Shown here one piece after another: positions 1-64,000 of a stretch of 64,000 nucleotides of DNA. The position numbers and the translations under genes are program-made. The DNA lies in the NCBI GenBank assembly GCA_964512835.1, contig CAZELA010000001.1, positions 233,372 through 297,371 of the forward strand, in the 5' to 3' direction. Below the pieces are notes generated by a model. It made no database searches, was not told where the DNA came from, and saw only the letters and a program-made list of their open reading frames with translations. Within the stretch, counting starts at the first letter, position 1. Every line of letters begins with the position of its first letter. This stretch comes from an uncultured Candidatus Saccharibacteria bacterium. GTDB taxonomy: Bacteria > Patescibacteriota > Minisyncoccia > Phycocordibacterales > UBA2100.

Positions 1-572
1 TCTCGATCATGCAGATGGCGGTGTTCTCGGTCGCATTCGTGTTTACGCAGTACAAGGAAAAAGGGGTGCTTAAGCGTCTGCTTGCAACGCCGATGCCGCC
101 GTTTGCGTTCGTGCTCTCGAATGCGATTACGCGACTGTTTGTATCGATCGCTCAGGCTGCGATATTCATTATTCTTGGTCTTATCCTGTTCAAGATCCAT
201 GTGGTGGGTTCATACTTCCTGCTTGCCCTTACGGTCGTGCTCGGTGCATTCATGTTCCTGGGGCTCGGATTCACGATTTCAGGGTTGGCTAAAACTACGG
301 ATACCGTGCCCGTTCTCGCCAACCTCACTGTCTTTCCGATGATGTTTTTGGGCGGCACATTCTTCGCTGTTGAGAACATGCCGGGTTGGCTTCAAGTGGT
401 GGCTAAACTGCTCCCGCTCACGTTCTTTTCGACCGCTGTACGAGAGATCATGACCAAGGGAACCGGTCTCAGCGGTATATGGATTGATCTTGTAGGTATG
501 CTCGTGTGGGCGGTCATCCTGTATATTCTCGCCACATTCACGTTCCGCATGCAGGAAAAAGACGCCTCGTAG
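1..572 (+). CDS. ABC-2 type transporter permease, C-terminal part (5' end outside window)
   Basis: Polytopic hydrophobic protein with ABC-2 permease-like TM pattern; ORF open at the window start. Confidence 0.55.
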   Translation, partial: SIMQMAVFSVAFVFTQYKEKGVLKRLLATPMPPFAFVLSNAITRLFVSIAQAAIFIILGLILFKIHVVGSYFLLALTVVLGAFMFLGLGFTISGLAKTTDTVPVLANLTVFPMMFLGGTFFAVENMPGWLQVVAKLLPLTFFSTAVREIMTKGTGLSGIWIDLVGMLVWAVILYILATFTFRMQEKDAS

Positions 573-590
573 GGGCGGTATACTGGCGCA

Positions 591-1055
591 ATGAAACAGG
601 CGACGCTCTGTTATTGCATCAAGGGAGACGAGATTTTACTCGGTCTGAAAAAGGTGCGCTTCGGAGCGGGAAAGTGGAACGGGTACGGGGGGAAGGTCGA
701 TCCGGGAGAAAGCAACGAAGAGGCGGCTGCGCGCGAACTGTTCGAGGAATCCGGTATTGCGACCGATGCAAACGCGCTCGAAAAAATCGCGGATATCCAA
801 TTCTATTTTGCGGGAAAGCCTGTGTTCCAGTGTCATGCGTACGTCGCACGCAGCTGGGAGAACGATGCGGCCGAAAGCGAAGAAATGCGTCCGCAGTGGT
901 TTCCGATTCGTTCGATGCCGTTCGATACGATGTGGGTGTCCGATTCGCTCTGGCTTGAACGCGCGCTCGCGGGAGAACATCTGCGTGGCGTGGTGCACTT
1001 TAATGACGACGGCTCTGCCGTGCTCGACGCCTCCTTTGAGGCGCTCGGAAATTGA
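591..1055 (+). CDS. NUDIX hydrolase
   Basis: Nudix box GKWNGYGGKVDPGESNEEAAARELFEESGI (GX5EX7REUXEEXGU). Confidence 0.75.
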   Translation: MKQATLCYCIKGDEILLGLKKVRFGAGKWNGYGGKVDPGESNEEAAARELFEESGIATDANALEKIADIQFYFAGKPVFQCHAYVARSWENDAAESEEMRPQWFPIRSMPFDTMWVSDSLWLERALAGEHLRGVVHFNDDGSAVLDASFEALGN

Positions 1056-1564
1056 CTATGAATGTATCGCTTATCGGAATGTCCGGTGCAGGAAAATCGT
1101 ATGTCGGTCGTCAGCTTGCCGATGCGCTCGATCTCACGTTCGTCGATGTGGATGCGGTCCTTGAGAAGCATGCACAGAAACCGCTTTCGGAAATAATTGA
1201 TGAGCTCGGTGAGGCGGCGTTCATCCGCGTTGAGGGGGCGGCAGTCGAGAAAGCATGCGACGGTGATAATCAACTCATTTCGACGGGTGGAAGTATCGTG
1301 TATTCGGAGTCCGCAATGGAATCGCTCAAGGAGCGTTCACGCGTCATATATCTTCGTGTATCTAAGGCGACGTTGTTGAAGCGGATTCAAAGCGATGCGG
1401 GTCGCGCGGACCGGATCATTGGTATCAAAGGAAAATCGCTCGAGGAGATCATTGACGAGCGAATGCCGCTCTACGAGCAATACGCACATGTGACGATCGA
1501 CGCGGAAACCGGCGGCGTGGAAAATATCGTTGCCCGTGCGGTCGAAGCCGCGTTGACACGATAG
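1052..1564 (+). CDS. aroK: shikimate kinase
   Basis: P-loop GMSGAGKS near N-terminus, shikimate-kinase-like length (170 aa), overlaps upstream stop by 4 nt. Confidence 0.8.
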   Translation: MTMNVSLIGMSGAGKSYVGRQLADALDLTFVDVDAVLEKHAQKPLSEIIDELGEAAFIRVEGAAVEKACDGDNQLISTGGSIVYSESAMESLKERSRVIYLRVSKATLLKRIQSDAGRADRIIGIKGKSLEEIIDERMPLYEQYAHVTIDAETGGVENIVARAVEAALTR

Positions 1565-1673
1565 CGGCGTCTGTTACTTTTAAATACATGCAGTCATATA
1601 CATCAATGATGATGGCGATGAACCAACCGCTCAGCGGCGCTCTTCGTACTGCATAATCACCTTTGCATACAAC

Positions 1674-1704
1674 AAAAAGCCCCGCCGAGCGCGGGGCTTT
1701 TTGT
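1674..1704 (+). terminator. Rho-independent terminator after aroK
   Basis: AAAAAGCCCCGCCGAGCGCGGGGCTTTTTGT GC hairpin plus T-run. Confidence 0.7.
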
Positions 1705-2093
1705 ATATGCATCAGCTCTTTGGAGGTTGCATGCGGCACCTTGTCGTCCAGGACGTCGCGCTCGTCACGCTTGCAGAGCGTACCTGGCGTGCGCGCGGAG
1801 GATATGTGTATCCGCTGCGCGTCTGTACCGTTTCGTGCTCCGATACCACCACGGTGCGACTGATCGATGTCACAGACACGGTACGAACGCTCGGCTCATG
1901 GAATATAACCGAATACGCGGATCTGCCGGACGTATTCCGCCAGATCAGCCGGGTCGACCGTTTCTTTTCGGGACTGGTCTTTCATGAGCGCATCGAACAG
2001 GGTCAATGCTTTTGGGAGAGTGTGGAACCCGACACGCTTCGCCCATCCCGCATGTTCTCGCGTTCGTGGCGCGAGCCGTACAGCATGATCTGA
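1701..2093 (+). CDS. hypothetical protein
   Basis: 130-aa ORF (TTG start in track; ATG at 1731) with GC3-rich codon usage; followed by terminator hairpin at 2095-2127. Confidence 0.35.
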   Translation: MYMHQLFGGCMRHLVVQDVALVTLAERTWRARGGYVYPLRVCTVSCSDTTTVRLIDVTDTVRTLGSWNITEYADLPDVFRQISRVDRFFSGLVFHERIEQGQCFWESVEPDTLRPSRMFSRSWREPYSMI

Positions 2094-2094
2094 C

Positions 2095-2127
2095 AACCCG
2101 AACGCACGCGTTCGGGTTGTTTTTCGT
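2095..2127 (+). terminator. Rho-independent terminator
   Basis: AACCCGAACGCACGCGTTCGGGTTGTTTTTCG. Confidence 0.65.
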
Positions 2128-2139
2128 GTGGTACATTGC

Positions 2140-2964
2140 ATGTCAATGAAACGGGATTTCCGGGAGCTTACGGAGGGAAATGCGGCCCAACATAGATATG
2201 TATGTGTCGGACTCGATCCGGATCTCGATAAAATGCCTGCTCACCTGAGATCCCTTTCCGCGCGTGACGCTATCGTGGCATTCAATCGTGCGATCATCGA
2301 TGCAACGGCGTCCGTTGCCGCGGCGTATAAACCGAACACAGCATTTTATGAGGCGTTCGGTGCGGACGGGTGGGATGCGCTTCGCGAAACAACATTGTAT
2401 GCTCAGGAGCGCGCAGCGCACGCAACGGTTATTGCGGACGCAAAACGGGCCGATATCGGGAATACCAATAACGGATATGTGGCGGCTATCTATGAATACC
2501 TGCAGGCCGATGCCGTAACGTTGCATCCGTATCTCGGAAAGGAAGCGCTGCAACCGTTTCTTGATCGCGACGACAAAGGCGCATTCATCCTCTGTCGGAC
2601 ATCGAACCCGGGTGCGGGTGAAATGCAGGACTTGAACGTGGACGGGTCACCGCTGTACCAAACTGTAGCGCGTATGGTCTCACATGAGTGGAATGATAAC
2701 GAGAACTGCGGCCTTGTTGCGGGTGCGACGTATCCGGCCGACATCGAACAGGTGCGACAGATCGCCCCGACACTTCCGCTCCTGATACCGGGAATCGGCG
2801 CTCAAGGCGGAGATCTCGAGGCGACCGTGCGCGCCGCTCGCGGTGGGGTAACACTCATTTCCGCGTCCCGCTCCATCATCTACGCGTCAGATGGTGAAGA
2901 CTTTGCGACAGCAGCTGCGCGTTCTGCACAGGAGCTTCATGGCTCCATTATAAAAGCGTCGTAA
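2140..2964 (+). CDS. pyrF: orotidine 5'-phosphate decarboxylase (type 2)
   Basis: YVCVGLDPDLD and DAKRADIGNT motifs typical of type-2 OMP decarboxylase; ATG at 2140 within track ORF 2128..2964. Confidence 0.85.
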   Translation: MSMKRDFRELTEGNAAQHRYVCVGLDPDLDKMPAHLRSLSARDAIVAFNRAIIDATASVAAAYKPNTAFYEAFGADGWDALRETTLYAQERAAHATVIADAKRADIGNTNNGYVAAIYEYLQADAVTLHPYLGKEALQPFLDRDDKGAFILCRTSNPGAGEMQDLNVDGSPLYQTVARMVSHEWNDNENCGLVAGATYPADIEQVRQIAPTLPLLIPGIGAQGGDLEATVRAARGGVTLISASRSIIYASDGEDFATAAARSAQELHGSIIKAS

Positions 2965-2986
2965 TATAGTTTGAACCACTCTTCAT

Positions 2987-3622
2987 ATGGACGAAGCACA
3001 TGTACTCGATGTTTTGCAGAAAGTAGGGGCATTCCGTGCGGGTCATTTTGTGTTTGTGTCGGGCCTTCATGCCGACACGTACGTGAATAAGAATGCGATG
3101 TATCCGTACACTCGCGAGATGTCGACGTTGTGTCGCGAGATTGCACAGCGGTTCAAAGGGCGAGGGGTTGAAGCGGTCGTCGGACCGGCGACCGGCGGCA
3201 TCATCTTGTCGCAATGGGTCGCGTATCATTTATCTGAGCTTGAAGGCCGCGAAGTGTATAGCGTGTACTCGGATAAGGATGGCGACGGGTTCGTGATCAA
3301 ACGAGGGTATAACGAATTGATAAAGGGTAAACAGGTGATTGTAGTCGAAGACCTTGTCACTACCGGAGGTTCGCTTCGGAAAGTTATCGAGGCGGCTCGC
3401 CAGGAAGGTGCGCATGTGCTTGCGGCTGTCGCTATTTGCAACCGTGGGAACGTTACGCGCGAGATGGCCGGAAACCCGCCCGAATTCATGTCTATGCTGA
3501 CTGTCGAGCTTGATCAGTGGCCGGAAGCGGAGTGTGACCTCTGCGCGCGGGGTATTCCGATCAATACCGATGTCGGTCATGGTAAGGACTTTTTACAAAA
3601 GCGAAGCACAATACTTTCATGA
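2987..3622 (+). CDS. pyrE: orotate phosphoribosyltransferase
   Basis: PRPP-binding motif VIVVEDLVTTGGS; follows pyrF. Confidence 0.85.
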   Translation: MDEAHVLDVLQKVGAFRAGHFVFVSGLHADTYVNKNAMYPYTREMSTLCREIAQRFKGRGVEAVVGPATGGIILSQWVAYHLSELEGREVYSVYSDKDGDGFVIKRGYNELIKGKQVIVVEDLVTTGGSLRKVIEAARQEGAHVLAAVAICNRGNVTREMAGNPPEFMSMLTVELDQWPEAECDLCARGIPINTDVGHGKDFLQKRSTILS

Positions 3623-3981
3623 AAAAGATCATTATTGCAGTTGTGGCGCTCATGCTTATCGGCGGAGCCGCGGTTTATATATACAAAGCACGGGAAGCCG
3701 CGGAATACGCTGCAATGCCCGCGCCGGCTGTCACGCAGTTGACCGCACCGGCCACCATGGCAGATGTTGCCATGCATGCGGGGGCCGAGAGTTGCTGGAG
3801 TGCCATAGACGGCAATGTATACGATCTGACAGGATGGGTTGCTGAGCATCCGGGTGGTGAGCGTGCAATCCTCTCCTTGTGCGGCAAGGATGGCACCGCT
3901 GCATTTCATGGTCAGCATCGAGACAATAAGGTCCAGGCCGATGTATTGGCCGAGTTCAAGATCGGCACGGTAGCGCAATAA
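3619..3981 (+). CDS. membrane-anchored cytochrome b5-like heme-binding domain protein
   Basis: N-terminal TM helix, then CWSAIDGNVYDLTGWVAEHPGG...AFHGQHRD (cyt b5 HPGG and second His); ATGA overlap with pyrE stop. Confidence 0.7.
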   Translation: MKKIIIAVVALMLIGGAAVYIYKAREAAEYAAMPAPAVTQLTAPATMADVAMHAGAESCWSAIDGNVYDLTGWVAEHPGGERAILSLCGKDGTAAFHGQHRDNKVQADVLAEFKIGTVAQ

Positions 3982-4067
3982 ACGCGCGATTGTGCTCATA
4001 CAACCTCCATAACGTGGAGTGATATACTGAGACAACTAGCAGTCTTAGGAATATAAAGCCTTTATCT

Positions 4068-4556
4068 ATGCGAAATCTTTTGTGGATCATTCTTGCGGTA
4101 ATCATCATCGGCGGCGGTTATTGGTGGTGGTCTATGTCTGCCCAGCCTACAGCGATGGTCAATGAGAACGCCGCATCTCCTGCACCGGTCACGGCCACAA
4201 CAACCCCGGAATCAGCCGTTACTACACCGGCTGCGACACCGTCAACGGTCACCGTTACCTACGACGGTAAAGCGTATTCGCCGGTTGATGTGACGATCAA
4301 GGCGGGTGATACGGTCGTGTTCAAAAACACCTCCGGCAAGAACATGTGGGTGGCGTCTGACGAGCATCCGACGCACACTGAGTTCGACGGTACATCGCGT
4401 GCAACGCACTGCGCAGCAGGATATGCCGGTGAAAAGCCGTTTGATCAGTGCAAGCCGGAAGCCGCAGACTACTCGTTTACGTTTGCTAAGGCGGGAACGA
4501 TTGAGTTCCACGACCACATCAACCCGAGCGCGCACGGTACGGTTACTATTCAGTAA
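4068..4556 (+). CDS. membrane-anchored cupredoxin-like domain protein
   Basis: N-terminal TM, low-complexity linker, then KAGDTVVFKNTSG...SDEHPTH...AKAGTIEFHDHINPSAHGTV resembling the cupredoxin-like/EfeO-type fold. Confidence 0.55.
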   Translation: MRNLLWIILAVIIIGGGYWWWSMSAQPTAMVNENAASPAPVTATTTPESAVTTPAATPSTVTVTYDGKAYSPVDVTIKAGDTVVFKNTSGKNMWVASDEHPTHTEFDGTSRATHCAAGYAGEKPFDQCKPEAADYSFTFAKAGTIEFHDHINPSAHGTVTIQ

Positions 4557-4562
4557 CGCTCT

Positions 4563-4919
4563 ATGAATCGTGATTCAGCGGAAATCATTCTGAGGATAGG
4601 GCTCGCGTTCGCGTTCCTGTATCCGCCGTTGAACGCAGTCGTGGACCCGAACGCCTGGATCGGCTACTTTCCTCCGTTCGTCCGGGGCATTGTGGACGAC
4701 ACGATCCTATTGCACGGCTTCGGCGTCATCGAGGTGATCATTGCGATATGGGTCCTCTGGGGACGGGCGATTTTCTGGCCGGCTCTCGCGGCGTTCCTGA
4801 TGCTTGTCGGTATTGTGGTGCTCGACCGCTCGGAATTCCAAGTTGTATTCCGTGATCTTTCGATCGCGGCGATCGCGCTGTATTTTGCGGTGAAATACCG
4901 ACCCGGCTCGATCCGATAG
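4563..4919 (+). CDS. DoxX-like small integral membrane protein
   Basis: 118 aa, 3-4 predicted TM helices, DoxX-like hydrophobic pattern. Confidence 0.45.
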   Translation: MNRDSAEIILRIGLAFAFLYPPLNAVVDPNAWIGYFPPFVRGIVDDTILLHGFGVIEVIIAIWVLWGRAIFWPALAAFLMLVGIVVLDRSEFQVVFRDLSIAAIALYFAVKYRPGSIR

Positions 4920-4930
4920 TACACTAGTCG

Positions 4931-4966
4931 CTCAAAGAAAAAGGGCTCCGCTCCGGAGCCCTTTTT
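4931..4966. terminator. bidirectional terminator between DoxX-like gene and trxB
   Basis: AAAGAAAAAGGGCTCCGCTCCGGAGCCCTTTTTCC. Confidence 0.7.
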
Positions 4967-4983
4967 CCGTATCAATGCGGCTT

Positions 4984-5967
4984 TTATACGGCGACCGCAG
5001 TGTCTTTGTGAACGAACATATAGATGTCCTCCAGGGCTTTTACGGCGTCTCCCGCAGCAATGTTGTTCTGGTGGTAGATACCGTCGGTGATGTCTCCTGC
5101 AGCCCATACACGGGGGTGTGACGTGCGCTGCAAACGGGGATCAACTTTGATCTGCTTAACCTCATTGAGTGCGATTGTGTCACCGAGCCATGCGGTGTTC
5201 GGAATAAGACCGATTTCCACGAATACTCCCGTTACCGGAAGCGTCGATTCCACACCGGACGCATCCTTCCACTTCATGCCGTTCACAAACTTGTCGCCGA
5301 GAATTTCCGTCGGTGCGGCGCTCGTCAGGAGTTTGAAATTCGGTTTTGACTTCGCGGCGGCCACGGTGATTTCGTCGGCCCGGAACGTTTCGGTCCTGTT
5401 GAGGAGCGTGACTGTTTTGCAGTAGGCCAGTAACTGCAGTGCGGTCTCGAACGCGGCGTTCCCGCCGCCGATGACCGCGACGTCCTGATCAGCGAACAGC
5501 GGTCCGTCGCAGGTTGCGCAGTAGGTGAGGCCCTTGTTATCAAATTCTGCGGCACCCGGAACGTCGAGCTTGCGGCGCTGCGCACCCGCGGCGACCAGCG
5601 CAGTCTTCGCCTTGTAGACCGTGCCGTTATCAACCGTGACCTCGACATGATCGCTGAATGTTTCAAACTTCGTTGCAAGCGCGGGGGAGACGACTTCGAG
5701 ATATTCGCCCTTGTATGCTTCGACGTGCTCTTTGAGCGCTTTTGCGAGATCGGCACCGGCGATCGCTTTCGTGCCGATCCAATTTTGAATTTCGCTGGAA
5801 ACATTGCTCTGGCCGCCCCATTCAGAAGTGATCTGAACAGTCTTCAGTTGTTTTCGAGCGGCGTAAATGGCGGCAGATGCACCTGCCGGGCCGCCGCCGA
5901 TGATGATGAGGTCGTACATAGCTATAGGATTAGTCTGAGCAGAATAGCACGGCCCGCACACGCTCAC
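4984..5967 (-). CDS. trxB: thioredoxin-disulfide reductase
   Basis: FAD motif IIGGGPAG, redox-active CATCDG, NAD(P)H motif GGGNAA. Confidence 0.85.
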   Translation of the reverse strand: MSVCGPCYSAQTNPIAMYDLIIIGGGPAGASAAIYAARKQLKTVQITSEWGGQSNVSSEIQNWIGTKAIAGADLAKALKEHVEAYKGEYLEVVSPALATKFETFSDHVEVTVDNGTVYKAKTALVAAGAQRRKLDVPGAAEFDNKGLTYCATCDGPLFADQDVAVIGGGNAAFETALQLLAYCKTVTLLNRTETFRADEITVAAAKSKPNFKLLTSAAPTEILGDKFVNGMKWKDASGVESTLPVTGVFVEIGLIPNTAWLGDTIALNEVKQIKVDPRLQRTSHPRVWAAGDITDGIYHQNNIAAGDAVKALEDIYMFVHKDTAVAV

Positions 5968-5982
5968 CGTGGATAATGTCGG

Positions 5983-7236
5983 CTATTTTCGTCGTAGGAA
6001 GGACGGGAGACCGCCCCAGCTGTCGTCTTCGTCGGTCGGTCCGGTTTCTACCGATGTGTCCTGAATGCGGACCTCGGGCTTCTTTTCTTCGCGAACCTGC
6101 GGCTTGTCCGTCGCGAGCGCGTCGATGATCTTTTTCGGTTCCGGACGCGGGATTGTCTGAATCGGCGGCACGTCCGTGTCTTTTGCTCGGGACGGTATAA
6201 CGCGCGTGGCGAATGTAGCGCCGCCAGCAGGACGGGCCGGCTGTTCCGGGAAGCCCGTTGCAATAACAGTGACGCGTACCTGGCCCTTCTTGAGCGACTC
6301 GTCGGTGATCGCGCCGAAGATGACCTTCGCCTCCGGGTCGATTGCCTCGGTGATGACGTTTGCGGCATCCTGAACTTCGAGCATGCCGAGGTCGTCGCCG
6401 CCCGCGATCGAGAAGAGAACTCCCTTTGCCCCGGTGATAGAGACTTCGAGGAGCGGGGAGTTGATCGCGGCTCGAGCTGCGTTTTCTGCTCGCTTTTCGC
6501 CGATCGCTGTACCGATACCCATGAGTGCGGAACCGGCATTCGCCATGATCGCGCGTACGTCGGCGAAGTCGACGTTGATGATGCCTGTCTGTGTGATGAG
6601 GTCGGAGATGCCTTCGACTGCCTGCTTCAGTATATCGTCGCACATTGCGAACGCGTTCTTGATGCCGGTTTCTCGAGAGACAATCGCAAGGAGTTTGTCG
6701 TTCGGAATGATGATGGTGGCATCGACTGCTTTGCGGAGCTCAGCGAGCCCTGCTTCTGCGAGTCGGATGCGCTGCTGGCCCTCGAATGCAAACGGTCGTG
6801 TAACAACACCGATCGTCAGAGCACCGAGTTCACGTGCGATTTTTGCGACAACGGGCGCCGCGCCGGTGCCGGTGCCGCCACCCATTCCGCAGGTTACGAA
6901 TACCATGTCGGAACCCTTAATCGCATCCTGAATTTCTTCACGCGTTTCTTCCGCCGCCTGTTTACCCATGTCCGGATTCATGCCGGTACCGAGTCCGCGG
7001 GTGAGTGTTTTACCGATGTGAATCTTGTGCTTTGCCTTTGATTTGTGGAGGTCCTGTGCGTCGGTGTTTACCGCAATGAAATCAACGCCCTGGACGCCTG
7101 TTGCGACCATGTGGTTGACCGTATTTCCACCCGATCCGCCGACACCGATAACTCGTATTCGCGCGAAAGATTCAACTTCGGGCTTCACTTGCTTTGACAT
7201 AGTGGGCACATCATAGCATTTCTGCGTAGAGGGCAA
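5983..7236 (-). CDS. ftsZ: cell division GTPase FtsZ
   Basis: Tubulin signature [18 protein letters not shown], long charged C-terminal tail. Confidence 0.95.
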
Positions 7237-7305
7237 CGTTGACGCCCATATGCATTCATGTCTGAATTACATCGAAAAAACACAGTATTTGTGCCGCTAA
7301 ATCGA

Positions 7306-8475
7306 CTAGGGGAGCAGTGAGCGGAAACTTGCTTTCAAAGAGTTCCATCCGCCGCTGAGTACATCTCCGAGTGTCGTTCCTTTGTCGGATGCGTCTTCCG
7401 CGAACGCCCATCGGCACAGTCCGTATGCGACAGCCCAGGTGGCATCGGTCGATGCGGTGCGTGCAACATTCGCGATCTGTCCGACCTGTGACGGGAGTTT
7501 CAATACAGCCTTCGCAATCTCCGTCGCAGAAGCCGAACCGGAACCCCCGCCGGTGATGACGATACCTGCGGGGAGCAACTTCTGCCGACCGATCGTTTTC
7601 AGGTGGCCGTTGATGAGTGTGAACATGTCCTTCAAGCGAGCGGTGACAATCGTGTCTGACTTCTTTTGGGGAATGTCGCCGCCGGTCACTCCGCCGCGTT
7701 TGAGTTGTTCGGCTTCAGAGAGGGGGAGTTGGAACTGAAGCGCGATCATGTTCGTGATGTCGCCGGAACCGACGGGAAATACTTTGAGAGAAATCGGCGT
7801 ATCGTTATCAAATACGATGATCGACAGCGTTTCGGATCCGATATTTGCGAGACATACGCCCGCCATTTTTTGTGCTTTCGTGAGGGAGACGAGCGACGCC
7901 GCAAGCGGTGATGCCATCACGCTTTCAACTTCGACGCCGGCTGCCTCTACCGCTTCGATAAGGTCGTCGTGGTGCTGCGCGAGCAACGTAATCAGCAGGG
8001 TATCGACAGACAGTTTGGTTCCCTGTAATCCGGCCGGCTTGCCGAATACCTTGTTTCCGTCGACGCGGTATTCAAGCGGAATCGTGTGGACGACGACGCG
8101 GTTCACGAGCTTCGGTGTGGCGCGCTTTTCGCTGTCTTGCATGGCGCGTTCGATGTCACGCTCGGTTACGACTCCTCCCGACTGGGTGAGGGTCACGTCG
8201 CCCGTTGAGCGGATGTCATCAAGTCCGACGCCGCCGAGCGCCAAGCGCGCGCTCTTTACGGTGACTTTTGCGGCGGTTTGCGCGCGCATGAGCGCCTCGC
8301 GAATAGAACGCGTGGCCTCGCCGCGATCGACGATATAGCCATGGCGCATACCCTTTGAAACTGCGGTGCCGGTACCGATTATTTGCATCGGCGCCTCGGG
8401 ATTTTCCGCAGGCGCCGCGATAACTACCTTTACATTGAAAGTTCCGATGTCGATACCGGTGTAAAACGTCCGCAT
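7306..8475 (-). CDS. ftsA: cell division protein FtsA
   Basis: Actin-fold ATPase GIDIGTFNVKVVIA...; immediately upstream of ftsZ on the same strand. Confidence 0.85.
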   Translation of the reverse strand: MRTFYTGIDIGTFNVKVVIAAPAENPEAPMQIIGTGTAVSKGMRHGYIVDRGEATRSIREALMRAQTAAKVTVKSARLALGGVGLDDIRSTGDVTLTQSGGVVTERDIERAMQDSEKRATPKLVNRVVVHTIPLEYRVDGNKVFGKPAGLQGTKLSVDTLLITLLAQHHDDLIEAVEAAGVEVESVMASPLAASLVSLTKAQKMAGVCLANIGSETLSIIVFDNDTPISLKVFPVGSGDITNMIALQFQLPLSEAEQLKRGGVTGGDIPQKKSDTIVTARLKDMFTLINGHLKTIGRQKLLPAGIVITGGGSGSASATEIAKAVLKLPSQVGQIANVARTASTDATWAVAYGLCRWAFAEDASDKGTTLGDVLSGGWNSLKASFRSLLP

Positions 8476-8541
8476 TGCACGCGCATTATAGCGCGATACG
8501 GCTTCATTTACAGCCTACAAAAGGGGGATTTCTGCTGAATA

Positions 8542-8931
8542 CTACGCGAGTTTGAATCGGCGAAGTATTTTTTGCTCCGCAGCCTCCATGTGATCTGAGT
8601 GATCGAGTCCTTTCAGGTGAAAAAGACCATGCACGTAGAGGAGTGCCAGACGTTTAGTGAGCGGGATGCCGCCACGTTTCGCCTCGCGCGCGGCGCAGCG
8701 CACGTTCAGGAATATTTCGCCTTCAGTCTTTGAGTACGGGAACGAAAGCACATTCGGCCGGTACGACTTTTTGCGGTGCTCCATATTCATACGGCGTGAC
8801 AGTGTGTCGCCGCAGATGACGAGCGAGAGTTCGTAGTGTTTGCCGAGCACGGCTTCAGCTATCGCTTCAAACGAAATCCGCGGCACGGGGCCGCGGATCG
8901 TCGTTTTGATGTCTATTGAGGGCGAACCCAT
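8542..8931 (-). CDS. ybeY: rRNA maturation endoribonuclease YbeY
   Basis: HGLFHLKGLDHSDH metal-binding motif; start taken at MGSPSID to avoid overlap with rpsU. Confidence 0.8.
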   Translation of the reverse strand: MGSPSIDIKTTIRGPVPRISFEAIAEAVLGKHYELSLVICGDTLSRRMNMEHRKKSYRPNVLSFPYSKTEGEIFLNVRCAAREAKRGGIPLTKRLALLYVHGLFHLKGLDHSDHMEAAEQKILRRFKLA

Positions 8932-8944
8932 CGTCTGAGACGCA

Positions 8945-9289
8945 CTAGCGTGCGATTGGAGTCGATTCACCGAATCGTGCCGGTCCGGTATTTTCTGCAG
9001 CTTTGTTTGCCTGGGCCTGGGACTGATTCGCATCGCGATTGTAGCCGCGTCGTGCCGGAGCCTCTGCTACCTTACCTTCCTTGATGAGCTGCTTGAATTC
9101 CGCACGGCGCTTCAAGAGCTTGAGTGCGCGCTTTTTCTGCACCGACTTGGATGCATTTCGTTCGTAGTAACGGGTCTTGCGGGAATTCTTGATGAGGCCC
9201 GTACCCTGAACACGGCGGCTGAATTTACGAATGACCGCAAGAGCGGATTCGTTGCCGACCTTAGTGACTTCTGCGTTGATTGACATGTC
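8945..9289 (-). CDS. rpsU: 30S ribosomal protein S21 with C-terminal extension
   Basis: ALAVIRKFSRRVQGTGLIKNSRKTRYYERNASK matches the S21 core; start at MSINAEV. Confidence 0.65.
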   Translation of the reverse strand, partial: DMSINAEVTKVGNESALAVIRKFSRRVQGTGLIKNSRKTRYYERNASKSVQKKRALKLLKRRAEFKQLIKEGKVAEAPARRGYNRDANQSQAQANKAAENTGPARFGESTPIAR

Positions 9290-9331
9290 GCGAGATAATA
9301 CCTGCAAGTGGGTTGAAAGTCAACGCGGGGC

Positions 9332-10543
9332 TTAGATGCTGGGCGAAAGCGCCTTCCAGGCCCCCATGCGTCGACGGCGCAGGTAGTTCGGAAGCTCGTC
9401 CACGGGGACTGCATCCTGGGAATTTGTGGCAACTTCTCGGACCAAGATGGTGTTCTCCATTGCCTCCTTGTAGCCCATGATCAGGATGTACGGTACCGCC
9501 AGCTCCTTGGCTTTAATCATCTGTTCGCCGATCTTGTCGTAGAGCAGGGACTGATGGACCGGTATCTCTGCGCGGCGCAGACTCTCGAGGACCATGAGCG
9601 CCCGGCGTCGCGCCTCGGGACCGAGGTGCGCGAAGTAAATAGACGGGAGTGCACGGTTTTCGCGCTTGAATTTCGTCTTGCCCCGCACTTCGCAGGTGAT
9701 GGAGATCATTGCGGCCGGAATGTGCTTTGCAGCGAAGCGGGTCGCGAGCGGATCATAGCGGCCGCCGAGCGCGAATCCTACACGGCCCCCTGTCTCTTCG
9801 TCGGTCGACGAGATCTCGTAGAGCGAATGTGCCCAGCAGTCACGGGAGCCCAGAACGTGCGGGGAGAGTTCGTAGGGGAGGCCGAACACTTCCAGATATT
9901 CGAGCAAGTCCCAGAATCGGCGGCGCTCATCTTCGGTAAGGTATTCCATCGACTGGGGAGCGCGCGGCGTGGCAGGGTGACCTTTCTCGATCAGCTGCAC
10001 GAGCGTACCGAGCGGATCAGTGGCAGCACGCGGTCGAAGCGTCGGAGAAATGGAGTCGATATGCTTGCGCAGGTAGGATCCGATGTCGCGAACGAAACGG
10101 TTCGACGATTCGTGAGAACCGATGTTGTTGATCGAGAGGTAGCGGTTCTTTACGCCGCTTTCCTCGGCGATGGTGTTCGCTACGACAAGCAGGATTGCTT
10201 CGGCTATCGCCGACTGTGAACCGAGCACGTGCAATTCAAACGAAACCGTCTGGCCGTCACCCTGCCCCTGGGCAGTGCGCCACGCAAGCAGCGTGCCTTG
10301 CTGCGCACGTGCGACCGAAACGGCGCGACGTGCAACGGAAGCAAGTGCGCGCTCATCGCGACGTGCGAAGCTGATATCGGACTCACTCTTTGCCTGCTGC
10401 ACCTTGCGAGCGGCTTCGTCGCGTTCCTTTGTCTGACCTTTCATTTCGTCCAATGGAACGAATCCGTAATATTCTGCGATTTTAATCGCATTCTGCAGGA
10501 ACTCCGCAGTATTCCCGTGGGCTGTGTCTTTCAGTCTGATCAT
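9332..10543 (-). CDS. hisS: histidyl-tRNA synthetase-like class II aaRS (HisS/HisZ family); motif 2 appears degenerate
   Basis: HisRS-specific GGRYD, FELHVLGSQSAIAEAILL and NIGS region, C-terminal anticodon-binding domain; the FRxERPQxGRxRQFxQ arginines are not recognisable. Confidence 0.6.
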   Translation of the reverse strand: MIRLKDTAHGNTAEFLQNAIKIAEYYGFVPLDEMKGQTKERDEAARKVQQAKSESDISFARRDERALASVARRAVSVARAQQGTLLAWRTAQGQGDGQTVSFELHVLGSQSAIAEAILLVVANTIAEESGVKNRYLSINNIGSHESSNRFVRDIGSYLRKHIDSISPTLRPRAATDPLGTLVQLIEKGHPATPRAPQSMEYLTEDERRRFWDLLEYLEVFGLPYELSPHVLGSRDCWAHSLYEISSTDEETGGRVGFALGGRYDPLATRFAAKHIPAAMISITCEVRGKTKFKRENRALPSIYFAHLGPEARRRALMVLESLRRAEIPVHQSLLYDKIGEQMIKAKELAVPYILIMGYKEAMENTILVREVATNSQDAVPVDELPNYLRRRRMGAWKALSPSI

Positions 10544-10551
10544 AGTGCGCT

Positions 10552-11202
10552 CTATGAATTAACGTTTGTAATGGAGGAGTCGTCGAAATGAACCGTTCCG
10601 GGAAGAATGCCTATTTTGTCGAACGGGAAGAGTCGCAGGACTGCACGGCCGACGATATCTTCGCGGGGGAGTACACCCCATGAACGTGAGTCTGCGGATA
10701 CGCGCCGGTTGTCGCCCAGAACATAAAACTGATCAGGGCCGAGAGTGATCTTCGTATCCGTAGGGCCGCCGAAGTTGTTCGGGTCGATGTAGCTTTCATC
10801 GAGCTTAAAGCCGTTGGGGTGCGCGGCGTTCGAGATGATTACGTCGTTGCCTTCAAGTGATACGGTCTCGCCGGGGAGGCCGATGACGCGCTTAATGAGT
10901 GCGCGGGATGTGTCTTGCGGGAGATCGAGCACGATCACGTCGCCGCGCTGCGGTTCTTCGAAACCGTACGTAACGCGATCGATGATGAGATAGTGGTAAT
11001 CATAGAAGGTCGGCACCATCGAAGCCCCGGAAACCACATATGGAGCGGCGATGAAGAATCGTATGAAGAATGCGAGGCCGAGCGCCGCGATCGTATAGAT
11101 AATGAGTGATCGAGTCGACGATGCGTCCCCGTCAACGGGAGTGTGCGGTGCACCTGTTTGCGTCGGTGTACCTGCATCAGTTGTGTGGAGTGTATCGTTC
11201 AT
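10552..11202 (-). CDS. lepB: signal peptidase I
   Basis: S26 motifs GASMVPTF and GDNRRVSADSRSWG; N-terminal TM. Confidence 0.8.
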   Translation of the reverse strand: MNDTLHTTDAGTPTQTGAPHTPVDGDASSTRSLIIYTIAALGLAFFIRFFIAAPYVVSGASMVPTFYDYHYLIIDRVTYGFEEPQRGDVIVLDLPQDTSRALIKRVIGLPGETVSLEGNDVIISNAAHPNGFKLDESYIDPNNFGGPTDTKITLGPDQFYVLGDNRRVSADSRSWGVLPREDIVGRAVLRLFPFDKIGILPGTVHFDDSSITNVNS

Positions 11203-11320
11203 AGCGATACCAACCCCTGGTTGAGCGACTTTCCATTAGAACCACATCCAACGGATTTCATGTGCGAGCATCATACTCTGTGAGTGCCGTTGACACAAAG
11301 TCTTTGGCATCGCGCACCGC

Positions 11321-11432
11321 ATATTTTTTTTATTTTTATAAAAAATTTTCAAAAAAAATCAGAAAAAATATTTTTGAACAAAAATTATCGCAGACTTTTT
11401 TGTAAAATCACAATTTTTTCTGTGGATTGCGC
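11321..11432. promoter_or_regulatory. near-pure A/T tract in the divergent lepB / pth intergenic region
   Basis: About 110 bp of almost 100% AT in a 55-58% GC context; contains TGTGGATT (one mismatch from a DnaA-box reverse complement). Confidence 0.4.
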
Positions 11433-11473
11433 ACGGTGACTGTTCGCGTGAGCGGATGCTATGATGCGCCGCA

Positions 11474-12064
11474 ATGACTTGGGTCGTTACAGGACTCGGG
11501 AACCCCGGTCCCGAATACGAGAATACCCGCCACAACGCCGGGAGGATGGCCGTTGTGCATTTTGCAAAGCACGCGGGTGCGCCCGCGTGGAAAGAGGATA
11601 AGCGGTCGCAGTCACTGACCGCCGGAGCCGCGATTAAAACGGCGATGGTTGCCCTTCAACTCCCGAATACCTTTATGAATAAGTCCGGAGCGGCTGTTTC
11701 TAAGCTCGTAAAGGGCGTAAAGGCGGCTGAGAAGCTCATCGTTGTGTATGACGATCTTGATTTGCCGATCGGTACCATCAAGTTGTCGTTTGACCGAGGT
11801 TCCGGAGGGCATAAGGGTGTTGAATCGATCATGACGACACTGAAAACAAAGAAATTTACCCGGATTCGTATCGGTATCTCGCCGCACACGGCGGCAGGAA
11901 AGATACAGAAACCCGATAGCGACTCAGTGGCGGATAATTTCATTCTCAAGACGTTCAAGCCGTCCGAAATGGACGAACTCAAGAAGGTGTTCAAGCGTGT
12001 GGCCGAAGCAATCGAGGCGATCGTGGCGGACGGACCCGCCATCGCGATGAATCACTTCAATTAG
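11474..12064 (+). CDS. pth: peptidyl-tRNA hydrolase
   Basis: GLGNPGPEYENTRHNAG N-terminal signature. Confidence 0.9.
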   Translation: MTWVVTGLGNPGPEYENTRHNAGRMAVVHFAKHAGAPAWKEDKRSQSLTAGAAIKTAMVALQLPNTFMNKSGAAVSKLVKGVKAAEKLIVVYDDLDLPIGTIKLSFDRGSGGHKGVESIMTTLKTKKFTRIRIGISPHTAAGKIQKPDSDSVADNFILKTFKPSEMDELKKVFKRVAEAIEAIVADGPAIAMNHFN

Positions 12065-12138
12065 TGAGAGGTGTGTTGACCCCCGAGAAGTGGTGTGGTT
12101 ATCTGCACCCGGTATCACAGTAGAAAGGAGTGCCCGCA

Positions 12139-12429
12139 ATGGAGTTCCCATTGTTTCCATCCATCGAAAAGGTTCGTGACGGGCAGTGTCTTGTCACGAC
12201 GGAACCGGTTTTCGTCAGTGAGATCCGCAGCTATCCGGCAGGAACTCGGGTGATCGTCCGTGCAGCGACGCGCGACATCGACGCGAAGGGGTACGTATCA
12301 GGCTCATGGCTCTGGGTGGAGTTGCCCGACGGTACTGAGCTCGGCTATCCGCGGACCTCGCTGCGCAGGACGTTCCTGATCTACTGCTTCATCTGTGCGT
12401 GTAATAAAAGAAAGGGACCGGGGGCGTAA
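12139..12429 (+). CDS. hypothetical protein
   Basis: RBS GAAAGGAG 6 nt upstream of ATG; 96 aa; terminator hairpin at about 12405-12450. Confidence 0.35.
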   Translation: MEFPLFPSIEKVRDGQCLVTTEPVFVSEIRSYPAGTRVIVRAATRDIDAKGYVSGSWLWVELPDGTELGYPRTSLRRTFLIYCFICACNKRKGPGA

Positions 12430-12543
12430 ATGCATCCGGTCTTTCTTCTTTGGTGTTCGTGAGGCAAAGCCGGATTGCTATTGAATATCAGATACGCTTC
12501 TGTACTATCGCGAGGGAATACAACGGATACGGAGGATATCGGC

Positions 12544-12969
12544 ATGAAGGTAGTACACCTTGTAGTGCTGCTCCTTATGGGAGGCGCGGTCTCGGCCTAC
12601 GGGCACGACCATCCGAAATCGTTTGCGGGAGGGAACGGCGATTGGTTCAACACGCTTCCGCGTCCCGATAACGACAAGAATCCGGATCGGGACGCAAAAT
12701 CGAAACTATGTTGTACGAACGAAGACGTTGCCACGGTGCAGACGCGGATGGAGTTGCCGCCGGGAGGAAAGTACGAGGAGGCCGTGTGGTATGTCTGGAT
12801 CAATGTCTACCGGGCGAACGGTAAGCTCGAAAAAGACTGGGTCCGGGTGCCGGAGGATAAAATAGTGCACGAGCGTCCGCCGAACGGTGACGAGATCTCG
12901 GCGTACATCTATCTGATGGTCAGTGGGACTGCTATTACATGCTTCGTTCCACCACCACCGCCGACGTGA
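12544..12969 (+). CDS. hypothetical secreted protein
   Basis: Signal peptide MKVVHLVVLLLMGGAVSAYG; 141 aa; terminator GACCCGG...CCGGGTC at about 12985-13012. Confidence 0.45.
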   Translation: MKVVHLVVLLLMGGAVSAYGHDHPKSFAGGNGDWFNTLPRPDNDKNPDRDAKSKLCCTNEDVATVQTRMELPPGGKYEEAVWYVWINVYRANGKLEKDWVRVPEDKIVHERPPNGDEISAYIYLMVSGTAITCFVPPPPPT

Positions 12970-13081
12970 TGCATGCCTGTTGCGAAAAGACCCGGACAAT
13001 ACCGGGTCTTTATCATGTGACGCATTTTTATTTTACCCGTTCCTCTGGTAGGGTCAGGTCGGTCATTGAAGGAGGGTATGC

Positions 13082-13534
13082 ATGACTGCGACACCTGCGA
13101 TCCTGTTCGGCGGAGACTACTTCTGGTGGTGCTCCAATTTCGCCGCATTCCGGATGATCTGGGGTGGTCTGGTGTGGGATACGTCGGAACACATCTATCA
13201 GGCGGAGAAGTTTACCGACCCTGCGCTCCGGGCGTGGGTTCGCGAGGCGGAGTCGCCGCACGAGGCGAAACGTCGTGCGAATGAGCGCAAGGATGCGTGG
13301 CGCCCGGACTGGTACGCGGTCCGCGACTCCATCATGGAGAAAGTCGTTGCCGAAAAGGCGCGACAGCACCCGTGGGTCGCCAGGAAGCTTGAGGCAACCG
13401 GTGACCGCGAGATCGTCGAGAACGCGCCCTGGGATGAATACTGGGGTAACGGTAAAACCGGTACCGGGTTGAACAAGCTCGGCAAGACGTGGATGAAAGT
13501 TCGCGCGGATCGGCGCATTGCCGCGCATGTCTGA
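13082..13534 (+). CDS. NADAR (YbiA-like, DUF1768) domain protein
   Basis: FWWCSNFAAF...WDTSEHIYQAEKF...HEAKRRAN matches the NADAR/YbiA N-glycosidase family pattern; RBS AAGGAGGG. Confidence 0.65.
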   Translation: MTATPAILFGGDYFWWCSNFAAFRMIWGGLVWDTSEHIYQAEKFTDPALRAWVREAESPHEAKRRANERKDAWRPDWYAVRDSIMEKVVAEKARQHPWVARKLEATGDREIVENAPWDEYWGNGKTGTGLNKLGKTWMKVRADRRIAAHV

Positions 13535-13547
13535 TCGTTGGATCACG

Positions 13548-13582
13548 AAAAAAGCCCGACACACGGTGTGTCGGGCTTTTCC
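13548..13582. terminator. bidirectional terminator (NADAR / rpsA convergent)
   Basis: AAAAAAGCCCGACACACGGTGTGTCGGGCTTTTCC. Confidence 0.7.
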
Positions 13583-13595
13583 TTTTGTCGTTCGC

Positions 13596-14705
13596 TTACG
13601 CGATCGGCTTGAGAGTCATGCGGCGCTCCTTCGGTTCGAAGAAGGTGATCGTGAACTGATACACCTTGCCGAGTTCAAGCTTCGAGCGAAGTTCGTCTTC
13701 GCTGCCGAATTCGGAAATGTGTACGAGTCCTGCGACGCCTTCCTCGATGGAGGCGAGTGCACCGTGCTTGTTGTATTTGATGACAACCGCTTCCACCTGC
13801 TGATCTTTCTTGTACTTTGCTGCAGCAGCCTTCCACGGGTCTTCGACGAGGGCCTTGATCGAGAGCGACACCTTGTCGTCCTTGATCTCGATGACCTTCA
13901 CTTTCACCGGTTCACCGACCTTGTAACGGGTCTTCGGGTTTTCAACGAGTGCCCAATCCATTTCGGAGATGTGAACGAGTCCTTCGAGCGAGTCTTCGAG
14001 TTTAACGAAGACGCCGAACTCGGTCGCGCCGGTGACGACGCCGTCGAGCACGTCGCCCACGTTGTACTTGCCGACGAGCGATGCGCGCTCAGAGGTGCCT
14101 GCACCCTTTTCCGAGAAGATGAGCTTTTGCTCCTTCGGATTTGCGGTGATGACCATAACTTCGAGCTTCGTGCCGATCATCTTCTTGAGCTCGACAAAGA
14201 TCTTGTCCTTATCGCCGTCCGGAACGCGCGGGTAGTGCGCCGGAGAGAGCTGGGAGGCAGGGAGGAAGCCCTGAATCCCGTTCCAGTTGATGATAAGGCC
14301 GCCCTTGTTGGCATCCGTGATCGGAAGCTCGAATACAGTCTTCTTTTGTGATGCCTGTTCGGCTTCGTTCCAGATGAGTGCCTGTCGTGCCTCGCGGAGC
14401 GACAGCTCGATGTAGCCGTCGGCGTTTTCGCTGCCGACTACCTTTGCGGTTACCAAGTCGCCGATATTGACGTTCTTGAGGGTTTCGCGTGCCGAGAGGT
14501 ATTCGCGGCCGTAAATAATACCCGTACCGAACGGGTGGAGATCGACGTACACGCGTGCACGTCCGATCGCGACGACCGGTCCTTCGACCACGTCGTCAAT
14601 TACCGGCACCTTCGGTGCGGTAAGGAGAAGCTCGGCCATCGGGCCTTTTTTCTCCTGCACTACTTCGACATCGGTATCCTCGATGTCTTTGATGTTTTCT
14701 GCCAT
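13596..14705 (-). CDS. rpsA: 30S ribosomal protein S1 (short, 4 S1 domains)
   Basis: Repeated S1 OB-fold motifs (GxV.G.V...FGAFV-like) across 369 aa. Confidence 0.85.
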   Translation of the reverse strand: MAENIKDIEDTDVEVVQEKKGPMAELLLTAPKVPVIDDVVEGPVVAIGRARVYVDLHPFGTGIIYGREYLSARETLKNVNIGDLVTAKVVGSENADGYIELSLREARQALIWNEAEQASQKKTVFELPITDANKGGLIINWNGIQGFLPASQLSPAHYPRVPDGDKDKIFVELKKMIGTKLEVMVITANPKEQKLIFSEKGAGTSERASLVGKYNVGDVLDGVVTGATEFGVFVKLEDSLEGLVHISEMDWALVENPKTRYKVGEPVKVKVIEIKDDKVSLSIKALVEDPWKAAAAKYKKDQQVEAVVIKYNKHGALASIEEGVAGLVHISEFGSEDELRSKLELGKVYQFTITFFEPKERRMTLKPIA

Positions 14706-14874
14706 TGTGTTGAGCGTTTGGGGTCTTGCTCCTTACGCTACCGAGGTCTATCGGAAGCAAGATGTAACCCGCACACTGAAACTAATAAATGGTCCGTGCA
14801 CTATATATAGAGCGCGACGCTTATGCAAGACGCCGCTCGAGGCGACGGGCGCAGATATGGTACTATGCCGTTTC

Positions 14875-15339
14875 ATGATGAAGCGAGTCGCAGAACTTCA
14901 GGAAAAAGTAGGCTCCCGGGCCGGCGGTTTTTTGCATGAATTCTGGGCGTTCGCCGCAAAAGGAAACGTATTCGACCTCGCGGTCGCCGTTATCCTCGGT
15001 AACTCGTTCGGTGCGGTTGTTAACTCATTCGTCGCGGATGTCGCAATGCCGACGCTCTCGATCGCGACCGGCGGACTTGAGGACTTGAGCGGACTCAAGT
15101 ACCAGCTCAGCAATAACGTGGTGATCAGTTACGGGCACCTGATGCAGGTGTTTCTGAATTTCATCATCATCGCACTCTCCATTTTCCTTATGTTTAAAGT
15201 AATTTCGAGCCTGCGAAAGCGACTCGCAAAGAAAGAGGAGGCGAATCCCGAGGTGAAACCGGAACCCACCGACGACCAGAAGTTGTTGATCGAAATACGC
15301 GATCTTCTGAAAGCGAATCTTCATTCGCACAAAGACTAA
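14875..15339 (+). CDS. mscL: large-conductance mechanosensitive channel
   Basis: EFWAFAAKGNVFDLAVAVILGNSFGAVVNSFVADVAMP matches the MscL N-terminus; ATG at 14875 inside the longer track ORF. Confidence 0.85.
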   Translation: MMKRVAELQEKVGSRAGGFLHEFWAFAAKGNVFDLAVAVILGNSFGAVVNSFVADVAMPTLSIATGGLEDLSGLKYQLSNNVVISYGHLMQVFLNFIIIALSIFLMFKVISSLRKRLAKKEEANPEVKPEPTDDQKLLIEIRDLLKANLHSHKD

Positions 15340-15341
15340 GA

Positions 15342-15372
15342 AAAAAGCCCGGGAACCCGGGCTTTTCAATGT
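15342..15372. terminator. bidirectional terminator
   Basis: AAAAAAGCCCGGGAACCCGGGCTTTTCAATG. Confidence 0.7.
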
Positions 15373-15385
15373 GCGATCGCGACGC

Positions 15386-15637
15386 TCAGGTGCGACGGAT
15401 GATGTTGTTTGTCCCTTGCGTGTGCTCGCGGTGCGTTTTGAAGCACGCATGGAGCGCATTACCGGTCGACGCTTCAACGTCGAAGCTGCGTGCCCGGTTC
15501 TCGTCCGCCTTGTCGTAGTACCAGCACGTGAACGTGCGGACAATCGGTGCCGACGGGTCTTCCGCGTATTGCGACAGTGCCAGCGCACCGGACATCGTTA
15601 CAAGCAGGGCGCATGCGGCGGCGATAAGTGCTTTCAT
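15386..15637 (-). CDS. small secreted cysteine-containing hypothetical protein
   Basis: Internal ATG of the track ORF gives an 83-aa protein with signal peptide MKALIAAACALLVTMSGALA; the longer N-terminus overlaps the downstream divergent gene. Confidence 0.4.
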   Translation of the reverse strand: MKALIAAACALLVTMSGALALSQYAEDPSAPIVRTFTCWYYDKADENRARSFDVEASTGNALHACFKTHREHTQGTNNIIRRT

Positions 15638-15761
15638 TTCGTCCCTCGTGGAGGCGTTAGAGTTGACCGCGAATATAATCCTACTGTTATTGAACATTGT
15701 CAAATCGCCACAGAACACGAGTGAATTCGGTTTTTGATTTGACCGCGGTATACTGCGCCGC

Positions 15762-16382
15762 ATGATTTTGACATTCCACGATGGCTCATGCATTCGCGCG
15801 AGCGCGGGCGACACGACAGTAGTGTTCGGTCCCGTATCCAAGCAGTCCAAGAACTTTAAGCCGACTAATTTCGGTGCCGACGTTGCGTTTATATCGCTCA
15901 ATCATGCGGATATGAACGGGGCAGAAGAAGCCGGCCGAGGCGAAAAGCAGCCGTTCGTCGTATTCGGTCCGGGTGAGTACGAGGTGAAGGAGATCACCGC
16001 GTCCGGCTATCCTGCGGGATCGATGTACGACAAAGAGGGCAAGATCAATACCGTGTATTCGATTCACTTCGACGGGCTGTCGGTCCTGTACCTTGGTGCG
16101 CTCGGTGATATGGATTTGCCGCACGAGGTGTTGGAAATGGATTCGCCGGACATACTCATTGTACCGATCGGAGGCGAAGGGACGCTCAATCCTGCTGAGG
16201 CCGAAAAGCTAGCGGTCAAACTCGAGGCAAAAATCGTGATTCCGATTCTCTACGACGACAAGACCCTTAAAACCTTCCTGAAGGAAGCCGGTGCCGAAGG
16301 CACGAAACCGGTGGACAAGCTCACGCTCAAGCCGCGCGACCTTGCAGGAAAACAGGGCGAGGTCGTCGTTTTGGGTGCATAA
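15762..16382 (+). CDS. metallo-beta-lactamase-fold metal-dependent hydrolase (UPF0173-like)
   Basis: MILTFHDGSCIRA...ADVAFISLNHADMNG resembles the MBL superfamily III N-terminus. Confidence 0.5.
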   Translation: MILTFHDGSCIRASAGDTTVVFGPVSKQSKNFKPTNFGADVAFISLNHADMNGAEEAGRGEKQPFVVFGPGEYEVKEITASGYPAGSMYDKEGKINTVYSIHFDGLSVLYLGALGDMDLPHEVLEMDSPDILIVPIGGEGTLNPAEAEKLAVKLEAKIVIPILYDDKTLKTFLKEAGAEGTKPVDKLTLKPRDLAGKQGEVVVLGA

Positions 16383-16389
16383 TAGCGAT

Positions 16390-16725
16390 ATGGTGGTTCA
16401 ACGAACCCTCAATAAGATCGAAGAACTGAAAGAACGTCCTCATCATGAACGTCGCGCGGTAGCGATGTACTGGGCGGTGGGTGTTGTCGGTTTCCTCGTG
16501 CTGTTTTGGGGATTCTTTACACTGCGAACGCTCGGTAGGACTGCGATGCGCTTGAATGCGCCGCGGGCAAGCGCGGTTGCGGTAGAGACTGCGCCACAGG
16601 GAAATCCGTCGGCAGCGTCTGCGGCTTCGGCAGCGGCGGCACTCGAGGCTAGTAGCGGTGCACAGCCGCAGGGCTACACTGCGAGTTCAACGAACGGCAC
16701 AGTAGACATCATCAAGATTCGGTAG
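16390..16725 (+). CDS. hypothetical membrane-anchored protein
   Basis: ATG at 16390; one TM (AVGVVGFLVLFWGFFTL); Ala/Ser-rich tail. Confidence 0.4.
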   Translation: MVVQRTLNKIEELKERPHHERRAVAMYWAVGVVGFLVLFWGFFTLRTLGRTAMRLNAPRASAVAVETAPQGNPSAASAASAAAALEASSGAQPQGYTASSTNGTVDIIKIR

Positions 16726-16809
16726 GGCAAATAAATGGCTTAGATACGGGGTTTTTTCAGCAATTCATTACTGGCAGTTATACTTCATTTTTGATAGAAT
16801 TCAGGGTAT

Positions 16810-19320
16810 ATGGCGCGCGCAAAAAAGAACGACACCCCGTCAGATGACGACAAGGGTGCAGGATCAGACATAGCTACCGGTAATGTAATCGCACGATCAA
16901 TCACGCAGGAAATGCGAGAATCGTATCTCGATTACGCGATGACGGTTATTACCGCGCGCGCACTCCCTGATGTGCGAGACGGTTTCAAGCCTGTGCACCG
17001 ACGCATCATGTATGCGATGCAGGAAGCAGGTCTTACTGCGAATGCAAAGACCCGAAAGTCGGCAACGGTCGTCGGAGATGTGCTCGGTAAATATCACCCG
17101 CACGGCGACGCATCGGTGTACGACGCGATGGTGAAAATGGCGCAGGACTTTTCGATGCGCTATCCGCTCGTAATCGGTCAGGGAAACTTCGGATCTATCG
17201 ACGGCGACGGTGCGGCAGCGTACCGCTACACGGAGGCGAAGATGTCTCGCATGGGAGGCGAAATGCTTCGCGATATCGACAAAGAAACTGTCGATTTTCG
17301 CCCAAACTACGACAATACAAAACAGGAACCGACGGTTCTCCCGACCACGATTCCGAACCTCCTCTTGAACGGCACGCTCGGTATTGCCGTCGGTATGGCA
17401 TCGAACATTGCACCGCACAATTTGCGCGAAGTGGGCGAGGCTGCAGTGCATCTCATCGAGAACCCGGAAGCTACGACGGAAGACTTGCTGCAATTCGTAC
17501 AGGGGCCGGACTTCCCGACAGGTTGCATCGCATTTAATAAAAAAGACATTGCGGCCGCATATACGACGGGTCGCGGACCGGTCGTCGTGCGTGGCAATGC
17601 CGAGATCGTTGAAGGTAAAAAGGGTGACTACCAAATCATCATTACCTCGATTCCGTACCGTGTGGTGAAGGCAGACCTCATCACCAAGGTCGCTGATCTT
17701 GTGCAGGAGAAAAAGCTCGAAGGAATCCGAGACATTCGTGATGAATCAACAAAGGATATCCGTATCGTCATTGAGCTCAAGAACAACGCAAACGCGCAGA
17801 CCGTTCTCAATTATCTGTACAAGCACACACAGCTCGAGGATACGTTCCACTACAACATGGTGGCACTCGTCGACGGCGTTCCGCAGACGCTTTCGCTCAA
17901 AGCAATGCTTGAGTACTACGTTGCGCACCGCAAAGAGGTCGTGACACGCCGCACCAAGTACGATCTGAAGATCGCCGAGGCGCGCGAGCACATCCTGCTC
18001 GGTCTGAAGAAAGCACTCGACCACCTCGACGAGATTATCGCGCTCATCCGTAAGTCAAAGACCGTCGATGATGCTCGCTCGGGCCTCATGACGAAGTTCA
18101 AGTTCTCCGAAATCCAGGCACAGGCGATCCTTGACCTCCGACTCCAGAAGCTTGCAGCTCTCGAGCGCCAGAAGATCGAAGACGAATTGAAGGAAGTTCA
18201 GGCGCTTATCGAAGAGCTTCGTGCGCTCCTTAAGAGCGAAAAGAAACTCATGGATCTCATCAAGAAGGAGATTCGCGAGGTTGTCGAGAAATACGGTGAC
18301 GACCGCAGAACAAAGATCGTAAAGGGTGGTGCGACCATTCTCTCGGCAGAAGATCTTGTTGCCGACGACGAGTCGGTGCTGGTGCTCACATCAGGCGGCT
18401 ACATCAAGCGCACTAATCCCAGCGAATATCGACGCCAGAAGCGCGGTGGCGTGGGTGTCGTGGACCTTGATACCAAGGAAGAGGACTTTGTGACGCAGTT
18501 TTTGACCGCGTCGGCACATTCCGACCTCCTGTTCTTCTCGGATCGCGGAAAGGCATACCAGCTCAAAATGTACGAACTGCCGGAGGGTAAGCGTGCTACG
18601 AAGGGCAAATCTATCATGAACTTCCTTTCGCTCGAGCAGGGTGAACAGATCACCTCGATTCTCTCGATGCCGAAAGAAAAGAAGGCCGCTGACGACCTCT
18701 CGCTGCTCATGGCAACGAAAAACGGCACCGTGAAGCGCGTAGCCGCATCCAACTTTAAAGAAGTTCGACGCTCCGGCCTGATCGCCATCGGTTTGGATAA
18801 GGGCGACTCACTCATATCCGCTGAATTCGTGCGAAAGGGCGACGACGCGCTGCTCGTGACCGCAAAGGGTCAGTCGATCCGGTTTGCTGCGGATGACGTG
18901 CGTGAAATGGGCCGACAGGCGGCGGGTGTGCGCGGTATGAAGCTCGGTTCAGCGGACTCCATTGTAGGTGCCGGTGTTATTCCGAAAGGCTCAAAAGATG
19001 CGGAGCTGCTTGTAGTCTCATCGACCGGATACGGCAAAAAGACAAAGCTTTCCGAATACAAGACACAGGGGCGAGGAGGTTCCGGTATTAAAACGATGTC
19101 GATTACCGCGAAGACAAAACAATTGGTCGGCGGATACGTCCTGTTGAAAGACGGTGAACTCGTTGCTATGTCGAAGAAGTCGCAGACCATCCGTACGGGA
19201 CTCGACGAGATTCCGACCCTGTCGCGTGCAACGCAGGGAGTTCGCGTAATGAAAATGCGCGATGGAGACGAAGTCGCATCGTTCGTAGTCTTCGAGGCAG
19301 AGGAAGAGGGTAAGGAATAG
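16810..19320 (+). CDS. gyrA: DNA gyrase subunit A
   Basis: [28 protein letters not shown] active-site region, 836 aa, C-terminal beta-pinwheel repeats. Confidence 0.95.
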
Positions 19321-19359
19321 TCCCCATATTCAGAATGTAATTCGAGATACCGCCACGTC

Positions 19360-19941
19360 GTGGCGGTATACTTGTGTGTAATGACGAATCCGCTTCAGAC
19401 GGCGAATTTTGCGCATCCGCCCCGCAATATCGGTGCGCTTGGAGTGGAACCCGGCATGATCGTCGCCGATTTCGGTTCGGGATCAGGCGCGTACGTGCAT
19501 CTGATTGCAGAGCGACTTGCGCACGCGGGTCGCGTCTATGCGATCGACGTACAACAGGATTTGTTGCGACGAATCAAGAACGAATCGCATAAGCGCGGAT
19601 ATGCGAATGTGGAAACCGTGTGGGGAGATCTTGAGCGCTCACACGGATCAAAGATTGCGGCAAATCATACCGATCGTGTCCTCATATCGAATCTCCTGTT
19701 TCAGCTCGAAGACAAAGACATTCCGCTTCGCGAGGCGTTCAGAATACTGAAGCCGAACGGTCTTTTGGCCGTGATCGACTGGAGCGAATCGTTCGGAGGG
19801 CTTGGTCCCCAAAAGAAAGATGTCGTTAAGAAAGAATCGGCCGTTAAGCACATCACAGCTGCCGGGTTCGTGATGGTGCATGAATTCGAAGCCGGCGCGC
19901 ATCACTACGGATTACTCGCAAAGAAACCCGCACACGTATGA
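19360..19941 (+). CDS. class I SAM-dependent methyltransferase
   Basis: Motif I VADFGSGSGAY; later motifs LKPNGLLAVID. Confidence 0.65.
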   Translation: MAVYLCVMTNPLQTANFAHPPRNIGALGVEPGMIVADFGSGSGAYVHLIAERLAHAGRVYAIDVQQDLLRRIKNESHKRGYANVETVWGDLERSHGSKIAANHTDRVLISNLLFQLEDKDIPLREAFRILKPNGLLAVIDWSESFGGLGPQKKDVVKKESAVKHITAAGFVMVHEFEAGAHHYGLLAKKPAHV

Positions 19942-21293
19942 AGGCCAGCGGCATGTCGATGTTCCAGGTCATTTTGCTCTGCATATTCGGTGCAGGAGCG
20001 ATTGCCGGCGTGCTTATTTTTGCGCTTGCGGTCGGCAAAGGGAACTCGAGTTCGATCGGCAATGTGGTGATCTGGGGAACGTTTGACGGCAACACATTTA
20101 CCGACTCGCTCAGACAAATTCAGGATCAGGATTCGAGCATGCTCGGTGTTACGTATGTTCAGAAGGATCCCGATTCATACATGCAGGAGCTCACTGATGC
20201 GCTCGCGAGCGGTAAGGGGCCGGATCTGTTTATTATGCGAGATGATCAGGCACTCTCTCAGGAAAGTCGTGTAATCAAGATTCCGTATACGGCAAAGGTG
20301 GGACAGCAATCGCTCACGATGAACGATTATCAGACTATTTTCGCGGATTCGATATCGCCCTTCCTGACTCCCGAGGGCAGCATGGGCATTCCGCTTTTCA
20401 TTGACCCGCTCGTTCTCTATTGGAACAAAGACATGCTGAACACGGCCGGGTATGCGCGTGCGCCGTTGTATTGGGACGAGGTGCAGGACATGGCACAAAA
20501 GATCACTAAGCGTACAGAGACCGGCACGATCATAAAGGCGACCATTCCGTTCGGTCTGTACCGCAACGTGAACAACGCAAAGGAGATTCTGTCGATGCTT
20601 GTTATGCAGGCGGGCGGCCAGATCACCGGACGGGATCAGGACAACGTACTCCAGGCTGAACTTGCGCCTCAGGAGCGCGACGTTGCTCAGTCATCGCTTG
20701 CCGCACTGAGGTTTTATACTGAATTTGCCGATCCTGCGAAGCCCGGTTATTCATGGAATGCATCCTTGCCTGAGGCGCGAAAAGCGTTTATTGCGGGGGA
20801 CCTTGCGCTCTATATCGGGCATGCGAGCGAAAAAGACACGATCAGGGCTGCGAATCCGAACCTCAATATGGCGATCGCCGCGATCCCGCAGCGACGCTCC
20901 GCGACGACCGCGAGCAACGCCGGATTTACGTATGCATTCTCCATACCGAGGACGAGTAAGAATCAGACCGGCGCATTCACGGTTGCTACCACGCTCGCGA
21001 ACGGTCAAAACGCGCTCGCGCTTTCGCAAACGTTTAATTTGCCCTCTGCACGCCGCGACGTGCTCTCAAAACCTTTCACGACCGATCTCAATGATTTTAA
21101 TAAGCAGGCGATCCTGGTGCGTTCGTGGACCGACCCGAATCCGGCTCGCACGAGCGAGATCTTTCGCGCTATGATTGAAGACACGGTCTCCGGATCGATG
21201 CTTCTCGGCGAGTCTGTGCAGCGTGCAGACCGCGAGATTGCGGCTATCCTGGACGCATACAACCAGCAGCGTAATCAGCAACAAATACAATGA
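19938..21293 (+). CDS. membrane-anchored extracellular solute-binding protein (ABC SBP family 1-like, orphan)
   Basis: N-terminal TM anchor; sugar-SBP-like LVLYWNKDMLNTAGY...PLYWDEV; no permease or ATPase adjacent. Confidence 0.55.
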   Translation: MKASGMSMFQVILLCIFGAGAIAGVLIFALAVGKGNSSSIGNVVIWGTFDGNTFTDSLRQIQDQDSSMLGVTYVQKDPDSYMQELTDALASGKGPDLFIMRDDQALSQESRVIKIPYTAKVGQQSLTMNDYQTIFADSISPFLTPEGSMGIPLFIDPLVLYWNKDMLNTAGYARAPLYWDEVQDMAQKITKRTETGTIIKATIPFGLYRNVNNAKEILSMLVMQAGGQITGRDQDNVLQAELAPQERDVAQSSLAALRFYTEFADPAKPGYSWNASLPEARKAFIAGDLALYIGHASEKDTIRAANPNLNMAIAAIPQRRSATTASNAGFTYAFSIPRTSKNQTGAFTVATTLANGQNALALSQTFNLPSARRDVLSKPFTTDLNDFNKQAILVRSWTDPNPARTSEIFRAMIEDTVSGSMLLGESVQRADREIAAILDAYNQQRNQQQIQ

Positions 21294-21661
21294 AGACACG
21301 TACGGTGATAACTGCACATGTGCTCGTGGGAGCGATGGTCGCACTTTTGGGGGCGGATGTCGCGTTTGCGCAAACACAATCAGGGCTTCGTAACCCGCTC
21401 GAAGGGGGAGGCATCAGTACTATTCCGCAATTCATCTCGAGCGCCTTGAAAGTGATGGTTATGGTGGCGCTCCCGATTATTACCCTGTTCATGGTGTATT
21501 CGGGCTTTTTGTTCGTACTTGCACAAGGAAACCAGGAGCAGCTTGCGAAAGCAAAAACAAACTTCGTATACGTAGTCATCGGCGCAATCCTTATCCTGGG
21601 TGCGTGGGTCTTTGCGTCACTGCTTGGCGGAACCATATCCGAACTCACGAGCGGCACATGA
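21290..21661 (+). CDS. TrbC/VirB2-like (T4SS-pilin-like) small membrane protein, paralog A
   Basis: Signal peptide plus two hydrophobic helices; ATGA overlap with upstream gene. Confidence 0.5.
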   Translation: MKTRTVITAHVLVGAMVALLGADVAFAQTQSGLRNPLEGGGISTIPQFISSALKVMVMVALPIITLFMVYSGFLFVLAQGNQEQLAKAKTNFVYVVIGAILILGAWVFASLLGGTISELTSGT

Positions 21662-22062
21662 GGACGATACTGCGCATCGCACCGTTTCTGGCCCTCGCGT
21701 TGCCGTTCAGCGCTTCTGCGGAAGTTGCACATACGCTGCGCGACCTTGTCGGTCAGATTGTGAACCTATTAAACACGGCGACCGGCGTCCTGGTCGCTGC
21801 GGCGCTTGTCGCGTTTCTGTACGGCGCTGCCTACAACATGATGAAGGCGGGCGAACGTGGAAGCGGAGCCCTCAGGCAGTTTTTGGTCTGGGGTGTGATC
21901 ATTCTGTTCGTGATGGTATCCATCTGGGGCATCCTCAATGTACTTCAGCAGACGCTCTTCGGAACGGGTGCCGGCGGATCAAGCAGCGGCGGCTCCGGCA
22001 TCAACGGAAGCGGAGGATCGGGTGTGCGGAATGACCCCGGATCGAATATTATTTTCGAATAG
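21658..22062 (+). CDS. TrbC/VirB2-like small membrane protein, paralog B
   Basis: Signal peptide ...SASAEVAH; helices with FVMVSIWGILNVL shared with paralog D; Gly/Ser-rich tail; ATGA overlap with A. Confidence 0.5.
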   Translation: MRTILRIAPFLALALPFSASAEVAHTLRDLVGQIVNLLNTATGVLVAAALVAFLYGAAYNMMKAGERGSGALRQFLVWGVIILFVMVSIWGILNVLQQTLFGTGAGGSSSGGSGINGSGGSGVRNDPGSNIIFE

Positions 22063-22063
22063 T

Positions 22064-22390
22064 ATGGACCTGTCTACGGTCGTTGCACTGTTTAATATTG
22101 TCGTCGGGGGGATGCTGGTGATATCGATCCTCATGATGTTCGGCGGCCTGGGGCTCTGGTACGTGCGCCTCGGTACGTGGCCGACATATCGCGACGAAGC
22201 GATTGACTACATGCGGTGGGGAGTATCAGTGCTGTTCGTTCTTGTCGTGCTGCTTGGCATTGCGCAATACGTTCAGACTCACATGGCTCTCTCTATGCTT
22301 GCGCTCGGGGCAGTGGTCGCGGCCATTGTTGTGTACTTTGTCGGTACACAGCTTATGGCCGGAGGCGGAGACGAGGAAGAACACCACTAG
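22064..22390 (+). CDS. small polytopic membrane protein, paralog C (no signal peptide, acidic tail)
   Basis: Starts 2 nt after B's stop; 3 TM; C-terminus GGGDEEEHH. Confidence 0.45.
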   Translation: MDLSTVVALFNIVVGGMLVISILMMFGGLGLWYVRLGTWPTYRDEAIDYMRWGVSVLFVLVVLLGIAQYVQTHMALSMLALGAVVAAIVVYFVGTQLMAGGGDEEEHH

Positions 22391-22501
22391 TGGTTTGTGC
22401 AGACGCTTCCCGCTATCCACATTCATAAAAATGTGGCCTTGTACTCGTGCGTACACGGGATACGATTGAGGAACTAGTACTAACGTTATTTCTTTATTTT
22501 T

Positions 22502-22873
22502 ATGCGCAGAACGCTTATTCAGATCGGTTCGACAGCAGCGACCCTCGCTTTCGTAGGCCTTCCGTCACTCGTTGCCGCACAGCAGACGGCTGCACAGGGA
22601 CTCTTGGGTACGCTCGCGCTTGCGAACCGCATTCTCAACGGTTTGGTTGGTCTCCTCATTCTCGTCGCTATCCTCGCGTTCTTCTGGGGTTTGATCAAAT
22701 ACCTCTTCTCGGGAGGCGGTGAAGATAAGTCAGAAGGTCTCAAGCTCATGTTCTACGGTGTCATCGCGATCTTCGTGATGGTATCAATCTGGGGCATCAT
22801 CCGACTCCTTCAGAACACATTCGGTGTTACGCAGAACACGTCGATCACTCCTGACGGTATCCGCTCCTTCTAA
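22502..22873 (+). CDS. TrbC/VirB2-like small membrane protein, paralog D
   Basis: Signal peptide ...LVAAQQ; two helices; FVMVSIWGIIRLLQNTFG. Confidence 0.5.
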   Translation: MRRTLIQIGSTAATLAFVGLPSLVAAQQTAAQGLLGTLALANRILNGLVGLLILVAILAFFWGLIKYLFSGGGEDKSEGLKLMFYGVIAIFVMVSIWGIIRLLQNTFGVTQNTSITPDGIRSF

Positions 22874-22896
22874 GCTCGCTCTGATATTGCGGGCAT

Positions 22897-23202
22897 ATGG
22901 AAGCGGCAGCAACGATAGTCCAACGGCTCAACGACCTGATCATCAGGCCATTGATCCTGTTGGTATTTGCCGGCGGGTTCTTCCTGTTCATGTGGGGGTT
23001 GGTTGTGTTTTTGTGGAATTCGCGCGAAGGGGAAGTTGCGACCGAGGGTAAGCAGCACATGCTCTGGGGTATCGTGGGCATGTTCGTGATGATCTCGGTG
23101 GGCGGAATTCTTTCCATCATCCTCAACACCTTTGGAATCAATCAGACGAGTGCGACCGATACGAGTAATGCGCAGGGGTTCAGCAATGTGCAGTTTAGGT
23201 AA
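22897..23202 (+). CDS. small membrane protein, paralog E
   Basis: Two TM; MFVMISVGGILSIILNTFG homologous to B and D. Confidence 0.45.
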   Translation: MEAAATIVQRLNDLIIRPLILLVFAGGFFLFMWGLVVFLWNSREGEVATEGKQHMLWGIVGMFVMISVGGILSIILNTFGINQTSATDTSNAQGFSNVQFR

Positions 23203-23362
23203 GAAACGGGGACTCGATCACGAATAAAATCCACGCCGTCGCGATCAAGGGGGACTCGGCCAAGCGCTCGCTTCGTCGCCGTCGCGACGAAGCTCCGTTC
23301 GGCCCTGCTCGCGCATCCCCGTCTACTGACGGGGCCCCAGCGCTCGCTTTCTCGTCCCCGCC

Positions 23363-23410
23363 TTTGCTCTACCAAATACAAAAGATCGAGGCATGCCTCG
23401 ATCTTTTGTA
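23363..23410. terminator. long perfect palindrome / bidirectional terminator
   Basis: CAAATACAAAAGATCGAGGCATGCCTCGATCTTTTGTATTTG (19-bp stem). Confidence 0.7.
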
Positions 23411-23416
23411 TTTGTG

Positions 23417-23498
23417 TGGGCAAGGGGGGACTCGAACCCCCAATCCTTACGGAACCAGTTCCTAAGACTGGCGCGTATACCAATTCCGCCACTTGCCC
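23417..23498 (-). tRNA. tRNA-Leu (anticodon TAG), type II, CCA not encoded
   Basis: Manual fold: acceptor GGGCAAG/CTTGCCC, anticodon loop CTTAGGA, long variable arm, T-arm GGTTCGAGTCC. Confidence 0.8.
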
Positions 23499-23573
23499 AT
23501 CTGCACGATATTACACCTTTTCGGCTCGACCGAGCTATCGGTAACTCGCGCCGTAACGCACTATTTTCCTTTG

Positions 23574-23594
23574 CCAATTCCGCCACTTGCCCAT
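23574..23594 (-). repeat. exact 21-bp copy of the tRNA-Leu(TAG) 5' end in its upstream leader
   Basis: CCAATTCCGCCACTTGCCCAT also at 23480-23500; preceded on the tRNA strand by a TATAGT -10-like box. Confidence 0.7.
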
Positions 23595-23628
23595 TCGCGG
23601 CACACTATAGCACCAATTGTATCGAATG

Positions 23629-23657
23629 TTGACAATGGTATTTCAACATGCTATTAT
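23629..23657 (+). promoter_or_regulatory. consensus sigma70-type promoter for the DEAD-box helicase gene
   Basis: TTGACA, 17 bp, TATTAT; about 125-nt leader before the ATG at 23789. Confidence 0.6.
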
Positions 23658-23788
23658 CCACACACCAACGTACTCGTATTCTTTTGTCTTGAGCTACCTC
23701 TCGAGACCGCCCCGTAGTCGAATTGTGGGGTCGAGGAAAGCTCGAGGCGCTGGAATTAACGACTAGTGCCGTATATTCGGCTTACTAT

Positions 23789-24997
23789 ATGTACAAACAG
23801 TACTCACGTTCGGGCGGCGGTTCTCGCTCCCGATTCGGCGGACGCTCCGGCGGCCGCGCAAATTATCCGAAAAGTCGCGCACCGCGACAGATGGGTCAAT
23901 ACATTGATCCGGCTCGCTTTGTAAACAAGGCGACAGTCACCGAGGTGCAGGACGTATTCGTGCCGCAGCATAACTTCGCGGACTTTGACGTAGCAGACAG
24001 CCTGAAAAACAACATCATCAAGAAAGGCTACGTAACTCCGACTCCTATTCAGGACCATGCGATCCCGCATGTGCTCCATGGTGAAGATGTGCTCGGTATT
24101 GCTGATACCGGTACCGGCAAGACCGCAGCGTTCCTCATTCCGCTCATCAACAAAGTATTGAATGACCGATCGCAAAAGGTATTGATTATGGTGCCGACCC
24201 GTGAACTCGCGACTCAGATCGAGGACGAGTACTGGGGATTCGCAGACCACATGCGCATCGGCGCGGTGACCGTTGTAGGCGGTGCGAACATCAATAAGCA
24301 GATCCAGACGCTCCGACGACGACCGAACTTTGTAATCGGTACACCGGGACGACTGAAAGATCTCATGAGCCAGGGCGAGCTCGACCTCTCGGACTTCAAC
24401 ACTGTTGTTCTCGACGAGGCAGACCGCATGCTCGACATGGGTTTCATCCAGGACATGCGATTCATTCTTTCGCACATGCCGACGGAGCGGCACACGCTGT
24501 TTTTTACAGCGACGCTCTCGCGCGACATCGAACGAATGGTGCACGACTTCCTCAATAATCCGGTCCAGATCAAGATCAAGACGCGCGATACTGCTGCGTC
24601 AGTGGATCAGGACATCGTGAATGTGCGCGGTCGTGAAAAGATCGACGTGCTGCAGGAATTGCTCGCTCAGCCGGAATTCGAAAAGGTAATAGTCTTCGGA
24701 CGTACCAAACACGGCGTCGAAAAGCTTGCAAAAATGCTCGCAAAGAACGGATTCAAAGCTGAGTCCATTCACGGCAACAAAACGCAGAATAAGCGTGACC
24801 GCGCGCTCACATCGTTCAAAAAGGGACAGGTAAATATCCTCGTTGCGACAGACGTCGCTGCCCGAGGTATCGACGTCTCGGACGTATCGCACGTGATCAA
24901 CTACGATCAGCCGACGACCTACGATGACTATGTACACCGCATCGGCCGAACAGGCCGCGCAGGCAAGGCGGGAAAGGCGCTGACATTTGTCGGCTAA
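23789..24997 (+). CDS. DEAD-box ATP-dependent RNA helicase with N-terminal RGG-rich segment
   Basis: Motifs ADTGTGKT, PTRELA, DEAD (VLDEADRML), SAT, HRIGRTGRAG; N-terminus SRSGGGSRSRFGGRSGGR. Confidence 0.85.
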   Translation: MYKQYSRSGGGSRSRFGGRSGGRANYPKSRAPRQMGQYIDPARFVNKATVTEVQDVFVPQHNFADFDVADSLKNNIIKKGYVTPTPIQDHAIPHVLHGEDVLGIADTGTGKTAAFLIPLINKVLNDRSQKVLIMVPTRELATQIEDEYWGFADHMRIGAVTVVGGANINKQIQTLRRRPNFVIGTPGRLKDLMSQGELDLSDFNTVVLDEADRMLDMGFIQDMRFILSHMPTERHTLFFTATLSRDIERMVHDFLNNPVQIKIKTRDTAASVDQDIVNVRGREKIDVLQELLAQPEFEKVIVFGRTKHGVEKLAKMLAKNGFKAESIHGNKTQNKRDRALTSFKKGQVNILVATDVAARGIDVSDVSHVINYDQPTTYDDYVHRIGRTGRAGKAGKALTFVG

Positions 24998-25006
24998 ACA
25001 GCACGA

Positions 25007-25045
25007 CGTTGGAAAAACGACCCCTCAAGAGGGGTCGTTTTGCAT
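25007..25045. terminator. bidirectional terminator
   Basis: AAAAACGACCCCTCAAGAGGGGTCGTTTTGC. Confidence 0.7.
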
Positions 25046-25117
25046 TGGTATACCTTATGTATCGCTGGTAATCGAAAAAGATACCGAAGCGATCAGGAGG
25101 GTCGTGCAGCGTGACGC

Positions 25118-26392
25118 CTAGGCCGCGCTGTCGGGCGTCTGCGGCATTCCTTTGATGAGTGTAGCCACCTCGTGCCACAGCGATGTCGGGTCCGACATCT
25201 GTTTCTCGGCAAGTGCCCAGTCGAACTGCCCGCGAACATACTTGCGGCTGTCCTGGATGCCTTCTTCGTGCGGTAGGTTCGACATACCGATCTCGTCGCC
25301 GTAGTACATGATGGGCGAGCCGGGGAGTGAGTAGAGGAGTTTGAATGCGCGTCGCATACCCTCGCGGTCTCCGCGAAACACCTGACCGACCCGCGCCGAT
25401 GTAAACGGTGTCTTTTTGAAGTGGAACAATCCATCCGGATCGAGGAAGGCGACGAGTGCCGATCGGATGCCCGGTTCAAGTGTGGCGAGCGAAATCTCGT
25501 CGTGATTGCGTAGGAATATTGCCCAGGAACAATTATCGGGAATATCCGATGTGGCATCTACCATCTCTTGCACGGCGAGCGTCTCGCTCTTTTGGAGTGC
25601 GAGCCACATTTGCTCCATAAGATTGAAGTGGTAGGCCATATGACACTCGTCACCGTCGCCGAAATACTTCTTTGTATCCTCTACACTCAAGTGTGCCTCG
25701 GACAGGAGAATCACGTCCGGGTATTCTTTTTCAAGGGCGGCTCGTAGTCGCTTGAGCACCGCATGCGTCTCGGGCAATCCGCGACAATTGGTGCCGTCGC
25801 GCTTTACCAGGAATGGGGCAGCATCGAGCCGGAATCCGCTCACGCCCATATCTGCCCAGAATTTCATTACTCCAAACATTTCATTGAACACCTCGTCGTT
25901 GTCCCAATTGAGATCCGGTTGCTCGGGATAAAACGTGGCGAAATAGTAGTCGCCCGTTGTCTCGTTTGGCATCCATACGGTATCGCCAAACATGTTTTGA
26001 GCGAGCGGGAACTCGGTTCCCGTTTCCGACCAGAGATAGTAATCGCGTTTGGGATTGGAGCGTGAGGAGCTCGCTTCGATAAACCACGGGTGTTTGTTGC
26101 TCGTGTGATTAAGAACGAGATCGAGGATGATACGTATGCCGCGACCGCGCGCTTCGCGCACGAGCCGTTCCATGTCGTGGATGGTACCGAGGTCTTCGCG
26201 CACATTGCGGTAGTCCGAGATGTCGTATCCGTCATCAATCATCGGCGACGGGTAGTGGGGCAGGATGTGGAGACAGTTGATACCGAGTGCCTCAAAATAC
26301 GGCAGCTGCGCCGTAAGGCCGTTCAAATCTTTGTTGAACTTGTCGACATACAGCTCGTATATTTTTGCTGATTTCCACCAGTATTCGGCCAT
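25118..26392 (-). CDS. GH13 alpha-amylase-family glycoside hydrolase (catalytic domain only)
   Basis: GH13 regions DLVLNHTS, GFRLDAA, EAH...; start taken at MAEYWWK. Confidence 0.7.
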   Translation of the reverse strand: MAEYWWKSAKIYELYVDKFNKDLNGLTAQLPYFEALGINCLHILPHYPSPMIDDGYDISDYRNVREDLGTIHDMERLVREARGRGIRIILDLVLNHTSNKHPWFIEASSSRSNPKRDYYLWSETGTEFPLAQNMFGDTVWMPNETTGDYYFATFYPEQPDLNWDNDEVFNEMFGVMKFWADMGVSGFRLDAAPFLVKRDGTNCRGLPETHAVLKRLRAALEKEYPDVILLSEAHLSVEDTKKYFGDGDECHMAYHFNLMEQMWLALQKSETLAVQEMVDATSDIPDNCSWAIFLRNHDEISLATLEPGIRSALVAFLDPDGLFHFKKTPFTSARVGQVFRGDREGMRRAFKLLYSLPGSPIMYYGDEIGMSNLPHEEGIQDSRKYVRGQFDWALAEKQMSDPTSLWHEVATLIKGMPQTPDSAA

Positions 26393-26435
26393 CGGTCGAT
26401 TATAGGGCACTTCACCGTGGGCGGCGCTTGTCAGT

Positions 26436-27002
26436 GTGGTCTCGCAATGGTACACCTGCCAGCAGTTCAGGGAGGATGAATCGATGAAAATGCTGAGACG
26501 CTGGTTCTCTACATTCGTTGATAGTGCAGTTGTGATCGACGTGGACTACTCCAAGCCCCTCTATATACCAATAGGGGCGAGCGGTTTGAGCCGGCATCGG
26601 CCAGTTGGAACTGGCCGTATGTCGCTGCTGCCGCATAGTTTTGAATTGCGTGAGATGCCGCTGGGCATGACGTACGACGGATATTTCGACGCGCATGGCG
26701 ATGACATGATGTGCGATGCGGCCGTTCTCGACGGCATCGTGGCGTACGTCACGAAGGATGGTTTGGATGGGCGCTCGGTCGAACGGCGAATGTTCAAGTT
26801 GTTCGGCGACTTCCGCGGGCAAGTTTTTTTCCTGGGGACGTCGTTTACGTCGCCGGATAATGGGGTACATGTACCGTATTTGAATGTGCGGACAAACATG
26901 CCGGCCCTCAGGTACGCGTGCCCGTCGCATCATCCGATGAATCACGATTTCGACGTGCGCGTGTGTCACCTTGCACCGGTGCAACCAATCGTCGGCCCGT
27001 AG
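26436..27002 (+). CDS. hypothetical protein (strand assignment uncertain)
   Basis: 188-aa ORF with GC3-rich codons, convergent with cspA onto a shared terminator; a 199-aa antisense ORF also exists. Confidence 0.3.
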   Translation: MVSQWYTCQQFREDESMKMLRRWFSTFVDSAVVIDVDYSKPLYIPIGASGLSRHRPVGTGRMSLLPHSFELREMPLGMTYDGYFDAHGDDMMCDAAVLDGIVAYVTKDGLDGRSVERRMFKLFGDFRGQVFFLGTSFTSPDNGVHVPYLNVRTNMPALRYACPSHHPMNHDFDVRVCHLAPVQPIVGP

Positions 27003-27021
27003 GTCCGTCACTGTTCAATAC

Positions 27022-27055
27022 AAAAGGCCCCGTCTTACGACGGGGCCTTTCATGT
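27022..27055. terminator. bidirectional terminator
   Basis: AAAAGGCCCCGTCTTACGACGGGGCCTTTCATG. Confidence 0.7.
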
Positions 27056-27062
27056 AGATCGC

Positions 27063-27263
27063 TTAGATCTTGCTCACTTTGAGAGCGTTCGGGCCCTTCG
27101 GGCTTTCACCTACTTCAAAGCTTACTTTGTCTCCCTCGCGGAGGTCGTTGAACTGAACGTTCTGAAGTTCGTTCATGTGGAAAAAGAGATCCTTTTCCTG
27201 TCCGTTGACGGAGATAAATCCGAATCCCTTGTCGGTGAGTCGGGCGATGGTTCCTTCTTGCAT
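27063..27263 (-). CDS. cspA: cold-shock protein (CspA family)
   Basis: 66 aa; RNP1-like KGFGFI and FFHMNEL. Confidence 0.9.
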   Translation of the reverse strand: MQEGTIARLTDKGFGFISVNGQEKDLFFHMNELQNVQFNDLREGDKVSFEVGESPKGPNALKVSKI

Positions 27264-27580
27264 GGCAATGAGAATATCTTGAATAGATTCCCGTGAGGGA
27301 AATCAATACAGGACTGGAGTTTAGGTCGATCCCTGCTTCTCTGGATCAGCTCTGGTTGATACGTAAAAGATACCATGTGAAAAATGATGTGTCAATGAAT
27401 CGTGATTTGTTTGAGGCTGATTCCGAGATGTGGTGCCGGCAAGTATCGAGATGCGACATCGACTACGCTCCATGAGTGGTCAGGGATATTTTCCTCGCCG
27501 CCGCTCGGAAAATTCCACGATTCTGCCTTGCCTGTCGCAAAAGCTTTTGCAACATGGCTCCGGCTCGCACAAAGCGAAAA
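27264..27580 (-). promoter_or_regulatory. probable long cspA 5' leader and promoter region (no convincing ORF)
   Basis: About 300 nt without coding signal between the upstream terminator and the cspA ATG; csp genes classically have long structured leaders. Confidence 0.35.
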
Positions 27581-27584
27581 AACC

Positions 27585-27612
27585 TGGCGCAGGCCAGGTT
27601 TGTTTCGTCTTT
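27585..27612 (-). terminator. terminator of the low-GC hypothetical gene
   Basis: AACCTGGCGCAGGCCAGGTT hairpin with T-run on the minus strand. Confidence 0.6.
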
Positions 27613-27643
27613 GTGCGCCCAATGGGACGTTATCGGAACGGAA

Positions 27644-28168
27644 CTATTGGCAGGAGTCACGCAGATCGCCAGTTAGCCATGTTGCCGATTTTTTTGCCTC
27701 ATCAATATTTCTCAGCTGTAAATTATTTGGAACACCTGCTTGATGGCGCTTTTCTTCGAACTGAGTTTCAGTAAATGCCTGCATCGTTTGACCCGAGTGC
27801 GGGTCAATAACCCACCAGTAGGTTATCGATTCATCGGGGATGCAATTTGAACAATCCTCCATGCGTGGGTGCGGTTTCTCCAGCGGGTGTGTCTTCGCAA
27901 GAACATAGTCGTCATCCCACGCAATTTCAAATATGGATTCGGGAATGAACCCCCCAGCATCACCAATATCCGTGCAATTTACATATACAGCATATGCACT
28001 GCTCCTGTTCAGTTTGCAATGTGAATTTAACTGATATTCATAGTCTGCTAAACCGGGTCCAAAACCACATTTAAGAATAGTGCTGTAAAAAGAGAAACAA
28101 ATAAAAATCCACACGATGCTGGCGCCAATCCAAAAATACTTCGGATTCCGAACGATGGCTTTCAACAT
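27644..28168 (-). CDS. hypothetical membrane-anchored protein, low GC
   Basis: 174 aa, N-terminal TM, Cys-containing; about 45% GC versus 55-58% in flanks. Confidence 0.45.
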   Translation of the reverse strand: MLKAIVRNPKYFWIGASIVWIFICFSFYSTILKCGFGPGLADYEYQLNSHCKLNRSSAYAVYVNCTDIGDAGGFIPESIFEIAWDDDYVLAKTHPLEKPHPRMEDCSNCIPDESITYWWVIDPHSGQTMQAFTETQFEEKRHQAGVPNNLQLRNIDEAKKSATWLTGDLRDSCQ

Positions 28169-28196
28169 AGGAAAACTATGTCACGAAACTGAAAAC

Positions 28197-28390
28197 TTGT
28201 CTGTGCGCCCACTAGGATCCTCCCAAGCGCTCGTATTTTGCCGTCGCAAAATACTCCGCTCGGGCCTGGTTTTGCTATCCCATCTGCTGATGGGCCCCAC
28301 GCAAAACCTTTCGAATCCTGACGCTCGCTTCGCTAGCTGTGGGCGCACTTGTAAACAGAAAACGGCCCTAAGGCCGTTTTCTGATTCAAG
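28197..28390 (-). repeat. tRNA-Lys trailer element
   Basis: Terminator AAAACGGCCCTAAGGCCGTTTTC (28359-28382), inverted acceptor copy (28338-28349), hairpin GTATTTTGC-GACG-GCAAAATAC (28233-28254), direct copy GTGCGCCCAC.AGGAT (28203-28217). Confidence 0.6.
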
Positions 28391-28463
28391 TGCGCCCACC
28401 AGGATTCGAACCTGGGACCGTTCGCTTAAGAGGCGACTGCTCTACCAGCTGAGCTATGAGCGC
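28391..28463 (-). tRNA. tRNA-Lys (anticodon CTT), CCA not encoded
   Basis: Manual fold: acceptor GCGCTCA/TGGGCGC, anticodon loop CTCTTAA, T-arm CCAGGTTCGAATCCTGG. Confidence 0.8.
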
Positions 28464-28560
28464 AACGCAGGCACTATACCGTATTTATCGGAAATTTGAA
28501 GGGTGTACCGACGGAGAATTCCGTACAATGCTCGGTATGATCGGTCCTCGGTCCATACGC

Positions 28561-29478
28561 ATGAAGGTTTTGGTTGGGCTGACCGCGCTGGCTCTTTCGG
28601 GTGTTGTGATCGGCTCCCAATACGCATTTGATCGCGCTGCCGAACAGCGAGAGCTTGCCCGATTCCGAAAACTCACGACGACTGCAGCACAAAAGGAGAT
28701 CAGGATAATGACCGAGACAGAGGGGCCCATTGCGGCATGGAAATTCACGAAGCGCGTGTACTTCGACGACCATTCGATCGTTTACGGCAATGCTGACGGA
28801 CATGCTATAGCGCACACGGTAGGTGAGGGGATGTACGATCGGTATGGTCTCGCACAAGCATTGCGTGAATGTGATCACTCGTTCAGCGAAGGGTGTATGC
28901 ACGGCGTCGTGGCACGGATGATCGAGCAGGCGGGATCCGGCTCACCGGCTACGATGGGTTCAATCTGCGCTGCGCAAATTGATCCGAATAGTTGCGCTCA
29001 CGGCTCGGGCCACGGGATCGATGAGGCCGCTGCGAGGGACCTGGGTGTGTCGCTCGATTGGTGTCGTCGGTTTCCCGATGCGATCGCCCCTGACTGTGTC
29101 GAAGGGGTCCTGATGGATAATTCGTGGGATTGGGATCGTGTCAGCATGGAGCGTGATCCGTGGTCGATCTGTGCTCCGCTTGCAAAAGAATTCGACGTAG
29201 CCTGTGCGTCTGCTATCGGAAACTATTTCTCGGAGATGCGGAATGGTTCAGAGGAGCACCTTCGGTACGAGCCGAGCTACATATCTAATGTGTGTGACAT
29301 GGCTCCAACAAAGGATATGAAGGACCGGTGTTTTTTGCGCCTCTCTCAAAGTATCGTACGTAGGGCAAAGGCCGACCCTGCGCAGATGTTTTCGTTGTGC
29401 AGTGAGCTTTCGGCGAACAGGCGCAATACGTGCATCGTGTCGGCGAACGAATTTGTTGATGGTCAGAAGGTGTTTTGA
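28561..29478 (+). CDS. hypothetical secreted cysteine-rich protein
   Basis: Signal/TM MKVLVGLTALALSGVVIG; at least 16 Cys in the mature region; start chosen downstream of the tRNA-Lys overlap. Confidence 0.45.
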   Translation: MKVLVGLTALALSGVVIGSQYAFDRAAEQRELARFRKLTTTAAQKEIRIMTETEGPIAAWKFTKRVYFDDHSIVYGNADGHAIAHTVGEGMYDRYGLAQALRECDHSFSEGCMHGVVARMIEQAGSGSPATMGSICAAQIDPNSCAHGSGHGIDEAAARDLGVSLDWCRRFPDAIAPDCVEGVLMDNSWDWDRVSMERDPWSICAPLAKEFDVACASAIGNYFSEMRNGSEEHLRYEPSYISNVCDMAPTKDMKDRCFLRLSQSIVRRAKADPAQMFSLCSELSANRRNTCIVSANEFVDGQKVF

Positions 29479-29521
29479 GTGTATCCGCGTATCAGGTCTG
29501 TCTACATCCGACTGTCCAAAA

Positions 29522-29550
29522 GAAATTCGCGCGACCCGATTTCGGGTCGC
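29522..29550. terminator. bidirectional terminator
   Basis: CGCGCGACCCGATTTCGGGTCGCGCG. Confidence 0.6.
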
Positions 29551-29579
29551 GCGACGGGCAAGAAGCCACTGTCACGGCA

Positions 29580-29894
29580 TCAGTCGAGCACGCTGCGCAG
29601 GTCACGGATGCGGAGGTCGTACATCTCCATCAGGCACTTGTTGCTCATGCACTGGTCGCGCATCGAGAGCCACTCGCGCTGATTGTCCAACAGCTCCCGG
29701 GCGCCGCGCCGCGCCATATTGTTGCGCAGGCGGTAGTAGTACGCCGACATCGTCGCATCCCGATCGAGCAGCGTCGAATCCGAGCAGATGCGGCGTTCCA
29801 CAGGCCGCTGATCGACCCTGCAGTCGATATTGGCGTGGGCGGCGGTCGTACCGAGCACGAGCATGGCGATGCTGGCCAGCAATACCTTTTGCAT
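29580..29894 (-). CDS. secreted DUF1311 (LprI-like) domain protein
   Basis: Signal peptide MQKVLLASIAMLVLGTTAAHA; CRVD...C....MSAYYYRL...LLDNQREWL..RDQC pattern. Confidence 0.5.
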   Translation of the reverse strand: MQKVLLASIAMLVLGTTAAHANIDCRVDQRPVERRICSDSTLLDRDATMSAYYYRLRNNMARRGARELLDNQREWLSMRDQCMSNKCLMEMYDLRIRDLRSVLD

Positions 29895-30011
29895 AAAGAA
29901 CTCCCTCAATGTTCGCTGTCCCTGTGACAGCGGCGCAGATGCTAACACGCACTTTCGCAAAAAGAAACCGCGCGGCCCGAAAGGGTCGCGCGGCAATGAA
30001 CGGAATGTGTC

Positions 30012-30980
30012 TCAGGCAATGATCAGGTCGGAAAGCGACTTGTCGTGGTGGAGTCGTTGGATCGCGGTGGAAAGCAGCGGTGCGACCGATAGCACAGTCA
30101 GTTTGGTGTTGCCGATCATGCGCGAGCCCGGTTCCAGATTACAGACCGAGTCTGTGGTGATGATTTCCTTGAACGGACCGTTCGCAATCTTTTCCATCGC
30201 GTTGCCGGAGAAAAGCCCGTGGGTTGCAAAGGCGTACAGATCTTTGGCGCCCAAGGACTTCGCTAATTTGCCGTTACTGTCCATGGTGCCGAACGTGTCC
30301 ATGATGTCGTCGACAAAGATGATGTCATAGCCGTCGATATCGCCGACAGCGATCGTCTCATCTTCGGCGATCTCGTTGGCGCCGGATCGCAGCTTCAGAA
30401 AAACGGCGAGCCTGCGTCGTGCAAGATGCTGTGCATATTTTCGCATCCGTGAAACGCCGCCGGCGTCCGGCGACGCCACGCTAAAGTCTTTGCCGGCGAG
30501 CAGCTCCCTGATGTACGGCACGGCGGTCCACGATCCGTAGAGGTGGTCGGTCGTCATGTTCGGCTTGAAGTGCACCACCGTCGGTTCGGAGTGAACATCG
30601 AGCAGGAGTGCGTGATCTGCACCGCAGATCTTGATCTCCTGAATCATATGCCAGGCGCTCACCGGCGTGCGTGATGCCGACTTTCGATCTTGACGGTTAT
30701 AGCCGAGATAGGGAATGACGAGCGTGATCCTTCCTGCCGACGAGTCCCGTGCTGCATCTGCAAGCAGCGTGAGTTCGTCTTTGTTCGAGCTTGGCGGACA
30801 GGTCGGGTTGATGATGAACACGTCCTTGCCGCGCACGTTCTCGAGCAGCTGCACATCGAGCTCGCCGTCCTTGAACGGTTTGAGCTTTCGATTTGAGAGC
30901 GGGATGCTCAGGTTGTTACAGATGGTCGTGGCGAGTCGTTCCGCGGTCGTTCCTGAAAATACACAGATGTCATGAAGCAT
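30012..30980 (-). CDS. prs: ribose-phosphate pyrophosphokinase
   Basis: PRPP-synthetase architecture and PRPP-binding loop DIDGYDIIFVDDIMDTFGT. Confidence 0.85.
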   Translation of the reverse strand: MLHDICVFSGTTAERLATTICNNLSIPLSNRKLKPFKDGELDVQLLENVRGKDVFIINPTCPPSSNKDELTLLADAARDSSAGRITLVIPYLGYNRQDRKSASRTPVSAWHMIQEIKICGADHALLLDVHSEPTVVHFKPNMTTDHLYGSWTAVPYIRELLAGKDFSVASPDAGGVSRMRKYAQHLARRRLAVFLKLRSGANEIAEDETIAVGDIDGYDIIFVDDIMDTFGTMDSNGKLAKSLGAKDLYAFATHGLFSGNAMEKIANGPFKEIITTDSVCNLEPGSRMIGNTKLTVLSVAPLLSTAIQRLHHDKSLSDLIIA

Positions 30981-31140
30981 TCGATAGTCCTCCCGTTTAC
31001 GTTGCCTGTATTGCCGCTAAAAGGCGGCCTGCCATGAGACTACCAACGACCCCTACGCAGTCAACGATACGGGAGCGATTTGTACTATTACGAATACAGA
31101 TCGGTCTCAGGTCAAACAAATAAGAAGCTATACTTTAGCA

Positions 31141-32004
31141 ATGCTCCCGACTACAGGGCTCGTATTCGCGCTTCTGACCGCCGTCTCTGCCTCGGTCTAT
31201 GCGCTTACTGCTCGTTATGTAATACGGGGTGATTCCAACCCGCTCGCGTTTTCAATCTTGTTTACCGTGTGCTCCGCGATCATCTCCTGCGGTCTCTTTT
31301 TTGTGGTGCCGCCGGACTTTTCTTCAGCATCCTGGTCGTATGTGCCGCTTTTAATCTGTGCGGGTATTTTGTACGGCTTGTACGACGCTACACAGTTCTC
31401 GGCTCGCAAACACCTTGAGGCATCAAGTTTTTCTACAATTCTTCAGACTGCGCCTGTAATTGCGTTTATCCTCTCCGTCCTTATTTTGAAGGAGGGGATT
31501 ACCGCCTTGAAACTTGCCGCGGTCGCTCTCATCATCACGGGCAATATCGTTGCGATATACAAATCCCACGGTCGCATAACGCGAACAGGTCTCGCGTTCG
31601 GCCTTACTGTCGCGGCGGTCTCGGGTGTAGCGTACGTCGTCGATAAAGTAACGTTCCCGTACATCCCGTTTCTGCTGTACTCCATCACGGTATATGCTAT
31701 TCCCGCTATAATCGTGTCTTCAATCTATGCGGCAAAAGGTGGCACGGTTGCCTCGGTGCGCGCAGAGTGGCGACAGTTCTCATGGAGGATTCCCGTGATT
31801 TCGCTGCTCGGAGTTACGACATATTACTTTTTGTATCGTGCTTTTCAGGTTGCGGACGCTTCGGTGGTCGTGCCGATTACATCATCATCAACGATACTCA
31901 CGGTCCTTGGTGGCATTTTTCTGCTCGGCGAAAAGGGAAACATGCTGAGGAAAATCATTGGCGCAGTGTTTGTTTTGCTTGGCGTATTGCTGCTCCGGCT
32001 CTAA
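31141..32004 (+). CDS. EamA/DMT family transporter
   Basis: 10 predicted TM helices in two 5-TM halves. Confidence 0.65.
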   Translation: MLPTTGLVFALLTAVSASVYALTARYVIRGDSNPLAFSILFTVCSAIISCGLFFVVPPDFSSASWSYVPLLICAGILYGLYDATQFSARKHLEASSFSTILQTAPVIAFILSVLILKEGITALKLAAVALIITGNIVAIYKSHGRITRTGLAFGLTVAAVSGVAYVVDKVTFPYIPFLLYSITVYAIPAIIVSSIYAAKGGTVASVRAEWRQFSWRIPVISLLGVTTYYFLYRAFQVADASVVVPITSSSTILTVLGGIFLLGEKGNMLRKIIGAVFVLLGVLLLRL

Positions 32005-32009
32005 GTGAC

Positions 32010-32190
32010 GCCACGAGGGGTGTGCACCCGCCCATAACGCCCTTTGTTTAACTGGGCAGACCGTCGCGTGCGACGAGCTGGAATTACGAACACTACAATT
32101 GAGGCCACAGCGGGAGTTGCACCCGCCCATAACGGTTTTGCAGACCGTCGCGTTGCTACTTCGCCATATGGCCAGCGAAAGCTAACGCCG
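32010..32190 (+). repeat. two diverged tandem copies of an about 90-bp unit upstream of tRNA-Leu(TAA)
   Basis: GCACCCGCCCATAACG at 32027 and 32121; GCAGACCGTCGCGT at 32064 and 32143. Confidence 0.6.
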
Positions 32191-32229
32191 TGTACTGTAA
32201 CATAAATCAGCGCTACTATGGTGCGCATT

Positions 32230-32314
32230 GCCGGGGTGATGGAATGGTAGACATAGGGGACTTAAAATCCCCAGGCCGTAAAAGGCCGTGTGGGTTCGAG
32301 TCCCACTCCCGGCA
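32230..32314 (+). tRNA. tRNA-Leu (anticodon TAA), type II, CCA not encoded
   Basis: Manual fold: acceptor GCCGGGG/TCCCGGC, anticodon loop CTTAAAA, long variable arm, T-arm GGTTCGAGTCC. Confidence 0.8.
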
Positions 32315-32345
32315 CAAATGATATAGTCCGAAGAGGAGGTGACAC

Positions 32346-32654
32346 ATGTCAAAGAAGGAAAAAGGTTCCCAAAAGATCGGGAAGCACTACGTTCAAAGCC
32401 GTGGAAAAGCCCGCTCAATGAAGCGTGTACTCCGAGGATCGGGGTATGCGTTCGATTCATTTAACGGCAGGTCAGTCGGCGTGGTGGGCGATGGCAGGGT
32501 CTACGGACCCGTCGCGATCATGAAAGCGAGGGGCCGGATCTCGATTAAGCGAGCCGGTGAACTCTCGACGCAGATCATCAACGAGACGCCCGGCATTACT
32601 CGGGTGATGATCGACATCACACCGAAGCGAAAAAAGAAAAAGCGCCGTTCGTAG
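32346..32654 (+). CDS. hypothetical small basic protein
   Basis: Strong RBS AGAGGAGGTG; 102 aa; Lys-rich C-terminus; stop lies inside the terminator at 32640-32668. Confidence 0.45.
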   Translation: MSKKEKGSQKIGKHYVQSRGKARSMKRVLRGSGYAFDSFNGRSVGVVGDGRVYGPVAIMKARGRISIKRAGELSTQIINETPGITRVMIDITPKRKKKKRRS

Positions 32655-32661
32655 GCGCTTT

Positions 32662-32997
32662 TTACATTTCCGTCGGCTTTCTCGTCAGGTCGTCGATCCG
32701 TTGGCGGTTCTTTTCGCCGTAGTCGATCTCAAAATCCACGTTCGGCAAAAACTTCATTGCGGCATGCTTCTTGATATAGTCGCGGAAATCCGTGCGGCTG
32801 CGACGGGCAAAATGCAGCACCTGCTCTTCGTAGGTTTCGGGTAGGACAGAGAAGAAGATGGTGACGTTCTTAAGGTCCGGCGAGACATCGGCGCGCGTCA
32901 CGGTAATGAGCGCAAGGCGATTCGACTCGCGCGCAAAATAGTCCGCCGCCAAGTGGGCGAGTGTTTCGGAGACCTGTATTTGTCGTTTGCTTCCCAT
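32662..32997 (-). CDS. rbfA: ribosome-binding factor A
   Basis: RbfA KH-like core LAHLAADYFARESN...ITVTRADVSPDLKNVTIFFSV; downstream of infB. Confidence 0.8.
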   Translation of the reverse strand: MGSKRQIQVSETLAHLAADYFARESNRLALITVTRADVSPDLKNVTIFFSVLPETYEEQVLHFARRSRTDFRDYIKKHAAMKFLPNVDFEIDYGEKNRQRIDDLTRKPTEM

Positions 32998-33005
32998 AGC
33001 GATAT

Positions 33006-34496
33006 TTATATCGTCGTGCGTCGGAAGCATTCGAGGATGTCGCCTTCAGCGATCTCGAACTGCGCCTCGATCTGCGTACCGAATTCGTTGCCTTTTTCTA
33101 CACGATCCACGTTGGTCTTTGCCATCTGCATGTTGATGAGCTTTCCTTCGCCCATAACGGTCACATTGCGTCGGATGATGCGGATCGATCCCTTCTTTTC
33201 CAAAAATCCCTCGTAGACAGTACCGCCCACCACGTGTTCGATCTTGCGTGACGAAAATACGCGTAGTACGCGCGCCTTGCCGACGATCTCTTCCACGGTT
33301 CGTTTGGGGCGTGACGCCTGCAACAGCTCTTCAAGATCTTCGGTGAGCTTGTAGATAATCGAATGCATGTCGACGCGCACATCCTGCTGGCGTCCGAGCG
33401 TCTCTGCGATCGGATCAATTCCCACGTTGAATCCGATGATGATCGCCTTGGTGCTGCCGGCGAGTGCGGTCTTCATATCTCCCTCGGACACATTGCCGAT
33501 ACCGCTCTGCACGATCGTAATGCGAGAATGCTCATCGCCCAATCGCGCAATCTCGGAGAGAATTGCTTCGAGCGAGCCGGATGCGTCGGCACGGACTATT
33601 ACCGGCATGTAGTAGCGATCGGCGTTTTCCTCGCGCACAGCTGCGACAGGCTTTGCCTGACCGTTTGCCGCGCGCGCAGCCTCTGCGTCCTTTTTGTTTT
33701 TGTACGTTTTGAACTGTTCGCCCACGGCAGGGAGTTCGTCAAATCCGACGAGCGCAACGGGCGTCGAAAAGGTGGCCGATTTGATCTGCTTTCCCAGATG
33801 ATTCTCCATGATGCGTACGGGCGCGATGGCGCCACCGGCCACGACAGCTGAACCGCTCTCGAGTGTGCCTTCGGTGATGATGAGTGTGGCGGCAATACCG
33901 CGCTTCTGATCGCGATGAGCTTCGATTACGAATCCCGTAGCGGGGACCGACGGATCAGCACTGTAGTTGCCGATCTCTGCGACGAGGAGTACGAGGTCGA
34001 GCAGTTCGTCCACGCCGGTACCCACTTTTGCAGAGATCGCGGCCCACGGCACATCGCCGCCGAGCTTCTCCAGGTATACGCCCTTTTCGAGGAGGGAGCC
34101 CTGTGTGCGCGACATGTCGGCATTGGGTTTGTCGATCTTGTTGATCGCAACGATGAAGGGAATACCCGACTCGCGGATCTGTGCGAGCGCTTCGAGTGTC
34201 TGCGCCTTCACGCCGTCGTCGGCTGCGACGACGAGGATTGCAATATCCGCTACGTTTGCGCCGCGTGCGCGGATGGCGGAAAAAGCAGCATGCCCGGGAG
34301 TGTCGATGAAGGTAATGCGTTTTGATTTGTGTTCAACTTCGTACGCAGCTACATGCTGCGTAATACCACCGGCTTCGCCGGCGACGACGTTGGATTTGCG
34401 AATGAAATCAAGCAGTGTCGACTTACCGTGATCGACGTGACCCATGACCACCACGACGGGCGGACGCTCTTGCGGATTTGATGAAGCTTTTGACAT
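33006..34496 (-). CDS. infB: translation initiation factor IF-2 (short form)
   Basis: G-domain VVVVMGHVDHGKSTLLD, DTPGH, NKID; start at MSKASS. Confidence 0.9.
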   Translation of the reverse strand: MSKASSNPQERPPVVVVMGHVDHGKSTLLDFIRKSNVVAGEAGGITQHVAAYEVEHKSKRITFIDTPGHAAFSAIRARGANVADIAILVVAADDGVKAQTLEALAQIRESGIPFIVAINKIDKPNADMSRTQGSLLEKGVYLEKLGGDVPWAAISAKVGTGVDELLDLVLLVAEIGNYSADPSVPATGFVIEAHRDQKRGIAATLIITEGTLESGSAVVAGGAIAPVRIMENHLGKQIKSATFSTPVALVGFDELPAVGEQFKTYKNKKDAEAARAANGQAKPVAAVREENADRYYMPVIVRADASGSLEAILSEIARLGDEHSRITIVQSGIGNVSEGDMKTALAGSTKAIIIGFNVGIDPIAETLGRQQDVRVDMHSIIYKLTEDLEELLQASRPKRTVEEIVGKARVLRVFSSRKIEHVVGGTVYEGFLEKKGSIRIIRRNVTVMGEGKLINMQMAKTNVDRVEKGNEFGTQIEAQFEIAEGDILECFRRTTI

Positions 34497-34591
34497 AGGT
34501 GGTGTATCGGAGCGTTTGCATACGCGATGCGCAGGATTATATGACAAATATGCCTGATTGTAAAAGAACGAGCCTTCCGTACAATGGCTCA

Positions 34592-35779
34592 ATGCTTGGC
34601 CTGTTCGGCACTTCAAAAAAACGCGTCTATCTCGATTACGCGAGCGCTCCGCCCGTACTCCCTGAGGCGGAGGCTGCCATGCATGCTGCGGCGCGATTTA
34701 CGGGCAATCCCGGGGCGATCCATAGCGAAGGTGTGGCCGCAAAGCATGCACTCGACGAGGCTCGTGAAAGGATCGCGGCGCTCTTCGGCGTGAAAGCGCG
34801 CGAGGTCATATTTACCGGGGGACTGACCGAGGCGAATAATATTTCGATTCTTGGTGCAGCGCGGGCACATGAGCGTAAGCATCGATCACTCTCGGGCACG
34901 CACTGGATCGTGAGCTCGATCGAACACACATCAGTACTCGATTGCTTTGCCGAAATCGAACGACTCGGTGGCGTCGTTACGCATATTGATCCCGACGAGC
35001 GCGGGATTATTGCGGCAGAAAAGATTGCCGCTGCGCTTACAGAGCACACCGTTCTCGTGTCGGTCGGCTGGGCAAACAATGAAATCGGTACTATTCAGCC
35101 GCTCGCCGATATTTCACATGTGATACGAGCATACGAAAAGGAGCATGGTGTCACGATCCTCCTGCATGCCGATGCCGGACAGGCGCCGCTGTATCTCGCT
35201 ACCGGTTTAAATAGTCTTGGTGTTGATTTGTGTGCCATCGGCGGCAATAAGCTCTACGGTCCGCACGGTGTGGGTGTACTGTTCGTCAGTAATCGAGCTG
35301 ATTTGATGCGTACAGTGCATGGCGGTCCGCAGGAGCGCGGGCTCCGGCCCGGCACCGAAAATGTCGCGCTCGCGTGCGGATGCGCCGCGGCATTCGAAGT
35401 GATCGCGCAGAACCGGGAAGCGGAGGCCCGCCGCATCAGGGAGGTTCGAGATGCTCTGTGGCTCGCTATTCAAAAGGAGATCCCGAGTGCGGTCGTGAAC
35501 GGTAATCTGCAGCGTTCGCTGCCGCACATGCTCAATATTTCCATACCGGGGGTCAGTAGCGAGTATGTGACACTTTCGCTTGATCATGCCGGCTTTGCTG
35601 TTTCCACCAAAAGCGCCTGTCGCGAGGGCGAGGAACGTCGCTCACACGTTGTCGAGGCACTACGGGGTGCATCGTGGCAGGCGGAAAACACGTTTCGGTT
35701 CTCTCTTGGTATGGATTCTACGGGCACTGATATTCCCCGGCTCGTCGACGCGCTGAGGGGGATTGTTCACCGCGCGTAA
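34592..35779 (+). CDS. cysteine desulfurase (class V aminotransferase)
   Basis: SSIEHTSVLD, GGNKLYGPHGVGVLFV (PLP-Lys region), SACREG active-site Cys loop. Confidence 0.8.
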   Translation: MLGLFGTSKKRVYLDYASAPPVLPEAEAAMHAAARFTGNPGAIHSEGVAAKHALDEARERIAALFGVKAREVIFTGGLTEANNISILGAARAHERKHRSLSGTHWIVSSIEHTSVLDCFAEIERLGGVVTHIDPDERGIIAAEKIAAALTEHTVLVSVGWANNEIGTIQPLADISHVIRAYEKEHGVTILLHADAGQAPLYLATGLNSLGVDLCAIGGNKLYGPHGVGVLFVSNRADLMRTVHGGPQERGLRPGTENVALACGCAAAFEVIAQNREAEARRIREVRDALWLAIQKEIPSAVVNGNLQRSLPHMLNISIPGVSSEYVTLSLDHAGFAVSTKSACREGEERRSHVVEALRGASWQAENTFRFSLGMDSTGTDIPRLVDALRGIVHRA

Positions 35780-35828
35780 ACACGCAAAACCCTCTGTAAT
35801 TCGTAGCGGCGCGTGATAGGATGCGCGC

Positions 35829-36653
35829 ATGGACATGGAGCATCTCAGTAAATCTCAGATCGTACTCCTCACGCTCCTTGTTAGTTTCGTCACGTCGATT
35901 GCGACCGGCATCGTGACCGTATCGCTTGTCGATCAGGCACCACCAATCATCACGCAAACCGTCGGTCGAGTCGTAGAAAAGACCGTCGAAACGGTCATGC
36001 CGGCGCCCGCCGGTCAGCCGGCCGCCGCTGCAACCACAGTTGTTACAAAGGAGAAGACTGTTGTCGTATCTGAATCAGAACAGATCGCAAAGGCTGTGAG
36101 CAACGTCAGCCCGTCTATCGTGCATATATACACGTCGTCCGAAGAGCCGCTGTTCCTCGGGTTGGGTGTGATCATGGATTCCAGCGGCACGATGCTTATC
36201 GATAATGCCGCGATCGATGATCGGGCAGAGGCGATCGTATCGCTCCCCGACGGAACGCGCGTCCGCGCGTTTGTAGTCGAGCGAGATGCGAAGCGAGGGA
36301 TCGCATACCTGCGAACAAGCACAACGACTGAAGCAGAGGCAAAGAAGCCGATCGTCTGGAAACCGGTATCTATTGCGACGGATAAACCCGTCCTCGGGGC
36401 CACAGTGGTCGCGCTTTCCGGTAAAACAGTCGCCCGCATCGCGAGCGGCCTTGTTGCAGCACTTTTGCAAGGAGACAACGGCTCGATTATCGATACCAAT
36501 ATCGCCGAGAATTCGATCATGGCCGGCTCACCGCTCGTGGACACGAATGGAAACCTGGTCGGTGTAAGTACCGGCGTCTCGCGGTCATCTTCGGAGCAGG
36601 GCTTTATAGCTGCCGCAGAGCTCCTACCTTCACAGAAAACACCCGCTAAGTAG
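35829..36653 (+). CDS. membrane-anchored trypsin-like (HtrA-like) domain protein, catalytic motif degenerate
   Basis: N-terminal TM; AGSPLVDTNGNLVGV in place of the GNSGGPL Ser motif. Confidence 0.45.
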   Translation: MDMEHLSKSQIVLLTLLVSFVTSIATGIVTVSLVDQAPPIITQTVGRVVEKTVETVMPAPAGQPAAAATTVVTKEKTVVVSESEQIAKAVSNVSPSIVHIYTSSEEPLFLGLGVIMDSSGTMLIDNAAIDDRAEAIVSLPDGTRVRAFVVERDAKRGIAYLRTSTTTEAEAKKPIVWKPVSIATDKPVLGATVVALSGKTVARIASGLVAALLQGDNGSIIDTNIAENSIMAGSPLVDTNGNLVGVSTGVSRSSSEQGFIAAAELLPSQKTPAK

Positions 36654-36797
36654 CGCACGCTGCGACCGCAACCTGAGGCCGTGCACTCATCTCGGCAATC
36701 CGAGTTGTGCGCACAGATTTTTGCGTGTAAGAATTAATAGACGGTGTGTGGGTGCGATTTGAGCCGCATACCCGTTTGCGATATACTCTCTATAGAT

Positions 36798-39488
36798 ATG
36801 ACTCCATTCAATAACTACACAACGAAGGCAAAAGAGGCGATCCATCGGGCGCATCAGCTCGCAGTGGAGCGTGGCCATAATCAGGTCTCTACGCTGCATC
36901 TGTTTGCGGCACTTCTCACACAGGAAGAAACGATGGTGGTGCCGATGCTCGAACAGGTCGAGATCGATGTAACACACCTGACCGACTCCGTACTGGAACT
37001 TATCGAGGGTACCGCCGGCTCTACCGCCGTCTCACCGTCGTTCCAGCTGTATCTCACACCGGAACTCGTCCGCGTGTTCGAAGCGGCTCCGCGCATCGCG
37101 GCGTCGTTCAATGATCAGTTCGTCTCTCCCGAACACTTGTTGCTCGGTATTGCGGAACACCCGGGACCGGCATCGGAAACGCTGTCGCGTTTCCGTGTCG
37201 ACCGCACTGCGCTTGCGCGTGTGTTGACCGATATAAAAGAGGGCAAGATCCGCGGTGATGTCGACGACAGCAAAAAGACCCGTGCGCTGTCTCGCTTTGC
37301 GCGGTCACTCACTGATAAAGCGCGCGAGAACAAGATCGATCCTGTTGTGGGTCGCGACACCGAGATCACTCGGGTCATACAGATCCTTTCCCGCCGCACA
37401 AAGAACAACCCCATCCTCATCGGAGAAGCAGGGGTAGGTAAGACTGCAGTAGCGGAAGGACTTGCCTCGCGCATGGCGTCAGGCGACGTTCCGGAGTCGC
37501 TTCGCGGTAAGGAGCTTGTGCAGCTCGACCTTGGGCTCCTCATTGCCGGCACAAAATATCGTGGCGAATTCGAAGAGCGCCTCAAGGCTGTCATGAAAGA
37601 AGTAGAGCGCTCAGAAGGAAAAATTATTTTGTTCATCGACGAAATGCACACGATCGTAGGAGCCGGTGCCGCCGAAGGCTCGATGGACGCATCCAACATG
37701 CTGAAGCCTGCGCTTGCACGCGGTGAACTGCGTGTCATCGGGGCGACCACGCTCAAGGAATATCAAAAGCATATAGAGCACGATCCGGCACTCACTCGTC
37801 GGTTCCAGCCCGTATACATCAACGAACCGTCGACCGATGATACCGTCGCTATTTTGCGCGGCCTCAAAGAACGCTACGAACTGTTCCACGGCGTGCATAT
37901 AACCGACGATGCAATCATTGCAGCCGTACAGTTGTCGTCGCGCTACATCACCGAACGATTCCTTCCGGACAAGGCAATCGACCTCATAGACGAAGCGGCA
38001 TCTGCGCTCCGTTTGTCGCTCGAGAACATGCCGCCGGCACTCGAAGAATCACATCGCAAGGTGACTCGACTCGAGATTGAAAAAGAGGCACTCAAGAAAG
38101 AGGCAGAGGAGGGCGTTGAAAAGGCAAAGAACCGCGTTAAGACGATTGAAAAAGAGATCGCCGACCTGCGCGATTCCACCCGCGAACTCGAGACCAAGTG
38201 GAAGAACGAAAAGGACACGCTTACCGAGATCAAGCGCGCAAAGGCAGAGCTTGAAAAGTCGCGACAGGATGCCGACGCTGCTGAAATTGCGGCGGACTTG
38301 ACCAAGACCGCTGAGCTCCGCTACGGCAAGATTCCTCATTTGGAAAAGGAGATCGAGACTGCGACAAAGCGCCTGAAGAAACTCCAGCAGACGCGTCGTG
38401 TGTTGCGCGAAGATATTACCGGCGAAGATATTGCGGGTGTTGTGTCGCGATGGACCGGTGTACCGATATCTCGCATGCTCGAAGAAGAAGCAGAGAAGTT
38501 GTCGCGCATCGAAGCTGAACTCAAGTCACGCATTGTCGGTCAGGACGAGGCTGTTCAGAAGGTTGCAGACGCTATTAAGCGCTCTCGCGCGGGCATTTCG
38601 GATCCGCATCGTCCCGTCGGATCGTTCCTGTTCCTTGGGCCGACGGGTGTCGGTAAGACCGAACTCACCAAGGCGCTCGCGGACTTTATGTTCAATAGCG
38701 ACAAGTCGCTCATCCGGGTAGACATGTCGGAATACATGGAGAAGCACTCAATCTCGAAAATGATCGGTTCTCCGCCGGGGTATGTGGGGCACGACGAGGG
38801 AGGGGGACTTACTGAAATGGTGCGACACCGACCGTATTCCGTGATCCTATTCGACGAGATCGAAAAGGCTCATCCGGAGGTGTTCAATATTCTGTTGCAG
38901 GTGCTCGACAACGGGCGATTGACCGACGCAAAGGGTCGCACGGTGAACTTCAAGAACACAATCATCATCATGACCTCTAACATCGGAGCGGAACACATCG
39001 ACAAGATGTCGTCGCTTGGATTCGGAAGCGGGTTGAATGTGACCGAGGGTGACAAGTATGAAAAGGTTAAGGAAAAGGTGACTGACTCGCTCAAGGAGTA
39101 TTTCCGACCGGAGTTCCTCAACCGATTGGATGACATCGTACTGTTCAACATTCTCTCGCCGGAAAGCATCCGAAGCATCGTGCAGATGCAGGTGGATATC
39201 GTGGCGAAGCGCCTCGAAGAAAAACACATTACGCTTACCGTCTCAGATGCGGCACTCGATTATCTGGGTCGCGAAGGGTATAGCTCGCAGTATGGTGCGC
39301 GCCCGCTCAAGCGATTGATCCAGGCAAAGATTCTTACCGCGATCGCGAACATGATGGTATCGCGCGGGGTCATGGAAGGAGGGCATGTAAAAGTGGACAT
39401 CAAAGACAACGAATTTTCGTTTGATGTGCGCAAAGGACCCGAACGCGCAACGCGAAGCGCGTCATCTCGCGCCGCCGCTCGCGCCTAA
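36798..39488 (+). CDS. clpB: ATP-dependent chaperone ClpB
   Basis: Two AAA+ modules ([18 protein letters not shown]), long coiled-coil middle domain, Clp N-domain. Confidence 0.95.
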
Positions 39489-39494
39489 TATCTA

Positions 39495-39535
39495 AAACAA
39501 TGCCCCGCCATTCGGCGGGGTTTTGTTAGTTGATG
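39495..39535. terminator. bidirectional terminator
   Basis: AAAACAATGCCCCGCCATTCGGCGGGGTTTTGTTAG. Confidence 0.7.
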
Positions 39536-39556
39536 AAAGATCAGCGGGCGAAATGC

Positions 39557-39997
39557 TCACGGACGATCGTGGCAATGCTCCCGGATGTAACGCTTCAGCG
39601 CAAGCTCGTGGAGCGGAAAGCACAGCGAGGGTGGCGTGAGACGACGGCAGATACGGGTGATCTGGCGGGCCGACGTCTCGTTCGTCGGTTTGAACGGACG
39701 GACCTCGATGACGCCGCACGGTGAAATGACGGCGAAGATCAGCAACCTCGTGTTATCCGGGGTGCTGTGCGCATCGAAGATCTGCATGTGCTGCGGATCG
39801 GTCGAAACCGAAATGTGTGCCTCGTCGTTGATCTCGCGCGCGAGCGCTTCTCGCCAGGGCTCACGCTCGACATAACCGCCGGGCAGGGCATCCTGGCCGA
39901 TGAACGGCTCGATGGATCGGGTGATTGTCACGACCTTTTGCGGCTCCGGAAAGACAAGGCCCACCACGACCGGGGCCGGATTAAAATACTCCGTCAT
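39557..39997 (-). CDS. NUDIX hydrolase
   Basis: Nudix box GGYVEREPWREALAREINDEAHI; RBS AGGAGA; only the last 146 codons of the Arg-rich 396-aa track ORF are credible. Confidence 0.65.
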   Translation of the reverse strand: MTEYFNPAPVVVGLVFPEPQKVVTITRSIEPFIGQDALPGGYVEREPWREALAREINDEAHISVSTDPQHMQIFDAHSTPDNTRLLIFAVISPCGVIEVRPFKPTNETSARQITRICRRLTPPSLCFPLHELALKRYIREHCHDRP

Positions 39998-40134
39998 GTT
40001 TTCTCTCCTTTGTTTCCGCCGTGATACTACATGCGAGGCAAAAAAGTTCAACACATGCACGGGTGAGTCGAAGAACAGAACCGGTCGGTACATGTAAAGG
40101 GCGCGCCGATTTGGCGCGCCCACGAAGTGTACGA

Positions 40135-40836
40135 TCAGGCTGCTGCTGCGGATTTCACCGCAAGCGGAATGCCTTCGTTGAAGAACTGTTCGAGTCGCCG
40201 ATTCAATCCGGCCGGCCCGCCGTCGAGTGACACGTTGTCGAACCGTGTGATCGCGATATTCACGGGCACGCGGCCGAGCAGTCCGCCGTTCTGCAGCGAT
40301 GTGTGCAGTCCGTGGTGCTTCACGAGCAGGACCGGCAATCCCGGATGCTCCTTGATCATCGTATAGATGCCGGAGTAGCGGGGATCGATGACTTCGGTCA
40401 CGCCGTCGCCGATCTGACCGGAGGCGAAGACAAGCAGCAGCTTCTTCTTGGCCAGAACCTTGCTCATCGTCTCGAGTCCGAATGCCTTTTCGGCTTCGCG
40501 CTGCTCCGGAGTCCACGACCGGGGGGAACCGAGTCGGATCACGCCGAAGAGCACCATTGCCCATCGGAAGTGCATGCGCATGTACTGCGAGTACTTCGCG
40601 GTCGCGCGGAGCCGTGCGTATGGCCACGCGAGGATCATGAGGAGCGGGCCGTCTTCCATCGAATGATGGTTTGCCACAACGATGGCGCCGCTCTCTTTGC
40701 ACGAAAGTGCGGCATCGCCGCCTTCGATCGTGACGGGGTAGCGCCACGCGACAAACGGTCGGATGATCTGATACATGATGTCACGCATCACAACGCCGAA
40801 TGTGCCGTCGAGCAGTCTCAGAAACCACTTTCGCAT
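40135..40836 (-). CDS. plsC: 1-acyl-sn-glycerol-3-phosphate acyltransferase (LPLAT family)
   Basis: HX4D motif VANHHSMEDG; N-terminal hydrophobic anchor. Confidence 0.7.
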   Translation of the reverse strand: MRKWFLRLLDGTFGVVMRDIMYQIIRPFVAWRYPVTIEGGDAALSCKESGAIVVANHHSMEDGPLLMILAWPYARLRATAKYSQYMRMHFRWAMVLFGVIRLGSPRSWTPEQREAEKAFGLETMSKVLAKKKLLLVFASGQIGDGVTEVIDPRYSGIYTMIKEHPGLPVLLVKHHGLHTSLQNGGLLGRVPVNIAITRFDNVSLDGGPAGLNRRLEQFFNEGIPLAVKSAAAA

Positions 40837-40953
40837 TGCAATCTCCCTTGGTTTTTGCTGCGCGGGATAATGCAACACTTTTGCGTATTTATCAAGTATT
40901 CCTGATGCCCGCTCTAGCAGATAGGCCCTGATTGGTGCATACTAGTGCCACAA

Positions 40954-41036
40954 GCGTCGATGGCGGAGTGGTCAATCGCACTTGGCTGTAAACCAAGCGA
41001 CTTCGGTCTGCGCAGGTTCGAATCCTGCTCGGCGCA
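40954..41036 (+). tRNA. tRNA-Tyr (anticodon GTA), type II, CCA not encoded
   Basis: Manual fold: acceptor GCGTCGA/TCGGCGC, anticodon loop CTGTAAA, long variable arm, T-arm GCAGGTTCGAATCCTGC. Confidence 0.8.
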
Positions 41037-41230
41037 CAAACGCAAAAAGAACCCAATTGGGTTCTTTTTGCGTTTGTGCAGCACGAGAGCAGAGTGCTGA
41101 GCACTCTGCGGCAGGATTCGAACGCCGGAGCGATGTGAGCCCAGTAGGGCGAACCGCGAGGCGGTGCCCAGACAAACTTTTGCGACGGCAAAAGTTTAGT
41201 CGAGGGAGAATCCTGCTCGGCGCACAAAGT
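41037..41230 (+). repeat. tRNA-Tyr trailer element
   Basis: Terminator (41045-41070), palindrome GCAGAGTGCTGAGCACTCTGC, inverted T-arm-like CAGGATTCGAAC, hairpin AAACTTTTGC-GACG-GCAAAAGTTT (41174-41197), direct copy GAATCCTGCTCGGCGCACAAA (41208-41228 versus 41020-41040). Confidence 0.65.
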
Positions 41231-41276
41231 GCAAAAAGCCCCTAACCGGGGCTTTTTGCGTGGTACGATTTACCGC

Positions 41277-41684
41277 ATGATATTGAGGCAGGTGAAGGTA
41301 CTTGCGACCATTTCTGTCTTCGTGATGATGCTGCTCCCGCTGTACGCGACGGCAGCCGGCATTCCCACGCAGATCGTTCCGTCACAATACAACTGTGATC
41401 AGGAGGGAGGATGCGATTCTATCTGTGCGATCGTGGTACTGGCCCAGAACGTGCTCAATTTTGGCATCTTTATGGCGGTGGTCATTTCCGCTTTTTTGTT
41501 CGCCTACGCAGGCTGGAACATGCTCACATCGGGAGGTAATGCCGAAGTGTATGCAAAGGGGAAACGGGTATTCAGTAATGTTCTGATCGGACTCATCATT
41601 ATCCTGGCGGGCTGGATTGTGATCGATACCCTGATGAAAACCTTTACCGGCACGGGCCTGACTGGAGCGGGGATCTGCGTGTAG
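41277..41684 (+). CDS. TrbC/VirB2-like small membrane protein, paralog F
   Basis: Signal peptide ...LYATAAG; two helices; resembles paralogs A-E at 21.3-23.2 kb. Confidence 0.5.
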   Translation: MILRQVKVLATISVFVMMLLPLYATAAGIPTQIVPSQYNCDQEGGCDSICAIVVLAQNVLNFGIFMAVVISAFLFAYAGWNMLTSGGNAEVYAKGKRVFSNVLIGLIIILAGWIVIDTLMKTFTGTGLTGAGICV

Positions 41685-41690
41685 TGGAAA

Positions 41691-42251
41691 TTGACACTAC
41701 AGCAGGGAATTGTATTGTTTCCCCGGTTCATCACGGAGGACTTGTTCGTGCAAACACTCACTCACTTGGCGATTGGTGCCGCTATAGGCGCTGTTGCATT
41801 CCCACATCAACCGATCCTGCAGCTCTCGTGTGTGGCAGCATCAGTCGGTCCGGATGTAGTCATGATGCCGCTATTTGCGCTCGACAAACTACGGGGACGG
41901 CAGCCGCTCGTGCGACAGGGGCCGATCGTACTCACACTCAAGGAGTTGAGTCATTCGATTTTCCTCTGCGGCGCGTGTGGCTTGATCGGAATGCTGCTCG
42001 TGCTGCCGGTTGTTACTGCGTTCGCGCTCGGCTGGTTGGTGCACATTGTGATCGATATTCTCACGCACGCTGACCCAAAGTTTCAGGCTATCGGGGATCC
42101 GCACTACATCTGGCCCGTGGGCAGTCTGCGGAGCTGGGGGGTCTGGGAATATCGGATCGAGACCGGTCAGCTCTGGCCACTGAAGCCGCTTGAGCTCCAG
42201 GTACTCATTGCCTCGTCGGCCATGGCCGTCGTGGGGTGGGTTGTCCGGTAA
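41691..42251 (+). CDS. YdjM/DUF457-like membrane-bound metal-dependent hydrolase
   Basis: LTHLAIGAAIGAV N-terminus and HIVIDILTH motif. Confidence 0.5.
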   Translation: MTLQQGIVLFPRFITEDLFVQTLTHLAIGAAIGAVAFPHQPILQLSCVAASVGPDVVMMPLFALDKLRGRQPLVRQGPIVLTLKELSHSIFLCGACGLIGMLLVLPVVTAFALGWLVHIVIDILTHADPKFQAIGDPHYIWPVGSLRSWGVWEYRIETGQLWPLKPLELQVLIASSAMAVVGWVVR

Positions 42252-42351
42252 TGACAGCTCTTTGGGACCCCGTCGCAGTGCGACGGGGTCCGTATCATTG
42301 GAAGAAACAGGGGTTGATTTTAGCCCGGCCTTTCTGTATAGTGCTCGAACT

Positions 42352-42507
42352 ATGTCGCAGGACCAGCTCATAATGTTGAAGCACGCAGCCACCGGAGAGG
42401 TGTATTGGACGCGCAAGAACCGAAAGCTCGTGACCCGAAAGGTAGAGCTCAAGAAGTACAGCGCAAAGCTCCGCAAGCACGTGATTTTCAAAGAGACCAA
42501 GAAATAA
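42352..42507 (+). CDS. rpmG: 50S ribosomal protein L33 (non-zinc form)
   Basis: 51 aa ending VELKKYSAKLRKHVIFKETKK. Confidence 0.7.
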   Translation: MSQDQLIMLKHAATGEVYWTRKNRKLVTRKVELKKYSAKLRKHVIFKETKK

Positions 42508-42579
42508 CAAAAAAAGAAAGAGTCCGGGAAACCGGACTCTTTCTTTATGTCCCGAGACACCATATACTTGGCGACGTCA

Positions 42580-42650
42580 GGGCGATTAGTTTAGTGGTAG
42601 AACAGCGGTCTCCAAAACCGCTAGTGGGGGTTCGATTCCCTCATCGCCCG
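42580..42650 (+). tRNA. tRNA-Trp (anticodon CCA)
   Basis: Manual fold: acceptor GGGCGAT/ATCGCCC, anticodon loop CTCCAAA, T-arm GGGGGTTCGATTCCC. Confidence 0.8.
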
Positions 42651-42652
42651 CA

Positions 42653-42820
42653 ATGATCAAAAAAGACGCGCAAGCGTCTTTTTTGCCAAACATTGCGAGG
42701 CGATGAGGGAATCGAAAGGCGGAGGCGGGGCACCCGCGTACCCGCGGGTCGCCGAGCCAGGGCAGTGACCACTTGCCCGAAGGGCTTAGTGAGTTACGCC
42801 GCTTCCCTCATCGCCCGCAA
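42653..42820 (+). repeat. tRNA-Trp trailer element
   Basis: Terminator AAAAAAGACGCGCAAGCGTCTTTTTT, inverted copy GGCGATGAGGGAATCGAA (42699-42716), direct copy TTCCCTCATCGCCCGCAA (42803-42820); the two copies can pair as a 13-bp stem. Confidence 0.6.
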
Positions 42821-42831
42821 CAAGTGGTACA

Positions 42832-43242
42832 GTGCACGGCATGAATAACGAACTCTTGTTTCCCGCACTTTCGACCATGATCGCGCTCATGGTGTATTAC
42901 TCGCAGGGCATCTTTGTATCGCTCGCCCGTCGCAAGCACGGTATTGCAGCCCCAAAAACAACCGGCAACGAGGCATTTGAAAACGTATTCCGTGTGCACT
43001 ACAACACGCTCGAGAATTTGCCGATTTTCCTAACATCACTCTGGTTCTTTGCGCTGCTTGTAAGTCCATATGTCGCAGGATGGCTTGGGCTCGCATGGTC
43101 TGTGGGACGAATCGGCTACATGTACGGCTACTACAAATCTGCGCAGACTCGTCACAGCTACGGTTCGGTGATCTCGTACCTTGCGCTGCTGCCGCTCATC
43201 GCGGGTTCGTTTTGGGGAATCATTTCGGGACTCATTCGCTAA
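42832..43242 (+). CDS. MAPEG family membrane protein
   Basis: Four TM helices with RVHYNTLENLPIFL (MAPEG R-x-H-x-N-x-x-E motif). Confidence 0.55.
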   Translation: MHGMNNELLFPALSTMIALMVYYSQGIFVSLARRKHGIAAPKTTGNEAFENVFRVHYNTLENLPIFLTSLWFFALLVSPYVAGWLGLAWSVGRIGYMYGYYKSAQTRHSYGSVISYLALLPLIAGSFWGIISGLIR

Positions 43243-43251
43243 CGAAATTGT

Positions 43252-43686
43252 ATGGAACTGCAAGTCGGCGTAAAAGTGCTCTTGAAGAATCGCGAGGGGA
43301 AGTTTCTGTTGCTCCGTCGAGCCTACGATCCGGAACACACGGTACAAAATAAGTGGGACGTGCCCGGCGGGCGCATCAATCCGGGTACGCCGCTCATGGA
43401 AAACCTTGCTCGCGAGGTGTCGGAGGAAACGGGTCTCGTGATGACTGCGACGCCTGTCATTGTTGCGGCACAGGACCTCTTGCCGAAACAGCTTGCACAT
43501 CGACATGTAGTGAGAATCACATACCTCGGAGCTGCGGACGGCGACGTACGTTTGAGCGAAGAGCATATTGAGTATCGCTGGTTCGACTTTTCGGAGATTA
43601 CAGCGCTTCCAAATCTCGACAGTTACTTTAAAAAGCTTATCGACGACGGTGTTATTTCCGAGGCAGTACTGCAGCACATGAGCTAA
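43252..43686 (+). CDS. NUDIX hydrolase
   Basis: Nudix box GGRINPGTPLMENLAREVSEETGL. Confidence 0.7.
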   Translation: MELQVGVKVLLKNREGKFLLLRRAYDPEHTVQNKWDVPGGRINPGTPLMENLAREVSEETGLVMTATPVIVAAQDLLPKQLAHRHVVRITYLGAADGDVRLSEEHIEYRWFDFSEITALPNLDSYFKKLIDDGVISEAVLQHMS

Positions 43687-43765
43687 CGCTGCTATTCAGT
43701 GGGCCCGAGTTGCTGTCGTGATCGTGCGGTACTATGGAGGCATTAGTCACATAGTTTTGTACGAC

Positions 43766-44083
43766 ATGTCGGGAAAAACAATCGGTATCGTACTTGTGCT
43801 ACTCGTGCTCGTAGGCGGAGGATACTACTTCGTCTCGATGAAGGGTGGCGCAAACATACCCGCACTATCAGGAATGAATGATTCACAAGATGCAGTGAGT
43901 GGCGGCACAGCTGCCGTTCCTGCCCAGAGTGGATCCGTCGAAGATTTTAGTGCTTCAATCGATAGCGAACTGCAGGCAACTGCGGCAGGAATGAAGGACA
44001 TGGACGCTCAGACAGACGCATCGGTTTCAGGTATTCAACTTACCGGCGATAGTTCACGATTGTATGACCCGAACAACCTCTAA
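43766..44083 (+). CDS. hypothetical membrane-anchored protein
   Basis: ATG at 43766; TM IGIVLVLLVLVGGGYYFV. Confidence 0.35.
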   Translation: MSGKTIGIVLVLLVLVGGGYYFVSMKGGANIPALSGMNDSQDAVSGGTAAVPAQSGSVEDFSASIDSELQATAAGMKDMDAQTDASVSGIQLTGDSSRLYDPNNL

Positions 44084-44876
44084 TGCGTGGCGCGCGGCAA
44101 CCGCGGCGGCACTGATTGCCGGTATGGTCATGCCCACATTTGCGCTTGCACAGACTCGTGGCGAGCGTCTCGATGCTGCGCGTGATGCAGCCAAGGAGCG
44201 TCGGGCAAGTACAACACCGAATGGGCAGGGAGGAAAAAATTTCTGTACCAACATTGATTCGGTACTCTCAAAGATGAATGAGGGTCGAGCCACGGTCGGT
44301 GAGAATCGCGACGAAAAGCGCGAGACTCGTGACGGGAAGATGAGCGATAAGCGCGGCGAGAAAACACAGACGCTCGATGACAAACGGTCCGAGCACGATC
44401 AGAGCCGCATGGACGGCTACGCAAAGATGGAGGCGCGCGCAACCACAACCGAGCAAAAGGCGGCGGTCGCTGCATTCAAAGCGACGGTAGAGGCAGCGGT
44501 TGCTAAACGAAAAGCTGCGGTTGATGCGGCCATTTCCACGTACCGCACGGCGGTCGATAAGCTTATTTCCGACCGTCGAGCGGCGGTGGACGCTGCTGCG
44601 GCGACGCACAAGAGCGCGATTGATGCTGCGCAGGCTAAGGCAAAGGCTGATTGTGCTTCCGGTGTTGATCCTGCAGGGGTGCGCACGACAATGCGTGATG
44701 CAATCAAGGCTGCAAACGATGCATTCAAGACTGCGGCAAAGCGCCCTGAAGACCTTAAGGGTCAGGTACAGGTATTGCGCGACACGCGCGATGCATCAGT
44801 AAAGGCTGCAATGGAAACGTTTAAGGCTGAATACGAGGCGGCAAAGAACACGCTCAAAGCGGCGCTTGGTCGCTAG
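44064..44876 (+). CDS. secreted Ala-rich repeat protein
   Basis: Signal peptide; repeated AAVDAA / KAA..A.. helical repeats. Confidence 0.45.
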   Translation: MTRTTSNAWRAATAAALIAGMVMPTFALAQTRGERLDAARDAAKERRASTTPNGQGGKNFCTNIDSVLSKMNEGRATVGENRDEKRETRDGKMSDKRGEKTQTLDDKRSEHDQSRMDGYAKMEARATTTEQKAAVAAFKATVEAAVAKRKAAVDAAISTYRTAVDKLISDRRAAVDAAAATHKSAIDAAQAKAKADCASGVDPAGVRTTMRDAIKAANDAFKTAAKRPEDLKGQVQVLRDTRDASVKAAMETFKAEYEAAKNTLKAALGR

Positions 44877-44905
44877 GAGACTCCGCTCAGCAAAAATCGC
44901 CGGCT

Positions 44906-45850
44906 CTACCGGCGATTTTTGTTTGGCACTGCAGTGTGCGAGATGTGCGCTTTCACGCAACGCTCAATTGCCGCGTAGGCAGTTGGGTCGAACCAGTGAA
45001 TGTCTTTGTTCCGGTTCCAGTAGCCCGTTTGTTTACGGGCGTATCGCCGGATCTCGCTCAACAGGGTGGTGATCAATTGTTCTTTTGTGATCTTGTTTTC
45101 GAGCAGGTCCGCGAGTGAGCGGTATTCGAGACCGAGCTCGCGCATTCGCTTGTACGAGACACCCTGCTTTTTGAGGCGCTTAGCTTCGGCTACCATACCC
45201 GCCTTGATACGTGCGAGCAGCCGGGTCCGTATTTTTTTCTCCAGTACGCTCGCGCTCGGAGAGATTCCGAGCCAGAGCGGCGCATACAACGCCTCGGGGT
45301 CTAACCTCGGAGATTCTGGGGGCTGTGCTGAAGCGGCGATTTCGAGCGCTCGAATGAGGCGCACGGGATTATTACGCTCGCTCGGTGTGTCCATGGCTTG
45401 TGCGCGCTTCGCATCCTTTTTCTTCAGCATGGCGAACAGCTGCGCCGCGGTTTTTCCCGTAAGTGACGCTCGCAATTTCGGATTTGGTGCGACGTTCGGC
45501 AGATCGACTCGGCCCATAAGTGCATCGATGTAGAAACCGGTGCCTCCGACTACGATGGGGAGCTTGCCGCGTTTGACGATATCGGCGATCGCTCTGTGTG
45601 CGGCCTTTGTGTAATCGCCGGCACTGAACACACGCTTCGGCGAGGCGACGTCGAGCAGATGATGCGGAATACCCGCCATCTCCTTTTTCGTTACCTTGCC
45701 GGTGCCGATATTGAGACCTTTGTATACTTGTCTCGAATCCGCGGAGACAATCTCGCCGTTGAGCTTTTTGGCCAGACGCACGGCAAGGCCGCTTTTGCCC
45801 GAAGCGGTGGGACCGACAATAACGACAACCCTGTGCGGCTGCATTTGCAT
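44906..45850 (-). CDS. miaA: tRNA dimethylallyltransferase
   Basis: P-loop VVIVGPTASGKSGLAV...SADSRQVYKGLNIGTGK; start at MQMQPH inside the longer track ORF. Confidence 0.85.
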   Translation of the reverse strand: MQMQPHRVVVIVGPTASGKSGLAVRLAKKLNGEIVSADSRQVYKGLNIGTGKVTKKEMAGIPHHLLDVASPKRVFSAGDYTKAAHRAIADIVKRGKLPIVVGGTGFYIDALMGRVDLPNVAPNPKLRASLTGKTAAQLFAMLKKKDAKRAQAMDTPSERNNPVRLIRALEIAASAQPPESPRLDPEALYAPLWLGISPSASVLEKKIRTRLLARIKAGMVAEAKRLKKQGVSYKRMRELGLEYRSLADLLENKITKEQLITTLLSEIRRYARKQTGYWNRNKDIHWFDPTAYAAIERCVKAHISHTAVPNKNRR

Positions 45851-45874
45851 GCGCGGAAGCGTACAATATTTCCT

Positions 45875-46228
45875 ATGGTTTACCACCCCGATCATCCCGA
45901 GCGGCGAACGGTTTTTTTTGATGATGAGTGCGAACTGTGCGAGGACGCCGCCGTGCGACTGCAGAAGGAAATCGGTGTATCCATCAGGGGAGCGTCGTCG
46001 GACACCGGACAGTTCATCGACAAAGAGACGCTCGTACGCGAACTGCATGCAATGGACGAGAACGGCGTGATGCATACGGGGATAGATGCCGTGATCGTGA
46101 TCCTGCGATGGCATCCGCAGGGGAAATACGTGGCGCCGATTGTGGCATTACCCGGTATAAAGCAGCTCGGGGCACTCGTATATCGAATAGTCTCTGCCAA
46201 CCGCCACCGTTGGTCGAGAAAGGGCTAA
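45875..46228 (+). CDS. DCC1-like thiol-disulfide oxidoreductase (DUF393) family protein
   Basis: VFFDDECELCEDA (D-x-C-x-x-C) near the N-terminus. Confidence 0.55.
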   Translation: MVYHPDHPERRTVFFDDECELCEDAAVRLQKEIGVSIRGASSDTGQFIDKETLVRELHAMDENGVMHTGIDAVIVILRWHPQGKYVAPIVALPGIKQLGALVYRIVSANRHRWSRKG

Positions 46229-46248
46229 TGCGGTAGTATTGTCCGCGG

Positions 46249-46330
46249 GCCGGAATGGCGGAATTGGTATACGCACACGACTCAAAATCGTGCGCCTCAC
46301 GGCTTGTGGGTTCGAGTCCCACTTCCGGCA
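46249..46330 (+). tRNA. tRNA-Leu (anticodon CAA), type II, CCA not encoded
   Basis: Manual fold: acceptor GCCGGAA/TTCCGGC, anticodon loop CTCAAAA, long variable arm, T-arm GGGTTCGAGTCCC. Confidence 0.8.
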
Positions 46331-46507
46331 CACAAAATCAAAAAGCAGGGCATGTCCCTGCTTTTTGATTTTGTGGCACGGAAGTGGGACTCGAAAGCGA
46401 GTCCTGGGCCCCCGCGAGCACGTGGGGATGGACGAGCAGGGCAGAGAAACTTTTTAACGCGACGGCGTTAAAAAGTGTTCTTGGCCGAGTCCCACTTCCG
46501 GCTTTTT
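46331..46507 (+). repeat. tRNA-Leu(CAA) trailer element
   Basis: Terminator palindrome (46335-46371), inverted copy GCACGGAAGTGGGACTCGAA (46376-46395), hairpin ACTTTTTAACGC-GACG-GCGTTAAAAAGT (46449-46476), direct copy GAGTCCCACTTCCGGC plus TTTTT (46487-46507). Confidence 0.65.
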
Positions 46508-46560
46508 ACAATATGCGCATGTGTGGCATAATCGCCCCGGCAACATTCGGGAGGGCACAC

Positions 46561-46923
46561 ATGGCACTACGGGTTCCTGAGCCGGGTGACGAGATCGACG
46601 GACGGGTCATCGACGAAGTCGGTGAGCCGAGGGCGATCAAGGATCGTCACAGTATTGTCGTTGTACGAATGAGCGACAGAAAGTACGAGATCGTGTCGAT
46701 CACGGAGTTCCGGGCCGGTGAACAGAAGATGCGGTACTGGGAAACCGATAATGAACTCATACGCAGGGCGCTCGATACCGCGCTCGACTTTCCGGTCGCC
46801 GCAAGCGGCTCGGTGGGCGAGCTTCGCGTATGGGGCAAGACGGTGTTCGGTAATTTTTCAGCCGTAATCTTCTACGACGCCAAGAAAACCAGCGGTGTAC
46901 AGGATTCGTTCACGTATACCTGA
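46561..46923 (+). CDS. hypothetical protein
   Basis: RBS GGGAGGG; 120 aa. Confidence 0.4.
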   Translation: MALRVPEPGDEIDGRVIDEVGEPRAIKDRHSIVVVRMSDRKYEIVSITEFRAGEQKMRYWETDNELIRRALDTALDFPVAASGSVGELRVWGKTVFGNFSAVIFYDAKKTSGVQDSFTYT

Positions 46924-46991
46924 ATATGCACAGACTGCACACGGGGCCGCTTCAATGCGGCCCTTTTATTTTGGGATATAATCCGCGTCAT

Positions 46992-48002
46992 ATGGCAGGC
47001 GGCATGATGGATTCAATATATTGGGTAGAGGTAGATCGCATCGTTCCGAACCCGTACCAGCCTCGTAAAAGCTTTGACGAGGTCGCGCTTGCGTCACTCG
47101 CCGAAAGTATCCGTCAGTACGGCGTTTTGCAGCCGCTTACCGTTACCAAGAAGGAAACCGAACGCCCCGGTGAAGGTATTGCTGTTCATTACGAGCTGAT
47201 CGCGGGTGAGCGCCGTTTGCGCGCGTCGAAACTCGCAGGGCTTACCACGGTGCCTGTCGTGATCCGAACGGCAGAAGACACGGATCAAATGAAGCTCGAG
47301 CTTGCGATCATCGAAAACCTGCAGCGCGAGGACATTAATGCGCTGGACCGCGCAAAGGCTTTTAAGCAGCTCGTCGATTTGTTCGGACTGCAGCACAAAG
47401 AGATTGGTGCGCGTGTCGGCAAAAGCCGCGAGTACGTATCGAATACGCTCCGTATTTTGGCGTTGCCGGAGAGTATGCAGACGGCACTCGAGCATGGCGA
47501 GATCAGCGAGGGTCACACGCGACCGCTGCTCATGCTTGCTGACCGACCCGAAGAGCAGGAGACTTTGTTCAAAGAAATCGTATTGCGACGATTGACTGTC
47601 CGCGACGCGGAAGCGCTTGCGCGACGCGTTGCGATCGAAAAGGTCCGGCACAAGGCATTAGTGTCGCCCGATCTCATGTCGCTCGAAAAGCAGCTGTCAG
47701 AGCGCCTTGGCACGCGTGTGCGTATCGAAAAGAAGGACACCGGCGGCAAACTTCATATTGATTTCTTTTCTCCGGAAGACCTGACGAATCTCTGTATCGC
47801 ACTCACTGCTCAAGTAAACGCCGCACAGGCCACAGCTGCGCCCGCGATCGCTGCAGCGGTCACCGAAGCTGTCGCGTCACCGGTACAGCCGACCGAAGCT
47901 CCCGTAGAGACGGAAACAATGCCTGAGCCGCAGCCCGAAAAGACCCCTGAAGTGACAAAAGAGGAGGAGGATCTGTACTCGATTAAGAATTTCAGTCTCT
48001 AG
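46992..48002 (+). CDS. parB: ParB/Spo0J partition protein (no parA nearby)
   Basis: ParB box LQPLTVTK...YELIAGERRLRASKLAGL; HTH; Pro/Glu-rich C-terminal tail. Confidence 0.85.
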   Translation: MAGGMMDSIYWVEVDRIVPNPYQPRKSFDEVALASLAESIRQYGVLQPLTVTKKETERPGEGIAVHYELIAGERRLRASKLAGLTTVPVVIRTAEDTDQMKLELAIIENLQREDINALDRAKAFKQLVDLFGLQHKEIGARVGKSREYVSNTLRILALPESMQTALEHGEISEGHTRPLLMLADRPEEQETLFKEIVLRRLTVRDAEALARRVAIEKVRHKALVSPDLMSLEKQLSERLGTRVRIEKKDTGGKLHIDFFSPEDLTNLCIALTAQVNAAQATAAPAIAAAVTEAVASPVQPTEAPVETETMPEPQPEKTPEVTKEEEDLYSIKNFSL

Positions 48003-49547
48003 TTAGACTGATTTTCGTTGCTCCTGCGCAAGCGCCGCACGGATGTGCTTTTTTGCCATGTTTGTTTTTGCGATGTCGTGCCACTTGCGCGACGGTTTGG
48101 CCGAGGCCTTGGTGATTACCTCTACCATGTCGCCGTTTCGAAGTGCGGTATCGAGCGCAACCATTTTTCCGTTCACACGAGCGCCTGACATGCGGTTGCC
48201 GAGGTCGGAGTGCACCGCATAGGCAAAGTCGATCGGCGTCGCTTCCATCGGAAGGTCGATAACGTCGCCCTTTGGTGTGAACACGAAAACGCGATGACTG
48301 AAAAAGTCGCTCTTGAGTGTATCGAGATATTCGCCGGATGCCTCGCCGCCGTGTTGTACGTGTGCGAGTTCCTGCACCCACTCGGGCATGAGCGGCTGCA
48401 GTTCATCCTCTTCCAGAGTCGGTGCTGGTTTGCGCGCGCCGAATCCCGGGAAGAATTGACGTATCCACTCGAGTCCGCCGCGCTTACTGTCGCCGGCCTG
48501 CACGTCTTTGTACGTGAGGTGTGATGCGATGCCGTAGAGCGCTTCGCGATGCTGTGCTTCGGTGCGGAGTTGCATCTCAAGTGCACCGCCGTCGCCGGTG
48601 TAGACCGTCGTGTGAATTGACTGGTAGCCGTTCGGTTTTGGGAACGCAATGTAGTCCTTGATCTTGCCCGGCACCGGTCGCCAATGACCGTGAATGATCC
48701 CGAGTGCCGAATAACAATCAGCGACAGTGGGGAAGATGATGCGCAGTGCCAAGATGTCGTAGATCTTAGTTATGTCCCAGTCTTTGCGTTCGAGTTTTCT
48801 GTAGAGGCTATACACGCCCTTAATGCGCGCTTCGGTGCGGAAATTACGGATGCCGGCATCGGCGAGCTCGCGTTTGAGATCATGCTCGGTCTTTTCGAGG
48901 CGCTTTTCGTTTTCGTTGCGGCGCTCCTTTAATAGCTCGCGGGTCTTTTCGTACTCCTTAGGATGTGCCCACGGGAACGCGGCGTCTTCGAGTTCCTGCT
49001 TTGCCACGGACATACCGAGTCGATCGGCGATCGGTGCATAGATCTCGAGTGTCTCGAGTGCGATACGGGTACGCTTCTCGATTTTCGGTACGTGCTCAAG
49101 CGTGCGGGCATTGTGGAGGCGATCCATCAATTTAATGATGAGAACGCGGATGTCTTTGGCGGTAGCCGCAAACAGTTTGCGAAGCGATTCGGTATGGCGT
49201 TCCATGCCGCGATAGCGCAGTGTGCCGAGCTTCGTGACGCCTTCGACAAGAACGAGCACGTCTTCGCCGAATTGCTCGGATATGGTCTGCGGCTTCACGC
49301 CTGCATCCTCGATGGTGTCGTGTAGTAGGCCCGCTGCAATTGCTGCGGCATCCATACCCACCTGCGCCAGATAAAATCCGACTTCTGCCGTGTGTACAAA
49401 GTACGGGTCGCCTGAGTATCTTTTTTGCGGGCGGTGTGCCTCTTCGGCAAAGTCGTAGGCCCGGGTTACGAGCGATACGTCCTCGGGCGACTTCGACGTC
49501 ATCTCTGAAAGGATGGCTTTCAGCGGCCTCGGAGTGACGGATGTCAT
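48003..49547 (-). CDS. rel: bifunctional (p)ppGpp synthetase/hydrolase, short RelA/SpoT family
   Basis: HD domain HDTIEDAG, synthetase domain, TGS domain; 514 aa, no ACT domain. Confidence 0.85.
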   Translation of the reverse strand: MTSVTPRPLKAILSEMTSKSPEDVSLVTRAYDFAEEAHRPQKRYSGDPYFVHTAEVGFYLAQVGMDAAAIAAGLLHDTIEDAGVKPQTISEQFGEDVLVLVEGVTKLGTLRYRGMERHTESLRKLFAATAKDIRVLIIKLMDRLHNARTLEHVPKIEKRTRIALETLEIYAPIADRLGMSVAKQELEDAAFPWAHPKEYEKTRELLKERRNENEKRLEKTEHDLKRELADAGIRNFRTEARIKGVYSLYRKLERKDWDITKIYDILALRIIFPTVADCYSALGIIHGHWRPVPGKIKDYIAFPKPNGYQSIHTTVYTGDGGALEMQLRTEAQHREALYGIASHLTYKDVQAGDSKRGGLEWIRQFFPGFGARKPAPTLEEDELQPLMPEWVQELAHVQHGGEASGEYLDTLKSDFFSHRVFVFTPKGDVIDLPMEATPIDFAYAVHSDLGNRMSGARVNGKMVALDTALRNGDMVEVITKASAKPSRKWHDIAKTNMAKKHIRAALAQEQRKSV

Positions 49548-49622
49548 CCATTGATACTACTCTGAGACCCGGTTCGGTCAAATCACATGAACTGAAAAGC
49601 GGCGCTCGGAGCGCAGCTTTCC

Positions 49623-49733
49623 TTACTTCTTTTTCTTCGCCGTCTTCTTGTCGGATGATGCCCCCTCCAGCTTATGCGGGTTGTGCATGGGACATGTTTT
49701 TTGACTACAGCGCTCCGGAATCGTTTTTGGTCA
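49623..49733 (-). pseudogene. displaced duplicate of the topA 3'-terminal coding segment
   Basis: Minus-strand translation between stops: PKTIPERCSQKTCPMHNPHKLEGASSDKKTAKKKK versus the topA C-terminus ...TKTIPERCSQKTCPMHNPHKLEGVAKKKK; 29-bp identical core CCCTCCAGCTTATGCGGGTTGTGCATGGG. Confidence 0.7.
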
Positions 49734-49829
49734 CACGTTCGTGTCGTCCCGTCGGACGCCACGACGTGCGACCCCGGCTCAGGATCGCACGCTGCTGCGT
49801 GCGATATCCTTCCGCCTCACAAAAACGAA

Positions 49830-49851
49830 ACACGAGGCGCAGGCCTCGTGT
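49830..49851 (-). terminator. topA terminator hairpin abutting the stop codon
   Basis: ACACGAGGCCTGCGCCTCGTGT then TTTCGTTTTTG on the minus strand. Confidence 0.6.
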
Positions 49852-52044
49852 TTACTTCTTCTTTTTGGCGACACCCTCCAGCTTATGCGGGTTGTGCATG
49901 GGGCATGTCTTTTGGCTGCATCGTTCCGGGATCGTCTTTGTGCCTTCCATCATGAGCGAGTCACATAGCTTGCAGCGAGCTCCCGTGGGTCGGGCTTTGA
50001 TTGCATTCTTACACTTAGGGTAGTTGGAGCACGCGTAGAATAAACCGAATCGTCCGCGTCGTTCCACCATCTCTCCGTCGCTGCAGATATTGCACTTCAC
50101 GCCGGTCTTTGCCTTCGCTTCCTGTTCCGGGTCTTGCTTCACGAATTTGCACTTAGGGAAGTTCGAGCAGGCGATGAACGGTCCGAATCGGCCTTCGCGC
50201 AGGATCAGTTTGCCGCCCTTCGTTTCGCCGCAATCGGGACAGACTTCGCCGATTTCCTTGGGTGGCGGGATCTCACTGCCGTCCTCGCGTCGCGCACCAA
50301 GACACTCGGGGAATTTCTTGCACGACATAAACCGGCCCGCTTTGGAGAGTTTGTATTCCATCGGACCCTTACAGATCGGACAGGGGAATTCCTCGGGGGC
50401 ATCACCCATGCCGGTGATCTTTGCGATCTTCTCCTTGCCTTTGACCGCTTTCTTGAACGGTGTGTAGAAATCTTTGAGAGTTTTCTCGTATTCTCGAGTG
50501 CCGTCAGAGATCTCATCGAGTTCGTTCTCCATCTCCGCGGTGAACGTGTCCGAAATATACTCACCGAAATTATTCTCAATGAACGTGGACACAACGTCGC
50601 CGGTTGCCGTCGGGATCATGGTGCGACCCTGCTTTTCCACATAGCCGCGCGTCTCGAGTGTGCGGATGATCGACGCATAGGTCGACGGTCGACCGATGCC
50701 GCGACTTTCGAGCTCCTTCACAAGACCTGCCTCTGAATAGCGTCCCGGCGGCTGCGTTTCCTTGCCTTCGGTGTGCGCTTCTACGAGATCGAGCGGATCG
50801 TGCGCTGCAACCTTCGGCAGCTCCACGTCTTCGCCGCGGGCATCCGGATCTGCTGCGAGCCAGCCGTCGAATGTAACGCGGGAGCCGTTGGCGGAAAAAT
50901 CGGGGATGGTTGCACCGCTGACGTTTGCGATGATCTTCGTTCGAAGGGTCTTCGCGTCGGCCATTTGACTCGAGAGTGCTCGGGCACGGATGAGTGTATA
51001 GAGCTTCTTCTGCTCTTCGTTGTTGCCGCATGTTGCTTTGTGCGGATTGGTCGGACGTACAGCTTCGTGTGCCTCCTGCGCATTCTTGCTTTTTGATTTG
51101 TATTCACGTGCCTCTACATACGCTGCGCCGAATTCGCTTGTAGCAACTGCAACGAGCGCCGCCTGCGCTTCCTTGGCGAGGTTCGGACTATCGGTTCGCA
51201 TATAGGTGATGTGACCGGCTTCGTAGAGTTTCTGCGCGATACCCATCGTGCGGGACGGAGAGAACCCGAGCCGGGTCGACGCGGCCTGTTGCAGTGTGGA
51301 TGTTGTGAACGGTGCACGCGGCGAGCGTTTTGCTTCGGACTCATCAACGGAAATGACTTTCCAATCTTTTGTGGTCGCCGCCTTGTAGATGCGCTCGGCC
51401 TCTGCCTCGGTCTTCGGCTCCTCGACGCAGGTAACCGTGAATTGCTCTTTTTTCTTTGTTTTGACATCGGCGCTCACCACCCAAAACTTCTCGGGGACGA
51501 ATGCACGGATCTCGCGCTCGCGCTCCATAATGATGCGGAGTGCCGGCGATTGCACGCGGCCGGCCGACAAGCCATACCGCACCTTTTTCCATATGAGGCC
51601 GGAGAGGTCGTAGCCGAAGAGGCGGTCGAGGACGCGACGGGCTTCCTGGGCGGATACGAGTTGCTCATCGATCTTGCGGGGGTGGGCAATCGCTTCCTGT
51701 ACGGCATTCTCCGTAATCTCGTGAAATACGATGCGTTTCGGCTTTTTGAGTCCGATCGTAACGGCCAAATGGTGCGCGATCGCTTCGCCCTCGCGGTCTG
51801 GGTCTGTTGCAAGAATAACCTCAGTCGAGCGACCGGCAATGTCCTTCAGTTCATCGATGATTTTCTGTTTTTCTTTCACGATCTGATAGCGCGGCACAAA
51901 ACCGCCCTCGATATCGACGGCGTCTTTATTGCTTTTCGGCAGATCGCGTATGTGGCCCACCGATGCACGGACCGTGTATCCGTGACCCAGATACTTTTCG
52001 ATCGTTTTTGCTTTGGCGGGGGATTCAACGATGACTAATTTCAT
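49852..52044 (-). CDS. topA: DNA topoisomerase I
   Basis: Toprim plus topo IA core, C-terminal C4 zinc ribbons, Lys-rich tail; 730 aa. Confidence 0.95.
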   Translation of the reverse strand: MKLVIVESPAKAKTIEKYLGHGYTVRASVGHIRDLPKSNKDAVDIEGGFVPRYQIVKEKQKIIDELKDIAGRSTEVILATDPDREGEAIAHHLAVTIGLKKPKRIVFHEITENAVQEAIAHPRKIDEQLVSAQEARRVLDRLFGYDLSGLIWKKVRYGLSAGRVQSPALRIIMEREREIRAFVPEKFWVVSADVKTKKKEQFTVTCVEEPKTEAEAERIYKAATTKDWKVISVDESEAKRSPRAPFTTSTLQQAASTRLGFSPSRTMGIAQKLYEAGHITYMRTDSPNLAKEAQAALVAVATSEFGAAYVEAREYKSKSKNAQEAHEAVRPTNPHKATCGNNEEQKKLYTLIRARALSSQMADAKTLRTKIIANVSGATIPDFSANGSRVTFDGWLAADPDARGEDVELPKVAAHDPLDLVEAHTEGKETQPPGRYSEAGLVKELESRGIGRPSTYASIIRTLETRGYVEKQGRTMIPTATGDVVSTFIENNFGEYISDTFTAEMENELDEISDGTREYEKTLKDFYTPFKKAVKGKEKIAKITGMGDAPEEFPCPICKGPMEYKLSKAGRFMSCKKFPECLGARREDGSEIPPPKEIGEVCPDCGETKGGKLILREGRFGPFIACSNFPKCKFVKQDPEQEAKAKTGVKCNICSDGEMVERRGRFGLFYACSNYPKCKNAIKARPTGARCKLCDSLMMEGTKTIPERCSQKTCPMHNPHKLEGVAKKKK

Positions 52045-52166
52045 ACGAAGCGGATTGATACCTTACTACACTAGCACATGTCAAATATCGGGCGTGAAAT
52101 TTTTTATCAAAAAACAAAAACGTCCGGCGCGAACGACGGACGTTTTGATCAAGAAAACGAAAGAAC

Positions 52167-52700
52167 TTACTTCAACTCACGGGCATGGATATTGCATCGC
52201 TTCTTCGTGCCGAGTCGCACCGTGAAGTGGAAACCGCACTGCTTGTTGTCCTTGCCGCGATGACCGCACTGCTTGTTCCAGTCGCTCGTCATCTTGCCCA
52301 CGAATCCCGGTGAAGGTTCCCCGGCAGGCTCAGCAATGAATCCCTGGTGCGTACCGCTACTCATCTGTAACTCCTTGTGTGTGGTTGGTTCGGAGGGTGG
52401 GGCAGGCGCCCGCTGCTTCTGCGTGGGTGCCACGGCGGGTGTATGCGGAGGCACCTTCGTCTCACGTCGCGAAACGGCTGTTTTCGGCACCCGAGCCGCA
52501 CGGACTGCTGTGCTGCTCCTCGTTGCGGCCGTCACGCCGGGCAGGTGCGTGTGTCGATAGCCGACTATCTGTCCCTTTGTGGCCGACAGCTCGACAGCGA
52601 TCTGTTGGTCCGACATGCCTGTATTCCACAGTGTGGCGATGCGCTCGAGACGTGTAGCGTGATCGAAATCAGTCCACGTTGGCTTCTTTCGTTTTGCCAT
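52167..52700 (-). CDS. GcrA-like domain protein
   Basis: PTWTDFDHATRLERIATLWNTGMSDQQIAVELSATKGQIVGYRHTH resembles the GcrA N-terminal domain; Cys/His-rich C-terminus; GC-rich. Confidence 0.5.
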   Translation of the reverse strand: MAKRKKPTWTDFDHATRLERIATLWNTGMSDQQIAVELSATKGQIVGYRHTHLPGVTAATRSSTAVRAARVPKTAVSRRETKVPPHTPAVAPTQKQRAPAPPSEPTTHKELQMSSGTHQGFIAEPAGEPSPGFVGKMTSDWNKQCGHRGKDNKQCGFHFTVRLGTKKRCNIHARELK

Positions 52701-52831
52701 AATGTCGCTCCGTTGTAGCGGTGTAATGCAACGCAACAGAAGCAACGCAACAATCTACTCACGCGATGCTAACAAATGGAAACGGTGCACGCCAGAAACA
52801 AACAGGCGCTCCATGGGAGCGCCTGCATTCT

Positions 52832-53731
52832 TCATTCAGCCGGAACAAGTGCGTGCAGTCGGTCAGCTTCTGCGATTACCTCACGAGCATGGGCAATCCG
52901 CACCTCGTCATCAGTCGGGGCAGGTAAGCGAGGAATGACGACCGAGTCGATCAGAGCCATGCGCTCTTGAAGAGAGAGCTTTCTGGATCGCGGCCGCTTT
53001 GGTGTAGGCGGCTTCCGCTGTATCGCAACGACCCGCGGGCGGCTGCTCCGTTTCTTGCGCACTCCGCGTGCAAGGTTTTCGGAGCACGTCCAGAACAGTC
53101 TCTCGGCGTCATCCGTGGCTGCATCGCGCATACGGTCAATCTTGCCGAGCACGGCGCATCGGCCGCCGTCGTTGCAGTGCGTAAAGATGCCGAGTTTCTC
53201 GGCGATCTCGTATGCCGTCAGACCTTGCGCGCAACACAGTGCCAGCTCTGCAACGTGACCGATCGTCCATCTCGCTCGATGGCGACCGATCGTTCGCTTT
53301 GAAACTCCGTCAGTTGATCGCACAAAGCGCCGGTCACGCCGATCCCAAAACGCGAGCTCAGCAGCGGAGCATGCGGTGCGCCGGTGAATCGTTGCGCGTT
53401 TGCGGATCTCTGTGTGCGGGTCGGCATATGCGGCAAGAAACGGCAACATGCGTACCATCTTCTGTGCGGTGACGCCCTCGCTCCACATGCGCGCAAGCGC
53501 AATGTCCGCTTCGTGTGACCATCCCGGCAGGGAACGGCTCCAAAATGCGCGCTCAGCATCGCTGTGTGCCGCTTTGCGCAATCGGTCGATGCGACCGAGC
53601 ACGGCACTCTTTCCCTTATCGCGATATCTGTGGAGAACATCAAACTGTGCGGCGACCTCGGTGGCGCTCAAGCCCTCGTGCCACGCCCGCACGAGCGCTA
53701 CGTCGCGTTCGTGTGTCCAGACACTGTGCAT
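52832..53731 (-). CDS. protein with three tandem GcrA-like N-terminal domains
   Basis: Three repeats of W-T/S-x-E/H...L...W.EG.SA/T..IA...SAVLG+IDR+R; GC-rich. Confidence 0.5.
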   Translation of the reverse strand: MHSVWTHERDVALVRAWHEGLSATEVAAQFDVLHRYRDKGKSAVLGRIDRLRKAAHSDAERAFWSRSLPGWSHEADIALARMWSEGVTAQKMVRMLPFLAAYADPHTEIRKRATIHRRTACSAAELAFWDRRDRRFVRSTDGVSKRTIGRHRARWTIGHVAELALCCAQGLTAYEIAEKLGIFTHCNDGGRCAVLGKIDRMRDAATDDAERLFWTCSENLARGVRKKRSSRPRVVAIQRKPPTPKRPRSRKLSLQERMALIDSVVIPRLPAPTDDEVRIAHAREVIAEADRLHALVPAE

Positions 53732-53806
53732 GGTGATGCCTCGTACTTGTGAACTGTTTGAACGATACACCCCGGCGAGGGGTATGCAATCCGCTTAGAA
53801 AAAAAG

Positions 53807-54670
53807 CTACCGTGCGCGCACGAGGCCGAGTTCTTCGGTTATCAATCCTTTGATCTCCATCGCAGACAGAAGCACATTGGCTTCTGAAATATCAATAGCG
53901 AGCGCTCCAAGGAGCTCATCGCGCGAGAGCGGCGAGACAATGATGGTAAGAACGCGGCGCTCGTCGTCAGATAAGTCATCGCGCATGCTCGCGAAATTCT
54001 CGCCGTCGCGTTTTGTGATACCCAGTGCCGCCAAAATGTCGTCTGGCGAAGTGATCGCGGTCGCGCCGAGTCTTAAAAATTGCAGGGTGCCCCGGCTCGT
54101 TTCGCTGAAGATCGATCCGGGAACGACCAAGAGTTCGCGATTGTATTCGACTGCGAGACGGGCCGTGATAAGCGTCCCGGACTTTTCCTTTGCTTCGATC
54201 AGGAGTGTGGCGTGTGACATGCCGGCCATGATTCGATTGCGTTGCGGAAACGTGTAGTCAGTTCCCGGCTGAGTCGGTTCAAATTCGTTCAGCAGAGCGC
54301 CGCCGCTTCGCAGGATATCGCGCGCGAGCTGTACGTTTGCGCGCGGTGAGATCGTGCCCCAGTCGAGTCCGGAGCCGGGCACGCCGATGCAGGTAAGTCC
54401 GCTGCGGAGCGCCGCCTTGTGTGCCTCGGCGTCCACACCGTACGCCAGGCCGGAGACGATCACGATGGGGTAACCGCGTAGACCCTCTATTAAATGAGTG
54501 ATAGCCGCCCGACCGTAGGGGGAAACTGCGCGAGAGCCGACGACGGCGAGGTATTTCATGTCGTTGCCGGGTAGCTCACCGCGAACGTACAGGCGTTTGG
54601 GGCGGTCGGGAATTTCCCTCAGCAGGGTCGGGAATTCGGCGGGCGTAAGCTGTTTGAGCGCCTGCTCCAT
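53807..54670 (-). CDS. dprA: DNA processing protein DprA (Smf)
   Basis: DprA Rossmann domain VVSGLAYGVDAEAHKAAL...TIGVPGSGLD; start at MEQALKQ (the track ORF N-terminus is an out-of-frame artefact over serS). Confidence 0.8.
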   Translation of the reverse strand: MEQALKQLTPAEFPTLLREIPDRPKRLYVRGELPGNDMKYLAVVGSRAVSPYGRAAITHLIEGLRGYPIVIVSGLAYGVDAEAHKAALRSGLTCIGVPGSGLDWGTISPRANVQLARDILRSGGALLNEFEPTQPGTDYTFPQRNRIMAGMSHATLLIEAKEKSGTLITARLAVEYNRELLVVPGSIFSETSRGTLQFLRLGATAITSPDDILAALGITKRDGENFASMRDDLSDDERRVLTIIVSPLSRDELLGALAIDISEANVLLSAMEIKGLITEELGLVRAR

Positions 54671-54707
54671 AGTGCTATCATACCGTAACGCCACGAAGCC
54701 CACGTTC

Positions 54708-55994
54708 ATGCTCGACATTAAATTCATACGTGAAAACAAAGATATCGTTATAGCCGGTGCGAAGAAGAAGCGCATCGAGGTTGATATCGAGCAGCTGCTG
54801 AAAGTCGACGATAAACGCCGCGAACTGCAGGCGTCGTTCGATGCCAATCGCGCACAGCAGAACGCTGCTTCAGACAAGATTGCACAGGCATCCCCGGAGG
54901 AGCGCCAGACCCTCATCGCACAAATGCAAAGCGTAAAAGAAGCGCTCAAAAAAGACGAAGAGGCGCTACAGGAGGTTATGAAAGAATGGCAGTCACTCAT
55001 GGTTCGTGTGCCGAACGTGCCGGATATGTCCGTCCCCGATGGGGAGAGCGACGCCGACAATGTTGAAGTCCGCCGATGGTCGCCTGTTTCAGGAGACGGC
55101 GGTGATCCGGAGGCACCCACCTTCGCGCAGAAGTCGCACGTCGAACTCATGCTCATGCATGATATGGCGGACTTCGAACGAGGGTCGAAGGTGGCCGGAT
55201 TCCGGGGTTATTTTTTGAAAAATGACGGCGCGCGACTCGAGTGGGCACTGCGCCGACTTGTCGAAGATCGCTTTATGCATCGCGAAGGGTTCACACCGAT
55301 GGTTGTGCCGTCGATGGTCAGGCGAGAGCCGTTCATGGGAACGGGCTATTTGCCGCAAAGCGAAGAAGACCTCTATAAGACGCAGGATGCCGACTATCTT
55401 GCCGGCACCGCAGAGGTTGCAACAATGGGGTATTACGCGGACGAAATGTTGGACAAGGCGCAACTGCCGATCAAATTCTTTTCATACTCACCGTGTTTCC
55501 GCCGTGAAGCGGGAAGTCATGGCAAGGACACTAAGGGTGTATTCCGCATACACGAGTTCATAAAATATGAACAGGTGGTTTTGTGCGAAGCGTCGCACGA
55601 AGAATCGGTGCGCATCCACGAAGAGATTACGGGCAATGCGGAGGCGATTCTCCGGGAGTTGAAGCTTCCGTATCATGTCGTCGTGAACTGCGGCGGTGAT
55701 CTTGGTCTCGGACAGGTCAAAAAGTACGACATTGAAGCATGGATGCCGAGCGAACAGACGTACCGTGAGACGCATTCGTCCTCATATTTTCATGACTTTC
55801 AGACCCGAAGGTTGAACATCCGCTACCGTGACGAGCAGGGAGTGTTGCGATACGTGCACTCGCTCAATAACACAGCGCTCGCGATGCCCCGCATCATCTG
55901 TCAGATCGTCGAGAACTACCAACGAGCGGACGGCTCTATCGAAGTCCCTGAAGTATTGCGCCCCTACATGGGCAAAGACGTGATCGGCGCATAA
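54708..55994 (+). CDS. serS: seryl-tRNA synthetase
   Basis: N-terminal coiled coil MLDIKFIRENKD...; class II motifs; start at the internal ATG 54708. Confidence 0.9.
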   Translation: MLDIKFIRENKDIVIAGAKKKRIEVDIEQLLKVDDKRRELQASFDANRAQQNAASDKIAQASPEERQTLIAQMQSVKEALKKDEEALQEVMKEWQSLMVRVPNVPDMSVPDGESDADNVEVRRWSPVSGDGGDPEAPTFAQKSHVELMLMHDMADFERGSKVAGFRGYFLKNDGARLEWALRRLVEDRFMHREGFTPMVVPSMVRREPFMGTGYLPQSEEDLYKTQDADYLAGTAEVATMGYYADEMLDKAQLPIKFFSYSPCFRREAGSHGKDTKGVFRIHEFIKYEQVVLCEASHEESVRIHEEITGNAEAILRELKLPYHVVVNCGGDLGLGQVKKYDIEAWMPSEQTYRETHSSSYFHDFQTRRLNIRYRDEQGVLRYVHSLNNTALAMPRIICQIVENYQRADGSIEVPEVLRPYMGKDVIGA

Positions 55995-56008
55995 CTCCGG
56001 GATCTTTT

Positions 56009-56932
56009 ATGATCCAGAAAATCGTAGACCTTCGGCCGTCGCTTACGCATTCATCGCGTTCGCCCGATCGGAAGCCCGCGGCACATACACAGGCTCCTAA
56101 ACAATCGAAAAAACCCATTCCGCTCAAAACGCGACGACGGAGGCTGCGTATCGCGATTATCGCAGGCGGAGTGCTTTTCTTTTTGCTTACGCTCTATTTT
56201 TTGCACTGGATCTCGTATCGGCCGATGATGCGTATCCGGGAGGTGTCCGTGCGTGGTGCGATGTTGCAGGATCCGCAAGAGATCGCGAACTACGCGCTCG
56301 ATGCGCTGTCCGATAGCTCGAATCATTACATTGCCCGCGACAACATCTTTGCGTATCCGAAGGAGGAAATACGGGCAGGCGTCATGCGAACCTTTCCCCG
56401 TCTGCAATCTGCGCGATTAGGTCGCAGTAGTCTGTTTGGGACGACGCTGATTGTGAATGTGGATGAGCGTGCCGCCTATGCAACATGGTGCGCGGAGTCG
56501 CAGATTTGCTACGTGTTCGACGAGGGCGGTCTGATTTTTGCAGCCACCGACCGATCAGGTAAGCCCGAACTTCCGTATGTGTTTTACGGGGGCATTGAAA
56601 CGGACCCCGTGATCGGGTCGGTGTTCCTGCCGGAACAGTTGCGCGGAGTGCTCGATCTGTTGCAACGCATGCGGGAGGCCCGGTTCATTCCGGTCTCGAT
56701 GCGGGTGCTCGACGGCCAGGATTATACGATCGCATTATCGAACGGTTTCACGATCAAAGCGTCGTTCGGACAAGAGATTGATACAATCGTCCATAATCTT
56801 GAGCTTGTTTCCGTCTCGCCGGCGCTGCGCGGAAAAGAGGCGAGTCTCGAGTATATCGATCTCCGATTCGGGAATCGCGTGTACTACAAGTTCCGCGGAG
56901 TCGATGAGCCCACAGAGGAAAACGGCGGGTAG
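56009..56932 (+). CDS. ftsQ: FtsQ/DivIB-like cell division protein (TM plus POTRA)
   Basis: Basic N-terminus, single TM, POTRA-like RIREVSVRGAMLQDPQEI. Confidence 0.5.
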   Translation: MIQKIVDLRPSLTHSSRSPDRKPAAHTQAPKQSKKPIPLKTRRRRLRIAIIAGGVLFFLLTLYFLHWISYRPMMRIREVSVRGAMLQDPQEIANYALDALSDSSNHYIARDNIFAYPKEEIRAGVMRTFPRLQSARLGRSSLFGTTLIVNVDERAAYATWCAESQICYVFDEGGLIFAATDRSGKPELPYVFYGGIETDPVIGSVFLPEQLRGVLDLLQRMREARFIPVSMRVLDGQDYTIALSNGFTIKASFGQEIDTIVHNLELVSVSPALRGKEASLEYIDLRFGNRVYYKFRGVDEPTEENGG

Positions 56933-56939
56933 TCGTGCT

Positions 56940-57911
56940 ATGGTGACCGCGATGAATTTTTGGAAAACGCTGCCGCGACCGTTTTTTATAATGGCGCCTA
57001 TGGAGGATGTGACCGACGCTGCGTTTCGTCGGATGTTCGCCTTGCACGGAAAGCCGCACGTTACGTACACGGAATTCACGTCGGCAGACGGACTCGTGCT
57101 TGCGCCCGAACCGGGCAGGTCAAAGCTCATGAAAAAGCTGCTGTACTCCGAGATCGAGCGGCCGATCGTGGCGCAGTTGTTCTCATCAACTCCCGAGCGT
57201 ATGGAAAAGGCTGCCGCTCTCGCGCAGGAGCTCGGATTTGATGGCGTGGACATTAACATGGGGTGTCCTGATCGTGCGGTAGAAAAACAGGGGAGCGGTG
57301 CCGCGCTCATCAAAGACCCCGAGCTCGCGGTTGAGCTCATGCGCGCGGTTCGCCGCGGTGCACCCGATCTCCCGCTTTCTGTCAAAACGCGTATCGGCTA
57401 CAACACCGACGAGCTTGAGCGCTGGATACCTCAAATTCTTGCAGAGAAGCCCTCGGCCCTTACCGTACACTTGCGGACTCGCAAGGAAATGTCGGATGTG
57501 CCCGCACACTGGGATCGTATGAAGGATGTGGTGCGACTGCGCAATGAGCTGTCGCCGGAAACGGTAGTATCCGGAAACGGTGATGTGAAAGATCTCTCTG
57601 ATGCGCGGGCGAAAGCCTCGGAGAGCGGATGCGACGGCGTTATGCTCGGACGCGCGATATTCGGTAATCCGTGGCTGTTCGCGGAACGTAGCGCTTCGCC
57701 GCAGGAACGCATTCTCGGTCTCATAGAGCATCTCAGTCTGTTTAATGAATTACTCGGGTCCACGACGCACTATGCCGTGATGAAGAAACACTTTAAGGCG
57801 TACATAAACGGCTGGGACAATGCAAAGGATTTGAGGGTGCAGCTTATGGAAACGAATGATGCGGACAGTGCGCTTGCGGTGCTTCGCGAGAGTGGACAAA
57901 CCGCGCTCTAG
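56940..57911 (+). CDS. tRNA-dihydrouridine synthase
   Basis: FIMAPMEDVTDAAFR and the TIM-barrel Dus pattern. Confidence 0.8.
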   Translation: MVTAMNFWKTLPRPFFIMAPMEDVTDAAFRRMFALHGKPHVTYTEFTSADGLVLAPEPGRSKLMKKLLYSEIERPIVAQLFSSTPERMEKAAALAQELGFDGVDINMGCPDRAVEKQGSGAALIKDPELAVELMRAVRRGAPDLPLSVKTRIGYNTDELERWIPQILAEKPSALTVHLRTRKEMSDVPAHWDRMKDVVRLRNELSPETVVSGNGDVKDLSDARAKASESGCDGVMLGRAIFGNPWLFAERSASPQERILGLIEHLSLFNELLGSTTHYAVMKKHFKAYINGWDNAKDLRVQLMETNDADSALAVLRESGQTAL

Positions 57912-57967
57912 CGGTACTCTGGAGGCGGTTGACGCATGAAGCGTTTACATATGAGGGGAGTGTGCGT

Positions 57968-58303
57968 ATGGCGCGGTCATCAGAAGCAGAATGTGCACGA
58001 CTGGGCTTGCTCAGTGAGATCGAAGTGTTCGTGCTGTCACGCTATTCCTACGGATTCGCGCTCGCTCGCATCGATCAGGAAATCGCGGCGCGAAGTGACG
58101 GTCCCGGCGTGTCCGCAGAACAGACGATGATCGCCCTGTGTGATGTCCTCGGCATCACCGACGTGCGAGTGCCTGAGCGGTTCCGAAAGGCAGGCAAGCT
58201 GTATATCGACGCCAAGGAGATCGAGCGGGAGCAAGGCCTGCAGATCACTACCCCGGGTGCATACGGATACTTCGGCACGTCCGACGCAGTACCCGCAACG
58301 TAA
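57968..58303 (+). CDS. hypothetical protein
   Basis: RBS GAGGGGAG before the ATG at 57968; 111 aa; the alternative frame is Arg-rich junk. Confidence 0.35.
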   Translation: MARSSEAECARLGLLSEIEVFVLSRYSYGFALARIDQEIAARSDGPGVSAEQTMIALCDVLGITDVRVPERFRKAGKLYIDAKEIEREQGLQITTPGAYGYFGTSDAVPAT

Positions 58304-58380
58304 ATGCAATTCAGGCACGCCGGCAGAGCGATCTGTCGGCTATTTCTTTTGCTCTGACCGCACTTTGCTATACTGCCGCC

Positions 58381-59418
58381 ATGAAGAAAGAGTCTCATCA
58401 GACCTTGTATCGTCAGTATCGGCCGTCAGGGTTCGGAGAGGTTCGTGGTCAGGACCAGGTAACGCTTGTTCTCGAAAAAGCGATCAAAAACAAAAAGATC
58501 GGTCACGCCTACCTGTTCTGCGGCACGCGCGGCACGGGCAAAACGTCGGTGGCCCGTATTCTCGCACGAGAACTGGGCGTCTCGGACAAAGATCTGTACG
58601 AAATGGACGCCGCGTCAAACCGTGGTATCGATGACATCCGTGAGCTTCGCGAGGGAGTCTATGCGCTCCCGTTTGAATCACCGTACAAGTTCTACATCAT
58701 CGACGAAGCACACATGCTTACAAAAGAAGCGTGGAATGCTTTTCTAAAAACTCTCGAAGAGCCGCCGGCTCACGCGATCTTTGTTCTTGCAACCACGGAG
58801 CGGGATCGTGTGCCTGACACGATTCAGTCGCGTTGCGAAATCTACACATTTAAACAACCGTCACGGGACATGCTTGCCGATACGGTCGCCGATGTGGCGC
58901 AGAAAGAAGGGTATACGCTTGAGCGTGCTGCAGCGGAGTTGGTTGCGCTCCTTGCCGAAGGATCGTTTCGCGATGCGCTCTCTATCCTGCAAAAGGTGTT
59001 GTCAGTCGCTCAAGGAAAGAAGATCCAGATAGGTGACGTGGAAGACGTTTCCGGTGCGCCACGTGGTGAACTGATCCGTACATTACTCTCGGCTATCGCA
59101 AAAAAAGACGCCCAAGCGGCACTCTCGGTCGTCCGCACCGCAGAAAAAGACAACATGGATGCGAGAACGCTCGCAAAACTATTGATACATCGCTTGCGCG
59201 TGATATTGCTCATGCGGTACGCACCGGATTTGTCCGAGAGTCTGGCCGATGAGCTGACCGAAGCAGACCGCGAGATTGCGGGGGCGCTCACGAAAGAGCC
59301 GGGGATTAATTCTGATACATTGCGTTCGGTCCTCGATGCGTACGGAAAGATGGCGTATGCGGCGGTGCCGTTTTTACCGCTCGAACTTGCAATCATAGAC
59401 CTGTGCGCCGCGAAATAA
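58381..59418 (+). CDS. dnaX: DNA polymerase III subunit gamma/tau, short form (domains I-III)
   Basis: YLFCGTRGTGKTS, IIDEAHMLT, sensor SRC; aligns with the DnaX N-terminus. Confidence 0.75.
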   Translation: MKKESHQTLYRQYRPSGFGEVRGQDQVTLVLEKAIKNKKIGHAYLFCGTRGTGKTSVARILARELGVSDKDLYEMDAASNRGIDDIRELREGVYALPFESPYKFYIIDEAHMLTKEAWNAFLKTLEEPPAHAIFVLATTERDRVPDTIQSRCEIYTFKQPSRDMLADTVADVAQKEGYTLERAAAELVALLAEGSFRDALSILQKVLSVAQGKKIQIGDVEDVSGAPRGELIRTLLSAIAKKDAQAALSVVRTAEKDNMDARTLAKLLIHRLRVILLMRYAPDLSESLADELTEADREIAGALTKEPGINSDTLRSVLDAYGKMAYAAVPFLPLELAIIDLCAAK

Positions 59419-59469
59419 AAAAATCGGCCCCGCGTGACGGAGCCGAATGAGTTTCAAAGAGCCCGACGT

Positions 59470-59913
59470 TCAGTCGCCCTTTTTCTTTTCGGGGAGGATG
59501 AAGTCGATGAAGCGCAGACCGGCGCGTTCGGCCATCTCGAATGCCGATCCGATATGCGACGCGGTGAATTTACCGACGCCGACCGCAGTGGCTTTCGAAT
59601 GAGCCCACGAAATGAATTTCATGACCTCCCACAACGCCTTCGTCTGATGGAGTTCCGTCCAGCCATGTTTAGCGGATGATCGGAGGGTTTCGATATTGGC
59701 CAGCAGATCGACATCGTCGCTATTTTCGGGTGCGATGCCCGCATGCTGTAGTCCTTCGCGCACGGATTCGACGTGATCGAGAAACGTGTTGCGCAGGGAT
59801 GCGCTGGTGGCAGATGTTGTCCAGGACGCGACGAAGCCGATGATCTTTGCACCGATCACGGTTTTGATGACGAGCGGAACAATTGCGGCAAGGGCAATAA
59901 CGGGAGCGGGCAT
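59470..59913 (-). CDS. hypothetical N-terminal 2-TM / helical-domain protein
   Basis: MPAPVIALAAIVPLVIKTVIGAKIIGFVASW then a 110-aa helical region; divergent from the downstream operon. Confidence 0.45.
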   Translation of the reverse strand: MPAPVIALAAIVPLVIKTVIGAKIIGFVASWTTSATSASLRNTFLDHVESVREGLQHAGIAPENSDDVDLLANIETLRSSAKHGWTELHQTKALWEVMKFISWAHSKATAVGVGKFTASHIGSAFEMAERAGLRFIDFILPEKKKGD

Positions 59914-60143
59914 GCGCTATCCTTCCTTCAGGTTTGGCTTTTTTCACTATATACCTATGAAATATGAAAGAAAGTGCGTCAATAAAAATGCGAAAATATG
60001 GCTCAATGGAGCCACGGTGCAGACTTGACGTGTAATGTGAATTCTGGCATACTTGCGCCCGGCTACCGATGATCTTTCTGATCATTGAAAACAGCAAAGA
60101 GTTTACGACTACCACCCTCCAGCAAAGGACGAAGGAGAAGGCA

Positions 60144-61532
60144 ATGACCGAAGCGCAGACCCTGACCAAAGGTGGCCTCAATGAGGCCGCTGCATCGATC
60201 GCGCAGATGGATTCTGCGATGAGCAGTTTCCAGCGCACGACGCTGAACGACCTCCTGACGCAGCAGGAAACCCTGCTGAATCAACAGAAGGAAGTCGCTC
60301 AGCTCGACGACGCCAAGGAGCGTGCTGCGAAGACCGAGATCCTCAACGCGAATCTGGATTCGCTCCAGACCAAGATCGCCGCATACCGCGACGACACCGC
60401 TGAGCTGATCGCCGGCCTCGAGGCGCATTTCGAGAAGATCGGGCAATCGCTCGCCGGCTTGCAGAAGCCGACCGAGACCGACCTGAGCGTCGTGAAGCGT
60501 GCCGAGGAATTCCTCAAGAAGGTGCAGGACGACGGCGTCATCGCGCGCAAGCTGCTGACCGACGCGGTCACCGAAGCCCAGGGCGCGTTCTTCAACAGCG
60601 CCGGCAAGACGGCCGAGGCGAATCAAAAGCTCGCCGCGTTCGATCTCCAGCAGGAGGCCGACGTGAAGGCCGCCGGAATTGCCGTCGAGGAAGCGAAGGC
60701 TGAAGTCGAGCGGGCGCGCCGCAAGCGCATCCGCGAGGCGGACTTCGATGCGCAGTTCGATCGGTTCATCGCGATGGCGCAGCAGATTCAGAAGAATCTG
60801 CTCGACAACGTGATGGGCAGCGAAGTGCGGATGAAGGAGACTCAGAACGCCTTCATTGTATCGCTCAAGCAGAAGGAGTCGGCCGCGCTGAAGATGGCCG
60901 AAATCGCCGGCAAGATCCGCGAAAAGGAGAACGAGGTGATGAACCTCGAATCCGAACGCGGACAGACCGCCGACGAAGCGGCTCGCGCGACGGTCGACGT
61001 CAAGCTCGGTGTCGCCAATCAGGAGCTCGCTGACCTCAACGGTCAGAAACAGGAACTCCAGGTTGCGCACAACGCCGAAGAATCGGCGGCCAAGAAGCAC
61101 GAGACGATCCTGGCCACGCTGCAAGTTCAGCGTGAGAACCAGCGCTCGCACGCCGTGAAGCTCTCGATCGATGTGAAGGCGCGCTTCCAGCAGGCGCAGA
61201 ATATCGTCACGGTCATCAAGAACACGGCGCAGGAAGATGCGGCCTCGCGGCTGCATCAGGCCGGCTCGTCGATGGATCGCATGTCTCTCGAGATCGCGGC
61301 CCGCGCGCTCATTGCGAGCGAACGGGAGCGCCTCAACATGCTGCTCAATCACGAGAAGGACATGAAGGGCTTCGAAGAAGTGCGGTCGACGCTCGCCGAA
61401 GGGCGCGCGGACATCGCGGTCAGGGACGCCGAGATCATGGCGCGGATGAGGCAGGACTACGGCATCGATCCCTTGGGGTCGAGCTGGCTGCATCTCGCTG
61501 AACAGCACGTCGAAGAAAAGAAGGCGGCGTAA
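60144..61532 (+). CDS. long all-alpha coiled-coil protein (TelA/KlaB-like or PspA/ESCRT-III-like by composition only)
   Basis: 462 aa, Q/A/E/K-rich heptad-like sequence, no TM; RBS GGAGAAGG; GC clearly higher than the rest of the window; followed by hairpin GGGGCGCC...GGCGCCCC. Confidence 0.55.
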   Translation: MTEAQTLTKGGLNEAAASIAQMDSAMSSFQRTTLNDLLTQQETLLNQQKEVAQLDDAKERAAKTEILNANLDSLQTKIAAYRDDTAELIAGLEAHFEKIGQSLAGLQKPTETDLSVVKRAEEFLKKVQDDGVIARKLLTDAVTEAQGAFFNSAGKTAEANQKLAAFDLQQEADVKAAGIAVEEAKAEVERARRKRIREADFDAQFDRFIAMAQQIQKNLLDNVMGSEVRMKETQNAFIVSLKQKESAALKMAEIAGKIREKENEVMNLESERGQTADEAARATVDVKLGVANQELADLNGQKQELQVAHNAEESAAKKHETILATLQVQRENQRSHAVKLSIDVKARFQQAQNIVTVIKNTAQEDAASRLHQAGSSMDRMSLEIAARALIASERERLNMLLNHEKDMKGFEEVRSTLAEGRADIAVRDAEIMARMRQDYGIDPLGSSWLHLAEQHVEEKKAA

Positions 61533-61640
61533 GCCGTTGAACTGAACTGTTAGGTGGGGCGCCCGATTCAATCGCGGCGCCCCATTTCTCTTATGCAGAC
61601 AGGAATGGCCGATCGAATGAACACTCATGGGGAGAGCAGA

Positions 61641-62735
61641 ATGCAGCGACCTATCACCGGCGCGGGCAACACCGTCACGCTCATGAATAATGGCGACGGA
61701 CGATATGCCCGCTACTTTACCGAGCTCGACCGGGCGCTGCGCATGATTAATGCGTGGGCGCGCGGATACGCGAGCGGCACCATCGACGGATCGTGGCACG
61801 CGAACTATCTACGGGGACTCGCGGCTTGTTTTACCATGCTGCGCTCCCGTTACAGTTTTGAGTCATCTGATTCGTTCATGGTCGATCTTTCGCATTCGGG
61901 GTTTCCGCACAGCTTCATGCTGACGCGGATCGCTACCGATCGTGCGGAGGCGCTTGCCGAGCACTTCAAGAGCGAACCGCTTTCCGTCGGTGAATACAAA
62001 GTCGTCTTTCTTGACGACCTCTTCGCCACCGGACAAGTCAATCCCGCGCTCCTTAACAGGATCGCGAGTGCACAATATGCGGAAGTCGTCGCGAAAATGG
62101 ACGGGGCATTCGACCCGCGCTTTATGTGCGGAGAGCCTGTTTCGGTCAATGTCGCGAAGCGACGATATCGTTTGCAGTGGGCAGCGTTTGATCCGGCGGT
62201 TAATCTGCCGGTTCTGTGCGGGATGGCATTCGAACACGTCGGTGCCGATCTTACGAGGTCGATGCAGGCGTTGAAGTTGCTCCTCAAGCACGAAACGAGT
62301 GCCGGTACATCGATCGTCTCCCTCGCGGAGCGGATCGATTCCGGCAACAGCGATGTGAGACCGCTCGTGTTCACGCGGGTCACCGTGGGACCGATTCACT
62401 TGCCGGGCTTCACCGACATGACGGATACGGTCCGCGAACTCTCCGGCAACAGCGAAGAGGAGATGATGATCGAGCTTATTGCCGATCATACGCATGCGGT
62501 CAGCATCAGAAAGACAAGCGTACTCGCCGTGAAGTTGGGCGTGTCACCGGCTGAACAGCTCGTGTACGCGACCAAAGTGAATGACCCGCTCTGCTTCCAA
62601 CGCGGAGCGGAACAGGTTGAACGACTTGTGATCCTGCCGCATCGCATGCTGCAGGACATGGCGCCCACGACGCGATCGCATGTAAGCACCGACTACACAC
62701 TCATCCCGTATACCCAAGAAGGAGAAATCCAGTGA
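61641..62735 (+). CDS. hypothetical protein (no recognisable domain)
   Basis: RBS GGGGAGAG before the ATG at 61641; 364 aa; stop overlaps the next gene start (GTGA). Confidence 0.5.
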   Translation: MQRPITGAGNTVTLMNNGDGRYARYFTELDRALRMINAWARGYASGTIDGSWHANYLRGLAACFTMLRSRYSFESSDSFMVDLSHSGFPHSFMLTRIATDRAEALAEHFKSEPLSVGEYKVVFLDDLFATGQVNPALLNRIASAQYAEVVAKMDGAFDPRFMCGEPVSVNVAKRRYRLQWAAFDPAVNLPVLCGMAFEHVGADLTRSMQALKLLLKHETSAGTSIVSLAERIDSGNSDVRPLVFTRVTVGPIHLPGFTDMTDTVRELSGNSEEEMMIELIADHTHAVSIRKTSVLAVKLGVSPAEQLVYATKVNDPLCFQRGAEQVERLVILPHRMLQDMAPTTRSHVSTDYTLIPYTQEGEIQ

Positions 62736-64000
62736 ACGGCGGATCCAAAACGGAGATCAAGGCTGCTCAAATAGCGGAGCATCTGCGCAATGCAGATGCG
62801 CTCGTGACGAAAGTCGATTGGGCAGCCAAGAAAGCGCCACCTGCACCGGGCAATCTGTACCGCGAACGCTTGCTTGCAAGCGCCGCTGCAACCCCGAGTG
62901 CCTCGCTTATCGAAGCGATCAAGAACATCCGCAAGGACGGCTCTTCGATTGTCGACAAGGCCGAGCATCGCGTGCTCCACGACGTGCGCCGCGGTATCCA
63001 GATCGGATACGCGGTCGCCGAGGAGTACCGCCGCACGGTCGGCATCGAGAACGTGGGGGATCTCTCAAAAATTTCCCCTGAGCAGAAAGGTGTCATCCAG
63101 GAGAAGATGCGCACGGCGGCAGCACTTTCGCTGTACACGCTCGCGCGTTACGTCTCGGAAGGTCTCGCGGACGTCGGTGACGACCAGGCGCACAAGGAGC
63201 ACGTCGTGCTTCCCGAATGCGCGCTGGACAATCCGATCGCCGCGGCCAAATGCGCGCTCTACTACCTGAGCCTGAACCTGGCACATCCGAGCGTGAGCAA
63301 CGACAAGGCGCTCAACGCGACGGTGTATCTGTTCTTCCGTCAGGTCCTCGACGAGATCGAAGCCCGCAAGGCATCGTTCACGTACCTCGAATCGTTCCAG
63401 TCCATCGCGTTCGGCATCGAAGGCGAGGACTTCACGGTCGAGGGTCTCGAGCGTCACGACAGTCGCGCGGTCAGCGTCGAGTTCAACCGTCAGGAAATGG
63501 ACGGCATCGTCGGCAACGCCGATGCCAAACATGCCTCGACACGACTCGCGCGCCGGCTCGCGTGCTACAACATGCGCGAACAGGCGAACGTGTTCCAGAG
63601 GCTCGGCGGACTCATGCCGGTGTGGATGGGATACGGCAAACCCGGTACGGGCAAGTCGATGATCATCGCCGCGATAGCGACGCTGCTCGACGACCTCTGC
63701 AAGGCCCGGGGTATCCCGTTCCTGTTCCATCCGCTGCCGGACAACCTGATCGATTCGTATCAGGGAAACACGGCGCGGAACATGGTCAACTACATGAAAG
63801 CGTTCCTCGATCCCGGCCGCATCACATTCGGTGCGATCGACGACAGTGAGAACGTGTTTCAGGACCGTTCACGGCAGGGAGTGAGCGAGGGCGAGCGCGC
63901 CGCGATCGGCGTGTTCCTCCGCTATACCGAAGGTGCATACGCGATCACTCGCGGCAACGCCACCATCGGTGCGTTCACGAACATGCCGGAAGTGTTCGAC
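62732..64000 (+). CDS. AAA+ ATPase with about 290-aa N-terminal domain (3' end outside window)
   Basis: RBS AAGGAGA then GTG; Walker A MGYGKPGTGKSMIIAAIATLL about 300 aa in; Walker-B-like ITFGAIDDSE; open to the window end so absent from the ORF track. Confidence 0.6.
   Translation, partial: MNGGSKTEIKAAQIAEHLRNADALVTKVDWAAKKAPPAPGNLYRERLLASAAATPSASLIEAIKNIRKDGSSIVDKAEHRVLHDVRRGIQIGYAVAEEYRRTVGIENVGDLSKISPEQKGVIQEKMRTAAALSLYTLARYVSEGLADVGDDQAHKEHVVLPECALDNPIAAAKCALYYLSLNLAHPSVSNDKALNATVYLFFRQVLDEIEARKASFTYLESFQSIAFGIEGEDFTVEGLERHDSRAVSVEFNRQEMDGIVGNADAKHASTRLARRLACYNMREQANVFQRLGGLMPVWMGYGKPGTGKSMIIAAIATLLDDLCKARGIPFLFHPLPDNLIDSYQGNTARNMVNYMKAFLDPGRITFGAIDDSENVFQDRSRQGVSEGERAAIGVFLRYTEGAYAITRGNATIGAFTNMPEVFD

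Follow-up and report, generated by a model that had tools for sequence, protein, structure and literature searches.

The evolutionarily kept unit in the region studied here is a pair of adjacent genes and not a trio. The pair encodes a membrane-anchored protein of cupredoxin fold and, directly downstream, a DoxX-family membrane protein of four helices. Together with a gene for a membrane-anchored cytochrome b5 (b5), they occupy positions 3619-4919 of the window (the whole 64-kb stretch of DNA that was analysed). We propose that the pair may form a small outward-facing redox module docked on the DoxX subunit, which would handle oxidants or metal ions at the cell surface. The probability of this reading is, in our estimate, about 0.4.

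The three ORFs were found exactly where the first-pass annotation had placed them, all on the + strand (Table 1), and they are genuine genes rather than chance ORFs. An identical b5 protein occurs, in the same synteny, on 24 contigs in public data. The first searches returned 46, 82 and 365 homologues for the three proteins, and the cupredoxin family comprises 261 clusters (50% identity) at E<=1e-30. No further copies (paralogues) of b5, cupredoxin or doxX are present elsewhere in the 64-kb window, which is part of a 565-kb contig.

Table 1. Features of the pyrF-to-doxX region (positions are those of the window).
Feature	Position	Strand	Evidence and remarks
Intrinsic-terminator-like hairpin	2092..2121	+	13-bp stem and T run; ends the upstream NUDIX/shikimate-kinase unit; marks the operon's 5' limit
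pyrF (OMP decarboxylase), first gene of the unit	2146..2964	+	PF00215, 1.2e-31; TIGR02127, 247 bits, over cut-off
pyrE (orotate phosphoribosyltransferase)	2987..3622	+	PF00156; TIGR01367, 138.7 bits, slightly under the cut-off of 150
Cytochrome b5, membrane-anchored (120 aa)	3619..3981	+	PF00173; alignment to flavocytochrome b2 and bacterial b5 1CXY
Spacer between b5 and cupredoxin genes, 86 nt	3982..4067	+	No terminator-like structure
Cupredoxin-fold protein, membrane-anchored (162 aa)	4068..4556	+	PF13473; family profile against PDB; Foldseek; conservation
DoxX-family 4-helix membrane protein (118 aa)	4563..4919	+	PF07681; AF2 model; Foldseek
Strong hairpin, A-tract on one side and T-tract on the other	4937..4967		Sequence; folding
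Thioredoxin-reductase/AhpF-like flavoprotein gene, convergent neighbor	4984..5919	-	Part of the conserved synteny block with ftsZ and ftsA

The best explanation of this layout is a five-gene operon, pyrF-pyrE-cytb5-cupredoxin-doxX, in a host of the Patescibacteria (Paceibacteria-type). The start codon of b5 (ATG, 3619-3621) overlaps the stop codon of pyrE (TGA, 3620-3622) in the 4-nt ATGA that had been described before, and doxX starts 6 nt past the cupredoxin stop. Two strong terminator hairpins bracket pyrF through doxX. The upstream hairpin folds at -23.1 kcal/mol (z -5.2) and the downstream one at -23.9 kcal/mol (z -6.2), and in neither case were any of 200 shuffled sequences as good. A terminator scan and folding revealed no terminator inside the unit; the 86-nt spacer gave a z of -1.9, with 7 of 200 shuffles as good. 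Co-transcription with pyrE, which had been taken as given, is thus a plausible reading of the overlap, the flanking hairpins and the lack of an internal terminator. A sigma-70 promoter scan detected 0 sites on the + strand of the region; such organisms may use other signals. The mechanical ORF of pyrF starts at 2128, and the gene called on public contigs encodes 272 aa. The downstream hairpin is likely a bidirectional terminator common to doxX (+) and the convergent trxR-like gene (-). The latter belongs to the synteny block, and this membership does not imply a functional link to the trio.

To place the three genes among their relatives, about 120 related loci, many of them from Hainich groundwater, were scanned with profiles of the window's own genes. 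The scan used alignment A3; A1 contains an outlier of the true amicyanin type and was too diverse for the purpose. In 24 of 31 species-level loci the gene that immediately follows the cupredoxin, on the same strand, is DoxX; conversely, the gene just before DoxX is the cupredoxin in 64 of 76 metagenome loci. The exceptions are 7 species-level loci with a cupredoxin and no DoxX, and 12 metagenome loci with a DoxX and no cupredoxin. The projected gap between the two genes has a median of 4 nt and is 30 nt or less in 82 of 89 cases. Outside the clade that carries the pyrFE block, the pair is found in unrelated contexts. The expectation that the whole trio would be conserved next to pyrE did not hold, since only the subclade of the window (L001-L008 and L081) has b5 next to the pair, whereas the pair alone is widespread. 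We found no paper that names DoxX together with a cupredoxin. Literature searches on Patescibacteria with cytochrome b5, CPR with plastocyanin and NACHO with DoxX yielded nothing useful, and the papers on oxic adaptation and metabolic platforms of CPR bacteria do not mention these genes.

The b5 protein matches PF00173 over profile positions 1-73 of 74 (E 3.7e-21, 75.4 bits against a cut-off of 23.7), and it consists of an N-terminal transmembrane helix (approximately residues 4-22), an Ala/Pro/Thr linker and a heme domain (residues 46-118). H77 of the HPGG motif and H100 are invariant among 32 homologues and align with the corresponding two His of flavocytochrome b2, in HPGG and ...EPLH. Cys59 and Cys88 form a second invariant pair. 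The anchored heme-binding domain that the first reading had recognized is therefore sound, and with both predicted axial His in place the protein is predicted to bind heme b. The ORF list of the 64-kb window showed no gene for heme biosynthesis. In the cupredoxin tree, the loci that contain both b5 and cupredoxin group as a single clade. These distributions are best explained by a recent lineage-specific insertion of b5, which would have occurred once in the window's subclade. In sister lineages, b5 fills the slot of the cupredoxin immediately ahead of a DoxX gene; the order pyrF-pyrE-b5-DoxX-purH ... trxR-ftsZ(-ftsA) is shared by L038, L040 and L125, which are separate b5 relatives. The DoxX proteins beside b5 in these loci are just 24-26% identical to that of the window, so the argument that b5 and cupredoxin are interchangeable partners may compare two different cassettes. 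Both DoxX types have R11, G13, P29, W32, P37, G54, E57, R97 and D98 in common.

The gene order also bears on the idea, put forward in the first-pass annotation, that the trio is an electron route for pyrimidine synthesis; such a route might, for example, re-oxidise the acceptor of dihydroorotate dehydrogenase (DHOD). Of 42 informative metagenome loci, 29 have pyrE immediately in front of the pair, the median gap being ~48 nt. Two loci (L013 and L018) carry the pair within a carA-carB-[pair]-...-pyrC-DHOD-like-pyrE cluster, and in L026 and L029 pyrE follows shortly downstream. Since pyr genes occur near the pair in three different arrangements, a nucleotide-related role may remain. However, in the window's clade the pair is part of a larger inherited block, pyrF-pyrE-[X]-doxX ... 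trxR-ftsZ-ftsA, and the pyrFE adjacency is inherited synteny because the same block also keeps trxR, ftsZ and ftsA. The absence of pyrD from the window, which had already been noticed, was borne out by tblastn across the 64 kb; pyrC and carAB were likewise not detected there, and none of these genes stands next to pyrFE in the window's clade. In 25 of the 31 species-level loci, no pyr gene is present within 6 kb. Moreover, pyrE and pyrF act after the redox step of pyrimidine synthesis, and b5 is limited to one subclade. The DHOD-like protein of L013 and L018 is divergent; it has an NFSCPN motif (Cys base, class-1-like) and no membrane anchor, and NCBIfam assigned it to no class, with all scores far under the cut-offs. 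DHOD enzymes of class 1A use fumarate or O2 as the acceptor. The pyrF-pyrE neighborhood looks like inherited gene order and operon hitch-hiking, which is positional and not functional. Coupling to pyrimidine synthesis is probably not real, and an electron route serving it seems to us very improbable.

The cupredoxin fold is supported by several lines of evidence. The window protein scores 28.2 bits for PF13473 (cut-off 27), with only residues 52-99 covered, and several homologues bear precomputed PF13473 or PF00127 matches. The family profile finds amicyanin and plastocyanin in the PDB at 1.5e-9, a PDB search with only the His-rich half again returns amicyanins, and the AF2 model matches both proteins by Foldseek (probability 1.00, TMt 0.6-0.7). 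The protein is laid out as a transmembrane helix (~2-24), a low-complexity linker and a beta-sandwich (~58-162), which agrees with the earlier description of an anchored cupredoxin. The model has a pLDDT of 78; its weakest part is an insertion at residues 91-130 (mean pLDDT 62-74), and this low-confidence insertion bears most of the invariant residues. Cluster look-ups gave no name beyond 'plastocyanin'. The same domain is fused elsewhere to a dienelactone hydrolase (DLH), CHRD or MliC domain; neither these fusions nor the gene context of the DLH fusion yielded a functional clue.

The conserved residues were assessed in 142 representatives of 50%-identity clusters. The invariant set consists of W94, H100-P-x-H103, H114-C115, D126-x-C128 and H148-[N/D]149-H150; H100, P101, H103, H114, C115, D126, C128, H148 and H150 are each kept in 139-142 of the 142. 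At position 149, the expected site of the type-1 Cys, 110 representatives have N and 31 have D; the window protein has D. The type-1 Cys ligand of the Y-x-C motif is thus lacking, and the His of the C-terminal loop and the axial Met (C-x(2-4)-H-x(2-4)-M) are also absent, with positions 151-156 variable. For the N-terminal type-1 His, which follows beta-strand 4, the alignments disagree, as MAFFT pairs it with H103 and HMMER puts amicyanin H56 on H114; in an ungapped register, the conserved Met93 is apparently at the first type-1 ligand position. With the Cys ligand changed to Asn/Asp and the Met lacking, a blue-copper protein is ruled out. The ligand check that had been suggested at the outset thus had a divided outcome, in which both heme His of b5 were found and the type-1 copper ligands were not. 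The cupredoxin is nevertheless not a purely structural domain, because a second set of His, Cys and Asp is invariant. This set suggests a different, uncharacterised metal site. Since five His, one Asp and two Cys are invariant, a His-ligated (type-2-like) centre of copper or another metal, accompanied by a disulfide, is the most likely prediction.

Both b5 and the cupredoxin have N-terminal transmembrane helices, positive N-termini and conserved Cys pairs in their globular domains. The best explanation is that the globular domains face outward, and the topology proposed earlier for the two proteins was upheld.

As for DoxX, the window protein scores 22.9 bits against PF07681, just below the cut-off of 23.6. 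In the aligned family, 30 of 30 members match PF07681 at E<0.01 (best 8.2e-11) and many bear precomputed PF07681 matches; membership therefore holds at the family level, in agreement with the original call of a small DoxX-like membrane protein. The AF2 model (pLDDT 85) has four helices, at 3-27, 46-66, 71-87 and 92-111. The invariant residues are R11, G13, P29, W32, P37, G54, E57 and R97-D98. In our reading of the Pfam profile, R11 at the start of helix 1 and the acidic E57 in helix 2 are probably hallmarks of the family. The alignment contains no invariant His or Cys, and thus no residue of that kind to carry a cofactor. A PDB sequence search with the DoxX profile gave no match. The sole confident Foldseek match of the model is NACHO/TMEM35A (PDB 9H9E chain B; TM-score 0.68-0.75, probability 1.00), with an rmsd of 3.2 A over ~130 columns and 14% identity; NACHO is, we presume, itself classified in the DoxX family. 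The helix bundles of VKOR and GGCX gave low-probability, non-significant matches (E>4). We also considered DoxX as the DoxD of thiosulfate:quinone oxidoreductase and rejected this candidate: PF04173 matches only 1 of 30 members (E 0.009), and the partner is a cupredoxin or b5 and not DoxA.

The similarity to NACHO, which is an assembly factor, raises the question of whether the pair has a redox role at all. The His/Cys/Asp set might be a structural zinc site or a small hydrolytic or binding site in a surface adhesin or enzyme, with DoxX as just a NACHO-like membrane chaperone or anchor; we hold this reading to be rather improbable. The loss of the type-1 copper site and the fusions of the domain to dienelactone hydrolase, CHRD and MliC agree with such a role. 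However, five near-absolutely kept His on a cupredoxin scaffold speak more for a metal site with a catalytic or redox function, and a heme b5 fills the same slot in sister lineages.

It is also possible, though not very likely, that the outward-facing cupredoxin binds, oxidises or reduces Cu or Fe for uptake, export or delivery. DoxX would then be its partner or channel and b5 a metalloreductase, in assemblies comparable with CopC/CopD, EfeO, the FtrB-type cupredoxins and CupA. The His-rich invariant site on an outward-facing beta-sandwich would suit such a protein, CupA is among the Foldseek matches (rank 34), and DoxX genes occur in copper- or gold-induced operons of other bacteria. Weak, non-significant NCBIfam similarities to EfeO and CopI (E ~0.01) point in the same direction, but we treated these, like a weak match to RodZ, as noise. 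In L009 and L010 the gene immediately before the pair encodes an iron transporter of the VIT1 family. This adjacency is confined to one lineage and a third case (L012) is a low-complexity artefact, so VIT1 was dropped as a general metal link. Furthermore, the ORF list of the window contains no CopA, CopZ or other metal transporter. A bis-His b5 in place of the cupredoxin is an electron carrier and not a metal chaperone, and a 118-aa DoxX without invariant His, Cys or Met is unlikely to be a metal channel.

Alternatively, the pair could serve as an energy outlet. DoxX might bind a scavenged quinone, like DoxD, and wire a cytoplasmic reductant to the outward Cu or heme centre, and this centre might reduce O2 or external acceptors as a minimal oxidase or extracellular-electron-transfer conduit of a fermentative cell. 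Membership in the DoxX family, the weak structural echoes of the vitamin-K-binding bundles of VKOR and GGCX, and the partial respiratory modules reported for CPR bacteria in the literature are consistent with this idea. So is the H148-x-H150 motif around the former type-1 Cys position, which presumably resembles, at the level of the motif, the H-C-H of multicopper oxidases and the H-C of NirK. The H-P-x-H of the cupredoxin presumably recalls the H-P-x-H-x-H signature, again as a motif. However, the cupredoxin does not have the full inter-domain copper site of multicopper oxidases and NirK, in which a second domain or subunit supplies further His and a type-1 centre adjoins: it consists of a single domain and lacks the type-1 centre. 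A lone His-type centre without a type-1 relay corresponds to no known oxidase design. The VKOR and GGCX matches are not significant. In neither the window nor the ~120 loci did we notice a gene for NADH dehydrogenase, quinone synthesis or any other respiratory function. We regard this energy outlet as quite improbable.

A bolder form of this thought is that the pair, to which b5 would add a further head or an alternative one, is a widespread and unrecognised minimal electron outlet of Paceibacteria. DoxX would wire cellular reducing power to an outward-facing all-His Cu centre of a new type, related in evolution to the inter-domain sites found in multicopper oxidases and NirK but built in one domain, and this centre would reduce O2, superoxide or external acceptors. 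We consider this unlikely. CPR bacteria (Patescibacteria) are thought to lack electron-transport chains, and many of them live in oxic groundwater and soil. If the bolder form were true, these bacteria, supposed to be purely fermentative, would have an electron sink resembling respiration, and a first mechanism that is simple and open to testing would be available for the DoxX family.

The reading that we prefer, a surface redox module docked on DoxX, is more modest. The cupredoxin would be a single-pass, N-terminally anchored, outward-facing protein that has lost the blue-copper site, and DoxX would be its translationally coupled 4-helix membrane partner. Where b5 is present, it would act as a second outward-facing one-electron carrier. 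We infer that DoxX, through its helix bundle, engages the anchor(s) of the outward-facing redox protein(s) in a physical complex and gives them a membrane-side connection, while the metal or heme domain would exchange single electrons with a species outside the cell. Such a module would most likely serve to handle oxygen-derived oxidants or redox-active metal ions at the surface of a cell that lacks a respiratory chain. The match to NACHO, a membrane protein solved with a bound client subunit, is in keeping with a complex of this kind. Counting against the reading are the lack of an invariant His or Cys in DoxX, the loci that carry one member of the pair without the other, and the fact that neither a cytoplasmic donor nor a quinone pathway was identified. 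In the literature, DoxX-family proteins have repeatedly been linked to envelope redox or oxidative stress and to partners outside the cytoplasm. Examples are a DoxX-SodA-SseA complex of M. tuberculosis, as described in a paper that cites it, and DoxX operons of other bacteria that are induced by hypochlorite, copper or gold.

The pair represents a cassette of a predicted outward-facing metalloprotein and DoxX that occurs in hundreds of 50%-identity clusters and is annotated only as 'plastocyanin' or 'hypothetical'. It is a candidate for the surface dealings of Patescibacteria with oxygen, oxidants or redox metals. A 118-aa DoxX with one partner (or b5) is also an unusually simple system for a family that is widespread and linked to stress. 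The cupredoxin variant, which kept the fold, dropped the blue-copper ligands and gained five His, an Asp and two Cys, would be of interest to metalloprotein chemists if it binds copper.

Among known systems, the b5 domain resembles bacterial and eukaryotic b5 heme domains such as those of flavocytochrome b2 and 1CXY in its HPGG motif, both axial His and a length of ~75 residues. Its C59 and C88 align with the two Cys of Ectothiorhodospira vacuolata b5/b558 (PDB 1CXY), which we take to form a disulfide. Unlike these domains, it is fixed to the membrane through an N-terminal helix followed by the Ala/Pro/Thr linker, and it is encoded in the pyrFE operon of a Patescibacterium. The cupredoxin shares the beta-sandwich with amicyanin and plastocyanin, and its C-terminal strands align well with theirs (YS.TFT.aGTy.YH.). 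It differs from them in the Asn/Asp in place of Cys, the missing Met, the N-terminal membrane anchor and an insertion of ~35-40 residues relative to the blue copper proteins, which bears H100, H103, H114, C115, D126 and C128. In contrast to multicopper oxidases and NirK, it is a single domain without an adjoining type-1 centre, and the Foldseek and profile matches to NirK are distant. CupA, the Cu(I) chaperone of Streptococcus pneumoniae, likewise has an N-terminal anchor, a cupredoxin fold and a metal site that is not of type 1. However, the ligands of CupA are Cys and Met and its partner is CopA, whereas the window cupredoxin conserves His, Asp and Cys and is partnered with DoxX.

NACHO/TMEM35A is, like the window DoxX, a small helical membrane protein, and it was solved in complex with a client subunit; unlike DoxX, it is an assembly factor of the eukaryotic ER. 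At 118 aa, the window DoxX is at the small end of its family, and its host is not known to make quinones. It differs from DoxD/DoxA, DoxX-SodA-SseA and the stress-induced DoxX operons in that its partner is a cupredoxin or b5, and no DoxA, SodA, SseA or DUF2282/DUF692/DUF2063 gene accompanies it; in the ~120 loci, screened with profiles of the window's own genes, we noticed no superoxide dismutase or rhodanese-type sulfurtransferase gene beside the pair. As in all of these systems, which belong to envelope redox or stress contexts, a small DoxX protein is genetically paired with an extracytoplasmic component.

The conserved element of this locus is the pair formed by the cupredoxin-like gene and the doxX-like gene that follows it. 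A scan of species-level genomes with the cupredoxin alignment recovered 31 loci, 24 of which carried DoxX directly after the cupredoxin on the same strand; the DoxX alignment, scanned against metagenomes, recovered 80 loci, and a cupredoxin lay directly upstream of DoxX in 64 of the 76 with enough upstream DNA. Because of this frequent adjacency and a projected gap with a median of 4 nt (89 loci), the pair is regarded as a conserved unit whose translational coupling is predicted from gene spacing. The organism falls in Patescibacteria by the names that homologues and loci bear, mostly of Paceibacteria type (Kaiser-, Adler-, Nomura- and Parcubacteria). At least nine species-level loci share surroundings of quite another kind, with genes for pili, a ComF-like protein, endonuclease V and malic enzyme. 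Sortase and VIT1-family (iron/manganese transporter) genes directly precede the pair in two Adlerbacteria genomes. In two contigs labelled 'uncultured archaeon', by either mislabelling or transfer beyond Patescibacteria, the cupredoxin lacks DoxX and is transcribed convergently with a Pyr_redox_2 flavoprotein gene; GH15 and glucose-dehydrogenase genes adjoin.

The first-pass annotation was accurate on the three genes, but its interpretation was supported only partly. The ORF listing placed all three at exactly the coordinates it had assigned, and the sequence contains the ATGA overlap of the pyrE stop with the b5 start. Two strong terminator-like hairpins enclose pyrF-pyrE-b5-cupredoxin-doxX, and terminator scanning and folding found no terminator-like structure in the 86-nt b5-cupredoxin spacer, which makes a single transcript from pyrF through doxX plausible. 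An identical b5 protein with identical synteny occurs on 24 public contigs. In the window, a 120-aa ORF separates the shikimate kinase gene from the hairpin ahead of pyrF, and every public contig has it annotated as a gene.

Features of the window and of related loci (L-numbers, from genome and metagenome scans; P-numbers, homologous proteins)
Feature	Position	Strand	Remark
NUDIX gene	591-1055		upstream of pyrF
120-aa ORF	1731-2093		no Pfam match
Terminator-like hairpin	2092-2121		-23.1 kcal/mol, z -5.2
pyrF	2146-2964		upstream of trio; profile matches
pyrE	2987-3622		upstream of trio; profile matches; stop overlaps b5 start
Cytochrome b5	3619-3981	+	
Cupredoxin-like	4068-4556	+	
DoxX-like	4563-4919	+	
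Terminator-like hairpin	4937-4967		-23.9 kcal/mol, z -6.2; A-tract and T-tract at flanks
Thioredoxin-reductase/AhpF-like gene, ftsZ, ftsA		opposite	downstream of trio
Small-protein run	21290-23202		100-150 aa, two hydrophobic helices apiece; by resemblance candidate conjugative or type-IV pilin-like (TrbC/VirB2-type)
Putative MAPEG-like membrane protein (by look), then second NUDIX gene	42832-43686		136 aa; NUDIX of the type after doxX in L013 and L018
Pair in complete pyrimidine cluster	L013:1677-12471, L018:2-9234		Paceibacteria
NUDIX after doxX	L013:6847-7272		also L018, L019, L020, L021, L024, L028, L031, L037
Second DoxX-like gene	L026:6877-7332, L029:6696-7169, L097:5360-5836, L110:5372-5827		151-158 aa
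Secreted two-Cys protein	L013:479-1036, L029:4929-5486, L097:4391-4999, L110:3930-4481		183-202 aa
DoxX-like without cupredoxin	L086:1214-2504		also L054, L056, L068
Sortase, VIT1-family, pair	L009:3116-4647, L010:2733-4208		Adlerbacteria
Cupredoxin without DoxX	L030:3551-5110, L032:5882-7359		archaeon-labelled
His-rich cupredoxin domain, fusion or tandem	P0350 (L128:4001-5284)		also P0323, P0356, P0385

Of 42 informative loci in the broad clade around the window, 29 have pyrE as the gene immediately before the pair, mostly in the order pyrF-pyrE-cupredoxin-doxX. Since the block in this clade also retains trxR, ftsZ and ftsA, inheritance of the gene order is the simplest explanation. pyrE is within 6 kb of the pair at only 6 of the 31 species-level loci. 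Pyrimidine genes recur near the pair in three arrangements: pyrF-pyrE-pair, carA-carB-pair-NUDIX-helicase-x-pyrC-DHOD-like-pyrE (L013, L018) and pair-second DoxX-(flavoprotein)-pyrE (L026, L029). The insert between carB and pyrC in L013 and L018 reads cupredoxin-doxX-NUDIX-PIF1-like helicase-secreted protein. A MutT-like NUDIX gene with overlapping codons follows doxX in about nine species; stop and start codons often overlap, in L031 the NUDIX gene directly follows the cupredoxin, and in the window's clade it precedes pyrF instead. These neighbours suggest a mild association with nucleotide metabolism. They do not support the electron route for pyrimidine synthesis first proposed, which we consider highly improbable because the pyrE and pyrF steps come after the redox step of the pathway, tblastn and the ORF list revealed no pyrD (as already noted), pyrC or carAB within the 64 kb, and the DHOD-like protein encoded in L013 and L018, very divergent and far under every NCBIfam cut-off, has a class-1-type N-x-S-C-P-N motif and no membrane anchor.

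The cytochrome b5 matched PF00173 with 75 bits, and H77 (of HPGG), H100, C59 and C88 were invariant in an alignment of 32 homologues, the two histidines aligning to the axial histidines of flavocytochrome b2. Its N-terminus consists of Met-Lys-Lys, a hydrophobic helix and an Ala/Pro/Thr linker; the anchored heme domain of the first-pass annotation is thus upheld, and it is predicted to face outward. The idea of a conserved trio did not survive the scans, in which only the pair was widely kept and b5 adjoined it nowhere but in L081 and the lineage of the window (L001-L008). Their grouping as one subclade of the cupredoxin tree indicates that b5 was inserted once, between pyrE and the cupredoxin gene. 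In three loci with distant b5 relatives (L038, L040, L125; 45-49% identity), b5 replaces the cupredoxin directly before DoxX in the same chromosomal slot, pyrF-pyrE-b5-DoxX-purH ... trxR-ftsZ(-ftsA); their DoxX is only 24-26% identical to that of the window, yet all invariant residues are common. Other b5 relatives have unrelated gene contexts.

The cupredoxin-like protein was marginally over the PF13473 threshold, with a partial match. Its proposed fold was borne out by the family profile, which matched amicyanin and plastocyanin (1.5e-9), and by Foldseek matches of the AF2 model (pLDDT 78) to the same proteins. As for copper ligands, the type-1 set is absent, but a replacement His/Cys/Asp set is near-invariant. 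The blue-copper Cys is replaced by D149 (among 142 representatives, one per 50%-identity cluster, 110 have N here and 31 have D), flanked by H148 and H150, and the family alignment shows no conservation of the loop His and Met. Each of W94, H100, P101, H103, H114, C115, D126, C128, H148 and H150 occurs in 138-142 of the 142, and most of the invariant residues sit in a ~35-40-residue insertion between strands. Since the protein lacks ligands that define type-1 copper proteins, it should not be filed under plastocyanin or amicyanin. The family (261 clusters at E<=1e-30) is annotated at source as 'plastocyanin' or not at all; it makes up an uncharacterised subfamily of cupredoxins that has an invariant, putative metal site of its own. 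In other proteins the domain is fused to dienelactone hydrolase (without a DoxX neighbour), CHRD or MliC domains, or repeated in tandem within one 1082-aa protein.

The window DoxX scored 22.9 bits against PF07681 (cut-off 23.6), and all 30 aligned relatives matched the family; with an AF2 model of four long helices (pLDDT 85), the small DoxX-like membrane protein first described is confirmed at family level. Its invariant residues are R11, G13, P29, W32, P37, G54, E57, R97 and D98, and the family alignment contains no invariant His or Cys. No PDB relatives were found by sequence. Several lineages carry a second, longer DoxX-like gene directly after the first (21.9 bits, under the PF07681 cut-off). 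Four loci hold close DoxX-like genes without cupredoxin, 1 nt after a putative 6-phosphogluconate-dehydrogenase-like gene (from sequence reading) that a glucose-6-phosphate-dehydrogenase-like gene precedes. A membrane-anchored secreted protein that has two conserved Cys is found repeatedly a short way upstream of the pair or of a lone DoxX; its L097 copy, the one scanned, had no Pfam match.

Both proteins placed before DoxX are predicted to be single-pass and outward-facing, with conserved Cys pairs, which are typical of extracytoplasmic proteins. By their residues, the heads appear to be one-electron-carrying designs: a bis-His heme and a His-rich putative metal site on an electron-transfer fold. 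Members of the DoxX family recur beside partners outside the cytoplasm in systems for redox chemistry and stress at the envelope: thiosulfate:quinone oxidoreductase, the M. tuberculosis DoxX-SodA-SseA complex, and operons that hypochlorite, copper or gold induce. Taken with the outward-facing heads, these partnerships lead us to interpret the pair as a small redox module of the cell envelope, with a probability of about 0.4. DoxX, as its NACHO-like fold suggests, would dock the membrane anchor of the outward-facing protein and supply the membrane-side link, the putative metal domain would react with an oxidant or metal ion outside the cell, and b5 may be an additional or alternative relay. Metal handling by the pair, which the induction of DoxX operons by copper or gold would fit, is unlikely. 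It is doubtful that the pair is a quinone-linked, energy-related electron outlet, for which thiosulfate:quinone oxidoreductase is a precedent in the family, and the ORF list of the 64-kb window revealed no respiratory genes. A non-redox surface protein with DoxX as chaperone seems similarly improbable; its model is NACHO/TMEM35A, the sole confident PDB structural match to DoxX, solved in complex with a client membrane subunit.

Among known systems, the H-x-H motif of the cupredoxin recalls multicopper-oxidase and NirK sites, and both b5 Cys align with those of 1CXY, a bacterial b5. The b5 is itself a typical representative of a known domain family in an unusual host. Our literature search found no paper linking DoxX to a cupredoxin. 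Compared with thiosulfate:quinone oxidoreductase and the M. tuberculosis DoxX-SodA-SseA complex, the window DoxX is small for its family, and its partner is of a new kind.

Follow-up and report, generated by a model that had tools for sequence, protein, structure and literature searches.

A conserved operon encoding a methyltransferase, a membrane-anchored MalE-like binding protein and five T4SS_pilin-family proteins in a Kaiserbacteria-type Patescibacterium

Gene content and regulatory elements of the locus

The window that was analysed is the whole stretch of DNA with a length of 64,000 nucleotides. Its host is a small-genome, monoderm member of Patescibacteria of the Kaiserbacteria type. 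The operon and the elements around it are listed below, where SBP denotes the substrate-binding protein and A to F denote the pilin-like proteins.

19321..19380, + strand: putative promoter-like region before the methyltransferase gene
19381..19941, + strand: class I SAM-dependent methyltransferase, 186 aa (Pfam Methyltransf_31/25/11)
19938..21293, + strand: SBP, MalE-like (CUT1-type) oligosaccharide-binding, membrane-anchored, 451 aa (Pfam SBP_bac_8, SBP_bac_1)
21290..21661, + strand: pilin-like A, 123 aa (PF18895, 37.6 bits; PF04956, 25.8 bits)
21658..22062, + strand: pilin-like B, 134 aa when counted from the ATG overlapping the A stop codon (PF18895, 12.8 bits; hhalign to D)
22064..22390, + strand: pilin-like C, 108 aa (PF18895, 16.5 bits; hhalign to D)
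22391..22501, + strand: internal promoter-like region before D (conserved 8-mer)
22502..22873, + strand: pilin-like D, 123 aa (PF18895, 35 bits)
22897..23202, + strand: pilin-like E, 101 aa (PF18895, 19.7 bits; hhalign to D)
23361..23426, no strand assigned: palindromic hairpin (inverted repeat and fold energy)
23416..23498, - strand: tRNA-Leu(TAG) (ARAGORN; Rfam tRNA, 61 bits)
41274..41684, + strand: pilin-like F, a lone sixth gene (phmmer match to A, 26 bits)

The initial annotation described a tandem array of five small proteins joined to an SBP at 19938-23202 on the + strand, and this was borne out by the ORFs, overlaps and hairpin that are all present. The peptides it quoted were located in B (FVMVSIWGILNVLQ), D (FVMVSIWGIIRLLQ) and E (FVMISVGGILSIIL). 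The start of C was set at 22064 according to the gene calls in identical contigs, while the longest ORF begins at 21938. A to E and the SBP are real genes rather than chance ORFs: about 80 further genomes have an ortholog of each at the corresponding place. The 4-nt ATGA overlaps reported earlier are present at SBP/A and A/B. A third ATGA overlap that had not been reported connects the stop of the methyltransferase gene with the start of the SBP gene (19938-19941). The operon consists of a cytoplasmic methyltransferase, the membrane-anchored MalE-like SBP and five differentiated members of the T4SS_pilin family (VirB2/TrbC-related), and its first genes are translationally coupled (A with both the SBP and B).

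Upstream of the methyltransferase gene, a TCCCCAT box is located directly after the gyrA stop, together with a hairpin (19347-19369) and a -10-like TATACT (19367-19372) that is only 8 nt before the ATG (near-leaderless). A box of TT[TG]CCCACA or TTTCCCCA, a GC-rich hairpin, and TATATAAT or GGTATACT about 6-10 nt before the ATG were identified at 74 distinct loci. The region before D contains a DnaA-box-like cTATCCACA (22413-22421), a -35-like TTGTAC (22439-22444) and a -10-like TACGAT (22461-22466). The exact 8-mer TATCCACA is found about 88 nt before the start of D in 68 of 78 loci, with GTTATCCACA as the majority form. Those 68 account for 68 of all 99 occurrences of TATCCACA in the loci, and the window has only two copies. 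D and E have a conserved promoter-like region of their own with the DnaA-box-like TTATCCACA, which may act as a promoter.

The palindrome at 23372-23415 has perfect 21-nt arms, and the fold of 23361-23426 has an energy of -45.1 kcal/mol (z = -9.7). The hairpin follows the stop codon of E by about 170 nt, and T-runs are present on either strand. The palindrome next to tRNA-Leu(TAG) that was previously described is present; it abuts the 3' end of the tRNA, which lies on the minus strand and is convergent with the array. This hairpin is likely a bidirectional terminator for the array (+) and tRNA-Leu (-).

Family assignment and topology of the pilin-like proteins

The Pfam thresholds are 26.6 bits for PF18895 (T4SS_pilin) and 27.9 bits for PF04956 (TrbC/VirB2). 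The PF18895 threshold was passed by A and D over nearly the whole model, and the scores of B, C and E were below it. PF04956 matched A at model positions 9-96 of 98 with a score that is near but under its threshold. All D orthologs (70/70) matched PF18895, and most A orthologs have precomputed matches to both PF18895 and PF04956. The Mycoplasma ICE pilin-like family NF045849 was weakly matched by A, B, D and E (14-24 bits, where the cut-off is 40 bits). No competing Pfam family scored higher, and the small proteins did not match any PHROGs phage family, holins included. The reading of these proteins as pilins is supported by the HMM search against pilin families, in which A and D exceeded the PF18895 threshold. 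A is the most TrbC/VirB2-like of the five.

Profile-profile comparison of the ortholog alignments with hhalign gave high probabilities for B-D (99.8%), D-E (99.6%), B-E (98.6%), C-D (97.9%, over the first two helices of C), B-C (95.9%) and C-E (90%). A was not detectably related to B-E by the same direct comparison (2-18% only), and its only link to them is the PF18895 match that it shares with D. The description of all five as paralogs holds for B, C, D and E, whereas A is linked through Pfam only and is a distant relative of the others. The pairwise identity between paralogs is 18-41%. The fold search and the PDB sequence search with A returned nothing significant, the best match being ATP synthase subunit c (E = 3).

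It had been stated that most of the five consist of a signal peptide and two helices. This was predicted for A, B and D (3/5), which have putative cleavage sites at AFA|Q, ASA|E and VAA|Q, respectively, but not for C and E. E is predicted to have two helices without a signal peptide. C is predicted to have no signal peptide but three helices, its C-terminal tail is acidic, and it probably stays in the membrane. The C-terminal tail of B is Gly/Ser-rich and poorly conserved. The AlphaFold model of A (pLDDT 83) is a helical hairpin with helices at 3-29, 45-77 and 82-121. A signal peptidase gene is present in the window. D is a candidate major subunit, being the most conserved of the five and preceded by a promoter-like region of its own.

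Relatives of A occur as single chains of 2-8 hairpins (P0325, P0326, and P0332). A large extracellular domain is carried on the hairpin in 37 of the 149 closest representatives, and at one such locus a multi-PKD protein is encoded along with a pilin-PKD fusion. In the relatives that were examined, no fusion of an SBP to a pilin was found. The lone protein F shares 32% identity with A over 117 residues and has a signal peptide, a Cys-rich stretch and two helices; its PF18895 score (19.1 bits) is under the threshold. Its gene sits between tRNA-Tyr and the rpmG/tRNA-Trp region.

Conservation of the operon and of its binding protein

The gene order methyltransferase-SBP-A-B-C-D-E is shared by about 80 species of the Kaiserbacteria type. 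Among the 86 sources, the order from the SBP to E was found in 65, the others being mostly truncated contigs. A orthologs were identified in 83 of the 86, and the methyltransferase gene is upstream of the SBP gene in 82. The latter two genes are separated by at most 60 nt in 68 of the 79 sources with enough upstream sequence, and an overlap of -4 between them is common among the loci. Of 83 genomes, 48 retain the 4-nt overlap between SBP and A, and the A/B spacing across genomes is +1 or -4. The ortholog identities of A to E (40-57%) and of the SBP (48%) are similar, with a median of 57% for D and its distant orthologs. The block stays intact while the downstream synteny is broken, as the DEAD helicase gene follows it in only 9 of 86 sources. 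The sampled clade is fairly shallow (GyrA median identity of 83%), so part of the synteny may reflect relatedness. The comparison of copy number among relatives, which the initial annotation had proposed, showed that number and order are fixed and that each protein has its own ortholog. A to E are a fixed set of differentiated subunits and not a recently amplified or variable array.

The SBP has one N-terminal membrane helix and no lipobox. Its AlphaFold model (pLDDT 91.5) places this helix at 8-33, and the top Foldseek matches are sugar-binding SBPs (E = 1e-23 to 1e-19), where the closest structures bind maltodextrin, trehalose and beta-glucan. More than 1200 SBP homologs were found, and they are named Kaiserbacteria or Paceibacterota. 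The window showed neither an ABC nucleotide-binding domain nor a CUT1 permease motif. In the 86 sources, the sequence within 8 kb of the SBP gene contained no importer partner; the single ATPase ORF there (642 aa) is unrelated. The earlier reading of the SBP as an orphan in the same operon is supported by its overlap with A and the lack of ABC importer genes nearby.

Proposed role and comparison with known systems

VirB4, VirB6 and other T4SS genes were found neither in the window nor within 8 kb in the relatives. VirB4 is listed for 8 of 10 cassette-bearing draft assemblies of Kaiserbacteria, and the other two are listed without it (Table S1, PMC12102498). We hold with moderate, evenly balanced confidence that the cassette as a whole is a conserved cell-surface operon of a Kaiserbacteria-type Patescibacterium, in which a pilin-like set serves a T4SS and the SBP acts at the surface. 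A, B and D would enter the membrane through Sec and be processed by signal peptidase to two-helix hairpins whose ends both face the cell exterior, and C (extra helix) and E (no signal peptide) would be specialised membrane subunits. Together, A to E would build a hetero-oligomer, either a pilus or a membrane structure, comparable to a major pilin and its minor pilins, and would serve a VirB4-type type IV secretion system encoded elsewhere in the genome. Joint action of the subunits and a link to surface domains would fit the relatives of A that occur as multi-hairpin chains or carry extracellular domains. The SBP would be produced in step with A to C and may bind carbohydrate at the cell surface, either to recognise host glycans or to capture a ligand beside the pilin structure. 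D and E would be transcribed separately, from the conserved promoter bearing the DnaA-box-like site. A to E may form a pilus or act in DNA uptake or attachment; we know of no pilus built from such proteins that has been seen in any Patescibacterium.

It is conceivable, though we consider it unlikely, that the SBP is an ordinary receptor of a sugar ABC importer with its permease and ATPase genes located elsewhere, and that it shares the operon merely through envelope co-expression without any interaction. Its complete and confident MalE-like fold, the gene for a cytoplasmic protein of the GH13 alpha-amylase family that lies 2 kb downstream both here and in close relatives, the lack of SBP-pilin fusions among the relatives examined and the shallow clade are consistent with such a role. 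However, only 6 of 86 sources have the amylase gene next to the block, no CUT1 permease or ATPase was found in the window or within 8 kb in the 86 sources, and both the SBP/A overlap and the intact block argue for a closer tie.

We regard as improbable that A to E and the SBP form a self-contained, T4SS-independent membrane complex for uptake or sensing, in which the 11 helices of the hairpin proteins replace the permease. The conserved stoichiometric coupling, the absence of both T4SS and ABC permease genes near the cassette in any of the 86 sources, and the extra helix and cytoplasmic acidic tail of C would fit such a complex. The fusion of related hairpins to polytopic chains with 10-16 helices also suits a membrane bundle over a secreted filament. 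However, the operon is without an energy-coupling component, the family is that of conjugative-type pilins, VirB4 is present in most related assemblies, and a transporter of this kind has no known precedent.

Antigenic or host-range variation by interchangeable pilins, as proposed for VirB2 paralogs in Bartonella and Anaplasma and also put forward for arrays in Patescibacteria, is decidedly improbable here. The paralog identity is low, in line with the published Patescibacteria average, and B and E have surface-exposed tails with little conservation. However, the fixed copy number and order, the one-to-one orthologs in about 80 species and the differing architectures indicate non-redundant subunits, and A to E would not be interchangeable variants. 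It is very improbable that the small proteins are generic two-helix membrane proteins (holins or bacteriocin immunity proteins, the families named earlier as the alternative) matched through hydrophobic composition: three of the five are under the Pfam threshold and the fold search is uninformative for a helical hairpin, but A and D match a curated pilin model across nearly its whole length, A matches TrbC end to end, all D orthologs agree, PHROGs was negative, and neither a better-scoring non-pilin family nor a lysis or immunity gene context was found.

The signal peptide, two hydrophobic helices and short polar loop are shared with VirB2, TrbC and TraA of Gram-negative T4SS. Unlike in those systems, the host is bounded by a single membrane, five distinct subunits take the place of one, VirB5, VirB6 and VirB4 are not nearby, and the TrbC/VirB2 score of A is just short of the threshold. 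The Mbov_0395-family protein (NF045849) of Mycoplasma ICE is part of a monoderm machinery of the MPF-FATA type, a relative of the Patescibacteria T4SS; the matches here are well under the cut-off, and the locus is not on a mobile element.

Type II secretion systems and type IV pili have major and minor pilins (e.g., GspG with GspH-K), and some of these subunits form a tip or base complex carrying an adhesin. Common to those sets and to A-E are about five differentiated subunits of pilin type with conserved order and their own orthologs; the analogy is one of logic only, as type IV pilins have another fold (one N-terminal helix and a globular head). SBPs also occur in T4SS biology as receptors or sensors that are not importer parts, such as PrgZ/TraC of enterococcal pheromone plasmids and ChvE, which passes a sugar signal to VirA in Agrobacterium. 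The link is positional only in the present case, and PrgZ (peptide-binding, family 5) and ChvE (monosaccharide-binding) are not known to be co-translated with pilins, unlike the SBP here. Archaeal Ced/Ted and Helicobacter ComB are T4SS-derived DNA importers that use small VirB2-like proteins. They share small two-helix proteins of this type and have a VirB4-type ATPase, with import rather than export as the proposed role; the locus here has no adjacent ATPase, and those systems are not known to include an SBP. The supplement of PMC12102498 lists Ced and Ted.

The closest comparison is with the VirB2-like pilin arrays that were published for Patescibacteria in 2023 and 2025, which include an essential six-pilin array inside the T4SS cluster of Ca. 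Southlakia epibionticum ML1 and another array in Nanosynbacter lyticus TM7x (PMC10633639, PMC12102498, PMC12857230). The survey reported 441 arrays of 2-11 genes in 383 assemblies, with an average copy identity of 25% and the highest abundance in Saccharimonadia and Microgenomatia (PMC10633639, PMC12102498, PMC12857230). The array here is similar in its PF18895/PF04956 membership, tandem arrangement (five genes), low copy identity, chromosomal location and monoderm host. It differs in that it is not beside virB4, has a fixed order with one-to-one orthologs in about 80 species, shows translational coupling with the genes of a MalE-like SBP and a methyltransferase, includes two members without a signal peptide and one with a third helix, and contains an internal promoter-like region with a DnaA-box-like site. 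Its host belongs to Paceibacteria (Kaiserbacteria), in contrast to the groups in which the published arrays were most abundant. The array-specific features (distance from virB4, fixed order, SBP coupling, topology, and internal promoter) were not found in the literature searched. Pilin arrays in Patescibacteria were already known, and what had not been described before is a fixed five-gene set tied to a binding protein.

The cassette and its surroundings

Seven close-packed genes on the plus strand span 19381-23202. They encode a methyltransferase, a membrane-anchored MalE-like solute-binding protein (SBP), and five small membrane proteins (A, B, C, D, and E). The genes are listed below together with gyrA and with long ORFs near the end of the window.

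Genes of the cassette and other ORFs of the window
16810-19320, gyrA, upstream of the methyltransferase gene
19381-19941, plus strand, class I SAM methyltransferase
19938-21293, plus strand, SBP (451 aa)
21290-21661, plus strand, A
21658-22062, plus strand, B
22064-22390, plus strand, C
22502-22873, plus strand, D
22897-23202, plus strand, E
60063-61799, minus strand, long ORF without Pfam match
60069-61532, plus strand, long ORF without Pfam match
61554-62735, plus strand, long ORF without Pfam match

ATGA start/stop overlaps are present at the methyltransferase/SBP, SBP/A, and A/B junctions. The spacing is 1 nt between B and C, 111 nt between C and D, and 23 nt between D and E. The initial annotation had placed a TrbC/VirB2-like five-gene array with an orphan SBP at 19938-23202, and an ORF and sequence check found its coordinates, peptides, and overlaps all correct. 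The array ends, as also claimed there, at a palindrome beside tRNA-Leu(TAG). The palindrome (23372-23415) has perfect 21-nt arms, adjoins the 3' end of this minus-strand tRNA gene, and folds at -45 kcal/mol (z = -9.7). Since T-runs are present on both strands, a bidirectional terminator is a reasonable reading. The Rfam scan of 19000-24000 identified tRNA only.

The window is part of the chromosome of a Patescibacterium (candidate phyla radiation) under the class Paceibacteria, and a mobile element is ruled out. The window has a G+C content of 54-60% and carries housekeeping genes (ftsZ, ftsA, gyrA, clpB, topA, infB, relA, dprA, and parB), seven tRNAs, and a signal peptidase I gene. The SBP has more than 1200 homologs in databases, where the named ones belong to Candidatus Kaiserbacteria, Paceibacterota or Parcubacteria. 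A large share of all uncultured bacteria are Patescibacteria, which seem to rely on host cells. The organism of the window occurs in samples from groundwater and freshwater. The G+C content rises up to 0.60 at 60000-64000, where the long ORFs without Pfam match lie on both strands. A 312-aa protein encoded at 52832-53770 on the minus strand has a GcrA cell-cycle-regulator domain at its N-terminus. The GcrA family is known best from Alphaproteobacteria.

The conservation of the cassette was surveyed by scanning one genome per species with the SBP alignment. The best 80 of 482 loci (SBP identity 42-99%) were taken, and all of their ORFs were searched with the window proteins. The order SBP-A-B-C-D-E is present in 65 of the 86 sources (genomes or contigs) compared, and almost every exception is explained by a contig end or by a C copy under the threshold. 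For each cassette protein, a separate ortholog occupies the corresponding position. The methyltransferase gene precedes SBP in 82/86 sources, in many of them with the overlap seen in the window. SBP and A overlap by 4 nt in 48/83 genomes, and the A/B spacing is +1 or -4 in most genomes. Several genomes have extra genes between gyrA and the methyltransferase, and the downstream neighbour (a DEAD helicase in the window) is common to only 9/86 sources. With such insertions and varying neighbours, the block from the methyltransferase to E is held together as a unit while its surroundings change, within a shallow clade (GyrA 66-95%). Slow genome rearrangement near gyrA was rejected as the sole cause of the synteny, given the gene insertions after gyrA and the variation downstream.

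The median identities to loci with SBP less than 60% identical are 83% for GyrA, 60% for the methyltransferase, 48% for SBP, 55% for A, 40% for B, 43% for C, 57% for D, and 50% for E. By these values the small proteins evolve at about the rate of SBP, faster than housekeeping proteins, and are clearly under purifying selection. D is the best-conserved member and a candidate major subunit.

Family, topology, and relatives of the small proteins

The pilin interpretation of the initial annotation is supported by Pfam and by profile-profile comparison. PF18895 (T4SS_pilin, gathering score 26.6 bits) is passed by A (37.6 bits) and D (35.0 bits), while E (19.7 bits), C (16.5 bits), and B (12.8 bits) score below the threshold. 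All 70 of the 70 D orthologs match this family at E <= 0.01. PF04956 (TrbC/VirB2, gathering score 27.9 bits) matches A just under its threshold with 25.8 bits (E = 1.3e-5, model positions 9-96 of 98). Precomputed matches to both families are present in most A orthologs. Among B-E, PF04956 was matched by only one of the 70 D orthologs. NCBIfam gave weak sub-threshold matches to a pilin-like conjugal transfer protein of Mycoplasma ICEs.

The ortholog alignments were compared by hhalign. B, C, D, and E form one subfamily (90-99.8% probability), where B, C, and E are tied to D at 97.9-99.8% and B matches D with E = 8.5e-29. A scores only 2-18% against B-E, with no direct relation detectable, so that the description of the five proteins as paralogs holds at the Pfam family level only. 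A lone sixth pilin-like gene, F, is located at 41274-41684 on the plus strand, between tRNA-Tyr on one side and a YdjM-like membrane protein, rpmG, and tRNA-Trp on the other. It encodes a signal peptide, a Cys-rich segment, and two helices, is 32% identical to A, and scores 19.1 bits on PF18895.

The topology was assigned from hydropathy and a cleavage-motif rule, not from SignalP or DeepTMHMM. In A, B, and D, a basic N-terminus precedes a hydrophobic core and an AxA-type site (AFA|Q in A, ASA|E in B, and VAA|Q in D), and two helices follow, as in the VirB2 pattern. The proposed signal peptide plus two helices is thus predicted in these three proteins. E is a hairpin alone without signal peptide, and C, also without signal peptide, adds to the hairpin a third helix and an acidic tail, for which a cytoplasmic position is expected. 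With these three topology classes, A-E are differentiated in architecture. The AlphaFold model of A, based on an alignment assembled from database hits, has a signal helix and a long helical hairpin (pLDDT 83). The Foldseek search of this model against the PDB gave nothing significant (best E = 3) because the hairpin is too simple for an informative search, and the profile search of PDB sequences with A gave no match.

An exhaustive search of cluster representatives identified 5722 relatives of A at E <= 1e-3. The best 149 of these 5722 comprise 102 short pilins, 37 proteins with a large N-terminal extracellular domain before the hairpin, 2 with a C-terminal extracellular domain, and 7 single chains with 2-8 hairpins behind one signal peptide. 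Three proteins of other uncultured bacteria (P0325, P0326, and P0332) have 5-8 T4SS_pilin hairpins fused behind a single signal peptide. P0325 (820 aa, eight repeats) was found in three data sources and is encoded at 9925-12387 of L086, a locus from another lineage. Downstream of it lie genes for another pilin, a pilin-PKD fusion, and a 718-aa multi-PKD protein, and no VirB4 was identified within 10 kb of it. The multi-hairpin chains suggest by analogy that several hairpins from one array can act next to one another within a single assembly. Among 20 long A relatives, the Rosetta-stone test identified no SBP-pilin fusion, and in Pfam their extra domains match only fn3 and, weakly, a ricin-lectin family. 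Judging from these domain arrangements, the hairpins would often carry or accompany surface-binding domains, and SBP with A may represent this theme in split form.

We consider that A-E most probably belong to a VirB2-family hetero-oligomer that serves a VirB4-type system, with SBP giving carbohydrate recognition at the surface, and this mechanism as a whole has about an even chance of being right. The five VirB2-family subunits would be inserted through Sec and would assemble into a hetero-oligomeric membrane or pilus structure. This structure would be used by a VirB4-type system encoded elsewhere. The SBP would be made in step with A-C and would supply the carbohydrate recognition.

The solute-binding protein and the promoter-like regions

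The SBP matches SBP_bac_8 (67 bits) and SBP_bac_1 (65 bits) in Pfam. Its AlphaFold model (pLDDT 91.5) has a membrane helix at residues 8-33 followed by a two-lobed SBP with the MalE-class type II fold. A conserved ALA|VG behind the long N-terminal helix may be a cleavage site. The closest solved structures are MalE-class oligosaccharide binders (5ci5, Thermotoga MalE2/3, 1eu8, and 5ysf, Foldseek E = 1e-23 to 1e-19). The nearest structures include Thermotoga MalE2/3, a trehalose/maltose-binding protein, a sophoro-oligosaccharide binder, and GacH. Many aromatic and acidic or amide residues of the SBP are invariant, which fits a putative retained sugar site. Seeding the homolog search with the SBP of L060, whose GyrA is the least identical to that of the window among the loci, brought back the same tight family with no outward reach.

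The SBP could be an ordinary importer component that merely shares the operon, which we regard as unlikely. It has the fold of oligosaccharide-binding proteins, and a cytoplasmic GH13 alpha-amylase-family enzyme encoded 2 kb downstream of the array (25118-26455, minus strand) is a possible consumer of the sugars it binds. This GH13 gene adjoins the array in close relatives only (6/86 sources). No ABC ATPase or CUT1 permease was identified in the window by motif scan and Pfam, and no CUT1 permease/ATPase lies within 8 kb of SBP in the 86 sources, where one unrelated 642-aa ATPase ORF was the only find. An SBP of a CUT1 importer would be expected beside, or at least in one genome with, two permease subunits and an ATPase. 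The SBP is therefore an orphan, as initially described, at the level of the locus. Of ABC transporter components, the window shows just a partial ABC-2 exporter-type permease at its edge (9-572, plus strand), of a class not known to use an SBP. If the SBP is a plain importer part, the cassette would be one more example of a published array type.

The C-D spacer (22391-22501) is a conserved regulatory island. The 8-mer TATCCACA is located about 88 nt before the D start in 68/78 loci (L004-L085 positions), and these copies make up 68 of all 99 TATCCACA occurrences in the loci. It is mostly present as GTTATCCACA, the canonical DnaA-box 9-mer, and its form in the window is cTATCCACA at 22413-22421. 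The motif is followed by ATTGTGTTTT (-35-like), a spacer of about 16 nt, and TATACCAT or TACGAT (-10-like), while the flanking intergenic sequence is not conserved. The consensus promoter scan before D gave no site, and the promoter-like region was seen by cross-locus comparison only. Given the conserved motif and the -35/-10-like elements, D-E looks like a separate unit. The motif is absent before the pilin polyprotein gene of L086 and is thus apparently specific to the cassette. As a DnaA-box-like site, it may point to surface structures being under cell-cycle control. The one further TATCCACA of the window belongs to a perfect TTATCCACA within 23629-23662. This copy overlaps the -10 hexamer of a sigma-70-like promoter match (TTGACA-17-TATTAT) that is the strongest in the region and lies upstream of the gene for the DEAD-box helicase (23723/23789-24997).

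Another promoter-like layout precedes the methyltransferase (19321-19380) and is conserved in about 74 loci. A TT[TG]CCCACA or TTTCCCCA box directly behind the gyrA stop is followed by a GC-rich hairpin and then by a TATATAAT or GGTATACT box, 6-10 nt upstream of the ATG (-10 box about 8 nt). The position of the last box suggests a near-leaderless methyltransferase transcript. The two promoter-like regions would place transcription starts at about 19379 for the methyltransferase and about 22473 for D.

The SBP and A-E might instead form a dedicated machine restricted to Kaiserbacteria-type bacteria, with D-E tied to DnaA via the conserved TTATCCACA site, which we judge rather improbable. One option is a glycan-recognising tip or base complex for docking a type IV pilus on the host cell. 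The other is an SBP-fed membrane conduit of pilin hairpins in place of the conventional ABC permease. Both options would link the expression of the major subunits D-E to DnaA, the replication initiator.

Type IV secretion and the published pilin arrays

No VirB4, VirB6 or related T4SS gene was identified among the larger annotated ORFs of the window, and no T4SS component conserved beside the cassette was identified in the 8-kb flanks of relatives. In the rows listed of Table S1 of Quinonero-Coronel et al. (2025; PMC12102498), VirB4 is present in 19/24 Kaiserbacteria assemblies. When our loci were matched to the rows listed, VirB4 was recorded for 8/10 assemblies carrying the cassette, which indicates that the machinery is usually encoded elsewhere in the genome. 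T4SS machinery lies near dnaA in Paceibacteria (PMC12102498). A membrane complex fed by SBP and independent of any T4SS would agree with the lack of T4SS genes at the locus, but the VirB4 records of the same assemblies leave it a low probability.

A slightly lower probability is given to A-E being antigenic-variation copies. The identities among the five are low, but their fixed one-to-one orthologs and differentiated subunits are against it. The fixed orthology argues for non-redundant subunits over variants, and it speaks for a putative hetero-oligomer resembling sets of major and minor pilins. It is very improbable that the proteins are not related to pilins, even with B, C, and E below the Pfam threshold: the holin alternative is without support since no PHROGs family was matched by A-E or F at E <= 0.01, and for bacteriocin immunity proteins, which PHROGs does not hold, the check was that no competing Pfam or NCBIfam family outscored the pilin models for A-E.

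The core idea of the initial annotation is right and is already in the literature. VirB2-like proteins have been reported in 1,948 Patescibacteria assemblies, with 441 arrays of 2-11 pilin genes and an average within-array identity of 25% (PMC12102498). These arrays are defined as 2-11 pilin genes in tandem or with one non-pilin gene between them, with low identity among copies, and versatility towards different hosts was suggested by the authors (PMC12102498). The cassette agrees with this definition, with five genes in tandem and pairwise identities of 18-41%. The array of Southlakia epibionticum was found to be essential by Wang et al., and type IV secretion genes and pilin arrays are essential in the one genetically tractable species of Patescibacteria.

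The literature searched gave no mention of the SBP or the Kaiserbacteria cassette, and the part of the PMC12102498 supplement that was available mentions no SBP family. The array as first observed is confirmed, and several testable features seem to be new: the fixed five-member set of differentiated subunits, each with one-to-one orthologs, the translational coupling of the array to a surface sugar-binding protein and a methyltransferase, the conserved C-D regulatory island with its DnaA-box-like site, and the second promoter-like layout before the methyltransferase. The clade-wide tie of five pilin-like subunits to a sugar-binding surface protein is a concrete, testable handle. The reading as non-redundant subunits would change how pilin arrays are read across the phylum.

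Comparing the cassette to known systems, the pilins of the Patescibacteria T4SS gene cluster lie near virB4, VirB6/PrgH, VirB3/PrgI, TrsD, and VirB8/PrgL, whereas none of these was identified beside the cassette. A 2025 review describes the T4SSs of Patescibacteria as the only monoderm T4SSs with VirB2-like pilins. Canonical TrbC/VirB2 proteins form an extracellular filament with bound lipid, and some members are cyclised.

Follow-up and report, generated by a model that had tools for sequence, protein, structure and literature searches.

GACG-tipped hairpin cassettes at gene 3' ends in Paceibacteria: a possible novel type of miniature, site-specific mobile element

Five hairpins in which a perfect stem of at least 5 bp encloses a GACG loop lie within the 64,000-nt stretch of DNA analysed here (the window), behind tRNA-Leu(TAG) (positions 23270-23293, minus strand), tRNA-Lys (28233-28254, minus), tRNA-Tyr (41174-41197, plus), tRNA-Leu(CAA) (46449-46476, plus), and topA (49745-49758, minus). 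These are the C-GACG-G hairpins listed in the original prediction; the window contains no others of this kind, all five stand in gene orientation, and at each tRNA the hairpin follows 118-137 nt downstream. First-order Markov simulations of the window gave a mean of 1.1 GACG hairpins with stems of at least 5 bp, and stems of at least 9 bp, of which the window holds four, appeared in none of 200 simulations. GCGACGG had been regarded as rare, but 40 copies occur on the two strands of the window, and CGACGG is found 106 times where 77 copies are expected. The special feature is the hairpin context alone.

The GACG hairpins are the tip of one arm, P3, of a larger non-coding cassette of about 170-210 bp, which in gene orientation consists of Xe, T, X', P2, P3, and Xd. 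Xe is the 3' end of the live target gene, a replacement copy carried by the cassette, and T is an intrinsic-terminator-like hairpin downstream of it. X' is an inverted copy of the target, P2 and P3 are conserved arms with AGYA and GACG tip loops, respectively, and Xd, distal to P3, is a second, displaced copy of the gene's 3' end. This layout is identical in six strong copies in the window (fold z-scores of -5.1 to -8.6), whose seven cassettes are found at five of the seven tRNAs and at topA and include one decayed copy. The window cassettes share 46-68% identity with one another, the P3 stems within one genome have no sequence in common, and a single covariance model recovers all the hairpin-bearing cassettes. 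As arm P3 of a single family of related cassettes, the hairpins are homologous to one another, and the earlier view that homology by descent plays no part in their pattern is not supported. Nor do they represent a free-standing tetraloop motif, because the second arm with its AGYA loop, the inverted target copy, and the duplicated gene 3' end always accompany them. Their association with gene trailers is real and exists because each cassette has been inserted into the 3' end of a gene at a fixed position. All five predicted loci hold cassettes, but the decayed seventh cassette and the one behind tRNA-Trp had been missed, the latter because its P3 loop is GAA instead of GACG. The frequency of CGACGG in this 55% G+C genome might suggest chance hairpins, or ordinary intrinsic terminators with a common loop by accident. 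The probability of this is negligible: the sequence directly after the P3 hairpins is GAGCGCTTGG, AGTCGAGG, or the like and not a U-run, whereas the hairpin with the features of a Rho-independent terminator, GC-rich and directly before a U-run, is T, further upstream; and the covariance models R1 and R2 retrieve the whole module with E-values down to 1e-27. These matches, the simulations, and the covariation described below refute such an origin.

In the cassette behind tRNA-Leu(CAA) (plus strand), Xe (46313-46330) extends from C56 of the T-loop to the discriminator of the live tRNA and forms a 17-nt exact repeat with 46486-46502. T (46331-46375), with A-tract, GC-stem, and U-tract, would form the tip of a helix H1; X' (46376-46395) is the inverted tRNA 3' end and also covers T54-T55. 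P2 (46397-46437; tip G-AGCA-C) and P3 (46440-46486; tip 46449-46476) follow, then the displaced tRNA 3' end Xd (46487-46502). R1 scores 114 bits over 46381-46500, and Rfam at E<=10 gave nothing credible over this cassette. At tRNA-Tyr (plus strand), Xe (41020-41036) is followed by T (41037-41076), which is homologous to, but has diverged from, the original terminator at 41231-41259 (54-nt repeat, 76% identity), X' (41077-41122), which a side hairpin splits at the acceptor/T-stem boundary, P2 (41123-41163; tip C-AGTA-G), P3 (41167-41206; tip 41174-41197), and Xd with the original terminator T0 (41208-41259). The tRNA-Trp cassette (plus strand) comprises Xe (42633-42650), T (42651-42695), X' (42696-42716), P2 (42724-42758), P3 (42761-42800), and Xd (42801-42820, a 21-nt repeat of 95% identity); its two arms reach a covariance-model score of 64-68 bits. 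On the minus strand, the tRNA-Lys cassette contains Xe (28391-28408), T (28348-28390), X' with a side hairpin (28310-28347), P2 (28268-28308; tip C-AGCA-G), P3 (28222-28264; tip 28233-28254), and Xd (28204-28220), which has two substitutions relative to the tRNA. The tRNA-Leu(TAG) cassette, also on the minus strand, consists of Xe (23417-23434), T (23373-23414), a partly degenerate X' (23348-23367), P2 (23307-23347; tip C-AGTA-G), P3 (23258-23304; tip 23270-23293), and Xd (23246-23257). Within the region 23207-23257, which includes Xd, the sequence GCGACGGC ... CGAGTCCCCG after Xd may be the remnant of an older cassette. The decayed seventh cassette (27464-27624, minus strand) retains a pseudo tRNA-Lys 3' end (27614-27624), T (27570-27613), P2 (27525-27564), and P3 (27484-27516), the loop of which is not GACG; it scores 22 bits with R1 and 39.5 bits (E 3e-6) with R2.

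The topA cassette (minus strand) has the same parts in a protein-coding context. Here Xe (49852-49940) is the proximal copy, the last 29 codons and the stop of the live topA, and T (49828-49853) is followed by an 8-nt X' (CGTTTTTG, 49820-49827), the complement of the first nucleotides of the duplicated segment. P2 (49776-49816; tip C-AGCA-G) and P3 (49729-49773; tip 49745-49758, CGTCC-GACG-GGACG) precede Xd (49623-49728), the displaced ancestral topA 3' end with an intact reading frame, whose tail and terminator are collinear with L003. Over 67 nt, Xd and Xe differ by synonymous substitutions only (9/9). In five genomes the insertion lies at the same codon position, at codons G-T-K-T-I, and the pairing of X' covers the initial 8-9 nt of the replacement segment. 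The proximal and distal copies encode nearly the same peptide and differ at synonymous sites; in L229 they have about 65% nucleotide identity with TCA/AGT and CGT/AGA codon switches and no long identical block. Phage 21 and e14 integrate into icd and bring a replacement 3' end. Like them, the topA cassettes provide an alternative 3' coding end whose differences from the displaced one are mainly synonymous; unlike them, they contain neither phage nor integrase, and a structured non-coding module is joined to their replacement segment.

Searches with R1 and R2 over the window, 80 related genomes, and metagenome contigs yielded 154 cassette copies in Paceibacteria (CPR) genomes and metagenomes: 7 in the window, 46 in the related genomes, and 101 on metagenome contigs. 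The distribution is patchy, with cassettes in 28 of the 80 related genomes. They follow tRNAs of 17 specificities, located 8-110 nt upstream of the module on the same strand, and tmRNA at four loci with the same layout. Tandem arrays occur in L213 (three copies), L258, L259, L034, and L056, and at two loci an ORF is flanked by modules. Core subtypes differ at one and the same tRNA, and near-identical cores (89%) are found at different tRNAs with an entirely different X'. In Rfam 15, only tRNAs reached the gathering score in the window, and no match for the cassette was found among phages, plasmids, or the literature. This cassette family is previously undescribed.

In tRNA and tmRNA genes the cassette enters the T-loop between T55 and C56. 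Of 106 tRNA-linked copies, 46 contain an exact repeat (15-27 nt) of the 3' end of the upstream tRNA, and in 29 of 46 copies having a repeat of at least 12 nt this repeat begins at C56, 19 nt ahead of the end of the tRNA. Empty orthologous sites support the insertion: in L003 the tRNA-Tyr and topA sites (topA 91% identical) are empty and keep the terminator that in the window comes after Xd, T0 at tRNA-Tyr being its orthologue, and in L002 the tRNA-Trp site is empty. The target gene stays intact because the cassette supplies a new 3' end and terminator, while the original 3' end, Xd, comes to lie further downstream and then decays. A fixed insertion point, presence/absence polymorphism between relatives, and tandem arrays are thus established features of the family. 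Tyrosine-integrase islands and prophages (Islander-type, with the P4-like T-loop sublocation) likewise target tRNA and tmRNA genes in their 3' portion, from the T-loop on. The rule described for islands in PMC4383910, a regenerated target gene with a displaced fragment, is followed by the cassettes, in which the fragment is a direct repeat of 17-22 nt at the far end, and like islands they are polymorphic against intact empty sites. The cassettes could be scars of such elements, decayed islands of which nothing but the attL- and attR-proximal ends is left, with hairpins that are incidental or serve as terminators; the tRNA, tmRNA, and gene-3'-end targets and the 17-22 nt identity blocks from the T-loop would be in line with this origin (PMC4383910). 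It is highly improbable, however, for 154 copies of one compact covarying structure with constant loops, near-constant size, and no gene remnants or coding content, and double-stranded DNA binding sites would conserve sequence, not pairing. Islands also carry their own integrase, usually beside the target, whereas a recombinase or transposase domain was found in 0 of the 20 neighbouring genes tested and in none of the annotated window genes tested. Moreover, the cassettes differ from islands in their size of 170-210 bp, their inverted target copy, and two arms that are conserved in structure rather than in sequence.

Selection on structure, as originally proposed, is borne out by covariation statistics. 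In 37 copies, 82% of the cells pair, against 58% in shuffled and 35-44% in slid alignments, with double changes in 40 of 43 pairs; in 97 distinct metagenomic copies the values are 86% and, for shuffled alignments, 64%. Covariation is strong in the X' helix and in both arms, P2 and P3. Of 37 copies from other genomes, 28 retain the GACG loop closed by C-G or U-A. G-U cells outnumber A-C cells on the sense strand (70 vs 25) and one G-U pair is conserved in 95 of the 97 metagenomic copies, which identifies the sense strand as the folded strand. Pairing of X' with the live tRNA end is stronger than in controls (dG -20.9 vs -14.3 kcal/mol, p 1e-14), and in copies with a diverged Xd, X' continues to match the tRNA (p 3e-6) and does not match Xd (p 0.09). 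X' thus tracks the live target while Xd decays. Homogenisation of the palindrome at the DNA level could, however, maintain the complementarity between X' and Xe in the absence of selection.

Constant tetraloops, tandem G-A internal loops, and the conserved G-U pair are typical of RNA, so that the active form might be a host-function RNA. Such a lineage-specific structured trailer RNA, co-transcribed with tRNAs and tmRNA, might help to process 3' ends, protect against exonucleases, back up termination, or work as an acceptor/T-arm mimic or sponge, and the duplications would be by-products of its spread by recombination. The maintained complementarity of X' to the live tRNA end, and the side hairpin in X', which falls exactly at the acceptor/T-stem boundary and would give a tRNA-like junction, fit this proposal. 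Some cassettes sit within tRNA clusters or, lacking a terminator, only 8-22 nt behind the tRNA, and must be co-transcribed at those sites; orthologous cassettes are also retained in genomes whose miaA is about 50-70% identical to that of the window. We nevertheless consider a host-functional RNA rather unlikely. The cassettes are patchily distributed, with differences between close relatives; tRNA processing does not explain a cassette in the topA coding region with a duplicated, recoded segment; and a tRNA whose 3' end paired with X' would become unfolded. Strong terminators precede X' in the window, which argues against high expression from the tRNA promoter, although some copies have none, and no promoter-like sites were found in front of the modules in the region 40-50.5 kb.

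Alternatively, Xe-T-X'-P2-P3 might be removed at the RNA level, like an intron, by a small ribozyme or host enzymes. X' would then align both junctions, because the same sequence, the one paired by X', follows each of them, and the downstream Xd would also be used as 3' exon. One copy resembles this arrangement: in the tRNA-Ser(TGA) gene of L263 (3341-3498), where the tRNA model is the sole Rfam match, P2-P3 lie inside the T-loop, the acceptor and T stems are perfect, and there is no spare 3' end. The distal topA copies, with intact reading frames and mainly synonymous divergence in four of five genomes, point in the same direction, and introns are common in Patescibacteria (PMC13011429). Yet this explanation is improbable. 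The spare 3' end is absent in just 1 of about 150 copies, and over half of the tRNA-linked copies have an Xd that has diverged from the tRNA and pairs with X' no better than background. The distal topA copy of L277 shows decay, with damaging changes (Cys to Ser). A splicing ribozyme would be unusually small at about 90 nt, and no Rfam ribozyme or intron model, including the group I intron RF00028, matches the cassettes. The group I tRNA introns of Patescibacteria lie at position 35/36 in the anticodon loop (PMC13011429), unlike the cassettes, which are inserted in the T-loop at 55/56.

The explanation that we prefer, with about an even chance of being correct, is that the cassettes are non-autonomous, site-specific insertion elements of Paceibacteria (Candidate Phyla Radiation) that act through a folded single strand. 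The active form would be the single-stranded sense strand, as DNA or RNA, in which Xe may pair with X' to form the long helix H1, capped by T. H1 might reproduce the target site as a duplex or act as a guide, and P2 and P3 with their constant loops might be the handles for a putative trans-acting recombinase or nuclease encoded elsewhere. By analogy to attC sites of integrons and attP of CTX phage, which undergo strand exchange in folded form, this enzyme could exchange strands at the T-loop position. Against an insertion element stand the genes tested, among which no mobilising enzyme was seen, the lack of any free or circular form or sign of recent dispersal, and the low identity of the window copies. 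Orthologous cassettes cluster partially by tRNA type, as expected if they have long been inherited vertically and have perhaps been domesticated, and gene conversion between paralogous cores could be the source of shared cores without transposition.

Among known systems, integron attC sites lie at gene 3' ends, act as a folded single strand with covarying stems, and have an outer helix in which the inverse core pairs with a core sequence common to the primary target. The cassettes resemble them in their location at gene 3' ends, a structure-defined site, an outer helix with a target-shared core, and arrays; covarying stems and the excess of G-U(T) over A-C on the sense strand might be indirect signs of recombination as a folded single strand, and the ORFs flanked by modules are reminiscent of integron gene cassettes. 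Unlike integrons, they have no intI, no attI platform, T-loop targets, and a target-specific "core" of 8-22 nt; the outer helix contains the tRNA 3' end, a CACAAG trailer, or, in topA, CAAAAACG, and no RYYYAAC or GTTRRRY cores occur in the cassette alignments. Where integron arrays have an integrase, no integrase domain was detected among the neighbours tested, and the cassettes follow tRNA, tmRNA, and topA genes. IS200/IS605 ends, gene-less PATEs, and REP elements are small, hairpin-bearing, and strand-specific, and the bridge RNA of IS110 and the omega RNA of TnpB/IscB are guide RNAs that read the target by base pairing. The cassettes share hairpins and strand specificity with these systems and combine a two-hairpin scaffold with a target-matching stretch of ~8-22 nt. 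This complementary stretch is longer than the guides of IS608, which have 4 nt, and the target 3' end is duplicated. PATEs have subterminal hairpins, no target duplication, and a Y1 transposase in the genome; the cassettes have hairpins and strand asymmetry together with a duplicated target 3' end. No transposase gene was present among the genes tested, and known guide RNAs (bridge RNA, omega RNA) gave no Rfam match in the cassettes. REP/BIME palindromes are conserved in sequence, unlike the P3 stems and the cassettes as a whole. The attP of CTX phage, like other Xer-dependent elements, acts in a folded single-stranded form, in which two inverted copies of the target on one strand can form a hairpin that mimics the double-stranded chromosomal site (PMC3442271). 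The cassettes likewise contain two inverted target copies on one strand, but their target is not dif and no phage genome is attached.

A further hairpin, CGTCG-CGTG-CGACG, had been suggested as a diverged relative repeated twice upstream of tRNA-Leu(TAA). It occurs once, at 32062-32075, neither R1 nor R2 matches there, and it falls in a degenerate partial duplicate of the tRNA-Cys gene on the opposite strand. GCAGACCGTCGCGT, a 14-nt repeat present at 32056-32069 and again at 32140-32153, belongs to the tRNA-Cys sequence.

All five C-GACG-G hairpins named in the original prediction are present in the corresponding gene trailers, i.e. behind tRNA-Leu(TAG) (23270-23293, minus strand), tRNA-Lys (28233-28254, minus strand), tRNA-Tyr (41174-41197, plus strand), tRNA-Leu(CAA) (46449-46476, plus strand), and topA (49745-49758, minus strand). 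They are the only GACG-loop hairpins of the window with a perfect stem of at least 5 bp, and all of them are gene-oriented. Simulated sequences contained a mean of 1.1 such hairpins versus the five observed, and none with stems of at least 9 bp versus four observed. The loop motif as such, which had been thought rare, is frequent: GCGACGG occurs 40 times in the window, and CGACGG 106 times versus 77 expected. A chance origin of the hairpins has a negligible probability. A presumed diverged relative, CGTCGCGTGCGACG, said to be repeated upstream of tRNA-Leu(TAA), has a single occurrence inside a degenerate partial tRNA-Cys duplicate on the opposite strand, and neither of our two covariance models of the family (R1 and R2) matches at this site. 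The duplicate (31990-32100, minus strand) lies directly 3' of the intact tRNA-Cys gene, with exact repeats of 17 and 14 nt; it is the source of the alleged relative and stands outside the family described here.

The proposal that the structure is under selection is upheld by covariation, but the unit is a larger homologous cassette of which the hairpin forms only one arm. Read in gene orientation, the loci share a six-part layout, Xe-T-X'-P2-P3-Xd, in which the 3' end of the gene (Xe) is followed by a long terminator hairpin (T) composed of A-tract, GC-stem and U-tract, an inverted copy of the target (X'), an arm with internal loops and an AG(C/U)A tip (P2), an arm tipped by the C-GACG-G hairpin (P3), and a displaced copy of the gene 3' end (Xd). 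Direct repeats of the gene 3' ends (Xe/Xd) confirm this layout at tRNA-Leu(CAA) (17 nt), tRNA-Trp (21 nt), tRNA-Tyr (54 nt, terminator included), tRNA-Lys (16 nt), and topA (67 nt). The module is also found at tRNA-Trp, where only the P3 loop is of another type. Folds computed for the individual sequences agree between loci and have z-scores from -5.1 to -8.6. Five of the seven tRNAs of the window carry the cassette; a decayed seventh copy is located at 27464-27576, and a probable remnant of an older one lies 3' of the current tRNA-Leu(TAG) cassette. A ParB-like gene adjoins the tRNA-Leu(CAA) cassette, and just beyond that of tRNA-Leu(TAG) are two small ORFs with T4SS-pilin-like domains (21938-22873; one clear match, E 1.5e-8).

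Covariance models revealed the extent of the family. R1, built from six window copies, detected 34 additional copies (E<0.01) in related genomes totalling 1.24 Mb. R2 matched 53 copies in the window and 28 of 80 genomes, and at least 101 copies in metagenome contigs, the contigs scored being the matches listed for a P3-base pattern. Covariation statistics, which had been suggested as a check on the hairpins, show pairing kept well above the shuffled level in two alignments: 82% of cells pair in the 37 copies of A3 (58% shuffled, 35-44% slid), with double changes in 40 of 43 pairs, and 86% in A7 (64% shuffled), which holds 97 distinct copies among the matches listed. A GACG loop closed by a C-G or U-A pair occurs in 28 of 37 copies, and the commonest P2 tip is CAGYAG. 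G-U cells outnumber A-C cells (70 versus 25) and one G-U pair is kept in 95 of 97 copies, which identifies the sense strand as the folded strand. Known small ribozymes were considered and rejected: by eye, on either strand, the junctions do not fit the hammerhead core, which has the order CUGANGA/GAAA, and Rfam gave no hits. Rfam 15 reported only tRNAs, both for the whole window at gathering score and for one cassette at E<=10. A blastn search with one cassette against phage and plasmid collections gave no match; in viral contigs a loose pattern found 120 chance stretches, none of them matched by the model, and a specific pattern found nothing. No description of the family was found in the literature searched, in which the one paper on tRNA insertions of Patescibacteria deals with group I introns at position 35/36 (PMC13011429). 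Judged by this literature, by Rfam 15, and by the collections of phages and plasmids, the family is undescribed.

R1 had been built on a three-way junction closed by X':Xd pairing (P1), and this junction was later demoted as the conserved core, since X' proved to follow the end of the live tRNA and not Xd. In minimum-energy folds that take in the tRNA end, X' is paired with the 3' end of the live tRNA in a helix of about 40 bp (H1), with T at its tip and P2 and P3 beside it. In 104 tRNA-linked copies X' pairs with its own tRNA end at -20.9 kcal/mol versus -14.3 kcal/mol for controls (p 1e-14), and in the 53 copies with a diverged distal repeat it still pairs with the tRNA (p 3e-6) and no longer with the repeat (p 0.09). 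Thus, the element proper is Xe-T-X'-P2-P3, and Xd is a displaced, decaying host fragment. Moreover, X' includes T54-T55, two bases past the duplication boundary, so that the copy of the native target extends over the insertion point. A side hairpin splits X' exactly at the boundary of acceptor and T-stem in the tRNA-Tyr, tRNA-Lys, and tmRNA cassettes. In three distant genomes (loci L021, L034, and L056) X' consists of CTTGTG only, which matches a CACAAG trailer behind the tRNA. Two explanations of X' were discarded. Copy-back extension from the terminator hairpin as its origin fits the tRNAs and fails for topA, where X' matches the start and not the end of the 90-nt segment; a primer-binding site for mature tRNA is contradicted by the complementarity of X' to the genomic trailer and not to CCA.

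Several observations indicate that the cassettes are insertions. In L003, the closest relative, intact empty sites follow tRNA-Tyr and topA, and the terminator and flank beyond the window's distal copy have their orthologues in L003. The tRNA-Trp cassette is absent from L002; in L001, about 110 N (3994-4103) occupy exactly its expected position, owing either to masking in the collection or to a gap that the repeat left in the scaffold. Tandem arrays are common, as expected if each insertion regenerates its target, and include three identical copies with a 134-nt period in L213 and further arrays in L258, L259, L235, L034, and L056. The core of the L003 tRNA-Leu(CAA) cassette and that of the L001 tRNA-Tyr cassette share 89% identity, which stops exactly at the P2-P3 borders, whereas X', T, and Xd are wholly different; core type thus is not strictly tied to tRNA type. 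Of the two topA ends, one is proximal and live and the other distal and displaced; they code for near-identical peptides, with nucleotide differences at synonymous sites. In the window, nine of nine differences over 67 nt are synonymous. The copies in L229 share about 65% nucleotide identity, with Ser TCA/AGT and Arg CGT/AGA switches and no long identical block, and the distal copy in L277 has begun to decay (Cys to Ser). Divergence of this kind, with no long identical block, is difficult to reconcile with simple homologous Campbell integration or with a fill-in duplication of the target. RecA-type Campbell integration as a general mechanism was rejected for topA because a long identical block is lacking; for the window topA copy, with its 30-nt identical block, it is possible. 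The replacement topA end is reminiscent of the replacement icd end of phage 21/e14. A regenerated target plus a displaced fragment is also the rule for tRNA and tmRNA islands (PMC4383910), and the cassettes might be scars of such ordinary islands, an explanation that we regard as highly improbable. A search of the window for far-away tRNA-end repeats marking large islands found none. We class the family with the site-specific integrative elements that restore their target, in this case pared down to a structured module that is non-coding and carries an inverted target copy.

Some loci have additional features. Behind tRNA-Ser in L210 (2985-4110), a 183-aa ORF lies between two identical cassettes that are 842 nt apart, and the repeat runs 36 nt past Xd. 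The window has a similar layout with the tRNA-Lys cassette, a DUF3997 ORF (27644-28168), and the decayed cassette. Both are possibly cargo-carrying versions. L261 (6400-6680) has a degenerate cassette fused to a type-II tRNA of which the 5' two-thirds are present, and the intact copy of that tRNA follows 17 nt further. Many contigs, among them L023, L039, L010, and several from metagenomes, break inside or beside a cassette. These repeats thus appear to break up assemblies of CPR genomes at tRNA genes.

Among the matches listed, nearly every copy lies 8-110 nt 3' of a same-strand tRNA, with 17 amino-acid specificities represented, and the apparent non-tRNA exceptions in the genome loci are tRNAs cut short by the end of a contig. 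tmRNA is also targeted (L246, L233, L217, L251). The repeat begins at T-loop C56 (GGTT followed by CGAATCC) in 29 of the 46 copies with a repeat of at least 12 nt, and GTGAC precedes this boundary in the module. At topA, the cassette occupies one codon position (G-T-K-T-I-P-E) in five genomes (window, L074, L229, L218, and L277). Cassettes behind non-coding regions were found at two to three loci, where the stretches span 110-260 nt (L214 7997-8190, which equals L276, and L221 4586-4845) and have no match in Rfam. Distant segments of the L214 stretch pair with each other (GCTTTAGAAC...GTTCTAAAGC), and the stretch may represent a small RNA gene that lacks annotation and serves as target. In L263, a group I intron (7812-8057; 51 bits) lies directly upstream of a cassette, whose target probably is an intron-containing tRNA missed by ARAGORN; such tRNAs are known from Patescibacteria (PMC13011429). 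The same locus contains a tRNA-Ser(TGA) (3341-3498, minus strand) with perfect acceptor and T stems, in which an 80-nt P2-P3 module replaces most of the T-loop and a spare 3' end is absent. This gene is either dead or encodes a tRNA that needs RNA-level repair. It suggests that the cassette could be intron-like, a quite improbable alternative; a search of 48 orphan copies for more interrupted tRNAs returned L263 only.

Taken together, the hairpins belong to a compact non-coding cassette that occupies a fixed insertion point, is polymorphic, occurs in arrays, is under selection for structure on the sense strand, and contains an X' that follows the live target. Whether it is a non-autonomous site-specific insertion element that acts via a folded single strand or guide and a putative trans-acting enzyme is, in our judgment, evenly balanced. 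In the single-stranded form, folding of Xe onto X' would give a double-stranded replica of the target, or else X' would be a guide, and the constant loops of P2 and P3 would be recognised by the enzyme. The cassette would supply a spare 3' end and terminator, which would explain why an essential target survives. The closest analogies are integron attC sites, which are folded, and the attP of the CTX phage, which is likewise folded (PMC3442271). Against an insertion element speak the results that none of 20 neighbouring genes tested is a recombinase and that no free form or recent dispersal was seen; in addition, DNA-level palindrome homogenisation could mimic selection on X'. A trailer RNA of the host is a rival reading that we consider unlikely. 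Under it, the Candidate Phyla Radiation would have an abundant, hitherto unknown class of RNA connected with the biogenesis of tRNAs and tmRNA. A tentative and somewhat doubtful extension of the insertion-element reading is a class of non-coding mobile elements whose nucleic acid itself specifies the target. An X' of 8-22 nt, joined to the two-hairpin scaffold of P2 and P3 with its constant AGYA and GACG loops, would direct insertion, via a putative trans-acting enzyme, at T-loop 55/56 of the matching tRNA or tmRNA, or at one topA site, and would constitute a base-pairing-guided, re-targetable integration system of CPR bacteria.

If the cassettes are insertion elements, genomes of about 1 Mb bear dozens of gene-less cassettes, and every one of them rewrites either the final 18 nt of a tRNA gene that is essential and present once or the C-terminus of topoisomerase I. 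They would form a structured nucleic-acid family of more than 150 members, with covariation already sufficient for an Rfam-type model, and would explain partial tRNA duplicates and contig breaks beside tRNA genes in CPR assemblies. They would also offer a minimal system for target recognition by a folded single strand or guide-like inverted copy, with programmable insertion as a possible use, and markers of recombination and horizontal exchange in unculturable organisms.

The miaA-based loci place the window within the Patescibacteria/Paceibacterota, near Kaiserbacteria and Adlerbacteria. Its nearest relatives share 69-74% miaA identity, and L003 shares 91% topA identity. The miaA homologue of the window (44906-46114, minus strand) encodes 402 aa, and its IPPT domain begins at residue 129. 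Among the more distant homologues, the majority align only from about residue 80-95 on, indicating that the N-terminal extension is lineage-specific. Finally, the first 21 nt of tRNA-Leu(TAG), a minus-strand gene, are exactly repeated 94 nt upstream (23480-23500 and 23574-23594), and a -10-like box (TATAGT/TAATAT) precedes each copy. The arrangement suggests that an insertion of a second type has taken place at the 5' end of this tRNA gene and supplies a promoter.
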